Assembly: GCA_016748015.1 (NCBI GenBank)
Contig: JAAOMT010000139.1
Coordinates: 1-64,000 of the forward strand
Direction of reading: 5' to 3'
Origin: Geosiphon pyriformis uo1
Lineage: Eukaryota > Fungi > Glomeromycota
DNA length: 64,000 nucleotides
The notes under the pieces were generated by a model that was not told where the DNA came from, ran no database searches, and was given only the letters and a program-made list of their open reading frames with translations. The position numbers were made by a program, and so were the translations under genes. Positions 1 to 64,000 of the stretch are shown here, in pieces. The number at the start of each line of letters is the position of its first letter. Within the stretch, counting starts at the first letter, position 1.

Positions 1-1452
1 CAATTCGCGTATATATCCTACTGCTAATCAAATCATAGCTTCTGATTAAAGCTCCATAATTTTACCAGCAGTTTTAGGTTGAGCACAAAACAATCAATCT
101 AATAATCCCACAAGTAAACAAAGAGCAGCTAACAGTGCTAGCCACAACTTGGTATACAGCAACAGCAACAACACCACCACTACAACCACCACCAACATTC
201 GTATATCCGCGTACACAACGTTTTTCACACCTATCGGTATTGCACGCCCGATAGATAACGTTTCTCCTTTCACCAAAACGTCTTCTTCGAACGTCACTCG
301 CTTTAAAGCGGAGCAACGTTATCGAATTAAGACCTTTTTTTGTTTGCCAGAGGTATGAAGGCGGTTATCCTGCACGAACGAACGCTCGAGCCAGGAGGAA
401 GTTATTCAGAATGCTGGATACGTCTCCAGCATTCTCATTTTTCCAAAACTCACCCCCATACTATACGCGGGGGGCGCACGGGTGATCGCAGGTGCAAAGG
501 TGGTCGTCTTATCACATATGTAGCCTTAACTTACTGCTTGTTTTAATTAAACAAAAACAGTTTACATAGTAATTTGACGTTTTTTTAATTTTCAAATTTT
601 GATCTCGCCGTTTCTCTCCTATTTTCCTTTTTTGCCTTAAACTGCGACATGTTCAAGTTTGTTATTGTAAATACCAACTATTAGCTTAATACCCTATATT
701 TGCTACACAACGCAAACTGGCCACCACATATCGTAAAATGGTATCATCAACATATCACCATCGTGGTTTATATCACATTCACGTGATTGATGATAACTCC
801 TTAGTCTCTGACCAATTTGCTCAATTTCCTGCGTTTAACTTAAAATCAGTTTTTTTTTAATTTTGTTTTACTTATTACAATAATAGCAATGTATTTTAAT
901 CTAATTATAAGCAATAATATTTCTAATTAAAATAATTACAATAATAACATATTTGTTTAAATAAATAACTAGGTTTTTTGTTATTGATCTTTTAAATATA
1001 AAAAAAGCAAATAAATATTTTTTTATTTCTTTATATTTAGTTTTTTTTATAAGCTATTTCTTTAACACACTCTTTTTTATAAAGTTAATTATAGTAAACA
1101 TTTTTACTACTAGTTTAATTAAAAGAAAAAATAATATGGAAATTTGTTTAAATACAAAAAAAAATTTAACTTATATTTTTAGTAAAAAAAAACAAAAAAA
1201 CTCATAAGATTAAATATTAAAATATTAATTATAAATTTTTTTGTTAATTTTTTAAATATAAAAATGGCTAAATTTGATAAAAATTCTAAATTTATATTTT
1301 AAAGTAATAAAATATATAGTTATAATATTATTATTATTAATAAAAAATTAGATATTAAAAACATAAAAAAACTTTAAATAAAAAAGACTAATTTTATTAA
1401 TAATATAAATACAAATATTTTTTAATATAATTTTTTATAAAAATTTATACTT

Positions 1453-1756
1453 TATTTTTTTTTATAAATAATAACTAAACACAACTTAAAACAATATATC
1501 AAATTAAGTAATCTAAACTAAATGTAAATTATGTGCTTTTTATATATAATAATTATTCAAATTAGTTAAAACAATATTATAATCCTATATTAATACTTAA
1601 AAAAAAAAAAAACCTTTATATTTAAAGCAAATACCAAAAACATTTATTTAAACCAAGTATTTTTACAATATTATTAGAAAACAAAAATAATAAACTAATA
1701 ATAACAGAAAACAAAAAGCTATTATAAAAAATAAAACTATTTTTTTTTAATAAAAC
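1453..1756 (-). mobile_element. Short 5'-truncated, heavily decayed LINE 3' end
   Basis: Poly(T) at ~1453-1463. 1475-1575 aligns to the LINE tail at 37181-37283 (ctaaacacaacttaaaacaatatatcaaa vs ccaaacacaacctaaaaccatacatcaaa). Probable TSD tttatactt/tctatattt. Confidence 0.7.
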
Positions 1757-1764
1757 TCTATATT

Positions 1765-2447
1765 TAATATAATAAAAAAAATAATCAAGAAAAAATTTAA
1801 CTTCAAAAAGCAAATTAAATTGGTATAAATTTAATATATAAGATTAATTTTATAAATATTTTAATTATTATTCTTTTTAAAAAATAACAAGAGAATTTAA
1901 AAGTAAAAAAATAGTTTATATTATTAATAAAAACTAATATATTAATATAATTTTATGTTTTATATTAATACTTTTAGAATTTAATATCAGATATTAATTA
2001 TATTTTTTAATAATTTTTATTTAATAATTTTTAAAACTAATAATCATAAGTAAATACTAATAAATAATTTTTTATCACAAAAATATTCAAATATTTAAAA
2101 GAATTTAAAAAAAAATAAGCAAATTAGAAAAAATTGGATATTTAAAAGTGATTTTTATTATTTTAATTCATATATGATTTGTATATTTAAACATATTTTT
2201 CTAAAACTAAAAGATATATTACTTATATAGCTATTTAAAATAATCAATAATCAGATTAATAATTATATTATTAATTATATTATTAATTAAGTCAATAATT
2301 AGGTTAATAATTAGATTAATAATCTGGTCAATAATCAAGTTAATAATCAAATTAATAATTATTTTCTAAAAATAAAGTAGTTAATTACATGATATTAATA
2401 ACTAATACATATAATAATTAATAAAAACTATGGTTTTAATCATAATA
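1765..2447 (-). repeat. 3' LTR of element A (left edge truncated or obscured)
   Basis: Colinear with ~21575-22210. Contains 12-bp tandem units of the ggtcaataatca type. Confidence 0.8.
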
Positions 2448-2949
2448 TTATTTTTTCTAAAAAGATTGAACTTTGACAAAATGAAATTATTTATAAAATA
2501 TTATAATTAAAAAGTTTTGTTTAACTAAAACTAACTAGTTTAATAAAAATTTTTTGTTAATATAATATATAAAATTTAAAGTAAAATAAATTTTGTATTC
2601 AAGAGACCAAATTTTTATATAAAAATTTTGGCTTTTTTAACAATAATTAAAACTTTTAAGATATCTAAATATATAATATTCAAATTTTTTGCTTATATTT
2701 TTAAAAATATTTTTTTTAAAAGCTTTATATCTTTTATAATTTTATTAAATTAACTATAGAGTTTTAATTGTTTTTTATATGACAAATTTTTGTTTATAGA
2801 CAAAATTTTTTTAATTGTTTTTTTAAGTGTATTAAAAAGATAATAATATTACTAAAGTTATATATTCAAGCATATATTTATTTAGTTTATTACTAATTTT
2901 TTTTTAATAATAATTTTTTTTAATTTAATTATAGTATATGTTTTATTGT

Positions 2950-5900
2950 TATTAATTATAATAGTCTGTTTTTCAATAATTAAAATAATATTTAAATAGT
3001 TTTAACCTAATATTTATGAAAAATATTAAAACTATTTTAAATGTTTTAATTCGTATTTTTCTATTATAATTACTTTAAAAAGTATTATTTTAATGTTAGT
3101 TTTTATTAGTAGTGTTGTTATTTTTCCATAAAACAAATAAAAAGACTTATAACTTGTTATATTATAATTTATAGTTCTGTAAATAAAAAAAGTTATGAAC
3201 AATATTTTGTTCTATAAATTTGTTTTTTTACTAGTTTTGGTTAAGATTTTATATAATATTTTATTGAAATATTTTACTAAGTTATTTGTTTAAAAGTAAT
3301 AAAAAAAAATTTTATAATATATTCTTATTTTTTTACAAAGTTCTTTAGTTAATATACTAAAAAAAGTTTTTTTTCTAATAAATAAGTTTTTTAAAACAGT
3401 TATAACAACAAATAATATCTTTATAAATAAAATTGACAATAAAAACTGTTATTTGATCTGGAATAATATTTGCTTTTATTTACTTTATAAGATAGTTAAT
3501 AGCTGTAATAATATATTTATTGTTATTAAAAGTTATTATTAAAAATTTAATAATATTTATATTAATTCTGTTAAATAGTTGGCCAACAGAAATTGAATAT
3601 ATTTTTTTTTTAATTAAGTTTTTTTTAACAAATATTTTTTTTTATATTAACATTTTATAAATAAGATCCAAATCCTATCTAGTATAATAGATTAAATTAA
3701 GTGATTTAAATTAGATACAAATTATGTATTTTCTATATGTGACTAGTCATTTAGGCCAATTAGAACAACACTATAAATCTATCTTAACAGAAATTACACA
3801 ATTAGTACTAAAAAAAAACTACAGAGTTTATAAAAATCAAAACTAATATTATGTATCTTTGTAATTCCAAGCAATTTAACAATATTAACAAAAAGCAAAG
3901 ACAAAAAACCACAGATATTAAAAATTACAGAATTATTATATGCAATCAAACTTTTTTTTTCCATAAATATCTTATATTTAGTTCTTACTAATTATATATT
4001 AATTTAATAAACTATCTTTAAGCTTTATACTAATTCAATAACTTTTTTGCTAATAGTTTTGCCACAGCCAAAAACAAAGACAGCTTCTAAATACTATTTT
4101 TTAAACTCAAAATTTTTATACAATACAGTATACATAGTATTATTAAATATATATACTAAAAGCAATTGTAAAATACAAAACAATAACAAATTTAAATCTA
4201 ATACAAAATTTTATTAGAAAAATATAAATCAATTAGGTTTTTGTAAACATTAGAGTCTATTATATATATAAAAAAATAATCAAAAAACTCAACTTCTTTA
4301 CAATATAAACACAATATACTGAAATATTTTTTATCATATAAGTATTTTTAAATAGCAACTGATAAACAATAATATAAAGTCTTTATAAAATATGAGTGTA
4401 AACTAGCCATATCTTTACTTATAAAACCAAATATTATATGCAAGTTAGAATGTCAAATTGATAGAATCCAAACCCAATTCATATCTTTAATTATGTCTTT
4501 ACAAATAATACTAAAACCAAATCCAACTTTTTAATAAATATAATGAACAGTTCTAAATATATTATAAATAAAATAATAAACATTCTTAAATACTATTATT
4601 CTACTAGTACTAATATATTTTTCTTTAACAAAAACAAAAAGTAATATATTTAAACATAAAACAAAATTAGCTAGCATGTTATATTTATTATCTATAATAT
4701 CTAAATGGTTTTTAATTTTAATTTATAAAATAATAAGCTTCTTATATTTAACAAAGTTTACAATACTATGTTTTTTAAGCCAATAGTAATTACAAAAGTT
4801 AGATAAAATTATATTCAATTCTATAATATATGCATTCAAAGTAGTCTGACTATCTAAATATATTTTAATACTACTGAAAACTAGAATATACTCTAAAACC
4901 AAGACAATTATCTGTAATTTTGCCATTGTAAAAGATACCAAACCACCAATTTTAACACTAATACTTAGATCTAAATCAACAAAAAATACAGTTGTACTAC
5001 ACTTTATTTCACATATACCCAAGTTCTTTAAAAATTTATTTGTGTAAATATTAATATTATTCAAACTAACACCAAAGAAATATTGTCTTACTATAGAAAA
5101 TTCATTAATACCAAAAATATTTAAAAGTTAGAAGACACTAATAGGTGGCTAAACAGCAGAATAAAGAATAAGATTAACTAAGTAATTATATGCTAACTTG
5201 AACCAAACAGAAACTAAGCCCTTATAATTAAGTCTTTTTTAATAATAAAAACTTTTTTAATCAAATATTGACTCTTTTTTATTATACAATTGTTTAATAA
5301 AAACAATACCAAATTTTTTAAATAAACAAAAATATTATAAAACATTAAATCTTTTAAAACAAAAAACATAGGAGTACCACCAGAAAAATAAAATACAGAA
5401 GAAAAATAATTAGTAAAGAAGACACTATAATCTAGAAAAAATTTTATCATATTAGCCAAAAAATTGTTAATCAAACTAATTTTCAATTTCATAAAGTATT
5501 ATAAAAAATAAATAGGAAATCAACTTAAAATCTGCAAATCTAAAAATTTATGATCAAAAAAATGACTGAAAACTCTATTAGTATTTAAAAAACTCAATAT
5601 AAAAGCCAATTTACTTTCTGCTTGCATTTACTTAAATAATTTTAAGCCATATAAAAATGAATAATAAAAAGTTTTATTGAAAAAATTCTTAGATAAACCA
5701 GTTTTTATCTTCAAATTTTTTCTAATCAATGTATTTTATTTGTTATATATACTTTTAGAGATAAAACTAAACTAAATTCTATAACTAACAATAAATTGAA
5801 GCACAGTCAAAATTAAATAAAAGAACTGCTTGTCCAAAATAGTTTTTTTCAAGACCATATTGGTAAAAAACCTGATATTTAAATAAGTTTTTTTTAAATT

Positions 5901-8800
5901 AGGTTTGAATAAATCTTTACAAAACAGAAAAATACTAAGATATCTATGAAACTCTCTATTCTATACTATAAATATTAGCAGATCACTAATCAATAATAAA
6001 GCATTCCTAATCTTTCAGTTAATAGGAATAGTTACTGTTTTTTCATTATTAATTAAAATATTATTGATATTAAAAAACTCACTTGTAATATTTAAAATAT
6101 ATTAAGTAATAATTTAATCACATTTTATCTAAATTATGTCATCACAAAAGCACTAGCTATCAGAAATAAAATTAATCTGTTCTGGTTTTCTATTCAGTCA
6201 GTTTTGGCTACAAACTTAGTATTAATATAATAATCATACAAACTTTTATGTTTTTTAATTTTATATAGGAAAGAATTATAGAAAATTCTCTAAAGCAGAG
6301 AAAAGAAAACCTTATTCTGATCCAGACTATTATGTACTTAGTACTTATTAGCCAACTCATAATTAGTCATAATCTAGTTAATCCTATTATTGTAAATATC
6401 TTTAAAAAACCTAATGAATCATTTACACATTTTAATCTAAACTAAACTATTTTTCAAATGATGTTAATCAACAGAATCATAGATTTTTTACATATTTTAT
6501 AAGACCAGCCAAAGTTTATAACTCTTTTTCAAAACATTTTCAATTACTGAATTAACTACAAAAATAGAAAACTAAATAATAATGCTCTTCAATACAGAAA
6601 AATTGTCATCATAAAAAACATTGAATCTACTATAAGCCAAGAAAATTCTATTAAAAAAAATCTTAGAAAAAATTTTACAAGCTGTTTTAATTAATATAAT
6701 TGGTTTAGTATTAATTAAATATATTTTTCCACTCATAAGATTTAAAAATTATTAACACCTAAGTTTTTTTTAAAAGTTAAGATACAAACTTATGTACCAA
6801 ATAAAAGTTCAAAAAATCTAAAAACATAACAAAAATATAACTATCACAATATTTTTATAGCTCATTTATAATATTAAACAAATTAACAGTCTTTTTATTA
6901 GACAAGTCTTTAATTATATATATTATATTATTATAATTAATAACATTTATAACATTGAAAAAAACAGTATTATCAATATAAGCCAATAGCAGATATTAAT
7001 AATACCATAGATTGAAAACACTATCCAATACCAATCTTTTTCTTGTTCAATCTTCTATAATTATATTAATTCTAGATTTAGTCTCAACAGAATTCAGAAC
7101 CAATTCATTATTAATAACCCAATAATTCAATATGATTTTCTAAAAAAAACACTTCAATATACTTTTGAGCAAATATTACAAGTTTTAATGTATTTAACAA
7201 TATTTTTTTTAAGATAAGTTAATAATAACAAACTAAAATTTTCTAAATTGTTTTTGTTTTTCCAAAGTGTCTAATTAATAGATTAATATGTATATTATAA
7301 ATTACAATTTTTCTTTTTTTAAATCTTATAATTTTTTAAAAACAATTAGAATTTTTTTTATTTCTTTTGTATAATTGTTTTTAATGAATCTAATAAAAAT
7401 TTGATTATTTATATAAATGTTTTTTTTGTTGTTAAGTATAATTTAATGAGTATTATTCTTTATCCAAAAATTTTATTAAGGTAGAATAGTTGTCCAAGTT
7501 TATTATTATGTTTAATTAAAACAATTATACTAATAATTAAGTTAATTTAGAAATAGTTGTGTTATCAATTAATAATAAATTTGAAAAAAACATTAATATT
7601 TTGATAATTAGCTCTTTTATAATATTGTATATTATAGTCAAATTTATCTAATTAGAATATCTAGTAAGTTAATCATTTATATTCTAATTTTTTTTTATTA
7701 TATAGCTAAATTAATGTTTAATAATTTGTTATTACTAAGAATTTGATATCAAAAAAATATTATTTTAGTAATTAATAGTCAAAACTACTATTAAATATTT
7801 TTATTTAATAATTGAGTAATTTTTTTTTGCTGAAAAAAGTATTTTATTGATATATGCTATTATATGTTTCTTATTATTATCATTTTTTTAAAAGAAATAA
7901 TACCAAGTATAAAGCCAGATATGTCAGTATAAAAAATAAAAGATTAGTTTAGATTAAATTATTTGAAAATGAGTTCAATAGTAAGTTTTTTTTTTAGAAT
8001 TTTAAAAGTTTTTTGTTAATATATATTCTAATAATAATTAATATTTTTTCTAAATAGTTAATTTAAATATGCAATAATTTTGGAAAAATTTTTGATAAAT
8101 TTCTGATAATAAGAGATTAAACCAAAAAAAAAGTATATTTCAGATATATTTATTGATTGTTTAAGATTTTGGACTTTTTTGTCTTGACAAAATCAAAAAA
8201 ATTTCTTTTTTTTATAATAAAATAACCAAAAAACTAAGTATATTATTATCTAAAAAATAATTTTATTGGATTAATTTTTAGGCCAATATTTCTTAAAAGA
8301 TTAAAAACTTTTTACAAATATTTAAAATATTTATTTTAAGTTTTTGAATATATTATTATGTTGTTTAAATAAATTAAAACAAAATCTTTATTAATTAATT
8401 CAAATATTTTATCTATTAATTAATTCAAATATTTTATCTATTAATTATTGAAAAATAAGAGAAGTATTTATTAATCCAAAAAATATAATTATAAATTTAT
8501 ATGTACTATACTTTGTAATAAAAACAGTTTTTTTATAATTCTTTAAATCTATTTTTACTTATCAAAATTTAATTATTAAAAAAAAGCAGCATTATAAAAC
8601 TTATCTAGTATTATATTAATTTTGAGAAGTAAATATATGTTTTTTTTAATAATATTTAATTAACAATAATCAATATAAAAGTGTAAAGTTTTTTTTTTTT
8701 GAAAACTATTATTATTAAAAAAATTTATTTACTTTTGGTTTTTTATATAAATCCAAGTTTTTTTATTTGTTTAATCTTTTTTTTAATAAACTTATTATTG
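2950..8800 (-). pseudogene. pol of element A: RT (~8100-8800), RNase H (~7570-7960), integrase (~7178-7560 plus 2950-3626)
   Basis: Minus strand gives KTVFITKYSTYKF..FGLINTS, YLNN (=YLDD, 8360-8371), FYTDISG, KYIKTCNIC (zinc finger), KYIITAINYLIK, TNNLVKYFNK (=TNGLVERFNK). Many stops. Confidence 0.85.
3637..7167 (-). mobile_element. 5'-truncated LINE (RT-RNaseH-CCHC part of ORF2), intermediate decay
   Basis: Poly(T) ~3635-3643. Tail gtgactagtcatttaggccaattagaacaaca then stop. ORF 4723-5064 (VFFVDLDL..MAKLQIIVLVLEY..YLDSQTTL) matches RNase H of the 30-37 kb LINE. TSD aacaaatatt 3627-3636 / agcaaatatt 7168-7177. Confidence 0.9.
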
Positions 8801-10920
8801 TGATAATTGAATTAATATGATTTTAAATAAATAAAATAAATTTTTTTGGTGGTAATAATATATTAATTTATATTAATTTGTCTAAAAATATTTTTTTTTT
8901 TAAGGATTACTGGACTGTTTTAATTAGTAAATTTTCAAGATTTTTTTTTTTGAAAAAAATTTTTTTGTTTTATTATTAATGATTATATCTTTGAGAATTT
9001 ATTTTTAAATAATTTTTGTACTTTTTTTATCTTTTTTAAAAGTATTAAGCAATGAATTTTTAATCTTTGTAATAGATTTGACAAAACATATATTTATTAC
9101 AAAAAAAATATAATAATTTATTATACTAGTATTATGTACAAAAACCATATTATTAATAGTTATATTTGGCTTTCTTGTCAGGTTTTTTGCTAAAAATTCT
9201 TTAAAGAATGTTATAATAAGATTAATAAATTATCTTATTATTAACTATAAATTTTTTTTGTTAATTTTAATATTGTTTAAGAATTTGCTATTGCTTAAAA
9301 AAATAATATAGATAAGTTTAATAGTCTTTTTTTATTTTTATTTTTATTATTTTTATTATTTTTTAATTTTTTTAATTTTTTTCTTGTTTTGGTTTTAATT
9401 TTGAAAAAATTATTCAATAATAATACTTAATTATAATAAGTTTTTTATCATATTTGATAGTTAATTTACAGAGTTTATAATCAAATAAAGCTTTAACTTT
9501 CTTAAATTATTTATTATTTACAATAATAATATATTTCTTAACCTTTAAAACTTTTATGTTAATTTTAATACAAATTCTATTAATTTGAACAAAAACAATT
9601 TTGGATATAACAAAATTTTTTTTTTATTATTATGTATATTAATTATTAGTCTGTTTGAAAGTTCATTAATTTTTTTTAATAACTTCTAAAAAGTATTTAG
9701 TAATAATACTAACAAAGAATTTACTGTTTAAAATCAGATTAATAAAATAATTAATCATTTGTATTTTATAAATTAATAAGATAAAATTGCTATTATTAAC
9801 AATTTCTGCTTAGTAAGAGTATTTATTAGTCTTTAAGGTCTTTTTTTTAAAATCAGGAATTTGTAAAAATCTTTTTTAAACTATAAGTAAGTTATTAATT
9901 AGCCAAAAATAATGTATATTAAAGTTTTATAAGATCTTTTATAATAAAATAAAATTTAGATTTTTGTATAATTTTTAAGAGTTTTAACTTAAAAAAATTT
10001 ATAAAAATTTTGCTTTTGAGAATTTATTGTTATTAGCCATAAATATTGATGTTTTGTTAAAATTTGAGATAAATTCAACTTTGGCTTTTTTTTTCTTGTA
10101 AAGATAGAAAAATTAATAACTAATTAATTTATATTATAATCATTATTAATTAAGTTAAAAGAATAAAAAAAGTTTTTTTCTGGTTGACTTGTACTTTTAC
10201 TCTTTGAAAGTGCATTTATTAATTTAAAAACTAATAAGCAGTGGCTTAAATTAAGAAATTTTTTTTAAAAAAATTCAGATTAATAAGATTTAGTCTTTAA
10301 TTTAAAATATTGTTATTATTAAATCTGTTATTTTAATTGTTATTGTTTCTAAGAATTAAAGAAAGCAAAAGAAAATTGTTGTAATCTTTTAAAAAGTGTT
10401 TGGTTAATTTATAGTAATAATACACAAGTGGATTATAATTTTATTGTCTTTAATTATAAGATGACTATTAAAATTGATTATAATAAAGTTTAAATTTAGG
10501 TTTTTAGAACTATTAATTTTTTTTACTGTTTAAGCTAAAAATTCCAACAATTAGACAAAATTAATAGTAAGTTTATCTATTAATTGTTTATTGAAGTTTT
10601 GTGTTTGGACAAAAAAAAATAGCAGTTATTTAAAAAGCAAAAACCAGAATAAAAGCAAAGGCAAAAACTAGAAATGTGTTTTTTAAATACATTTTTTGAT
10701 TGTCTTTTATTCTTTAAGTGGGTTTAATAGTCATATTTATTATAAAATTATCTTTTAAAGCCAAAAAAAACCAGAAAGTATAAGATAGATTAGTTCTCAA
10801 ATTTTTTGTTTTTTAGTTTAGTTTTTTTTAGTATTTATTTATTTAATTAGCTTTTATAGCTTTAATGTATTTAATTACAACTTTACCAAAGTTTTGTGTT
10901 TTTTTTATAGTTTTATATGC

Positions 10921-11890
10921 TGTTATTTAAGTAGAAAAATTAATTCAAAACTATTAAAAAAACTTGACTAATATATAATAATATAAAATAATACAAGATA
11001 ATATACAATAAAATAAAATAACACAAAATAACTAGTTATAATATAGGATAGCTATTTATAACATAAAAAAATAAAGCAATAATAGAAATAATAAGTAATA
11101 GCTAATAATAACAAGCTATTAAAAATAATTTTATAAAATTAAAAATATATATAAACACAAATAGTTTTAGTAAATAAAAAAACAAACAGAAAAACAAAAA
11201 TTACTTTTCTTTTAAATATTGTAAAAACATAGTCTAAAATTAACTTTATATATATTTTTGTAAATCAATCTAATAAAATATTTTTATTTTAAATTATTAG
11301 TATATAATTCCAATATTCTGATTATTAAAAATAAAATCAATTGTTTTTGTTATCTTTGTTTTAAGCCAGATGCTATTAATATAAAATAGTTTTGAAACTT
11401 TAATAACTTGGACTAATTGTTTTTAATTATAATAATTAACAGTATTAATTTCTCTTTTCTTTTTTTTTTATTCTTTTTATATTTTTTATTTTTTATTTTT
11501 TTTATTTTATTTTTTTATATAAAGTAACAATATTGAAAATTTATTGTCTAAAAATAGATTTTGTAATAGCCTAGTAAAAAAAGAAAGTTTTTTTTAAGTT
11601 TAAATATTAACTTTATTTTATTAGCTTACCAAAAAAGTAAAAAAACAATATTAAATTCTAATAATTGTATTTATTAGCTTAGAGAAAAATACAACAAAAA
11701 CAGCATAATTACAAAAACTAAAACTCTATAATAAAAAACTTAATAAGTATAACTTTAGATAAAAAAAACCTTCAAAAATTGATAACTAACTTAATTAAAA
11801 AAACTATTATATTAATACTTAATTAGTTTTTATTATTAAATTATAAACACCAAAAGATATGATTCTATTCTACCAAATTTATCTATAATA
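10921..11890 (+). repeat. 5' LTR of element B
   Basis: Direct repeat of 19647-20641. Confidence 0.92.
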
Positions 11891-14800
11891 TATAATGCTT
11901 TTTGTAAAGTTATAAAATCCACAAAGACAGAACAACTTGAAAATTTATAAAAAATAACAACTATTAAAATAATCAAAAAAGATTATTTGTCTTTTAGAAA
12001 AATATTATATTAATATTTTTAAAAAAACTTAGGAATCTCAAAAGAAATATTTACAGCTAAAAATAATTTTCTTTATTATGTATACACTAAAATTTACTAC
12101 TATTTAAGCAAAACAGCAAATATTGAAAAACTTGAAAAACAAATTTACCAAAATTTGCTGTTGTATTTAACTTTAACTATTAAAAAAAAATTATGAAAAC
12201 TTTTTTTTTTATTGACAAAAAAATTGAGAAATACATATAATATTAATATCTATAGCTTAAAAAAATTACAACACAAAAGCTTCTTCTAAAAAATTTGAGT
12301 TAAATACAGAAAACAATATTTAATAACAATCTATACAAAAAAAACTCTAACTTATAGTAAACAAAAAGTTAAGATTCTTTTTATCAACAATAATATCTTA
12401 TCATCAAACTTTAAAAAGCAGAATTTTATTAAATTAACTAAACAGTTTACAGCCAAAAACTCCAAAAACTCTTGAAAATCTTTATTTTTAAGACTTTAAT
12501 AGAAATTTTTAGACCAAATTATTAAAAAAATACAGAATACTGTTTGAAAATCTTACTTTTACAATAAATATTATTTATCAAAATATCTCTTTATAGAAAC
12601 ACAAACATTAAAACCACTAGCTGAATTAACAACTATTTTTTTTAAAAAAATATTACTATTTTAATTTATTATAATAATTAACAAAAGAAAACAATTAATC
12701 TTAAATTCAACAAAATAATTGAACATATTTCTGTTAATACCCTATTTATTAATAAATAAACAATTCTTTATTATTCTAATTATGGCTTACAAGATTGAAA
12801 AAATTCTCTGATAAAGAAAAAAATACATATATATAGATTATAATAGCCAAAAAAGTAAATATAATCAACAATTAAGATAAAACCAAAACAATTTAAGTTT
12901 TATTTTTTTTCTTAACTGAAACTACAAACTTATAATACCAAAGTCTTAATAAAAAGCCAATTGACTTTATCACTTTTAAATTTGTCTTTTTATAATATTT
13001 CTGTAACTTTAATATTCTAATTTAACTACAGAATTAATTTAGCATGATAAAACAAAAAAACTATAAAACAGTTACCACTTATCTTGACTGATTCAATTAA
13101 ATTCTTTGTCAAATTTAAACTATTAAATAAAACTATTATATATCTGGCCAAATTCTGAATCAGTTTATTAAAAAAATTAAAAAACTATATTTTTCAATCT
13201 GTTAAATCTTAATATTAATATTTATTTGTAATTTTGAATTAGTGAAATAAAAAATCAATCACACTCAAACTGTTAATTTAGCAATAAATAAAATCTCTAA
13301 TATCAACATAAAACTTATCTAATTAAATAAAAAATTAAAAAATTTTTTGTTAAAATTCCGAAATATACTAGTTTTTACAACACAAAAAAAAACAATAATA
13401 CTATAAAGTATCAACAATAATAATAATGTTAACAGCAACAACAATACTGAAAACAGGATTTATATAATTGTTATTATTATTAAAAATCTGATTATATTGC
13501 AAAAAATTGCTGTAAAAAACTATTAGATTAAAATTATAAAAACCAATATTAGCAATAATCTAAATATTTACAATTCATAAAATTCTAATACCTTTTTTAA
13601 TATTAATAATTACAATATTTACTTTAGCTATTCCAAAATTATTATCAATATTTATAAATATTATTATAAATATTATTCTAATATTAAGTTTTATAATATA
13701 ATAATTTAAAACTCCAAATTATTAATTATAATTAAAAATAATAAAATAACAATAGAAATTAAACTCAATTCTTTACAATACTATTTTAAATTATAAATTA
13801 TAACAACTTATTATTTCAAGTAATCCCACTAAAATATTTAAACTAAATTTTATATTTTGGTTTTATAAAATTTCAAATTTTGATAATATTATACTTTTAA
13901 AAAAAAAAGTTGTAATTAAAATTTCTAAATTTTTTTTTTTAATAATGATTAGATTATTTTTAATATAATTTTCTCAACTATAATTACTGAAAATAAAACT
14001 TTTACAGTCATATTTTTATTCAATATTAACACTTTGAACATCTTTAATCTTTTTAGTAAAACTGCTATTAATTAGAATAAATCATAATAACAATATATAT
14101 AAATATCAAAATAGGACAAATAAACATTAAATTGATACTCAATAGTAAATTAACTGGTAGCATAATTACAAAACAACTCATGAATTAATTAAGTTATTAA
14201 GTAAATTGTGTTGTTATTGCTAGAATAATTACTGCAAATAGAAGTATTAAAACATTAATCAAAAAAATTAAATATTTTTCTTTTAAAATTAATAGAATTA
14301 AAATCTTTATAAAAGTTTTTGTTATAAAAGCCACTTAGTATTAAGCTCTTATAAAAAATGATTGGCTAATTAAAGTCTATATTATACTTGATTAAAATAT
14401 ATAAAAACTTCAAAATATCTTTAACAGATAATATATTAGAGTACCAATTATATGTAAATATTTTAAAACAATAGTTCTAAAACAATTTCTAATATAATTT
14501 AAAAAAACTATTTTACAACTAATCTTAGAAACTTATTAAGTTTTTTAAGTTAATAATTTTAAAATAAAGCTACTACTATTACCTATATAAGAAAAATAAA
14601 ATAAAAAGAAAACCAATAAAAAGCTACCAACATTAATCTTAATTTATCTATTTTCAAATCAAAAAAATCAACTATATTGACTCTTAAAATTAATCTGTAT
14701 TAATTATGAAAAAAAATTATTCTTAATAAATATTTATATAAGAAATAATAAAATATGGCCAATTATTATTAGATATTATTACTGCTTTTATATATTAAAA

Positions 14801-15469
14801 CAATTTAAATAACCAAAAAAATAAGACAAATAGAACAACACATTATGTCTTGTATATAATAAAATTTTATCAAATAAAAAATTATGAAATAATATTTCCA
14901 ATAAAAAAAACATGTAATAAATTTTGTCAATATATTATTTTAATTAATAACTGAGCCCAAAAAAAACTTTATTTGCTCTTATTTACAATTAAGCAATAAA
15001 CCAATTAAATTTATATTTTTATAATAATAAAAAAATTTGAAAAAAATTATTATAAAATAAAAAAGTGTTATAATTAAAAAAATACATATCATAAAAAATA
15101 TTTCAATAATTATAGAAGAAATAAATAATTTGTTCATTGATAATCTTGAAGTAGTTTAAAACTAGTATTAAAAATTTGTCTTTATTTAAAAAAACCAAAA
15201 TAAAAACTAATCAATATTAATACAAAATTATGTAATTATTGCTTAATCTCTTGTTATTTTTAGTACTGTAATGAGTATAATTTTCTATTCAACTTATTAT
15301 TCTGAATACTTTATTTAATTACTAAAAAACCCCAAAAAAAGTATAATATAAACATAATAAATATTTAATTTCAAGAATTAAATAAGACTATTAAAATTGA
15401 ATAATAATTTGTCTATTTAGATCTTTTAAAAAAATTAAAATTAAAGTGATATAATAATAAAAATAAAAG

Positions 15470-15860
15470 AATATATTCTAAAAAAACATATATCAATAAT
15501 ATTAGATTTAATTTAAAATACTCTGAATAATTTTTTATAATTTTAGTACTTTATTTTTTGTAATTATAAATCTTAAAATAATGTTAAAAATTCTTGTTAG
15601 TACTATAATACAAATTATTTTTTAGTCTAATTTTACAAAAAAAATTGATATTAAAAGAAAAAGAATAAATATAAAATATTAAAAATATTATTATTATACT
15701 TTAAATTAATTTTAACTGATTTTATACTATTAAATTACAAAAAAAAATTGTTTAAACTATCTTTTTATTTTTTGTTAAAATATTTTATCTTACTTTAATA
15801 AGCACCTAAAAAAAATTAGATTTTATTGTTAAAGAGATCCAAAATTTGGATCTAATAAAA
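15470..15860 (+). pseudogene. dUTPase domain of element B
   Basis: NNIRFNLKY (=DAGFDLRY), INLKIMLKILVSTIIQIIF*SNFTKKIDIK (=..ASRSSLAKKGI), KKIV*TIF (=EKIAQAIF), KEIQNLD (=RGIQGFGS). Lies between protease and RT. Confidence 0.75.
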
Positions 15861-18800
15861 AAAAAATATACTAATTAATTATGTAAAAAAATCTAATAAC
15901 TAAGTAGAATTTATTTATACTAATATTGTTATTTTTATTTATTTATATTAATAGTATATTCTAAAAATTGATTAAAAAGTTTAGAATCAAGTTTTACTGT
16001 TTAAAACAGCCCTAAAAATTTGTTTTTTAGCCAATATTACAAATCTGTATATATTTGTTAAAGCTTACAAACACTTCAAAATTTCTATTTACAACTTTAT
16101 TGAAAATATTATTAAGATTTTCAAAAGAATTTTTATTGGTTTTATAACTTCAAATATATAAAATTCTAAAAAACTACAATTTATTCTAGATTTTATTTAA
16201 CTTTTTCTATTTTGTAACATTACTTTTTAAGTATAAAACCTGCTAAAAAAAATTAATAAGTTTAATCTTAAAAATTTGAGTACTTTATAATAAATACAAC
16301 TAAAAATTTTTTGAATCAATATGTTAATATTTTTGTCAATAAAAATGAATTTGCACTAATATTATAAAACACAAAATTAACATAAAAGATATTAAATTTA
16401 TTAAACAACAAGTTTATTAAGTAATTTTAAATAATAATAATTTGATTAAACAAAAAATACAGCAGATATTAAATAATAAATTAATTAAAAAATTGTTAAG
16501 TTATTGGTTTTTATTTATTATTTTAATTATAAAAAAGAAAGAAAAATTTTGTTTCTATGTCAATTATTAAAAATTTAATAGTATTATTCAAAAAACAACT
16601 ATTTAACTTTTTTAATTCAAGAAATTCTAAACAATTTAGAGAACAAGAAATAATTTTTATGATTAAACTTTGTCAATAAATATTGACAAGTTAAAATAGA
16701 TCTAATTAACAAAAAAAAAACTGCTTTTATTATTCGAGATAAAGATTTTAAGTTTAATATAATACTTTTTAAACTTTACAATATCTCTGTTATTTTCTAA
16801 TGTATAATAGATATTGTATACAAAAAAATACTATAAAAATTAATTATTGTTTACTTAAATAATATCAATGTATTCTTAAAAATATTTAATAATCATCTAT
16901 TCTATTTTTAACAAATTTTTAATTGCTTTTAAAATATTAAATTAAAACTTAATTTTAATAAATATTTTTTTGAAAAAACTAAACTGAAATTTTTAAGACA
17001 TATAATCAACAAAAATAGAATAAAACCAGATCTTGATAAAATTTAAAAAATTAAAAATTTTTTTTGTTTCAATCAATCTTTAAAAATTAAAAAAATTTTT
17101 AAGACTGATCAGATATTATTACAAATTTTTTAAAACTTTTTTAAACATATATAAAAAACTAACCAGTAAAAAACATTTAATTATTTCAAATAATAACTTA
17201 TTAAAGTTTTAATCTTAATTTACCCAAATTTTAATAAATATTTTATTGTAGTTACAAATGTTTTAAAAAATACATTAAAAGTCATCCTATTATAAATTAG
17301 ATTTGATAATTAAGAATATTTTATTATTTATGTTAGCTGTAATATTAATACTACTAAAAAAATATATAATGTTATTAATTTAAAGTGTTTTACTATTTAC
17401 TAAGCTGTATAAAATTAAAAATATTACTTTTACTAACTATTTAATTTATATATTAATTATAAAAGACTTATTTAATTATTTAACAAACCATAATTCAAAG
17501 AAAAATATGCAATATAAAGTACTTATCTACAGCAATTTTATACAAAATATATTATAAAAAAAGAACTAAAAATATTAATACTAACAGCTTATTAAGAATA
17601 ATTCAAATTTAATCTTATAATAATAAACACAACTATCTATTAATAATTATATTAATATCTGTTAATATTTTAGTTTAAGAAAAAACTATTTTATTCACAA
17701 TAACTAATTATTTTATTAAGAATACTAAAACTATACTATATTATAACAAATATAAAAAATAATAATAAAAAATAATCTTGTTTAACATATATTTTAATTT
17801 AATAACCAGATATTTTAATAAAAATACTACCTTAAAAAAAACAATTAATCTATATTATTGGTCAATAATATATAAAAATATTTTTAAATACATTCTTAAT
17901 TATAACTTTTATTAAAAAAGAAAAGAAATTAATATAACAGAACTACTTTAATTCATTCTAATTGAAAATTTATTTAATAAAATTAAGATTAATTTGGTTA
18001 AATTTTTTTTAATTACTATAAAAAAAATTAATATATTGTAGTAATTATAGATTATTTTACAAAATAACCAGAAGTTTAAGTCATTTCAATTGTAAATATT
18101 AAAATAATAACTGATTTTATATACCAAAATCTAATCTGTAGATATAGATATTCAAAAAAATTATTATTTAATCAAAAAACTTACTTTGTCAACAATACTT
18201 TAATAGAATTAAACCAATAATTTAAAATAAAATAACAATCATTATTATTATATTATTTTTAAACAAATGGATTAGTAAAATAATTTAATTAAATATTATA
18301 TAAAACATTAGTAAAAATAAATTACAAAATACACAAAAATAAGACTTATTTATACTCTTAATATTATTTACATATAAAACATTAAAGCAAAATACTATCC
18401 AATTTACATTATTTAAACTAGTTTATAGAAAAAAAACCACACTGTTTATTAAACTAAAAATACTTTTATTTTCAACAAAATGATTACTAAAAAAAACTTT
18501 CAAGTTATTTTGTATTAAAAACATACCAGCTTATAAAAACATTGGAAAACAATTGTAAAACAGTAGTTAACAATATTAGTAATTCTTAAAAATAACAGAA
18601 AAAAAAACATAATAATTGCCTACCAAACTAATTAGTTGAATTTAAGATTAAAAACCAAGTATTGTTATATTATATTAAAGCTAAAAAACAGTAAAATGGA
18701 AAGTTTGATTTAAAGTAAGACAAAACATTTCACATACATAAAGTTTTAAACAATAAAACTTACAAACTATAATTAAAAAATAGAATTTTAAAAAAAGCTG

Positions 18801-19646
18801 TACATAAAAATTACCTAAAAATTTATTATACAATACAAAAATTATTATTATTTATATCTTAATTAGAAATACAAATTTTATTAATTAAACTTGAAAATAT
18901 ATATGAAATTTAGAACCAATTATTATCATTGAACACAATTTATATACAAAAATTTAAATTATATAAAATAAATATATAAATACTAAAAAGATGAAAAAAA
19001 AGTTATTGATATTCTTAATATGAACTTTTTAGACAAAATTTTAAAAACTTCACAACAATTATTTAAAACAATTCAATAATTTACAATATCAATAAAAATT
19101 ATAATTAATAAAAAAAAGATATAATACAAAAATACAAACAAAAAAAGAATAAACAAAAGTTTAACTAGAATTGAATATTTTTATTCTTATAAATGATTAA
19201 AAAAAATGTATACTTAAATATTTAAAAAAATTAAAAGAATAGACTCTTAAAATCTCCAAAAAATGAAAAAAAAACTTTTATTAACATACTGATTCTTTAA
19301 AATTAATAAAAAATTAAACTTATAAATATTATACTTAAATATTAATAAACAAATATTTAACAAAAAAGCTTTTAAACAAATAGAAAAATTTATTAAAAGA
19401 AATAACTTAATAATATATTATAAAACAATATATTAATTATATTTAGTATTTAAATATTGTTTAGTCATATTATTAGACAATTTATTAAAATTTATTATAG
19501 TTAATAACATAAGATAAATAACAAATTTCCAGTTTAAAAAACTACAAAAAACAATATTCAACATAATAATTAAATATTATACTAAAAAACAATTTTTAAA
19601 TATACATATAATTTTGCAAAAACTCAATTTTAAAAGGGAAAAATAA

Positions 19647-20641
19647 TGTTATCTGAATAAAAAAACCAATTTAAAACTATTAAAAAAACGTGACTAATAC
19701 ATAATAATATAAAAAAAACATGAAATAATACAAAATAATATAAAATAATTTAAGATAATACAAGATAATACACAATAACATAAAATAGCACAGAATAATT
19801 AATTATAGTATAAAATAACTAGTTATAATATAAAAAAATAAAGCAATTATAGAAATAATAAGTAATATTTAGTAATAATAAGCAACTAAAAACAATTTTG
19901 TAAAATCAAAAATATATATAAAAATAAGTAGCTTTAGCAAATAAAAAAAAACAATAAGAAAAACAAAAATTACTTTTTTCTTAATATTATAAAAACATAA
20001 TTTAAAATTAACTTTATTATATATATATTTGTAAATTAATTCAATAAAATATTCTTATTTTAAATTATTTATATATAATTTTAATATTTTAATTGTTAAA
20101 AATTAAATCAATTATCTTTGTTACTTTTGTTTCAAGTCAGATGTTATTAATATAAAATAGTTTTGGAACTTTAATAACTTGGACCAATTGCTTTTAATTA
20201 CAATAATTAATAATATTAATTTTTTTTTTTTATTCTTTTTATTTTTTTTATTTTTTCTTGTGTAAAATAACAATATTGAAAATTAACTGTTTGAAAATAA
20301 ACTTTATAATAATCTGATAAAAGAAAAAAGCTTTTTTTAAATTTAGATATTAACTTTATCTTGTTAGTTCATTAAAAAAGCAAAAAAACAATATTAGACT
20401 TTAATAATTGTGCTTACTAATTCAGAGAAAAATATAACAAAAACAACACAATTATAAAAACCAAAACTCAGTGCTTTATAACAAAAAAACTTAATAAATA
20501 TAACTTTAAACAAGAAAAATTTTTAAAGATTAATAAATAATTTAATTAAAAAAACTATTATATTAATATTTAATTAACTTTTAATATTAAATTATAAACA
20601 CTAAAAGTTATAATTCTATTCTATTAAGTTTATCAATAATA
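19647..20641 (+). repeat. 3' LTR of element B
   Basis: Direct repeat of 10921-11890, preceded by a polypurine tract. Confidence 0.92.
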
Positions 20642-21524
20642 ATATTATTTAGAAATTAAAATAAGAATTTTAAACTTTTGTTTAAATTAAGTAATAAAAA
20701 AGATATTATTTTCTTTAATATTTTTAAAAGTCTATTTTTCTATTCTTTAGAAAGCATCAACAGTGGTTTTTTATAAAAACCAAATAGCAAAAAAGTCTTA
20801 AAGATAGCCATTAATTATTTGAAACTTATAATTATTATTATATTGGTTGATTATTGTTGTTTTTTTAAAATTATTTAACTATTTACTTGGATCTTATATA
20901 TTATTTTTAAATAAGAATAATAGAATATTGTTTTTTTGTCTTAAAACAGTTTGTATATTTTAGAAAACAGCCAAAATGTTTGCTTACATAAGATTATTAA
21001 CTATTAATTTAGAAGTAACTGTTTTTGTAAAAAAATTTAATTTACTTAAAAAACAATTAAAAACAAAAACAATTTGATAGTTTTTTTCTTTTGTTTTAAA
21101 AAAAGTTTTAACTAATTAATAAACACCAATCCAAATATAAATTTGATAATTCAAAATATTTTAAATCAAAGAACTGTTATTTAAAAATTGTGAAGTATAA
21201 GAGCTAATTAATAATATTATTTTTTTTTAAAAGAATTTTTAAAATAAGTTTAATTAAAGAAATATATAGTATAAACTATATAAATTTCAGTTGAATATTT
21301 GTTTAAAAACCAGTTTTAAAAGTTTTGGAATTGTTTACTAAATTGATTTTGAATAAAAAAACAAATTAAACAGAAAAGCAAAAAATTGAGTTCAATAAAG
21401 TCTAAATTATTTTTGTTGTATACTTTAAAGTATTTTTTTAATTATTATAATAAGTATAAATAATCATTTATATAATAAAAAATAAATAAAATTTTTGACA
21501 ACTTCATAAAAAGCACTATTTTTA

Positions 21525-22210
21525 TGTTATAAATTAAAGTAACAAGCTAATAAATAGCAAGGTAATACAATATTATATAGTAATAAAAATAATCAAAAAA
21601 AAATTTAACTTTAAAAAACAAATTAAATTGATATAAATTCAATATATAAGATTAATTTTATAAATATTTTAGTCACTATTCTTTTTAAAAGATAATAAGA
21701 AAATTTAAAAGTAAAGAAATAATCTATATTATTAACAAAAAATAATACATTAATATAATTTTATATCTTATATTAGCACTTTTAAAATTTAATATTAAAT
21801 ATTAATTGCATTTTTTAATAATATTTATTCAATAATTTTTAAAATTAACAATTATAAGTAAATATTAATAAGTAAATTTTTATTACAAAAATGTTCAAAT
21901 ACTTAAAAAGATTTGGAAAAAAAAATAAATTAATTAAAAAAAAAAAAATATTTAGAAGTAATTTTTATTACTTTAATTTATATATATTTTATATGATTAT
22001 ATATGTTTTTTTAAAGCTAAAAAAAATATTATTTATATAACTATTTAAAGTAATCAATAATTAGATCAGTAACTAAATTAACAATCAAATTATTAATTAG
22101 GTTAATAATTAAATTAAAAATTATTTTCTAAAAATAAAATAGCTAATTATATGATATCAATAGCTAATAGATATAATAATTAATAAAAACTATGGCTTTT
22201 AACCATAATA
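21525..22210 (-). repeat. 5' LTR of element A
   Basis: tgtta...cataata ends. PBS relic lies immediately internal on the minus strand. Confidence 0.85.
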
Positions 22211-25200
22211 GTATCTTTAATTTACTAAAATATTAGAGGATTATTTTATTTTAGCTCAAAATATTTTTTTTACAAATCAATTTAAATAAAAATTTATTTT
22301 AAAAAAAAACATAAATTTTTTTAATTTTTTTAAAATTTTTTTTTATATTAATAGTTTAAAATTGATTAGTTATTAATTTTAATATAGTTAATAACTTTCA
22401 AATTTTAATTCAAAATAAATTTTTTAACATATTTTTTATTTTTTTTTAAATTTTTTTATATTATTAGTAGTTTACAATTAAAATTTTTTGTAAAAAGTTA
22501 ATTTTTACAACAAAATAACTACACATATTTTAAAAAATTTACAGATAAAATTTTTTTATAAAAGAATTGACTTTTATTGCAAAATAACTATATAAATAAT
22601 TAGTACAGAATTGGTTATTTTATTATAAATCCAACAGCATATACAATTCAAAATATAAAAAATACTTTAAAAGAGAAATTAGTTTATTAGCTTTTATTAA
22701 TAGAAAAATTGACAGCAAAATAGCATTAATATTTAGAAAAAAATAAAAAAATTTTTAATAATATTTAATATTCTCTTAAAAACAATATAGCAACAATTAT
22801 ATCTGACATAATAACTTTAAAGTACTATTAATTAATTTATACTTATTATAAATAATAATTTGAAATTTAAAATAGAATTATAGCTTTTAAAAAGACACTT
22901 TTTTAATATATTAAAAACCAAATTAATAATTATTTTTTGAAAATTACAATATTATAAATATTGAAAAAAAGCTTCTTAAAAATTTAATTACACTTTTTTT
23001 AGCTTTACTTGCTTAAGTTTAGATATTAAATTCACTTTTTAATCAATTTTTAAGACCAAAAAACTTTACCAAAAGTTCTATCCAATAGTCAAAACTAATT
23101 TATACTAATATTAATTTTCTTGATTATTTAACTAAAAACCAAAATAAAAATTCAAAGACATTAATTAATAAAGAAAATATTTTTAAATTTATTAAAAACA
23201 AAAATAAAATAATAGAAAAATGACTATTGTTTATATTGTAAAGATTTCATATTTTTCTGAAAAAAATATTAAAACCAATTTTTAAAAATAGTTTAATCAA
23301 ATTATTAAGACAGAAAATATAAACAAATAAAATATAGTGAAAATATCATAAGCAATTTTTTATTTTTTAAAAAAAACTGTTAGTAAATAGTTTAAAAATT
23401 TGGCCAACTTTTTTGCAGATTGGCAAGTTTTCAAAACTGTTTTTTTTAAACAGTTTACTAATAACAATGCTTTAATTATTTTTTAAAATCATTTTTAAAA
23501 TATTAAACAAGAATTATTTAAATCTGTTATAATTTATATTAAAAAAAATTTGTTAATTAAAAACAAATGCTTACTATTTTAATATTTAAATTTTGGATTA
23601 ATTTATTATTAATTTAAAAAATAAATAATTTAAGATAATTTATTTATATAACTTAACAGATTTAATTACTATTATTTAATATGTTAAAAACTACAAAATA
23701 ATAATAAAAAAAGCAAATTGCACCAAACTTGTTAATTTAGCCATAGAAAAAACAGTTAAGAAATTAAAAAAAAATTAATTAGCTTATTAAAAAAGTCAAA
23801 ATATATTTAATTAATTAACAACAGAAATATTAATTACTATAAAAACAAAACCAAAAAAATCTATTATTATCTAATAACAACCAAATTTAACAATTAATTT
23901 GTTATTATTATAAAATTTTAGAATATTAAAAACATAATTGCCAAAAAATGCAAAAAAATTAATAATAACAGAATAATTAATGTTATTTTTTATTATAATA
24001 ATAATTTTATAATTTACTATTATTTACCAAAACTTTAACCTATTTATTATTAGTTTGCTTTACTATAACAATAGTATTATCAATTATTTTTAACTCAAAA
24101 TTATCAACTATTAGCAAAAAAATTAGTTCAATCTAATTAATTTACACTATATAATTGCTTTTATATTGGCAATAACAGATTTGGTTTTAATAATTAATTA
24201 ATACTTTATAATAATAATCAACAACTACTTAGATATTTTTACATTTAATTTAGTTATTTTATAATACCAAAAAACCAAAACTTTTATCATATTATATTTT
24301 TAAAAGATAAAACAACACAACAACAAAATTTTTTTTACAACAACAATACAATTTTACTTACAAAAATAACTGTAAATATCAATATTTTAAATATTTTTTT
24401 ATTTGAATTTAAAATAAACAAATTATTTTTTCTATTTAGCAATATAATAGCTTTAAAACAAAAAACATGTATAATAATATATATTAAAGCTAAAATTAAA
24501 GAAAAATTAATTTGATTAATCTTAAATAATAACTTTACTAAAAACATTATTATTTATTAATTGATATAACAATTAAAAAAAAGATTAACAAATTTATCCA
24601 AACAATAATTGTCATTGCCAATAATATAAAAAAGATTCCTATAAAAAAAATTGATAACTTCTTTTTTTTAATTAATGAAATTATTATTTTAATCAAAATT
24701 CTTATTATAGATGTACTTTAATATTAAGTTTTTATTAAAAATAATTAATTTTTCAAAGCCAATACAAATTTAAATTAAGAAACTTAAGAATTAAAAATTT
24801 TTTACCAAGAACAACACACCAAAATACTTGTTATTTGTAATATTTTTAACAAATAATTCAAAAAAACCTCAGTTTTTAAATTTAAAAAAAAACCAATTAT
24901 TAAAACTTATATAATACTTAAATTTGGTCTAATTAGACTGAAAAAACAGAATAATAATTATTTAAAACACCTATATTATAATTAATATTATTATAAGTTA
25001 AAAATATCAATTAATAATTTATATTAATAATTAAACAAACCAATAATTAATATGTTTTTTACTTAAAATTACAATCTAAAAAACAATTAGCTTATATCTT
25101 ACTTAATTACAAGAATTGTAACAAAAAGTTTTTATTTATAAAAGTTTGTATATTATTAGAAAAAAAATATGAAACTTGTATTTATTATTATTATAAAACT

Positions 25201-25789
25201 TATTACAAAAAACAATTTAGTAGTTTTAAATAAAGTGAAAAATAAAACAATATATTATATCTTATATATAAAAAATTAATATTAAAAAAATACAATTAAA
25301 TTGATATTATAATAAAAAAAAAGTTTGTAATTAGATCTGCTAATATGTTTTGTTTATTTTAAGAAAAGTAAAATATAGAACATTTTTTATCGCAACTTAT
25401 AATAATGTTCTTAATAAATTCTATTATTATTTATATTGTACTAAAATAATTTATGAATTAATAATGATTTTAATTAATAAAAAATTTCAGCAAATATTTG
25501 TTAAACAAAAAAAGCTAAATACATTAAATATATAATAAAATTAGCTAAATTTAACTATAAAAACAAAATAAAACTTTATTACTTGACTTTTAATCATGTC
25601 TATCTTTTAAAAAAAACTTAAATACAATAATTAAAACAAATAAACATTCAATTTTGCAAAAAATATATTATGTTTATAATAATTAATAATGTTTTAAATA
25701 TTATGTCTTATAAAAAATACCAATAAAAGTTTTAACAACTTCTATCTACTTTATTTAAAACTAATCTGCTTTATTACTCAAATATTTTA

Positions 25790-26190
25790 ACAAAAATAGT
25801 CAAAAAAACAAGTCAAAAAAATTCATAAAATTGATACAGAATATAATTTTTAATATTTAAGAAAAAATATCTTTATTTTAAAACCAAAATTACTTACAAA
25901 AAATTAATTTTAAAATTCTGTCAAGAACAATAATACAAATTGTTTTTTAATTATTATTAAGAAGCAAAAAAATTAACATTAAAAAAAGAATTATTAATAC
26001 AGAATATATTAAAAACATTATAGTAATACTTTAAAATAAATTTAAAAAATCTTTTAAAATTAAACATGTCAAAAAAATTGCTCAAGCTATTTATTTATTT
26101 TTAATTAATATTTTAAATTTACAATTAGTTTAAAATCAAGAAAAACTTAGCAAAAATAAAAAAAAACTCAAAATTTTAAATCAATTAAAT
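25790..26190 (+). pseudogene. dUTPase domain of element C
   Basis: KKINIKKRIINTEYIKNIIVIL (=KGINIRGGIIDAGYTGNIIVML) and KKIAQAIYL (motif IV). Confidence 0.8.
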
Positions 26191-26393
26191 AATTCACAAT
26201 TTTAGTAAACATGAATTTTAATATACAGAATAAATCTTATTAGATTCTTAGATTATTATAAACAATTATTATTCTATCTTTTAAAAAAATTCATAAAACA
26301 TATACTTATTTAATACTTATTACTATTCAACAAATTTTTGAATTCAATAAACAAATTTGCAAAGAATATAAAATTTCAATTTCAAATATTTAT

Positions 26394-28700
26394 ATTTTTA
26401 TTAATTAAAAAATCAAAAGCTTTTTGTCTCCTTAATTTTATGATTATGACCAGAGCAAAGAGTAAAAAAGCTGCACCTAATATTTGTCCTGAAATATTTA
26501 ATAAAATTTCAATCAGAGGAGCTCTCTCTGTTGTAGAAGCAACTAGACAAAATGTTTTAAAAGCTTTCCCTTTATCTAGTAATTGTAATAAGCTGTCTTT
26601 GATAGCCACTGAAGCAATTTCCTTATCTTTGGCTGGTTTTTCACCAGTCAAAGTTCTCTCAAAGAGACACACTTGAGTTAATCTTAGTGTTGCCTCCACC
26701 CTGACTAAGAGCCCAAAAGTTTTTAATAATAAACCAGTAAATAAGCTGGTTTTCCCCTCCATAGATTCAACACTTGGTGCTACTAGCATCACTTCTTCAA
26801 AAAAATGATCAAAAAGACCAAAAGTTTAGAAAAGTGGGAGCAGTCACTTGTCTCTGCTATTGTTACACCGAACCTCTTTGTGGTTTCCAATGAGATCTTA
26901 GATGAGATCTCCATAGCATCATCCAGCACATCATCTAAGATAGGCCAAGATTAACCACTGGTTGTGTTGCCAAATGTAGTGTCTTCTGACAAATTATTGC
27001 CAGTTTTAGAAACAAATCAATCTCCTCCTGTTGAGTTACTTGTTCTTGGGAACTGGGCTGATTAAATGGAAACTGAATCATTTTCTTCTCTAGTTTTTGG
27101 TGCTCTTTCTGGTGGTGCTTGGAAAACTATTACTAGTTATCAAAGGTTTGCTGGGTGGGTGGCCTCTATTCTGGTGTCTGGTGCTATTTTTAAAATCAAA
27201 TTGGCTCATGTTAAGGCTGTTTTTCAGTTTGTACATGGTTTTTTAGGTGCTAAATCTGTTTCAAAAGACAATATGAAGCTTTTCTGTATGGAGTTTGCTT
27301 CTCAACAGTCTTTGGAAGCTGCATTTCTGATTGAGCTTACAAGCTCTGTTCATTTGGTTACTCTCAAAATTGCCAAGTCTTTGGTGGTTTCTGAATCTGT
27401 TTCCCTTTCTGCTGCTGTTGCACTGCGAGATGTGCCCTTGAGTGTGTCTGCTGCTGATATTAAGACAGCTTTTAGTGTGTTTGGTAGTGTTGCTTATGTT
27501 ATGCTGAAGCCTGCTGGCATTTGGCTGTACGTGGTGGTTTATTTTGAAAAGTTGGATTCTGCTGTGTCTGTTTTGAATTATTGGTCAGTTTTGGTAAGCA
27601 AGAATAGTATTAGAATCTTTCCTCTGATGAATCAAAATAAGACTATTTTGTCTTGTGATATGTTTAAGGCCAAGTTGGTCAATTTCTCTTCTGGCTGTAC
27701 TGCCTTTGAGATTAGTGATATGATCTCCCAGGTTGGTGGCCAGACATGTTTTATTCCTCATTCACCTGATTCTGGTCATTGTTCCCAGTTTGCTCTGGTT
27801 ACATTTGGTTCCTGAATTGATTTGGACTCTGCAATCATTAAAACTGATACCTTAAGAAAATGCTGTATTTGGTGGAAAACTCCTGGTTGTCAGCAATGCT
27901 TTAGGTGTCAAAAAGTGGGCCATTTGACTGTTGACTGCAAAGTTTCTCTGTTTCCTCCTCCTAAGGCTCCCAAGATGTTCAAACCACATTTTGTTGGTTC
28001 TTTGTCTTATGCTAAAGCATCTGCTTCCTCTGTTATGTCTGAATTTCCTTCTTTGGTGGCTTCTACTCCTTCTGTAACTGTTGTTGATCCTGCTATTGGG
28101 TCCAGATTGAACTCTTTGGAAAAGCAAATTTCGAATTTGGCTGCCTTGGTAAAGTTTATTGTTGAGTCTGTTGGCTCTTTGGTTGTCTTGATATCTCGTT
28201 TCCTTGATGATAATGCCGTTAAGACTGTGCAGTTAAAAAAAAATCTCTTTTCTATGAAATATGCTTTTAACAATTTTGCCAATTTTCTGGTTGGTGTGTC
28301 TAAGAATATTGCTTGTCTTAGATTTGAAGTTGACTTTGGTGGCATGGATTATGATAATATACAGGCCACCAAATCTTTTTTTTTGAGTGAAAACACTGTT
28401 GAGCATGTTGTTACTTTGTGGCAGATGTCGGATGCTAAGGTTAGAAGTAGTATTGAATCTACTAGATTGTTTCTTAGTGAGTTTTATTTTTGATTCTAGG
28501 CATCTGAATGGTGTTATTGAAAAATTCATAAGTTGGGGTTATTTTCACCTCTTATTGTTTTAGCATAGTGTGTTCTTGACTGGTCTGAATGGCTGGTCAC
28601 ATATAGAAAACGCATGATTAGCACTTAATTTAGATTGATTTTTTAATGTATTGTTTTAGGTAGCTTTTGGGTCTCGCTCGTTAAATAAAAAGAAAAAAAA
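26394..28700 (+). mobile_element. ORF1-only non-autonomous non-LTR retroelement (HAL1-like)
   Basis: TSD aaatatttat 26384-26393 / 28699-28708 and a poly(A) tail. One disrupted ORF is followed directly by the LINE 3' tail. No EN or RT. Confidence 0.85.
26446..28568 (+). pseudogene. LINE ORF1-like RNA-binding protein (RRM-like, CX2CX4HX4C knuckle, coiled coil), disrupted
   Basis: MTRAKSKK...; WSVLVSKNSIRI and VGGQTCFIP are homologous to WSVLIGKNAVRV and VGGKTCVIE of the LINE ORF1. Knuckle CFRCQKVGHLTVDC. Several stops and frameshifts. Confidence 0.85.
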
Positions 28701-30380
28701 ATATTTATTTACTTAAAAAAATTAAAAAATTCAATATTATTTTTTACAATCTTAACAATTATTTTATTATATTAGATAATTATTTAGAAATTAAAATTAT
28801 TTATAGTAATATCTTTTAACAAAAATTACTATAAAAAGTTTTAAATTTTATGAAAATAATTAAATATTTTTTTCCAAAATTCAATATAGCTTTTATTAAT
28901 AAAACTTATCATGTTATTTTTAAGAAATTATTTTAAATTAACATGAAACAATTAAAAACACAACAGCAAAACCAAATTTATTACTTATTATTTTATCAAA
29001 TTATTTGAATTATTATGTAATTAATAATCCAATTTATACAGAATACAAATGTAATCAAATTATAATAATTAAATTATATAATATGTTAAACTATATAATA
29101 TTCAAAATTCACTGAAATATTTAGTAATTTAATAAAATATTTAACAGTTTAATAGAATAATCTATAGTTTATAGAAACAATCTGTAGTTTAATAAAATAT
29201 ATCTTTAATTTTTCAAAATATTAAAAAAAATGTTAAATTATAAAATAATATTACAATAGATTATATAAAAAAAATATATCTTAGTTATAATTATTTTACT
29301 TTAATTTAAGATATTTTTTCTATAAATTAATTCAAATAAAAATTTATTTTGAAAAAAAAATATAAATTCTTTAATAATTATTATTTTAAAAGTGATTAAT
29401 TATTAATTTTAATAATAGTTAGTAATTTCTAAGTTTGAATCTAAAATAATTTTCTTAATATTTTATTTTATTTTATTTTTTTTAGTTTATTTTTTTATAT
29501 TTTTTATATTTTATTATTAAGTAATCTATAATAATAAAGCTTATAGTTGAAATTTTTTGTAAAAAAGGTGACTTTTATTACAAAGTAACTATATAAATAA
29601 TTGACATAAAATTGGTTATTTTATAAGTCTAATAGTATACATAGTTTAAAAATATAAAAAAATATTTTAAAAAAAAATTAGATTATTAAAGATTTATTAA
29701 CTTCTATTAACAAAAAAATTAATAGCAAAATAATATTAACAATATTTAAAAAAAAGTAAAAAAATCTTTAGTAATAATATTTATTTAATTTATATTATAG
29801 AACTTAATTAAACAAAAAATTTATTTGTATTTTATGTAAATTTAATAATTTTTTTATGTATATTTATCTATTAATAATAATATTTACAATTAATTTGATA
29901 ATATTTAAAAATACTAAAATTATACAAAAGCTTTAATAAATAAATTAAAATTCAATAATTTGTTAATTATATAAAATTTGTGTTAATATAATCATAGTTA
30001 AATATTTTTAACATGAACTTTTTACAAATAAATTAAAAAAATTAGCTAATAATAAATATTTTTTTTATTTAAATTGTATAAATTTTTTATTTAAATATTA
30101 ATTTTATTTTTTAATTATTAAAAATTTTAAATATAAATAAATTAAAAACAATTATTATATATAAAATTATTGGCAAAAATCAGATTCTGTTAAATTATTT
30201 CTATTAAATTTTTTAAAAGATGTTAAAAATCAAAAAAATAAAAACTTTTTTCTTTCCTTTATCCAAAATTCCCAAAAAAGAGTCTAAAGTTTTTTCGAAA
30301 AAAGTTTTTTTACCATTCAGTACGATAAATCAAAACCATTTTTCGATTACGAGGCCACTGTTGGCTCTGTTATTGCTGTT

Positions 30381-32181
30381 ATGAAGAAGGCTACCAAAGT
30401 TTCTGGTTCTGAGGGTGGTTTTAAGACAGTTGTATCGAGGAAAAAGAGAAAGGGTGGTGTATTGGCAGAGAGTATTGATAATAGTGAAGTTGCTGATAAA
30501 GCTCTTGGTAATCATTCATGGGATTCTGAGGCAGGTGACACTACTGAATCTGAGAGTATTGACATGAAGGAGGAGTGCTTGGTTGAGGAAACCAGTGTTT
30601 GACTATGGTGAGAATAGTGCTTTCGCAGGAGGGGATCCTGATCAAATGCTTAAGAGTTTGCATATAAAGACCAAAAAGGTGTTAGGGAAGCCTCTGGGTG
30701 TGATTGATTATGATACTGTCGATGTAGATGATGACGTGTTAGATGGTTCCTTCCTTCTCCCACCCCCTTTGCCTATCAAACTGTCTGTTCAAGTGCCTGT
30801 TCGCAAGTCCTTTGCTTTGGATATTGATCTCGTGGCTGTTACTAGGAAATCATCTTAGGAGAAATTAAACTTTGTCAGAAAAATTTTTTCAGATGTAAAT
30901 GGTTTTGGGAGGGCCTCTGCTCCCTCAAAATTTGGTGGAATCATCCAGGCATCTTTCACTTCCGAAAAGGTGATAATGGCAGCTGCTCAATTGACAAATG
31001 ATTATGATGTTGTGGTAAACACTGATCTTAAACGCCCCATCAACAATCGTATGAATTGGACAATTGTATTGAAAGAAATTCCTATGGGAACTTCCATCGA
31101 GGCAGTGCATGCAGCCATTTCTGAATTTGGGCTTATTAAGTCGATCAAAATGCAGTTGGTGGGTCTATGGCAAAAGGCGATCATCGAATTGAAAAATCAA
31201 ATTCAGGCTGATCTCTTGGCAGTTAAGTGGTCTGTTCTTATTGGGAAAAATGCAGTGCGTGTAGCCCGGGCTGATGTTGACAAACAAACGTGGGACACCA
31301 GAGATGAGTTCAGGGCTTTGTTTTATACTCTCCCTATGAGCACCACCACTTATGATCTTTGGAACTTCATTGGTTTGGTTGGTGGAAAAACATGTGTTAT
31401 TGAATGCAGCTCTGTCAGTTATGTCCGAACACACTGTGCCACTGTATGCTTCGATTCTGAGGGTAGTCTTATTCAGGCAATGGCAAACACTTCTGTTATA
31501 AAAGGCATTGGTCTCCATTGGTCTTGTTTGACTGCTGCACTGTGCTCAATTTGCAGAAATTCCAGTTATACTTCTCTCACTTGTCATACTGCTGGTGTAT
31601 TCTCAAGTCCTAGGAGCAAGAGAGCTTCTCTTTCAGCTCAAAATCAGCTTCATCTGGCTAAGATATATGAAAAAAAATCTGCACCCGTTTCTCACCCTTT
31701 GGCTTTCAATGGAAAAATCTGGGCCTCCATGGTTGGTAAACCACTTCCGTTAGCATTATTTAGTGGTTCAGCTCAATCTGGTTCTGTATCTTATGATAAA
31801 CCTCTCCCGACTGTTAGTGGTAAATTGGAAGATCATTTGAAAAATATTGAGAGCAGTCTTGTCAGCCTCGTGAGACAAATTGGTGAGTTGGCTAAGAGGT
31901 TGGACTCATTCGTGCCAGCAGTTTCCCAGCCTAGCCCTGGATGTCAGCTGCTGGTGACCTCCCTATCACAGAATTAAGGGGAGGATATAGTAATGGGAGT
32001 GGGTTTGGATGATGTCACTAGTGACAAGACTGCTGCTGTTACAAGTTCAACTGCCTCACCTGAGGTTGTGAAATTGAAAAACATGTTGGAAAGTCTCTTT
32101 ACTTTGGTCATAAGCCTATCGGTGCACTTGGATAGTTTGGCTTTGACAGGTGGTGCTCTTCCTCTACCTCTTTTTCAATGA
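30381..32181 (+). pseudogene. LINE ORF1
   Basis: Basic N-terminus SRKKRKGG, RRM-like core, degenerate knuckle CSICRNSSYTSLTC, coiled coil. Frameshift ~30600; stops at 30856 and 31975. Confidence 0.9.
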
Positions 32182-35100
32182 GTGGTCTGGTGTGGAAAAT
32201 TGCTACGTGTAATGTTCGTGAATTGAACAATCCTGCGAAGCAAGATGATGTCATTTGTTGGCATAGGAATATGGGCAATTTAGTTTCTATTTTCACTGAG
32301 TCAAAGCTTAAAGGAAAAGTTTGTCCGTGGTTGGCCAACAAATTTGATGGTGTTCGGATTTTTACTTCTGGTCTGGATTTTGGTTCTTCAGGTGCTGAGG
32401 TGTTAATTGTCATGAATTTTTCTTTGGCAAGACACATTTTCAAGATTTTTAAGATGCCCGGCCAGCTCCTCTCCATCAGACTTCTCTTCAAAAATAAACT
32501 TTTGGTTTCTGTTTTGGGTCTCTACACTGGTGCCTCTTCAAGTGTTCAATTTTCATAGACTGACGACATCAATTTTTTGATTGCTAAGGCGGTAAATGAA
32601 TCTTCTTTTGTGGTCTTGGGTGGCGACTTCAATGAGGATGGCATTTGTAAGAGTGCCAGTTTCAAAAAGTGCTTTGATCTGGGTCTGGTTAATGCCTTGG
32701 GTGGAAGTGTGCTTGCAAAGATGCCGACATGAGGTAACTCTCGTGGTGTTGTCAAGACCATTGACTATATGTTTATCTCTTCGAGCTTGGTCAATACTGT
32801 AGTGGATTGTGGTGTGACTGGGGTCGAAGACTTTTTTGATACTGATTATAAGGCTGTTTCTGTTTCTGTGAGTTTGGGTGGCTTGCTTGACTCTTAGCTG
32901 AATTCGATACACAAGCAGACTAATAAAGATCATTGGAAGTTTGATTTCGGGAATGCTGATGAGAAAAGGTGGAACAATTTTAAGGATGCTACATTGGCCA
33001 ATGGCCTAATGTTCTCAAGTGATTTCGCTGCTTCTGCAGAATCTTCAAATTTGGATGCTATATAAGACATTGTATGCAAAGTAGTGATTCTCTCAGCAGT
33101 TGAAACATTCAAAAAGAAATGGTTTAAGAGTTATGATGAGGTTTTTACCAAGAGTTCTTCTAGGTTTCACAAGCTTGAGTTGCTGGTATCCAAGCTGGTT
33201 AAGGTGTCTCGTTTGTTGTCTAGTGTGAAATTTGCATTGTTGTTGAATACATGAGAGAAGCTCAATGTCAATGGTGCTTCAGTGGTGAAGTCTTTATTTT
33301 TTTCAAGCTCCAGTTTTGACAGGATTCGCTCAGCTCTGGCTAAGGCAAGGAAGTCTTACCGCTTTGCTAAGTTGCTGGAATCCAAACGTGCTGAGGAATT
33401 CCATATTAGGGTGGCTATTGATAAAAGAATGAAAAGTTTCAAATCAGACAAGGGTTACACTATCAAGAGTGTTTTGGAGCGTCCCTTTCACAAAGTGGTA
33501 CTGGATCATTTGGTTGTGGGTGACAAGTTGATTTTGGAGCCCAGCTCAGTTAAAGCTAGGGGTGGATGGGATCATGGAAGGCTGGACCAGGAAGCACAAG
33601 GTGGTGCCAGATATCTCCGATATTTGGTCTTGCCAGTACAAGCCTTTGGAGTATGTTTTTGATGATGCATTTTCTGGTGTAATGTGTCCTGTTGGTTTCA
33701 ATAAGTTGTTCAGTGTGGTTTCTGGTCTGTCTGAAGGCAAGGCTGCTAGTCTTTTTGGGATTTCGAATGAGCTCTGGAAACACTATAACAGATCAATTTT
33801 GGACATGCTTTTGGTGCTTTTAAATTCTTGTTTAATTCGTGAGTCAATACCTAGTGCTTAGAAGGAAGCCTGGATCTCAATGATCCCTAAGCTGTATAAG
33901 TGGAAAGGGGTTCTTATGAACATCCGACCTATTGCCTTAATTGAAACTGCCCACAAGATTCTTTCCAAGATTCTTTTAAATAGGATCTCGTTGGCTTATA
34001 GTACTTTTGATGTTCTGCGTGAGGACAATTTTTTGGTTTTAAAGAGTATGACAACACAGTTTCCCATTTTTGCCATTGGTTCGGTTATTGAGGATGCTTT
34101 GGAAAAGAATCGTGAGTTCTGGTTGGTCTTGTAAGACATGCAGAAGGCTTATGATTCTGTTGAATAGGAACACCTTCAGGACAGTTTGGTTAGGATAAAG
34201 ATGTGTAGCAGGTTCATTAGGTTCTTTGGCAGCATCCACAGTGGTCGCATTAACAGAGTTATGATGGATTTTGGTTTGATAGATGGGTACATGGTGCATA
34301 ATAGCTTGGACCAGAGGGAGGTGTTCTCACCACTCCTCTGGCACATATTTTATGATCCCCTTTTGTGTGAAGTTAAGAGATAAGTGAATGGGTGTGGCTA
34401 TAGATTGAATTCTCATTTTATTTCTGGATGTGGTCGTGCTGAGTCTCGGACTGGTGTATCTTTATTTTTTGCAGCGGGTGCCTTTGTTAATGATACTATA
34501 TGGGTTGGCAGCAGTCAAAGTGCCACACAACACATTCTTAATGTTGCTAGTGAATTTTTCAATATTAATGACATCTCGATTAATAATAATAAAACTGTTG
34601 CCATTTCCATCAATTGTGATGGTATGGCTTTCTCTTTGCTGATCAGCGGGTCACCTATTTCTATCACCAAGAAGAGGAAATCACATCACTATTTGGGGAT
34701 CTATTTGTCAACTGAGGGTCTTTCGAAGCCTAGTTTGGCTAAGGTGCATTCTGATGTCTGGTTTTTTTCTAATTTAGTCCTGAAAAAGGCAGTATCTGAT
34801 AAGCAACTTTCATATTTGGTTTCAGCAGTTCTCTTTTCTATCATTGGATATAGAACACAATTCAGTTACATTCCTATTAGTTCTTGTAGAAAGTGGGACA
34901 CTTTGATTTGTAAGGGCTTGAGATCTAAGTCTGGTTTGCCATGTGATTTCTCCAATGATACAATTCATTATCCTTTTCTGTATGGTTTGAAGACTTTTGA
35001 GCAAGTTCAAGTTGAGAGCAAGTTGGCTTTAGTCGTTTCTTTTGCGAACTCTGTTAGAATTTTGGGATGTCTATTTTCTCACTGGTCACATGATCTGCAG

Positions 35101-36867
35101 GTCTTTTGCTGGTGCCCACTACATCCGTTGCAGTGTCCAGTTTGTGTCAAAGTCAATTCTCTAAACAATTTTCTGGTGGGTGTGATGCATATTTTCTCTG
35201 GGTGTGATTTGTTGTTGGGTGGCTCTCTGACTAGTGCTTTTCGTCATCGGAGTGGAACTCCTATGTCTCTTGTTCTTGGTGAATCAAATTATGTCAAGAG
35301 TGTCTCTTCACTTCAGCATTATGGGATTGCTTTTGTAGACCAGCTATGGAACCGAAATGGGACTGTTTTCGAGTGGAAGACCTTCAAATGGTGGAAGCGG
35401 TTAGATCCATATGGTCTGGTTCCTGTCTGGTTTGAGCTGTCAGTTCGTTTTCTTGGTGGCGTGTCTTCTCTTCCTGTCTGCTCCATGTTTTTGGCTGATT
35501 GTGGCTCTTCGGATGTTCTTCGGTCTCATGAGTTTGGCGTCATTGGCGCCAGTTTATTCAATTCTAATGTTGGTCATTTTTCTGTTTACACAGATGGATC
35601 TCTAAGTAATTTAGGGACTGTTGATATAAAAGCTGGGGCTGCTGTTTTCTTTAAGGACATTGGTATGGGTTTGGGTGTAGGGGTATCTGGTTTGATGTTT
35701 TCTATCTTGATGGAACTGCAGACTATTACTCTAGTGCTTGAGTGCGTCCCTTCTTCTCGCTTGGTCGACTTGTTCTCGGATAGTCAGGCTGCTTTGAATG
35801 CTTGCAGATTGGAAATGGAATTGGTTCGCCCAGATTTTAGAAATTGGTGTTGGATTGAATGCTGCCATATTGTTAATGTCATTCATCATAAGAATTTAAA
35901 AGTTAATTGGTGTAAAGTAAAAGGACACTCAGGGGTTTTAGGCAATGAACAAGCTAATAAGTTGGCCAGGACTGCAGCTCTTTCTGGTTGGCATCTGCCC
36001 TATTCTGTCGATGAACGCTATCTTAGGGGTGGGGGAGCAGCCATTTCTAGTAATTCTAGACATTTTGTTTGGGATATTTTTTGGTCAGTTCATCGTGCAC
36101 ATTAGGAGATCAGTTGTGATATGGGAGTGGTGGCAGATAATCTACATACAGATATTGATTGGTTTAGATCATCGCTGGTTTGGCATCCAGATTCTCACAT
36201 GGCTGCTGGCTTCACTAGCAAGTGGACTGTTGGTTTCCGAATTTACTTTATAAAGGCATTACATCATCAGCTCTCTGTTGTCATGCATAAGTGGCTTTAT
36301 GATAAGCAATACCTCAGTGTGATGTGTTTGTTTTGTGGTGATGTCGAGGTCTCAGACCATGTGTTTTCTTGTTCATTTGATGCCAATGGTCGTGCTCAGT
36401 TGTTGAATGCTCATGCAGCAGTTTGGGGTGTGTGCTCTGGTTTGGCTCATTCTTCCTCAGGTGTCTCGCAGCTGATGTCTACTTGTGTATCTGACATTTC
36501 AGTTAGTACTGCTCTATGCAAAGGTTTTGTTTTTAAGGATTGGTTTCATGAGTCTGTTTTTGTCTTTAAGGATTCCAGGATAGCAGGTCAGAATATTGTG
36601 GTCTTTGTGCATGAGTTTAGCTTGGCTTTTTGGGAAGACATTTGGTTGGTTCGTGCCAAGCACCATGCTTTTATGGAAAAGAATGGGTTTATTTTGTGTG
36701 ATGGGTCAGTTCCTGTCTCGATTTCTGGGCTTTCTTTAGGGCTGTCATCTGGTGTGACTCGGCTGCTGGGTGTTGCTGAGGTGATTGGTGTTGGTTTTGG
36801 ATTCTGTAAGTCTTGTTTGTTTTTTTCAGGCATAGAGGATAAGATTTCTGTTCATATAGGTACTTAG
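32178..36867 (+). pseudogene. LINE ORF2 (endonuclease, reverse transcriptase, RNase H, zinc finger)
   Basis: ATCNVRELN, GGDFN, TIDYMF (APE); RPIALIE, DMQKAYDSV, FSPLLW, AFVND (=FVDD) (RT); VYTDGS, FSDSQAAL, KVKGHSG..GNE (RNase H); CLFC..DHVFSC. Many transition-derived stops. Confidence 0.95.
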
Positions 36868-37150
36868 TGTTGTCCTGATTGGTCTGAATGACTGGTCACA
36901 TGTAGATAATGCATGATTTACACCTAGTTTAAATCATTTGTATGATGTATTGCACTAGGCAGTGTTTGGACTTTGCTTGTTAAATGTTAATAAAAAAAAA
37001 AATCAAATCAAATAAATATTAATAATAAAGAAAACTAAATTTTCAAAAAAACCAAAAAATTTGCTAAATTTAAACTAAAACCTAAAAAATTGTAGATTTT
37101 ACTATAAATAAAAACTGCAATAATAATAAATTGCTAAATTTAAGTTCTTT

Positions 37151-38760
37151 TTTTTTTTTTAATATGTTTATTGAGTGAAGTCCAAACACAACCTAAAACC
37201 ATACATCAAATAATTGATCTAAATTAGGCATGAATCATGCACTTTTTACATGTGACTAGCCACTCAGGCCAATCAGAACAACACTATGCACCTATATAAA
37301 CAAAAACCACATCTAAAGTGCCTGAAATGAACAAACTAAATTTGCGCAAACCAAATCTAATGCCCAATGCATCATTAATACCCAACAATCTGACAACTCC
37401 AGCCAAATACAGAGAAGACAGACCAGAAATAGAAACTGGCACAGAACCGTCTCGAGGAATTAACCCATGCTTCTCCATAAAGGCACAATGTTTGACACAG
37501 ACCAACCAAACCTCATCTCTAAAAGCTAAGCAAAAATTACGGACAAAGTCCATAATTTTCGTACCAGCAAGTTTCAGGTCACCAAAAACAGAAACCACCT
37601 CAAAAAACCAATCATTAAAAACAAAGCCTTTGCATAGAGCAACACAGACCGAGATGTTAAGAATACACGAAAAAAGAGTTCGCAGCACACAAGAAGAAGG
37701 GCCATGAAGGCCAGAAATGTCTTTCCATTTAACCACAAAATCACCAAGCAGCTGATCACAATTAGCAAAGTCAGAATCACAAGAAAAAACATGGTCCAAA
37801 ACCTCCACACTTTCACAAAACAAGCAAACCACACTAGAGTAACTCCTATCATAAAGGTGTTTGCGAATGGTCACAGGCAGTCTATAATACAGAGCTTTCA
37901 TAAAATACATGCGCAAGCCAGTAGTTTGAATACTGGTGAAGCCAACAGCCATGTGTGAATCGGGATGCCAGACAGAAGAGGACCTGCGCCAATTGATATC
38001 TGTGAGCAATTCACCAGCAACAACCCTATTATCCGAACTGAAACTCCAACGCGAATGATGAATGGACCGATAAATATCACACACAAAATGCCTAGAATTA
38101 CCTGAAACCAGACTACTACCAGCCAGGATAAACTGCTCGTTCAGCCAGGGGGGAAGAACAAAATCAGAAAAAGCTGTACGGCCAGCCAGATCATTAGCCC
38201 GGTCATTACCTACAACACCAGAATGTCTTTTAATCTTACACCAGCTGACATCCAATCTCTTAGCATGAACAAGACTAGCAATATGATGGTGCTCCATCCA
38301 ACAACTATTCCAAAAATTCGGATGCACAAAACCCAATTCCGACCTGCAAGCGTTCAACGCGGCCTGACTATCTGAAAATAAGCTAACTTTGCTAACTGCA
38401 GGAATACACTCAAGAACAAGTGCAATAGCTTGCAATTCCACCAAAGTAGATGACAACAAACCCAAGACTTTAACACCTAAACCCATATTAATATCATCAA
38501 AGAAAACCACCACACCTGATTTAACACTGAAAGTGCCCAAACCAGTCAAGGATCCATTGGTATAGACCGAAAGGCTATCAGCACCCAATCCCAATAAATG
38601 ATTATGAACCAAATCAAAATCAGTAGATTCCAAGACACTAGGAGTAAAAAAAATGCCTACCGAACAGCTATGAACAGAAGAAAATGACCCTGTACCACCA
38701 AGATAACCAACAGAAACACCAAACCAATCAGGAATGGGGCCACGCAGATCCAGCCTTTTC
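37151..38760 (-). mobile_element. 5'-truncated LINE (RNaseH-CCHC end of ORF2)
   Basis: Exact TSD taagttcttt 37141-37150 / 38761-38770 and poly(T). ORF 37284-38633 is homologous to the C-terminal third of the neighbouring ORF2. Confidence 0.95.
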
Positions 38761-39979
38761 TAAGTTCTTTAAAAGCAAATTTTGGCTAATTTTTAATTAT
38801 ATAAGTCAAAATATTAATAAAAAAAACTGAAAAATTTATGAATATAAAAAAAAAAGATTAATAAAATATTTATTTAAAAATTAAAAATATTATTTATTTA
38901 ATAGTAGATTTTAATACTAAGTAAAATTTAAAATAAATAATATAAAAATAAAAATAAAAATAATTATAGTATTATTAACATGCAAAATAAACATAATAAT
39001 ATAATTTTATTTGGTGTTTAGATAATATAAAAATGAATTTTTTTTTTAATTAATAGATACTTAAATAATTTGTTTTAGTGTTTGAATAATATAAAAACAA
39101 ATAATATAAAAACAGAAACCATAATTTTTTTCTAGCTAATATACTTGGTTTTAATAATATATTAGATATATAAAAGTATTAATTTTATAATATAATATTT
39201 ATGTTTATTAAATTTTTGAATTTAAACATGAATAATTTAGTTTAATTTTATGTTTGGTTTATATAACAATATTAAAATCAAATATTTGTTTTTAATAAAT
39301 CTTTGAATAAAATTAACAAAGAATTAGTTAAAGTTAAAATTGAAATTGATATTAAAATTGAATATATAGATAGTCTTAATAGTAATTTATATGATTTAAA
39401 TAAAGATAGTTACATTTAATTGTTGGCTGGTATTAAATCAAGTGCAGATAAAACTGCCAAATAAATAAGTGGTATTATCATTAAAAGCAGTATGTTGGTT
39501 GCAATAATGCATAAAATGTCTTCTTAAAGTAGGTTTTTTTCTATAGAATCAATGTAGTTTAGTCTAGACTGGGGTTGTGTAAACTACATTTAATTTAAGT
39601 CACTTAGTTTAACCCATTGTATTAGATAGTGGTTGGACTACACGTTAAATAAAAAAATTTTAATTTATTAACAATAATATTTTTACAAACTTTTTAAAAT
39701 CATTAAAGTAATATTATTTGTTAAAAACTACAATTTTTATTTTATTTCATAGAAAAAAGTAAAATATAATATAACAAAAGCTATTTTCTAAAAAAAAGTG
39801 ATTCAAAAAAGTACTAAAATGTTGAAAGGCAAACACTACTTCGAAATTGAAAAGTGATTATTTTAACTTTTAAAAGAAGTTTTAAGAGTAAAATGTTAGT
39901 CACGCTTTATTTGGCGATAGGCAATCATATTCAAACCATTTAATAAGTAAAATTTAAAAATCAATTTGGTTTGAGGAAA

Positions 39980-40968
39980 ATGCCACCTTATAGAAATAAC
40001 AATAATAAACAACCGCCGATTCACGAGCTGGGCATTAGTTCTTTGAAAAAAAAAATACGCGACATTGAGCGTATCTTAAGACTGGTTTGTCACTGACGAC
40101 GACACTTCATTAAGATGACATTTTTCATGATTGAATCTTCTAACCTCATTTCCAAAGGGCACACTTTCCGCCGAAAAACGAGTTTACAGCGAACGAAGTT
40201 TGAAGGCATTAAAACTAAAACTTGTTGAGAAAAAAGCAGATTCAATTGAAAAGCTTATTCACGACAAATATCGCATGGTGAAGTTTTTTGGTTGGTGCGA
40301 CATATTTATTAGATTTTCTAAAATTTTGAATCCCAAATTTTTACATACTATTTATATTTAATTCAAAAAAAATCTTGGGTCAATTTTCTAATAAAAGAAC
40401 GCCAAAAAATCACTCGAAAAATAAAAAAATATGAAAAGGAACTACAAGAGCCTAATCTCTTAAAAGATCAACGAAAAGCTATCTCTGAAAAGTTACTCGA
40501 ACTACAAGCAGATTTGAATTATGTCATCGTATGTCTTAGCTATTCTCATTTAATCATTGCATTGTAAGCATTTTTAACTTTCGAATAACGCAGCATTACC
40601 CGGCACAAAAAAAATATCTGTCTCTCTTTCCAACCGAAGGCGCTGATGACCTTGACATGATTAGGCGACGGAATGAAATCCGAGATCAGATCAGTGATGC
40701 AAAAGATAAAAACAATATTCTCGGATTAAAAAAGAAGCACAGGATGGAGTTGGAAATGCTAGTGTCAAAGAAATTAGAGATGTCCAAGACGAACCAAGTC
40801 AGTGACGATAAAAGACAAAAAGATCAAAAGCAAGGTAGTTTACAAGTTAAGCCTTAGACTCGTTAGGTTGTAAGGTCAACATTACTATCTCAGGCTAAAT
40901 TTTTATATATCTTAACAGCTACAAATTCATCTGATAAGGAGATTCAACAGGATGACTTCTTCGTTTGA
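39980..40968 (+). CDS. EFG1: rRNA-processing protein Efg1 (5 exons)
   Basis: Spliced product LKKKIRDIERIL..KYRMVKFFERQKITRKIKK..DLNYVIHYPAQKKYLSLFP..DDFF. Confidence 0.9.
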
Positions 40969-41477
40969 ATCTGAGGATCTCGATTTATATAAGCAAATAA
41001 AAACCGCCAAGTATTATTTTACGTTATTTAATTAATTGTATACTACCCATTCCTTTCTGTTTACCACATATTAAGTAGAATGATCCAGATAATGAAATTT
41101 GCTTTGATGCTTCATTTTTACTTATCTCTCAAGATTTCCAAACAACTTAATTGATCTTATCACTTCAAAAGTTGGACCTCGAAGAGGGTACAATATGGTG
41201 GATATTCGGTCATCGAATTTGAGGGTTTGCCCAGCAGCAGTTCTTGTTCGATTCGAAAACTCAAAATTTTATCACTTCAAAATAATTGTTAGATTTTGCG
41301 GGGATGAAATTTAAGGGATCTAGTATGGATAATGGGAATCAGAGAAACTTTAACTTTCTCTTAAGACCAATTCTCGATTGATGAGTCTCGAATACTTGAT
41401 GCTAGACTCCGCAAAGATAAATTATGAAATCATTAAAAAGTCAGAAACTAATGGTTTAGTTGAAGTTCATACTCTGC

Positions 41478-42498
41478 CTAAAATCTTGCCTCCTCCCAAA
41501 GAGTTCGACCAGAACAAGTGCATATTTTCTTGGCATTTTCAAAAGCTCCAGCACTACGAGCAATTACACCCGCGATTAGACCTGGACCCGAATTGCCATC
41601 AATTTTACTTTGAGGATCTTTTCCATTGCCCAAATCATCCTCGCATTGAGAAATAACCATTGCTCTCCCGATTAGATCCCAGACTTTGAGACGTGTACTT
41701 TCAACCACTAAATCGCCCCACCCTTTTTCATCCACTTCAATATTACCTAAATCACCCGCATGACCACTCTCGATATTACCATGAAGACTATTATCTGGAT
41801 TATAGTGACTACCAGTGCTCTCGAAACCTTTTGATAAGTTCCCTAATTCATGAATATGAATACCATGTCGTCCTGGAGATATTCCTTCAACAGTGACATC
41901 AATTAGACAATTTTCATCATCTATCTGAATAAATCGCGCGAGCCCTTTTGGCTCACATGCTGGAACCGATGATTTAACATTTCCCTGAGAATATGTGTAG
42001 GCTTCAAATATGCAAACGGCTGCTCCAGAATGTGATTCTGAGAATCGCATTTATTTGTGATTAGCATCGTGAGCAATAATTTTATTTGTGAGAATCAAAA
42101 ATACCTCTAATATTGCCTTGACCGCGAACTATCACAATTCGACCAGTATTTTTCAGAATTTTGGATACTTTTGAAGGTGGGGCTTTTCCTTCTACAAGAA
42201 CTCGTTGCTCCCCCAATTCTATTTCAAACCTATCAATTTCTTGAAGATATGTATGAAAAGTTATGTATCAATCAATTTTGGAAGGACGTTAAGTTCATTA
42301 TTACCAGGAATGCTAGATAAGGCATTTCTAATTGATTCTACACACTCCCCGCATGTCATTTGGACTGCATATTCCGTCTGATGCAGGTGAAAAAGATCCC
42401 AAGTTGTATAAATTATTTTTTGTTCTCTACATAAAGAATGGAAATAATTGATGTTTTTATACCTTGAAAGGAGTTTTGAATTTTGATTTTGTTGCCAT
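41478..42498 (-). CDS. CCS1: Copper chaperone for Cu/Zn superoxide dismutase (4 exons)
   Basis: HMA domain TEYAVQMTCGEC, SOD-like domain lacking the fourth Cu histidine (AMVISQ), C-terminal CTC in KKICTCSGRTLWEE. Confidence 0.95.
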
Positions 42499-42686
42499 TG
42501 GTAAGGTTTAACCTTCCTACCTCCCATAAAAAACCCGCACAGTTAAATTAGAAGAATCTATGATGATGAATATTTATGCGCAGCCTCCATTTTCAGTCAA
42601 TCTTGTAGTACAATTATACTATCATTAAATAGATTATTGCGTTTAAAACACCTGCTTTACTTTTATTGGAAATTCATATCTTCACC

Positions 42687-43546
42687 ATGTCAACTAGTTG
42701 GGACAATTATGATAACCGAGTTTGTCAGTTTCCTTTACCCCACCTTCGACTAGGAGAGAAGAAACGTGACGTGGGGATATACCTTTCAGGCGGTTTGGTA
42801 TGGCGCTAGCGTTCAATCTTCCTACCTATTTGAATTTGATTTGATTTTTGATTTTTTTAAAGTTTGCCTTAGGATGGTGGTTCTTTATCGACGCAGTAGC
42901 TTATTCCTCCACAATTGAAGGAAAGGAGGTTGATATAACCTTTGCGGACTGGATCAGTGGGATCACTAGCACTTTAGGAATGATAATGTAATGTTTGTTT
43001 GAAGAATCACATTCAAAAACGCTTTAAAACTTCTCAGAACATCAATATCATCTTTTCCAATCTTTGTCATGTACCTAGTGTCAATTCGATTGACAAATCT
43101 CGTCTCACCGCAGACGATTTCACGCATTCTGGTTCTGGAGTTGCATGGAAAGCACGTTTATTCTTGTTTATTGGTTTTGCAATGATGGCTGGTGGATTAG
43201 CTGGATCTGTGGTAAGGTTCCCAAATCACATAATTTTTAAAAATTCCCAGCTTCTTAGCATTTCCTTTGTGTTTTACTAAGACACATCTTCTTTTTGGCC
43301 GCTATTTTGAAAATGCCTTATGAAAGACTGTCTTGATTCTCAAGTACATAATTCCAGATATTGAGATGCCATGTCTTTATTTTGGGATAGCAGAAGTGAT
43401 TCAGAATTCTACAATAATGCTTAGGTAAATGCAATATTGGTTCAAAATTAACCATAATTTCTTTAGGCTTACCACCTTTTTATGGCAGTTCGGTTGTTCT
43501 TTGGATTGCTGAAAACACGGAAAACAATGAGTATTATGCTCTATAG
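42687..43546 (+). CDS. VPS68: Vacuolar protein sorting 68 (UPF0220) membrane protein (5 exons)
   Basis: GIYLSGGLFALGWWFFIDA, STLGMIIVNSIDKSRL, WKARLFLFIGFAMMAGGLAGS. Confidence 0.93.
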
Positions 43547-43750
43547 CTGAAAATCTATTGGTGTGGTGTATAATTTTATTGCAAATTTCTTTCACTATAA
43601 ATTTTATTTAAAAAATTGTTTAATACATGTATTCCTGAGAAATCAATTTAAAAGCCTGAATCAACTTCAGACTTATTGTAAAAATCGATCTGGCACGTTT
43701 AATTTTCATTATATATATATATTATCCAAAATTTTACAGATACACATTCT

Positions 43751-45068
43751 TTATGTTTCTTCTTCCTCATTATCTATAACATTCATGCCATTATTTCTTT
43801 TTTTATGTTTCTTATCAAGTTCCTTTACCATTTTTAATACCACACCATCGTCATCATACACCAGCGTTCCAGCTTTCCACATACCTGTCTTTAATCCAAT
43901 CTCCTTATTCTTTACATATTCCTTTTTAATAGACTCCTCATTTCCTTTCCAATCCTTATACAGCTGCAAATTTTGTCTCCCCATAAGTCGCATAGTTTTC
44001 ACTCGTAAATCTTGAGCACTCTTTATATAGGCGCGTACATTTGACAAGGATTGTGGGTAATTTGAAAAACATAAAATTTTCTGCCAAATATTTTCTAAAG
44101 CATACAAACCCATTCTGGTAAAATCTGTTCGGAAATTTCACGGAAATGTCCAATACCGTAACTGGCAATTCCTTGAATCAATAATTTGCGTTCCTTTTCT
44201 CCCCACTTACGCTGTTGTCCATTACTAAGGATAGCTCCTTGAGTCGGTCGGAAATAGCTACAGAAGAAATTGTGGATTATTGTTAGGTTAAAATATCTTA
44301 TTATATCTTTGGTTTGAAGTGACGCTAATACCCTTGGTTCAATGTCCCATCTGCATGAATCATATTTGCCGTTATCTCAAATTCAGATCGAATACAGAAT
44401 TTTAACCGCATTCTTTTTATCCATTCCTGTTTCGTTTGATATTTATCTTTTGTTGGGGATGTTTCGGTGATTTTCTCACATAGCGAAACAGCTATGTCTA
44501 ATGATGTGTCATCGCCCTTTTGGGAGGAGGGGCTAAGGGTGTCTAATAATGATTCTTTTGAGGAAAACGAGCGTTGGATTCGGTCATCAGAAGAGCCACT
44601 GAGCATTTTAAAATCAGAATTGTCAAAGTCCGTGCTTAGTATGTCGAATTCCATTTTATCCACTTTTTCTTCTTCAAGCACTGTATGCTGCATTTGATCT
44701 AGTAAAGTGTTCAGATGCGGAAATGAAGTAATAAATGAGCAAGTTGTGGCAACATTATCTTCAAAAGGCATTCGTTGGGTGGGAGCTAGTGAGGAGCTTG
44801 GGAAAGACTGTTTAGAATTGGGAAAAGTGGAAGCCAGGGAGGCATTAGATGTTCTCTGAAGAGCAAATCCTTTTGGCAATGACGTTTCTAGAATTGGGCC
44901 AACGTATTCGTAAGCACTGCTTTCCATTTGTTAGGTATAGTAGTTAAAAATTTTTTCCGAGTTAAGAGCGTGAAGTTCTGAACTTACCTGAACGTACGCG
45001 GCTCGATGGTGACCAAACTGATTACCAATTTGGGAAACCATGCTCATTGTGCACATCTTATAATTCAT
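43751..45068 (-). CDS. AMTP2: Myb/homeodomain-like protein, probable p2 subunit of the MTA1c/AMT1 DNA 6mA methyltransferase complex (4 exons; start uncertain)
   Basis: Spliced C-terminus WIKRMRLKF..DGTLNQGYF..KWGEKERKLLIQGIASYGIGHFREI..DLRVKTMRLMG matches the motif order I recall for ciliate p2 (MR..DGxLNxxYF..W..GIxxFGxGxWxEI..LxLRT). Not confirmed by search. Confidence 0.65.
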
Positions 45069-45162
45069 AGTAACAACCTGAATATAAACGCGTATATCAA
45101 ATTCTCTAGTCTCATCGAAAAACTTCCTCATAAACGACGCGCTTCGCGGAATAGCCTTTATA
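45069..45162. promoter_or_regulatory. Very short bidirectional promoter with CGCG (MCB/SCB-like) motifs
   Basis: ACGCGT 45088-45093 and GACGCGCTTCGCGG 45136-45149. Further CGCG at ~44997 and ~45179. Confidence 0.5.
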
Positions 45163-47829
45163 ATGCCCGCAAAGCGCACGCGAACCCAAGTATAGTAGAA
45201 AATAAAGTTTTTTGTTTGATATGGACTAAATAAACCTCATATATTTACAAATTGTTGAACTGGTTTCCTTTCCAATCAAGGCAACCACAACCACGTCCAA
45301 CTCCAAGGGCACGTCGCTTACCATAAAGAAAATCATCACCAAAACCTCAAATAAATTGGCCAAAGGGAAAACAAAAGAAACAGTAAGTTTTAAAAATTCT
45401 AAACTGTAAAAATTTAACCTGATCCAAGTTGATTTCGTCTGCGATCCCTATTCTTTATTGGCACTTCAGCAAATATAACCTTAAATGTGGGCATTAAATC
45501 CTTTATTCTTCCAAATTTGAAACTTTCATAAAAATCTGATGAGACCAAATCATAAAGATTTGATTCTTTCATTTCAATAACCCTCGATTTGAATTGCCAA
45601 TTAATATATATAGCCATCTTTGCCAATATTTGAGCCCACAAGAATTGCCAATTTCTCGACCAAGTACCCAGACCAATATTGGCGATGTCATGCTGAGAGT
45701 GGTCATGGAATGTTAAACTATATAAATGAAGACTATCAGCTTGAACTAATAAATGTAGACGTCCATGATCAAGGTATATTCGACCATAATGTTAGAGTAA
45801 TAATTTGTTTGAAACGAAGTATATTAAAAAAGTTTTCTTACTACTAACAAGGTCCAATAACTGGTATGACTCTGTCGCCAGATGGTACAATGCTTGTAAC
45901 CTTTTCCAATGTGGGATCTGCCAAGATTTGGGATACCACTGATTTCCGAATGATTCAAAAGTTGAGAGATACCAAGTTTTTGGTAAATAATTAATGGGAC
46001 AAGGTTTATTCCTTTATTAACTAACGTTTTTTAACATCATATCTCTCTTCATTTTCCTTTTTGTTTACCAAGGAAACACAAATTGACGAGTTTTTTGTTG
46101 GAAGGTTCACCTTTGATCAAACTAAACTTGTGGTTGGAGGGAAATTGAAGGATCGCTTGCGTTGGTCTGCAGAAGATGATGACAACCATATTTTGCCATG
46201 TCCACTCAAGGTTTATCACATACCAAAAAGTTCTTTGTTTAATTATATTAATTCATGATTTTTGGAGTAACTTGGAAATCAATTTAGATATTTGACGTAA
46301 TAAGTGGGAAGGTTATTGCCAGACTTGAGGGTCACGCCGAAGAAGTGTTATGTATAAAAAGCATTCTGTATAAAGGCACTCCTTATTACGTCACTACTAG
46401 TCAGGATGGATACATTATTAAATGGCAGATGAAGGATGATTGGTCGTAAGTCTTGCATTTTTCAACTCTCTTATGCCTTTGGAATTTCTTCGATTTAAAA
46501 TAGTTTAATTGATTTACCAGGACATTGGTAAATTCAAAAAAAATGGAGGATGGAATAACATGTATGGCTTTTACTGTTTCATTTGTTCCAAACACTGGTA
46601 ATCGCTATTTCCTAGCAGCCACTGATGAACACATAAGATTGTTTGACTTCGAAGCCGGTCAGGTTTGTATTTCTCACCATGACTCCTGGATCATTTTGTC
46701 AAGCCAAAATTGAAAGTTTGCATTTTCTGAGATCCAAACTAAGATTGAAAACTATCGCAAAAGCTCATGCAAACTTTTTCAGATATGTACTCCCAATACT
46801 GTGATTGTGGCAAATTCATTTTTCCTGTTGAACCATTGGAAGACAATGAACCAGATATCGAAATTCCTGATCTGGAGGTAGCCAAATCTAAGTTCAAAAA
46901 GAAAAAAAACCCAGTAGCCTACTTCATTTCACGTGGGGTAGAAATCTTAGATACAGGAGAAGGAACAGTTGGTAAGATAGTTTAAAGATCTTATTGCTTT
47001 CAATATTCCAACCGCCCATCATTCCCAATTTTTCTTATCTATGAACTAATAGCATCAAGACGAAATGTTTGCATCTTGCACAAGCTTATATATCCGATGA
47101 GAAAAGGAGTACCATTTAAGCTTGAGCAAGTCAGGAAATATCAACATGAGGAGTAAGCAATTTTAAACTTGTGTTATGCTTGAGAAATTTTGCCAAGTAT
47201 TGATCCAATTATCACTTCATCATGATAGCTATCACGCCAACTCCTGGCTAATGAAAATCTCTTCTAATGGTCGATACCTGACGGCACCCACGATGACCGG
47301 TCAGGTGATGGTATTCAATCTGAGAACAGGTGAAGTCACGTCCATTTTGAGAGATCATGAAGGTAACCATCATTTTTAATTTGGTTATAAAGCAGGTTTT
47401 TCTTTAGTCAAGTTAACACATATAATATTGACTCAATAGAGGATTTAGAAGTAAGAGATGTCATATTTCATCCTTGGAAGCCTTTGCTATTCACTTGTGC
47501 TGATGGTACGCCTAATTCATTACATGTTCCAATTCAAGTTGCTGATTTATACTCTTGACTATAAACTATTATATTTTTTAATAGACGGATGTGTTAAAGT
47601 ATACACATATAAAGATATGAAGAGTACGTTTCCACAAGTAAGGGTTACCTTCAAAAAAGTTAATATCGAAAAAAATGTCTCGCATTTTGATAAAATTCAA
47701 GAGGTAAAAGTGCAGCATCTTGAAAATGCTTCAGAATTAGTTCCAATTGTCAGGATAGAGGCGACACTCAACGAAAGAGAGACTGAAGTTGATATTAGCG
47801 ATGTAGAGACTTCCTTGACTGAGCTTTAA
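45163..47829 (+). CDS. Uncharacterised WD40-repeat protein (about 12 exons)
   Basis: ITGMTLSPDGTMLVTFS..AKIWD, LEGHAEEVLCI..TSQDGYIIKW, IRLFD, VRDVIFHPWKPLLFTCADDGCVKVY, joined by GT-AG introns. Confidence 0.88.
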
Positions 47830-48199
47830 CTATAGATAATAAACCATTTTGTAACTTCTAGAAATTTACTATTCAGATGCTCGAGATGTCCTTGGTAATT
47901 ATAATATTATGCGATCCAATAACAATCTATCATATATTAAGGCGGTTGAACAACTGCAATTCGAACAATTATTGGTTAATTAAGTGTGAGGCTGAAAAAA
48001 ATGGCGTGCGTTTTGTAATGTTATGAATTATGGTGATAAGAAATATTTTCAATGATTCTAATCATTCCATCGTAAGTTCAACAAGATGCAAGAATGTAAT
48101 AAAAGTTTTTCAATTAATGCAACTGTCATTGAAATCGCTAAATATTCAATTTTGTTTACAAAAAATTGGTTTGCAATGATTTGGAATGAACAATTAAAT

Positions 48200-49350
48200 A
48201 GAACAACAAAATCTTGAAAATAATATTTCATGTTAAAAAAAGTTGTAATCAAATTAAATGTTAAAATTATAAAGAAATTAAAAATAAATACTATTATTTT
48301 AATAACTTTTAATAAAAAAAACAAATTAATGTTAATTTACAATATTTTACAAATATTTTTATTAAACTATAATATTAATAAAATTTAATTTATAAGTAAA
48401 AGTATATAACATGAAAAAAATTAATAATCAAAAATCAATTATTATTATTATTATTATTATTGTTACAATTATTATTAATGTTGTTATTATTGTTTGATTT
48501 TTTAATAAAATAGTTTTAATAATAATTAAATTATCTGGCTTTTAATTATAAAAACACTTTTTTGGTTATAAGTAAATTTATTGGCTTGGTTTTTTATATT
48601 AAAATTACTATTTTATTTATTGTTTTTACATTATTATGTTTAATAATAAACATTTTTTTAAAAAAATTCTAAATTAATTTGCTAATTAAATTTGTAATTG
48701 AACTTATTAGTTTTTTTTTTAATTATTAAGTACAAGTATTAAAAAACAGTTTTTTTTGAAAACTTAATTTAAAATTTTAATTTATATTTTATAAGTAATA
48801 ATAAAATAAATAATTTACCAAATAAAATTGCTAATAACTAATTAATAATTTTATTAAAAATAATAAAAAAACAATTAAAGCCTAAATAAATAAACATGAT
48901 CATAATAAAAAGTTGTTAAATAAGTATTTATGTAATATAAAATATGTAATTATTTTAATAAATTTAAAATAATATAGTTTTAATATTAATTCAAATAGCT
49001 AATTATATGTTATATATTTTAAGTTGTAATTGGATTATACTTGTTAATATTTAATAATAAAATTATTAAAATGCATATATAAAAAAATTATTTTATTTTC
49101 AATTTTGTTTAATTATTTATTTGCAAGTTTATAAAATAATTTTTTTTTTTAATTATCAAAGTAATGTTTTTCAATAATAATAACAAAATAAATTTTAGTA
49201 TAAAATTTGATTTAAACAATTGAATTTAAATAATAATTTACAAAATTTTTATGATAATAAATTCTTTGAATAAGTAATTATTGAACCTATATTTTACTAT
49301 TTTGGAAAAATAATTCTATCTTTAAAATCTTTGCTTTATTTATAATTTAT
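48200..49350. repeat. Small hypermutated AT-rich island of unidentified origin
   Basis: Same C/G-stripped composition as the large island. Contains (ATT)n ~48437-48462. Confidence 0.65.
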
Positions 49351-49384
49351 TTGAAAGTATGGAATCAGAACAAAAATTCCTCGT

Positions 49385-50530
49385 ATGATGCAAGAACCAA
49401 CTCTCTCAGAACTTCACGAATTGGAACTGCTAGAAACTATTCTATACGAATCACCCTCAGGTATGATTTTCTTCAAGAGGCCTACCTAAATATTCTTTCA
49501 TCTAAAAAAATAATTTTCTGCTTTTATAGGTTGGTTTTTACTTGACCATCATTTCCAACGGCTGTACCTTTCCGCTATGTACTTTGGAGACCTGTCAAAG
49601 AATAAAATTTTTTGGTTTTGCAACTCTCAGTATATAGAATTTAAGCAACGCGTGATTGAAGAACTAAATCTTGCAATAGAAAGCAACGGAAAACATCTTA
49701 GTCAACGGGTAAAGTATACAAAATTTGATTTTTTCAAGAAATTTGAAAGGTTTGAACAGACTATTTTCCTTCGAATCTCTAGGTTCGATTAACAATAAAC
49801 CCACAAGGAATTTCTACAATCACAACAACCTTGTTATCATTGCCAAATAGTAAATAACTGGTTCAAAAGATTTTTGTCTTTATTCAAATCTTTTTAAATC
49901 CTTTCTTAAAATTCTGATATTTTATAGCGGGAAGTTTCCCATTACGCGTAAAACTTGACACACAACCAACCCCATCTAGAAACCCTTTTCTTTTTCACAA
50001 AACTACTAACCGTGCAATCTATGAAGAGGCTCGTCAACGTGCCGGTACTATAAAAAAAAATGAAAATAACCCTTCTGGTCAATTTGCGAAATTCATTTCC
50101 TTACGTTTCTACTCAGGTTTAGGGAATCCCCAAAATGATATTTTTGACGTAATTTTATACAATGAACGGTTAGAAATCACCGAATGTTCAATCGCAAATA
50201 TAGCTGTGGAATTCAAGCATGATGATATTTGGAACAGCGGTGAACTATTTTGGAAAACACCAAAAATTGAATGTGGTTTATTGGCCGGTGTCATGCGATC
50301 ACATTTATTAGAAAATGAGAATTTGGTCGAAGGTGTTATCACGGTGGAAGAATTAAAAGAGGCTCAAAGAGTAAATATCAACTTTTTAACTAAATCAAAA
50401 GATCCTTTAAAAAAAAACATTCTCAAACCTGAAAGGAAAATTTTTAAATTTATTTTTATAGAATGGAAGAAAAATTAAATGTTTTAATTCAGTTCGAAAA
50501 GAATATCAAATAATCTTGGTTCATTATTAG
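49385..50530 (+). CDS. ABZ2: 4-amino-4-deoxychorismate lyase / class IV PLP aminotransferase family (6 exons)
   Basis: LELLETILYE..FLLDHHFQRL, FLFHKTTNRAIY (PLP lysine), DVILYNERLEITECSIANI, TPKIECGLLAGVMR, FNSVR. Confidence 0.8.
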
Positions 50531-50847
50531 AGGCTTTAAACATGGCGAGCTGCATGTAGGTAATCGTCTGAAATATTATTATATTGAACAATAATGTGTG
50601 ACAAATTAATCTCCTTTAGGAAAAAATGAATTTTTTTTAGTGTCACTCTTATACGTTTCCTCCAATAGCATAGAATAGCATGACATATTCCTTCCTGTCT
50701 ATTTGTTTTGCGTAACCTTAACAATGCTAAACTGCTATTAGTATATATAATTTCTGATCTTTACCAAATTATTCAAATACCAAAAAAACTTGGTTATATG
50801 CCGCGTCGTTCTTCCTTATCAAATAGACATTAATTAACCCTTTAAAT

Positions 50848-51936
50848 ATGGTCTTAAAGAAAAGTAATACACACCCAGCGACTACCACCCGTCTCGGTAA
50901 AGTCATATACTTGGTGGTCATTTGTACCCTCTTCCCCTTTTGTTTATATTTATTTTCCTGGCGTAATAAAACTCTAAAGACACCTCAATGCAATGTTTCC
51001 GCTTTGCTTTCATCTGCCTCGCATCTTTCAAACTCCTCAACCACCTTGATATACCAAAATTTTGACCAAAAACCAAATAGAAAAGAAGCAAACGTGCTCA
51101 TACTTACCCCACTTAAAGACGCAAGTCCAGTCTTGCCCACTTATTTTGAAAACATAGCAAGGTTAAGTTTTCCAAAGGAACGACTATCTTTTGGGTTCCT
51201 CGTTAGCGACTCTACCGATGATACTTTTGACGATCTTATAGGTTTCACACAACCACTGGTAAATTACCGTCGAATAACAATTCTTCAAAAAAATTTTGGC
51301 TTCATACTCTCACATGGAGACCGACATGATTTATCCAATCAAGCAGCACGACGTTCAATAATGGCACAGTCCCGTAATTATTTGCTGTTCGGTGCACTTA
51401 ATGATGAAGATTGGGTACTCTGGCTTGACGTAGATTTGAAAGAATATCCAGAAACACTCCTCGACGATCTGATAGCATTTGACACTGATGTTGTGACACC
51501 CAATGTATTCGCAAGAGAGAAGCATAATGGTGTAGATTATGTATATGATAGAAATAATTTCATTGAGACAAGAGAGTCACGTAAAGTATTAAAAGGACTT
51601 GACCCTGATGACGTATTAGTAGAAGGTACATAAAACTTCAAAGATAAAAAACTTTCAAAACAATTAAGCTTACACTTTTGTTTTTTAGGTTATGCCGATC
51701 TTCCAACATATCGTCGTTACCTTGGGGATTTAAGAAATACGAATAAGGACATTGTTAAAGTTGACGGTGTTGGTGGTGCCTGCTTGATGGTAAAAGCTAA
51801 TGTTCATCGAGAAGGTGCTCTTTTCCCTACATTCCCTATTGATCATGAGTTAGAAACTGAAGGTTTTGCTAAAATGGCAAAGAAAATGGGGAAGCAAGTG
51901 TGCGGGTTGCCAAATTATGTGGTTTATCATCCTTAA
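50848..51936 (+). CDS. GT62 Anp1/Mnn9/Van1-family Golgi mannan polymerase subunit (2 exons)
   Basis: Type II TM anchor, VLILTPLKDA, RRSIMAQSRNYLL, WVLWLDVD, DGVGG, ETEGFAKMAK. Confidence 0.93.
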
Positions 51937-52192
51937 TAAAATAATTTTTGTTAAAATCTCTGTGTCTGTTTGATTTATTCCTTATTTTCCTTGGTTCCGT
52001 ACAATATTTTGACCGTCACATTAGACTTCATTATTTTACTTCAATTACGAATTTATTTTTCATATTGAGTTTTTATAATTAGTTCCCTATTTCCCACCTT
52101 AATTATAACATCCATTCTTCAATTACTTCAACAATTTATTTTCCGCCTTTTAAGAAGAAACTCGATTATTACACAATTGTACATAATGTCCC

Positions 52193-52216
52193 TATATATA
52201 TATATATATATATATA
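52193..52216. repeat. (TA)n microsatellite
   Basis: Perfect TA run. Confidence 0.9.
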
Positions 52217-52403
52217 GTTGTGTGGTTTTGGCAAAGTCCCATCAAGAGTAATGTTGTTACAGATTTCATTGGAAACAGGATAGGATACTAAAAACAGAGC
52301 ATAGAACATTCAGTTACTACAGAATTGAAAATATTTATTCGAGTTAAATATGAGAGAAATGTGCAGGAAGGCAATAAAACCGAAAAAGATACCTTATGAC
52401 CCA

Positions 52404-54018
52404 TTAACCGAAAATGTTGTAAATTCTTTTTCTACCACTTCCCAATCCCCGGTTTCTATAACAAAAATAGTATTGCTCGAATTTCGGATGATGGTAAAGA
52501 CTTACTAATATTACAAAATCTTTCCCTAGTGACCTACCTGATTTATCCAAGGTCATCGGAGGTATTCCTTCGAAATATTTTTCAACGAAATCCTTCATTC
52601 TATAAAAATTACACAGTAGATTAGTAAAAGAAAAACAGCTTATACAAAGAGAATTGGACTATGATAAATAATACCTGTTAAAACAGATCCATCTAGTGAA
52701 CTTATTGTTCGCATTAATGTCGTAAGCCCAAGGAACAATATCATACCTGAATGCAAATATTAATTGAAAAATAGAATAAGGGATCATTATTTGATGAACA
52801 TTAATTAGCTACCATTCTGAGTTGTCCATCTCTCCGAAGTATTTATTTCGAAAAACGCGAAGTTCTTGTGAAGTCTTAATGTATTTCCGCGATCCAAGTT
52901 TCTTGTAAATTGGAAGCTTGTAGCAATTGAAACATAGACGACCTGTTGGAAAAATTTTCGGATGACTAATTCTCGTACCCTCTGGAACATGTAATTAAAT
53001 ATGAGAATAATTTACCACATCCATTACGATCTCTGGGAGGACAAGAGAAGCCATTGTTACTTGCAAAGCCACAAAGAATGCATACAAAAATCTTTTTGTT
53101 TTTTTGAAATTTAGCCAAGCTCATGAATTGTGGGATCACACATTTTCCATCAATTAATGAAGACTTTTCATGCGGCTTGAAATTCGGTTTAAGATCATAT
53201 CGAAGATGAAGCTGATTAGTGATGTATGCTCGCATGATATTTAGAGTTGCCTCATTAAATTTGTCAGAGAGAAGCCTAAGTTGACACAGCCATTGACAAG
53301 AAGTTGGGTTCGGATAGGCGCATTGCAAGATCAAAGTAACAACGTCAGCTGGCAGTTTGTTAAATCCAGTTGAATCGGAAGTCGTTCTTTCTTCGACCAT
53401 ACTAAACTCGGATTCTTGTTTTCGTGAGTTGCCTTGATTTTTTCGCCCCGAATCAACATTAGAATTCTGGTGCCAACTTGAGCCCATTCTTCGAGATCCA
53501 GAAAAAGAATTGCGCCTTGAATTGGAATTACGTCGTGATCCATTAGTGAAATATCGACGAGGAAAACCATTGAAACTATCATAATCCCAATCAACTTTAT
53601 AATATTCTTGTGAATCATTTATGTTATAATCACCAAGATCTTCTGGGCTGTGATGATGATAAGGACCTGATTTCAGTTCGTTAAAGTGGGTTTCCCAATT
53701 GTAAGGTATTAGAGCAGTATTAGGAATCCAATAGTTATTTTCTACAACAAAAAGGTCTCCACTTGGTGTGGGATAATAAGAGACTGGAGATCCATATTGA
53801 AAGTTATTAATCTGCTGTTGATAGCCTTCATAATAGTTAGTTGGCTGCCACTCGGGATACCATTGGGAGTGTTGTTCAATGTCATTTTCGTAGAAAAAAT
53901 TGGATTCTTCGCCTTTTTTACTTTTCTTTTTCTTGTAAGAGCTACGAGAAAAGGAGCGGCTACCCTTTGACGCGTGAAATGTCGAAGAATGTCGAGCAAC
54001 CTGTTGATCGTGATACAT
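52404..54018 (-). CDS. Hypothetical protein: Y/N/Q/S/R-rich N-terminus, F-box-like motif, Cys cluster (4 exons)
   Basis: GFNKLPADVVTLILQ. Spliced CILC..CPP..CGRLCFNC. Three GT-AG introns keep the frame open to the stop at 52404. Confidence 0.7.
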
Positions 54019-54690
54019 GATAGAAAATGAGTTAAAAAAATTCACTTTTGACTTTTCAGACCGACAAAAAACTCTTATAAACTTTTTTTTAATGATTGGA
54101 TAGAATTCTTTGTCCAATAATAGATGCCCATATCAATTAAGTCTTCAAATGAGTCACTTTATCATCCTGTGTGACCATGATATATAGATCGGTTTATCAA
54201 AATTGCTTAGCTGAATTGTATACTTTAAAATTATAATAGAAGTTCAGAGCGGTGATAACAATTTACATTGGATTGGGTTAGTTTGCGATTCTAGGAGCTG
54301 AATTTGAATTTCCAATATTTATTCATTTGACAGTTTAAGTCCAAAGGGAATATAAATATTGAGACAAGATCTTTATTTAGAAATGAGACCAATCAACAAA
54401 AAAAATATCACAAAAAATAATAATTTCTACAAAAAAGATAAGAATAGAAAAAGAGAGAGAGCTGTTTAAATGTTTTAGAAAAGGGCATTAAAGTGATATA
54501 CAACACTTCAGATACCCAAAAGGCTTTATTTTGAAAAAAGTTGAGTGTGCGAATATACTAAAAATCAAACTTAACCCAGCCTAGTAACTAAAACTCAAAG
54601 TATATCATTTTTCAAGGAAATCGACCCAAAATGTCCACTGTTATAAAATCATTTGTTCAACTCTTCGTCAACACCTTCAGAGTTTAAAAT

Positions 54691-56595
54691 TCAAAAGAGC
54701 AAAGGTAACACATTATCTTCAAATTCGTCACCCACCCAATCACTTTGTAACTCGTGCAATTTTGCTTCTGCTTGACTCTGCTCAACTACATATCTAACCA
54801 TAGTGTCGTAAAGCCAGTCAAGAACAGAAGCTTCTTTAGCATTCCCCACAAGAGTACTACTGTTATCAAGTAAAAATGAATAACAAGATGATTCATCTTC
54901 CTCACTAAGGGCAACAGGAGGTTCTATATTGAATGATGATACAGCTTTACAATTTTCAAGACTTTCGACTTCATTGACACTCGTTTGTGAGGTGAAGGTC
55001 TCGGGTAGATCTTGCGTTTGAATTGGTTTTGTGTAAGGTTTCTCTAACAAAGAAGCACTCAAATATAACCCAGGGACCATCTCGGTCGGTGATAAGCTAG
55101 AAACAGCGTGGCAAAATAAAGCTGTGAGATGTCTCATGAGTGTTGAGACTAAAAGATATGCTACCCAAGCCTTTTGACCATCTTCACCGAAAACAAAGGA
55201 TTGATTAGCCCAGTTATATTCATCCATATGCTGTGATTTATCTTGAAGCAAATGCTTGTCAAGACTGAATTCTGGAATAAAGGTGGTCTGTACTCTGACA
55301 CGACCATCTTGCCAAGATTTTTGTGCTCGGGATGGAGAAGAGGGTGTGTCCTTGTTAACATTGGGAATAACAAGAAGACGATTTGCGGAGGAGGAGGTTG
55401 ATGACGACGACGACGACGACGACGATGATGGAGTTCCAGGACTTTTTATAGAATTAACGCGAGTGTTACTATGATTACTATTGTTTTTAACATTAGCAGC
55501 TAAGGTGACACCATTATTTCCCTCTTTGGAAATTGAAGAAACATGTGGAGGTGAAGGCGGAGATGCGATAACAGATTTTGAATTCTTTCTCTGTCGCTTG
55601 CGCAATTCTTTTACTTCTTCTTGTAATTTTGTATTTTCCTCTTGTAAGTGTGCAAGTGCCTGTCGCAACAAATTAATTTCTTCTTGTTGTTCTTGATTGG
55701 TAGTCTCAAGATTACCTATATATTCTGAAATGAGATAAAAACCATATTAGCAAACGCTAATGAATTTTTGAGTTCAATTGGGGCCAAAATCCATTTTACA
55801 ACTTCTAAAATCCAAACAACCATCTTTACCTTTTCTTCGAACACGGAAATTTCTTGCTGAAATCTTATTACGAAGTTGACGTCGTTCTTTTGATGTCAAC
55901 TTTTTCAATTCAACTTCAGATCTCGTATCAAGATTAGTAACAGGTGGAGAATCGGGAGAAACAATGCTACTAGCAGCACTATTTGAGCTAACCACATTAA
56001 CCGATGGGTGTGAATTAATTTGTGTTTGAGGAAGGACGGAAGAAGTTGTCAAATTAGTGACACCTAGTTTACTGTCAGTCGCAACCTCTTGTTTTATCAA
56101 AGGAAGTTTTGCCAATAACTCAGCCAACTGAGCATTTAAGACAGCTAGAGAAGGACCAACGGTAACAGGATTAACAATTGCCTGCGAATGCAATTCTTGA
56201 GTATCGGTAGGTGGAGATATTGGGGATAAAGGTGAAGGCGATAAATGATTTAATTCTATATCATTATTTGATAATACTGGACTTGATAATAAAGCGAAAT
56301 CTTGAGAAAAATCTTGGGTAATATCTTGCATCGGTGTGGGGAAAGAGTCAGGTTGTTGTTGTTGTTGATTAAGGACCTGTTGGTCAATATTATTAAGACC
56401 GGGACCTTTAGCTAGTTCTCCTTCTAAGAAGTAACGGAAAAGGTCAGAGTTGGACATTTCTCCTATATCAATATCTTCGTCCATAGAGCTGGTATTATTT
56501 CTTAGAAAGTCCAAATCGATAAAGTCATCGAAAATATCTTGAGCACCATAAGGTTGAAGTTCCTGGTCCTGTTGATTTTGTTGTGGTGAAGTCAT
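54691..56595 (-). CDS. bZIP transcription factor (2 exons)
   Basis: KLTSKERRQLRNKISARNFRVRRK|EYIGNLE plus leucine zipper. Acidic/Q-rich N-terminus. NVNKD motif. Confidence 0.93.
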
Positions 56596-57531
56596 CTCTC
56601 TTTTTAAGTCTTGACACTAAAAAGTTTTTATTAATGCTAAACTCTGTAACCAATTCGTGTCTAATGCCTTCACTTGGAGAGCTAAAAGAAATTTTTAGAG
56701 GTTTTTGCGTGACTGACGTAAAACTAGGCTGGCTCTGAATTGTAAAATATATATAACTATCCGGCGAGAGAAAAACTGGGGGGTTGTTGGGCGCAATCCA
56801 ACTCTGAGGATTAGTTTTAATTATAAGATAAATAACTGCGTATCACGTGCTTTGCCGTTTCGGAGCTTTTTTTTCCATGCAAGGTGACAAAGAAATAGCC
56901 AATTGTCAACGAAAATGTTAATCAGTTGCTTAGTAATGCTTATCAGGTTTAAAATCGCGAAATAAATATCTCTTCCCATTTCTAAGTCTACCACCTCTCC
57001 TATCAAGAATGGTTACCTGTCTTTAATGCAAAGCAAAAAGAGATCTTGAGCGACAAAAACAACTCCTCTCTCGATTTTCGACCTAGGCAATATTAAGCCA
57101 GGTGTCAATTTCAAACGATCAAGACTTAAGGCTCTATTGAAACAAACAAACCACGAAATGGTCTTAGAAATTGTAATCACCCACCGTAAAAGACTTTACC
57201 GATTTGTCTTCGACCTTTTTCTCATATACATATTTTTCCTCTACTCTGCAGCTCCAATATGGGGCGAGCGCAAACTGTTTTGCATCTCGGAATGTTGCTT
57301 TGGGGCATGCCCGCGAATATAATCAATCGATAAGGCAATCAATGAAGCATTGATTGCTAAAGAAAAAGTAATTAGGTGTAATATGAATCGATAAGGTTTA
57401 TCAGCACACTCTATCATTTCGACTCGAAAAATCTCCGAAAAACAATGACAATTCGTCCCAGAAATTTTCGAATCCACATGGAATCGTTTCTATGTCACTC
57501 CTCACCATAATCTATCGATGGTTGCTACACA

Positions 57532-58293
57532 TTGACCACCATTCTGGATAATGAAAGCCTTTTTATTTCGAAAAAAAAGAGGCATAATAATAGGTGGTCC
57601 ATTTCTCCCAAGATAATGTTGGATGGCAAGCTCACCTACTATTGCAAAATTAACGAGTGGAAGTATACGAGACATAAAAATAGCTCCACGAAACCCAAGC
57701 AGATGGCTTTGTTCATGCAGTTTCTATCGATTCCGACATTTACATGGTACTCTTCCACGAAAGGTATAGGCAAGATTTGTGAACAATTTATTGGATGTAT
57801 AGTTTGCATTTGCAACTACTTGGATGATCTCATACTCCAAAAGGATAATTTAATATTATCCTCCTCAAAATATAAGAATAAAATGGTCTGGGAACTCGAT
57901 AAGGCAATTTTTCTGATGCGACGAAAAGTTATATGTCTGCAAAGTGAAATTCACCAAAAATCAGTTAGATTCTTTATCCGCGGATTCGATACTATTATCA
58001 TTCCTCTTTTTGAAGAGTTGGACATGGTAAATCCCAAGTACACAAAAAACTGCCCAGAAAATGCTTTTTTGTGTGCCTTATCGCTTTCGACAAAGTCCGA
58101 TCACCAAGGCCGAGGAATTAAGGATTCGTGTTATTATTCAGAACAAATTTTACACATTCAAGATTTGACAACATTCAAAGAATCGGAGGGTGTATAACTA
58201 CCGGAATTATGGGATTGTGATAGATAAAGATGAAAATGGCTCTCGGGAATTTTTCTCTGGGCATTGGTTGATAGAGCCTTGGTGCTACAGTGA
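57532..58293 (+). pseudogene. Degenerate Fanzor2 / IS607-type TnpB RNA-guided nuclease remnant
   Basis: TFTWYS.TKGIGKI (after RuvC-I), LQSEIHQKSVRFF..FDTIIIPLFE (RuvC-II), then after a frameshift KTAQKML..YRFRQ..TKAEE..NKFYTFKI (=EAYTSKTC) and IDKDENGSR (RuvC-III, 58223-58246). Zn-finger cysteines are lost. Confidence 0.8.
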
Positions 58294-58866
58294 CCATGCA
58301 GGAAATAATAAGCATTACATAGCAATCCTTATTATTGATGTGTTACAATCAATAACCCTTATTAATTTCAAAATTCGCAATAATTTTAAAGTTTTAAGAG
58401 GCTAGCAGAAATTGAAGACAAGTAAAATGCGCAGTAGTTTAAGAGACGTTTATTTAGAAACGCTAAGCCAAAAGAATTTTATAGATTTGAAGCCTGGCAA
58501 AATAAAAAAGAAAGCGCTTCAAAGCCTCTTTCTTATTTAAGAATAGGTGATCCAACGTAAATCTGCCAAGTGTTTCAAGTGTCATAGATCAATGGGTTAC
58601 AAAATAGGTTTTATTACAAACGTGTAAAAGGCTTATCATTTGCCAAAGCGCAGACATTTACTAAAACTGGAAATCAAATTACCCGAAATAATCTGCTCAT
58701 AGTAACGAATTCTCGGCTCATTTACTATATTTGGATATGAACGATTCACGAAAATCTATCATACTGATTAATATGAATCTAAATGATTTAAATATTCGTA
58801 AAGTTTTGAAATGAACTTTTTTTTTTCTATGATAAATAATATTTCTTTAAATTTTGACCAATTTTA

Positions 58867-59301
58867 TTAAATTATTATTTGTTTTAATAAAATTTCATTA
58901 CAACGATAATAAAGTTTTACAGTGAGTATTGTTACCATTAAAGTGAGTATTAATATTATACCAAATAGCATATATTGAGTTTTTAGAGCTTCTTCTTCCA
59001 TATTCCTTTCATGTGCCCTTAGCAATCGTAAGGCTTCTTCTAAGACCCTTTCCCGTTCTCTCAAGTTTGCTCTCGTCCTTTCACGGAATTCGGTAATTCC
59101 TCTGATCATATCTTCAGTGTTATCGAATTCAAACGTTCTAGATGATAAATGTAAATGTAAAAGCAAAAGCAAAAGCAAATGACAAGTTAAATACCCCAGA
59201 AGCTGCATAAAGGTTATTTATCTATGGAACCTATTCATTAAATATCCTCACCTCACTCCGGCATTATAAAAGTACATGTCATCGTCTTTAGAAAGAGTCA
59301 T
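58867..59301 (-). CDS. Small coiled-coil, C-terminally anchored membrane protein (2 exons, ~106 aa)
   Basis: MTLSKDDDMYFYNAGV R|TFEF joined across a GT-AG intron. Charged helix followed by MLFGIILILTLMVTILTV. Confidence 0.6.
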
Positions 59302-60779
59302 GATTAAAAGTATCTGTTTTTGTTTCCAAAATACGTTTAAAATTTTTGAAATAACCGTTTTTTTAACTCATTCATATTCGATGGGTGGTTATATCTCATC
59401 TAAATACAAGTACATGAGTTTTTTAGCCATGAAACAAAAATTGTCTCTGTCAAAAGAGCCCTGTAAATGAGTATGGACCCTTGCCTTTGTAATCTCCTTT
59501 TTGAACCCAAATTAATTTATATAATTTGTTTATAATAATCTCAAAAGGATTGATTGATTGATTGCAAAGTCACATGTTATCCTGGTAAAATTGCGAAAAC
59601 AAAAACAATTTTGAGTAATTTTTAAAATTAATTGATTTAATATAAATCATCTCACACTTTTTTTTTTGTAAAGAGACTTCTTAAAAACTATGGCTTATTT
59701 TGAACTTTGAGAAAACTTATTTCAAAAAGTGTAGGATCAGTCAGAATCATCAGTATTAAATGTCATTTATAATTGTAAAACATTATGTAATAACCATTAT
59801 TGTAGGTGTAATAACGGAAAACCATGTTCAAATAAAAAATACGAGATCAAAAAAAAAACCAACTGGGAATCAATTAAAAAAAAAATTGGTGCTTTCTTTC
59901 GTGAAAATTATTTTTATTGAATTATTCAATTTTTGCAATTGGTTTCCCAATTTTTTTTCATTATCAAATTATTCATGATTTTTATCGAATCAAATTCTTG
60001 GGGAAAGAGATTGGTGTCCAAAAAGCTATTCAACGCAATACGCATCTCGATGAAATTTCTAAAAATTATTGCTCACATTAATTTGGAACCTAACAAAAAT
60101 TAGAAACGATGGAAAAAAATAATAATTAATTAATTTGAATTTCCTTTCAACTGGTACTTAATTGAATTTGGAGCTCAACGATAAAAAGTAAGTGTGTATT
60201 TGAGATGCAGATGGGTCACATTGGATTCGTCTTTGTTTCATTTATGATTTTTTAATTAAAGAGCGACTTGAAATTTCGAAATTTACACACAATTGGGTTC
60301 ACAAAAAGATCTTGGTAAAAACGAATGTTGTACAGTAAACGGTAAAAATTCTCAAGAAAGAGGGCATGTCCCGCAAGCATTTTTGGAAAATCTATTATTT
60401 GATAAACGTTCTGAACATCGAATTCTCCGGGAAATTAAAATAATCCAGCAATAAGAAAGATACCAAAACTGCCGAAATCTCAAGAAGTAAACCGAATTAA
60501 ACAGCTAAATTGGGCTAAAATCTACAAGCATTGCATTGAACCAAAGATTATTGACGATGTGTCCTTTGAAACCCAAGAACAGAAGTGACTTGGAAAGAGG
60601 CAGTCTTACTCCATTGAATGCTATTCCATTAGAGACAATTCTTCAATTTATTGACTCGATGCCAAAGAAATTATAAAAAATGTTATTGTAAACAGCGCCC
60701 CACCATATTTTATAAAATTATATTCTAAATATTATCTTAAATTCTTATACTTTCCTGTTGCAAGAGGTTGAGAATTCAT

Positions 60780-62310
60780 ATGTTTACTCTTCAACCCTCG
60801 AGATTTGGCTCTCTTAGAAAAACCGCTACTTTAACGGTGAGTTCCCAACGACTGTGGTGTCAAACATAAAAATGTGAAAAATAACATTCCCCCAATGGTA
60901 TAGGCTCGAACTTTATTGTTACGTGGATATGCAACCACCCAAGACATTTCTACGCTTCTTCTTGTCGAACATAAAGATAACACCGTTGCTCCATCAACTT
61001 TGAACGCACTCACGGCTGCTACAAAACTCGGTGGAACGGTTAGCGCTTTGGTTGCTGGTGGAAATCCAGATCCTATAGCCTCGACGATTTCTAAGCTTAG
61101 TGGGGTTTCAAAAGTATTTGTGGCCAAGGATAACTTATACGAACATGGTCTCCCCGAACTTTACGCTCCCTTACTAGCAGCTGCACAAAAAAAATTTAAC
61201 TTTACTCATTTGGTCGCATCGCATTCCGCTTTTGGTAAGAACATTCTACCACGGGTCGCCGCGCTGTTGGATGTTGCACCCATTTCCGATGTTATTGAAA
61301 TTGAATCTCCAGACACTTTTTTCAGACCCATCTATGCTGGTAGGTAAGACTTACCCAATTAATGCGTATTCTCCAGGAATTTGTCCGAGTAAAACAATAT
61401 TTTATTTTATTTTTAAAAACCAGGAAATGCTATTGCAAAAGTCAAGTCAAATGATCACATTAAGATTATCACCGTTCGAGGTACCGCATTTCCACCCATC
61501 TCTTCAAGTCAAGGGGAGGTTACCATTGAAGCAGCACCTGATGCCGAGAAATCCGTGTTGACTACATGGGTCAGCGAGGAATTGCAAAAAAGTGATCGAC
61601 CTGAATTAGGGTCTGCAACAAAAGTTGTTTCTGGAGGGAGAGCTTTAAAAAGTCGAGAAAATTTTGATAAACTTGTCTATGGACTAGCTGATGCTCTCGG
61701 GGCAGCTGGTGAGTATTGTTCACCTATTATCTATTTTGGGCTCATATTCAACGATCTGATGATTTTTTACAGTCGGTGGCTCCAGAGCTGCTGTTGATTC
61801 AAATTATTGTGATAATGCCTTACAGGTAATCATTCATTTATTTATTTACTTATTTTGACACACTTTAAGAAATTCACTTCACTTTCCTTGGTATTTTTTA
61901 TCCTTTTTTTCTCCTAGGTGGGACAAACAGGAAAAGTTGTTGCGCCAGGTATGAGGGGTTAAAATTATTTGCTCCAAAGGTTTTTTAAGCTTTGTCAAAT
62001 TTAAATCAATCACATAATTTGTCCTTTTTTTCTACAGAATTATATTTAGCTGTCGGAATCAGTGGTGCCATACAACATATTGCTGGAATGAAAGATAGTA
62101 AAGTAATCGCAGCTATTAATTCTGATCCCGAGGCACCCATATTCCAGGTTAGTCATTTAAGCACAATGAAGATATTTGATTTTTTAACGTATTCTTACTT
62201 TAACTATTCTAACCCAATTCAATATTTTGGAGATCTCTGATTTTGGACTTGTGACCGATTTATTTACTGCTGTCCCAGAATTGATTGAGAAGCTAAAGAA
62301 ATCAAAATGA
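60780..62310 (+). CDS. ETFA: Electron transfer flavoprotein alpha subunit (7 exons)
   Basis: Mitochondrial presequence, [59 protein letters not shown]. Confidence 0.97.
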
Positions 62311-62699
62311 TAGAATTTTCAATTTACAGCGCAAGCTCAAAAGATAATTTTTGCCAAAATTAATAATATTAAAGATATAATTAAAAAAAAAAGAATCGTC
62401 CCTCACATTATTGTTATAATAATTTTTTAAAAAGCAATTTCATTATAATACGGGTGGACTGCTACGAAACCTGATAAACTGAATGTAACTATAAAATTTA
62501 CAGGAGTTTATTTGTTTTGTTTGCTTTACTGCATTATTTATATTTATAATTTTTAGATTTAACAACATTTACCAAAATCAATGATCTTCATTTTCATTAG
62601 CCTTAATCAACTCATTTTTTTCCCATATTCTCAATTTTGCTTAAAAGATTTGGATTTTTTTACAGTGTAGGGTAAAAAACATTTAAGCAAAATCCACTA

Positions 62700-63221
62700 T
62701 TTTGCTATTAGCAATTTTAACAACAAAAACTTTATTATTAAATATCAAATGTTTTAATATCTTTATATTTTTCAAAATATTAAATGTGTTTAACCAATTT
62801 GTTTTAACATTTCAATATTTTTTAATAATTTAACTTTTATTTTAAAATCAAATAAATTTGTTTTTTTACTATATTTAAAACATAAAATATTAAGATAATA
62901 CTTATTAAAATATTTTTTTGTTTGTTGTCAGTAAAATTTTATGTGATTTTTTTATGTTGTATATTTAAAATTAACAGTTTTTTTGTTTATTAAATTTAAA
63001 TAAAAATTTTATAGTTAATAATATGTATTAAATTTTTGTTTAAAAGCTTTTTATTTTTATTTTGTATAATTTATTGTTTTGTACAATTTTTAACATAATT
63101 TATAATATTTTAAAATATTAAAACACCAAATTTATTAATAAAATAAAATATTATATATATTTTTTATTATTTTTATTATTTTTATTATTTATTATTATTT
63201 TTATTATTTATTATTTTTATT

Positions 63222-63264
<43 letters not shown>

Positions 63265-64000
63265 TTTAAATATTTTAATAAATATGATCTAATTATTATT
63301 TAGTTTATATAAATAAATAAATTATTTATAACTATATATAATTAATTACTCAAGTTAATTAAGATTATACTGTATATTTATATAAATATTAATATTGTTA
63401 TTTAATTTAAAAAAAAAAACACTTATTATACAAACCAAAACTAATTACAAAATCTTTAATAATATTAAATATATAAACAATTTTATAAAATAAATTATTT
63501 GGTAAATTACATAAACTATATAAAGCAAAATTATTATTATTAATTAAATTACTTTTTTTTATTACAATTTTATATTTAAATTTATATAACTATATTTTTT
63601 TTTGTAATCTAATATTAATTTTTATATACAAATAACCAAATATAAACAGACTAATTTAATATTTTTAAAAACTAATACAATTTTGGTAAACCAAACTTTA
63701 AAAACAAAATTTTTACAAAAAACAATATATAAAATATTATTAAAAACACAAAAAAAAATATTTGTAAAATTAAAAATAATAAAAACAATATACTTATAAC
63801 TTTTTTTTTATTTATTTATATTTTTATGTAAATTAAAGCATCTAACTTATATATAAAAACATAATTCAAAAATTTTATCTCTTTATAATAAAAACAAAAG
63901 ATATTAAAATATTATTTATCATATAAATATTTTTAAATTACAACAAATAATTATTTTTATTAAATAAATATATAAATTGAATATAAAACTTGTTAATAAA
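62700..64000. repeat. Start of another hypermutated AT-rich island with a (TTA)n tract
   Basis: C/G-stripped sequence, (TTA)-type repeat ~63160-63265, no CpG seen in 63301-63600. Confidence 0.75.

Follow-up and report, generated by a model that had tools for sequence, protein, structure and literature searches.

Post-integration loss of cytosine from dead transposons, on both strands and mostly outside CpG, in the glomeromycete Geosiphon pyriformis

Organization of the locus

The window, a 64,000-nucleotide stretch of contig JAAOMT010000139.1 of Geosiphon pyriformis, contains transposons of strikingly different base composition next to a block of host genes. An AT-rich domain of nested dead retroelements (900..26350) has 14.7% G+C and only 5 CpG in 25 kb. 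Within it, the Ty3/gypsy-like element B lies on the plus strand and comprises a 5′ LTR (10920..11896; 14.0% G+C, 0 CpG), an interior with many stops (11897..19645) and a 3′ LTR (19646..20646; 13.5% G+C, 1 CpG). The reverse transcriptase (RT) motif VYLNN at ~16852 on the plus strand sits in a clear Ty3/gypsy RT context, where VYLDD is the gypsy form, and IYLNN occurs at ~8371 in the RT core (8200..8500, minus strand) of another gypsy-like element, A. The erosion of YLDD to YLNN in both elements, noticed in a first-pass annotation of this DNA, is therefore real, while a motif scan of the window gave no match for the change of the protease motif DSG to NSK or NNN that the same annotation described.

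Elements A and B are together flanked by the two copies of repeat pair D (1755..2470 and 21563..22235, both on the plus strand), which differ by 75 transitions and 25 transversions. The copies of repeat pair E (22236..22790 and 29286..29810, also on the plus strand) differ by 57 transitions and 27 transversions. On the minus strand at 3812..6694 lies a hypermutated LINE relic with 30-43% amino acid identity to the LINE at 30.6-36.9 kb. Beyond the AT-rich domain, repeat family F (26365..28500) has 37-40% G+C and a CpG observed/expected ratio (o/e) of 0.07-0.18. The LINE itself (30600..36870, plus strand; 41% G+C, CpG o/e 0.26-0.40) has an ORF1 with homology to an ORF that matches RRM weakly, its ORF2, which carries RNase H, is broken, and the element is followed by the inverted, GC-normal 3′ part of a second LINE copy (37284..38633, minus strand; CpG o/e 0.47).

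The host gene block (39800..62500), which includes CCS1, Anp1 and ETF among others, has normal G+C and CpG and served as control DNA. A single 950-bp AT-rich repeat relic lies inside this block, at 48337-49284. The assignment to Glomeromycotina holds, since a Geosiphon pyriformis protein matches the CCS1 exon at 41481-42050 with 100% identity, and the next matches, from other Glomeromycotina, are at ~70%. The analysis covers this window and about 60 short loci.

Direction, timing and extent of cytosine loss

In the ungapped stretch of the element B LTRs formed by 11341-11449 and 20112-20220, 13 of 109 sites differ; all 13 differences are transitions, of C/T as well as G/A type, with derived states on both sides and none within a CpG of either copy, just as first reported. 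Across the full LTRs (~950 bp, 947 aligned sites) there are 122 transitions and 23 transversions, a Ti/Tv of 5.3 compared with the ~0.5 expected from unbiased mutation at 86% A+T, and repeat pairs D and E show a similar transition excess, making three such pairs in the window. Because the two LTRs of one element differ, the process acts after integration, and neither strand is spared, each LTR having C>T as well as G>A changes and the strands being hit equally; the earlier proposal of a post-integration, double-stranded process stands on both counts. These data bear directly on the possibility that retroelement RNA or cDNA was edited before integration. The hypermutated elements that could be identified (the gypsy-like A and B and the LINE relic) are indeed retroelements, but the 122 transition sites between LTRs of a single insertion, where either LTR shows the two types of change, contradict such editing, and private changes differ between independent genomic copies as well, so that we regard this explanation as extremely improbable.

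The direction of change was established by comparison with other copies of the LTR family. At 108 of 116 transition sites between the element B LTRs, two or more of the 42 other copies carry C or G, which polarises at least 93% of the transitions as C>T or G>A. In the family alignment 163 columns are fixed for A or T and none for C or G, and singletons at its A/T sites (30 transitions versus 73 transversions) reveal no transition bias there. Comparisons of GC-normal with AT-rich homologues gave directional differences of 165 versus 18 and 75 versus 16, the latter from 391 aligned bases of the LINE relic, where 75 sites that are C or G in the GC-normal copy are T or A in the relic and 16 show the reverse. 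In the dead transposons of this locus, C-to-T change on both strands has removed between half and two thirds of the cytosines, whereas neighbouring genes are untouched. Original C/G is retained at 27-42% in 42 of the 44 LTR copies and at about 60% in the other two. The loss had been called near-exhaustive, which is accurate for CpG, essentially erased, and overstated for the remaining C/G in view of these retained fractions.

Confinement to transposon sequence

Hypermutation of the C:G>T:A type is confined to repeated DNA and has affected both copies after duplication, as observed in the three repeat pairs and the 44 LTR copies. At the edges of the AT-rich domain, G+C steps from ~40% to ~10% within 100-200 bp, and its distribution across the window is bimodal, with peaks at 12-16% and 36-40% and few windows at 20-28%, a pattern that would also be expected from a switch or burst. 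The host region at 39.8-62.5 kb has 30-42% G+C, a CpG o/e of ~0.7-1.3 and a GC3 of 24-42%, in agreement with the early description of nearby host genes as normal in G+C and CpG. An AT drift in unique intergenic DNA, named at that stage as a refuting outcome, is absent from this host block, whose ORF-free stretches have 24-37% G+C and normal CpG.

Ordinary neutral decay towards an AT-rich equilibrium, driven by a genome-wide or regional bias such as a lack of GC-biased gene conversion or poor late-replication repair, would account for the increase of cytosine loss with age, and Glomeromycotina genomes are AT-rich overall. It is nevertheless largely refuted and very unlikely, since host ORF-free DNA only a few hundred bases away keeps its G+C and CpG, GC3 does not fall below the range given above, and the edges of the AT-rich domain are so narrow. 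The elements moreover imply a C>T : T>C ratio of about 75:1 or more, whereas the G+C of host non-coding DNA implies one of roughly 2.4:1, which supports a bias far above the normal mutation bias, and copies of family F elsewhere differ from the window copy by ~100 transitions and just 4-19 transversions per ~750 bp, comparisons with 100 transitions and 4-7 transversions being among them.

Sequence context of the mutated cytosines

The excess of transitions does not map to ancestral CpG, another explanation flagged for checking at the outset: only 2-3 of about 100 transitions in family F are at CpG, and among about 250 C/G sites of the two GC-richest LTRs, 8-10 positions lie in a CpG context, both strands counted. 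The C>T direction and mostly non-CpG character of the first description were borne out, and the change is confined to transposon sequence with sharp edges. Mutability instead depends on the 5′ base, with mutated fractions of 0.73-0.80 for TpC, 0.57-0.70 for CpC and ~0.5 for both ApC and GpC, and the order T > C > A ≥ G is found in both the LTR family and family F. The effect of a 5′ pyrimidine versus purine is highly significant (p = 1.5e-9) and that of the 3′ base is not (p=0.11), cytosines being affected before any 3′ neighbour (CpA 0.50-0.62, CpT 0.59-0.66). CpG and TCG form the fastest class, TCG being the most mutated trinucleotide (0.95, n=5), and the context preference amounts to about 2-4 fold, a preceding T or C raising the rate roughly twofold. 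The signature is accordingly a 5′ pyrimidine preference, and neither the 3′ CpA preference of RIP nor the CpG preference of basidiomycetes.

A 5′-neighbour rule is more typical of single-stranded DNA deaminases, and we know of no DNMT target preference that accounts for a 5′ pyrimidine bias. If transposon DNA were targeted by a DNA cytosine deaminase similar to AID/APOBEC, or by some analogue not yet recognised, and this enzyme preferred C after T or C, it would be clear why the 5′ neighbour alone matters. Such an enzyme would also be expected to leave strand-coordinated clusters, which are absent in runs tests, and the preference is only a few-fold and both LTR strands are equally hit. Genome searches returned no match for APOBEC_N (PF08210), with a control that registered only below the cut-off, nor for NAD1 (PF18778) and OTT_1508_deam (PF14441), with controls that were likewise silent, so that these are weak negatives; CDA-fold (PF00383) loci number only five, a housekeeping number. 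We therefore consider a directed deaminase of this kind quite unlikely.

The classical indices of RIP were calculated too, and they turn positive inside the AT-rich domain but stay negative outside it. For 900-26350, TpA/ApT is 1.09, (CpA+TpG)/(ApC+GpT) is 0.93 and the composite is +0.16; the corresponding values for the element B LTR are 1.20, 0.72 and +0.48, and host DNA, the LINE and family F all have composites between -0.46 and -0.83.

Tempo and trigger of the erosion

Transversions in the repeat pairs are mostly A<->T and can for that reason serve as an independent clock. Inferred per-copy cytosine loss is 0.47 for B, 0.59 for D and 0.67 for E, at transversion divergences of 2.4%, 3.8% and 6.5%, respectively, a proportionality to time that rests on four families or pairs. 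Along five copies, C>T and G>A are interleaved at random (runs tests, p 0.17-0.92), and one-strand runs of either type were not found in these tests, a signal that many superimposed rounds would also erase. Since cytosine loss rises with transversion age and the two mutation types are interleaved, the erosion looks progressive rather than the product of a single burst. Age alone is insufficient to explain everything, because the two LTR copies that retain about 60% of their C/G carry a transversion load equal to that of copies keeping ~32%.

A true RIP-type defence has several observations in its favour. In such a system duplicates would be detected through their homology, possibly ahead of meiosis, and a RID/DIM-2-like DNMT paralogue would mutate both in bursts for as long as they stayed similar enough to be recognised. 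Both LTRs of one element were mutated after integration, the element edges are sharp, the only positive RIP indices come from the AT-rich domain, G+C is bimodal, and cytosine loss is decoupled from transversion load in the two copies just mentioned. The 42 LTR copies on the narrow 27-42% plateau, with 72-82% pairwise identity, resemble the outcome of a self-limiting process, and DNMT1-superfamily genes without an RFD domain exist in the genome. Against this stand the dependence on the 5′ base without a 3′ CpA preference, the absence of one-strand runs of a single mutation type and the tracking of the transversion clock by cytosine loss across the four families or pairs. The LINE family also counts against homology recognition: it comprises at least 40 copies, with 78-92% identity over 1.7 kb, and its window copy has 41% G+C and a 573-codon ORF. 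Taken together, a RIP-type defence is unlikely, and gradual, time-proportional erosion fits at least as well as RIP-type bursts. The LINE family likewise qualifies the initial label of a repeat-directed process: confinement to transposon sequence holds, but repetition itself as the trigger is unsupported. Nothing seen bears on a link to a sexual cycle or to cryptic sex, and that suggestion is not supported.

Candidate enzymes and proposed mechanism

The genome encodes a canonical DNMT1 (RFD, two BAH and a methyltransferase domain) on C371. Two further genes, on C702 (weak BAH, 27.6 bits) and C666, have a DNMT1-like catalytic domain but lack RFD; two ORF pieces of DNMT1-like genes (from L002 and L006) had no PDB match. 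CpG o/e is 0.07-0.47 in GC-normal transposons versus 0.7-1.0 in host ORFs, which hints at methylation. The combination of CpG depletion in transposons and time-proportional accumulation is what decay of 5mC would be expected to produce.

Of the mechanisms considered, silencing-coupled deamination of cytosine is the most likely. Transposons would be marked by cytosine methylation or heterochromatin, through DNMT1 and the DNMT1-like proteins without RFD, and the modified cytosines would be lost continuously or over many rounds, giving a RIP-like outcome whose trigger would be the silenced state and not pairwise homology in one premeiotic burst. We know of no demonstration of non-CG methylation in Glomeromycotina. 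Methylation of all cytosines is an assumption, because published Rhizophagus data concern CG methylation only (PMC8647823). After integration, transposon cytosines on both strands are converted to thymine at a rate per C of roughly 35-60 times the per-site transversion rate, in all contexts but about twice as fast after a 5′ T or C and with CpG lost first, and the process ends at the element edge, sparing host genes and host non-coding DNA. The copies form a graded series. It starts with the LINE, depleted in CpG but still GC-normal, continues with family F, an early phase of this erosion in which ~17% of C has gone, and reaches the AT-rich relics (50-70% lost, 12-16% G+C). Whether the whole reading, post-integration C>T change of transposons in all contexts by silencing-coupled deamination, is correct appears to us evenly balanced. 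A more far-reaching version, which we advance tentatively and think improbable, is that Geosiphon, and perhaps other early-branching Glomeromycotina, might possess a dedicated mutagenic defence that evolved independently of RID-based RIP, with an enzyme recruited to silenced transposons and performing TpC/CpC-preferring deamination in any context, which would gradually erase the elements without homology pairing or sex.

Implications and comparison with known systems

In the literature RIP figures as a trait of ascomycetes that is weakly echoed in basidiomycetes (PMC12210899, PMC13297926). Its signatures were not detected in Gigaspora margarita and Mucoromycotina (PMC8647823), and a transposon survey of arbuscular mycorrhizal fungi from 2025, in which Geosiphon was included, makes no mention of RIP-like hypermutation (PMC11952901). 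As far as the literature was searched, we found no RIP-like report for Glomeromycotina. If the reading is true, it would add a third layer of transposon control, beside CG methylation and RNAi, in large, repeat-rich and supposedly long-asexual genomes and would account for their AT-rich "deserts". Kimura-type repeat landscapes and LTR dating would be distorted, since they assume a clock that transitions here outpace about 50-fold. It would also offer a system in which to ask whether mutagenic genome defence predates Dikarya or arose repeatedly.

The erosion shares with the RIP of Neurospora crassa and other Pezizomycotina its C:G>T:A change on both strands, its timing after integration, its sharp-edged confinement to repeats and its CpG-free, AT-rich blocks with positive indices. 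It differs from that RID- and DIM-2-dependent process in following the 5′ base with neither CpA preference nor one-strand runs, in an accumulation that looks time-proportional, in the high-copy LINE whose window copy is not hypermutated, and in its glomeromycete host. The RIP-like hypermutation of some basidiomycetes, which is TpCpG/CpG-biased (PMC12210899, PMC4014442), is similar in its transposon-restricted C>T change, its favoured 5′ T and the presence of DNMT1, but most mutated cytosines here are outside CpG, as the family F counts illustrate. AID/APOBEC3 editing of retroelements follows the same 5′-neighbour rule (TpC, CpC), whereas the change described here is post-integration, equal on both strands and free of clusters, with no recognisable enzyme. 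The decay of transposons by 5mC deamination (at CpG in vertebrates; at CG, CHG and CHH in plants) is likewise gradual, linked to silencing, fastest at CpG and sparing of genes, and the erosion in Geosiphon departs from it in its greater extent (12-16% G+C), its reach into every context and its 5′ pyrimidine bias.

Compositional structure and lineage of the window

The evidence base comprises one window, the first 64 kb of contig C328 in a 128-Mb assembly of 792 contigs, together with about 60 short loci; window positions 30095-30135, which lie inside an AT-rich stretch, were excluded from later searches. Across positions 900-26350, G+C content is 10-21% and five CpG dinucleotides occur in 25 kb, while the transposon blocks at 26.4-28.5 kb and 30.6-38.6 kb have 36-44% G+C, yet an observed/expected CpG ratio of just 0.07-0.47. 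The host gene block at 39.8-62.5 kb has 30-42% G+C and a CpG ratio of about 0.7-1.3, which agrees with the first-pass annotation that nearby host genes are normal in both respects; its ORF-free stretches range from 24 to 37% G+C, and GC3 from 24 to 42%. In 200-bp windows, G+C has two peaks, at 12-16% and 36-40%, and it falls from ~40% to ~10% inside 100-200 bp at domain boundaries. Such sharp edges lie at about 850 bp and at 26.4, 28.6, 30.2 and 38.8 kb, and likewise at LTR edges at other loci. By the standard RIP indices, the AT-rich domain scores positive, whereas host DNA, the LINE and the GC-normal repeat family F all score negative. The host block contains a single AT-rich island, located between host genes at 48337-49284 (950 bp, 11% G+C, zero CpG), with weak matches (65-74%) to dozens of sites across the genome; it probably represents an old relic of a repeat rather than unique DNA.

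An exon of CCS1, the copper chaperone for superoxide dismutase, occupies the ORF at 41481-42050 (-) and matches Geosiphon pyriformis G9A89_000732 with 100% identity; the next matches come from other Glomeromycotina at 65-72%, so the lineage placement made earlier is correct. Assignment of this ORF to superoxide dismutase itself was rejected, as it is a Sod_Cu-like exon of CCS1, whose full-length homologues carry HMA and Sod_Cu domains. Only small AT-rich troughs interrupt the gene-dense CCS1 neighbourhoods of Gigaspora rosea, Rhizophagus irregularis, Paraglomus occultum and Acaulospora morrowiae.

Direction and strength of cytosine loss

The loss of cytosine from transposons in this genome is real and strong, as the dead Ty3/gypsy-like element B (10920-20646, +) illustrates. 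The earlier comparison of 109 bp of its LTRs was reproduced exactly, with 13 differences, all 13 of them transitions and none in CpG. The true LTR length is about 975 bp (10920-11896 and 19646-20646), and over 947 aligned sites the pair differs by 122 transitions and 23 transversions, 14 of the latter being A↔T. Two pairs of direct repeats in the window repeat this pattern: pair D (1755-2470 versus 21563-22235; 75 transitions, 25 transversions), which encloses elements A and B and is therefore older, and pair E (22236-22790 versus 29286-29810; 57 transitions, 27 transversions). Editing of the cDNA before integration was rejected because the LTRs of one element differ from each other.

Polarity was read from counts in each alignment column, with real copies instead of a consensus or ancestral sequence serving as references. 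Genome-wide, the B LTR family has over 1,000 first-look candidates, and 44 copies were aligned, 42 of which have 12-19% G+C and two (L022 and L053) 25-27%. Of the alignment columns, none is invariant for C or G and 163 are invariant for A or T. At 108 of 116 transition sites between the two LTRs of element B, the C/G state is present in at least two other copies, which puts the combined share of C>T and G>A among the changes at 93% or more. Singletons at A/T positions comprise 30 transitions versus 73 transversions; the background spectrum thus has no transition bias, and the excess belongs to cytosine. GC-normal and AT-rich homologues differ directionally (165 versus 18 differences for the locus pair L016/L062, and 75 versus 16 for window positions 33937-34327 versus 6304-6694), and the proposal that these families were born AT-rich was rejected on that basis.

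In log terms, C/G is lost at about 1.1 per C/G site and gained at no more than about 0.015 per A/T site per copy. The loss:gain ratio is therefore at least 75:1 in the elements, whereas the G+C of host non-coding DNA, about 29%, corresponds to a ratio of only about 2.4:1. Genome-wide AT drift was rejected as a reading, and ordinary drift is highly improbable.

Coding motifs are affected as well. The reverse transcriptase (RT) core of element B reads VYLNN at about 16852 (+) in an unmistakable Ty3/gypsy context; in a second gypsy-like RT, the motif near 8371 (-) is IYLNN. The eroded YLNN motif described by the first-pass annotation is thus present in both RTs, whereas the DSG>NSK/NNN protease change it also described was absent from the motif scan. 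Among genome-wide RVT_1 matches, in-frame stops within otherwise good RT matches are mostly TGA and TAG rather than TAA, an excess expected if the stops derive from TGG, CGA or CAG via G>A or C>T.

Sequence context of mutated cytosines

The least-eroded LTRs contain 8-10 CpG-context positions (both strands counted) among about 250 C/G sites, and family F pairs (window 26365-27161 and two copies elsewhere) show about 100 transitions, of which 2-3 are CpG transitions, and 4-7 transversions. Deamination restricted to CpG was rejected as a reading. Susceptibility varies with the 5' base: within the LTR family, the mutated fraction of copies is 0.73-0.80 after T, 0.57-0.70 after C and about 0.5 after either A or G (pyrimidine versus purine, p = 1.5e-9), and family F, polarised by two copies versus one, gives 0.51, 0.45, 0.26 and 0.17 in the same order. 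The effect of the 3' base in the LTR family is not significant (CpA 0.50-0.62, CpT 0.59-0.66; p = 0.11). CpG and TCG form the fastest-mutating class, and CpG has nearly disappeared already from elements whose other cytosines are mostly intact.

Tempo of the process and the possible role of repetition

Inferred C loss per copy is 0.17 in family F, 0.47 in B, 0.59 in D and 0.67 in E, rising alongside transversion divergence, which in the same order is about 0.5%, 2.4%, 3.8% and 6.5%. These transversions are mostly A↔T and therefore independent of cytosine chemistry, and C>T changes per C site relative to transversions per site stay steady at roughly 35-60. Runs tests along each copy show C>T and G>A interleaved at random (p 0.17-0.92), a distribution not expected from one event, or a few, on a single strand. 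Homology-triggered RIP, acting in bursts, is unlikely given this tracking of age and this interleaving, even though several observations point its way: the 42 LTR copies form a narrow plateau and the G+C distribution has two peaks, as a self-limiting process of the RIP type could leave them, and the B-type LTRs L022 (C490:471811-472804) and L053 (C596:394878-395865) retain about 60% of their original C/G at the transversion load of copies that retain about 32%. The retention in these two copies may reflect local escape from silencing. Taken together, these observations favour erosion that proceeds progressively or in many rounds, at a rate that varies between loci.

Repetition itself is a putative trigger at most: the LINE ORF at 34384-36105, with 2,113 first-look candidates, has 40 or more full-length relatives (78-92% identity), yet its window copy keeps 41% G+C and an open 573-codon frame and is depleted only in CpG. 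In the LINE at 30970-36867 (+), ORF1 shares homology with the ORF at 27066-27815, itself a weak match to RRM_1, and RNase H ends ORF2. An adjoining fragment (37284-38633, -) is the inverted 3' part of a second copy with 53% amino acid identity; both pieces are CpG-depleted and GC-normal.

Candidate enzymes

The genome encodes one canonical DNMT1 on C371, with an RFD, two BAH domains and a methyltransferase domain, and two DNMT1-like catalytic genes that lack the RFD, on C702 (weak BAH match) and C666 (no BAH). The latter two are host-like in G+C and CpG, and a PDB search with two ORF pieces from their loci gave zero matches. Further methyltransferase genes comprise two DNMT2-like genes, one of which (C692:420914-424135) adjoins ORFs of Sel1-type repeats, a gene family expanded in arbuscular mycorrhizal fungi, and two short Dcm-like cytosine-5 methyltransferase paralogues 32 kb apart on C657 (788280-789372, loci L001/L003, and 820713-821336, locus L005). 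The C657 enzymes are equally similar to bacterial Dcm-type enzymes and DNMT1, the second copy has in-frame stops, and no ORF with an N-terminal domain was found in the 1.5 kb upstream; a bacterial origin is possible.

A dedicated deaminase of the ssDNA type appears quite unlikely as the agent. The genome has only five CDA-fold loci, and none of the APOBEC_N, NAD1 and OTT_1508 deaminase domains was found in it, which are weak negatives because the NAD1 and OTT_1508 controls were silent and the APOBEC_N control rang only below the cut-off. 

The reading we prefer, with about even confidence, is that methylated or heterochromatic transposons would lose their cytosines through deamination coupled to silencing.

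Comparison with known systems

Reviews regard RIP as specific to ascomycetes (PMC12210899, PMC13297926), and its signatures were undetected in Gigaspora margarita or Mucoromycotina, while Rhizophagus transposons are CG-methylated and a DNMT1-related enzyme is expressed (Dallaire et al. 2021, PMC8647823). A 2025 survey of arbuscular mycorrhizal transposons describes striking LTR expansions in Geosiphonaceae, with RIP or AT-rich erosion unmentioned (PMC11952901). The phenomenon is apparently undescribed for the Glomeromycotina lineage. Its outcome is RIP-like, and the positive standard indices of the AT-rich domain recall classical RIP, but its signature is unlike that of known RIP: Neurospora RIP follows a CpA rule, whereas the Geosiphon elements follow a rule of the 5' base. 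It differs too from the hypermutation of basidiomycetes, for which a restriction to CpG/TCG has been described, and its kinetics are probably also unlike those of known RIP.
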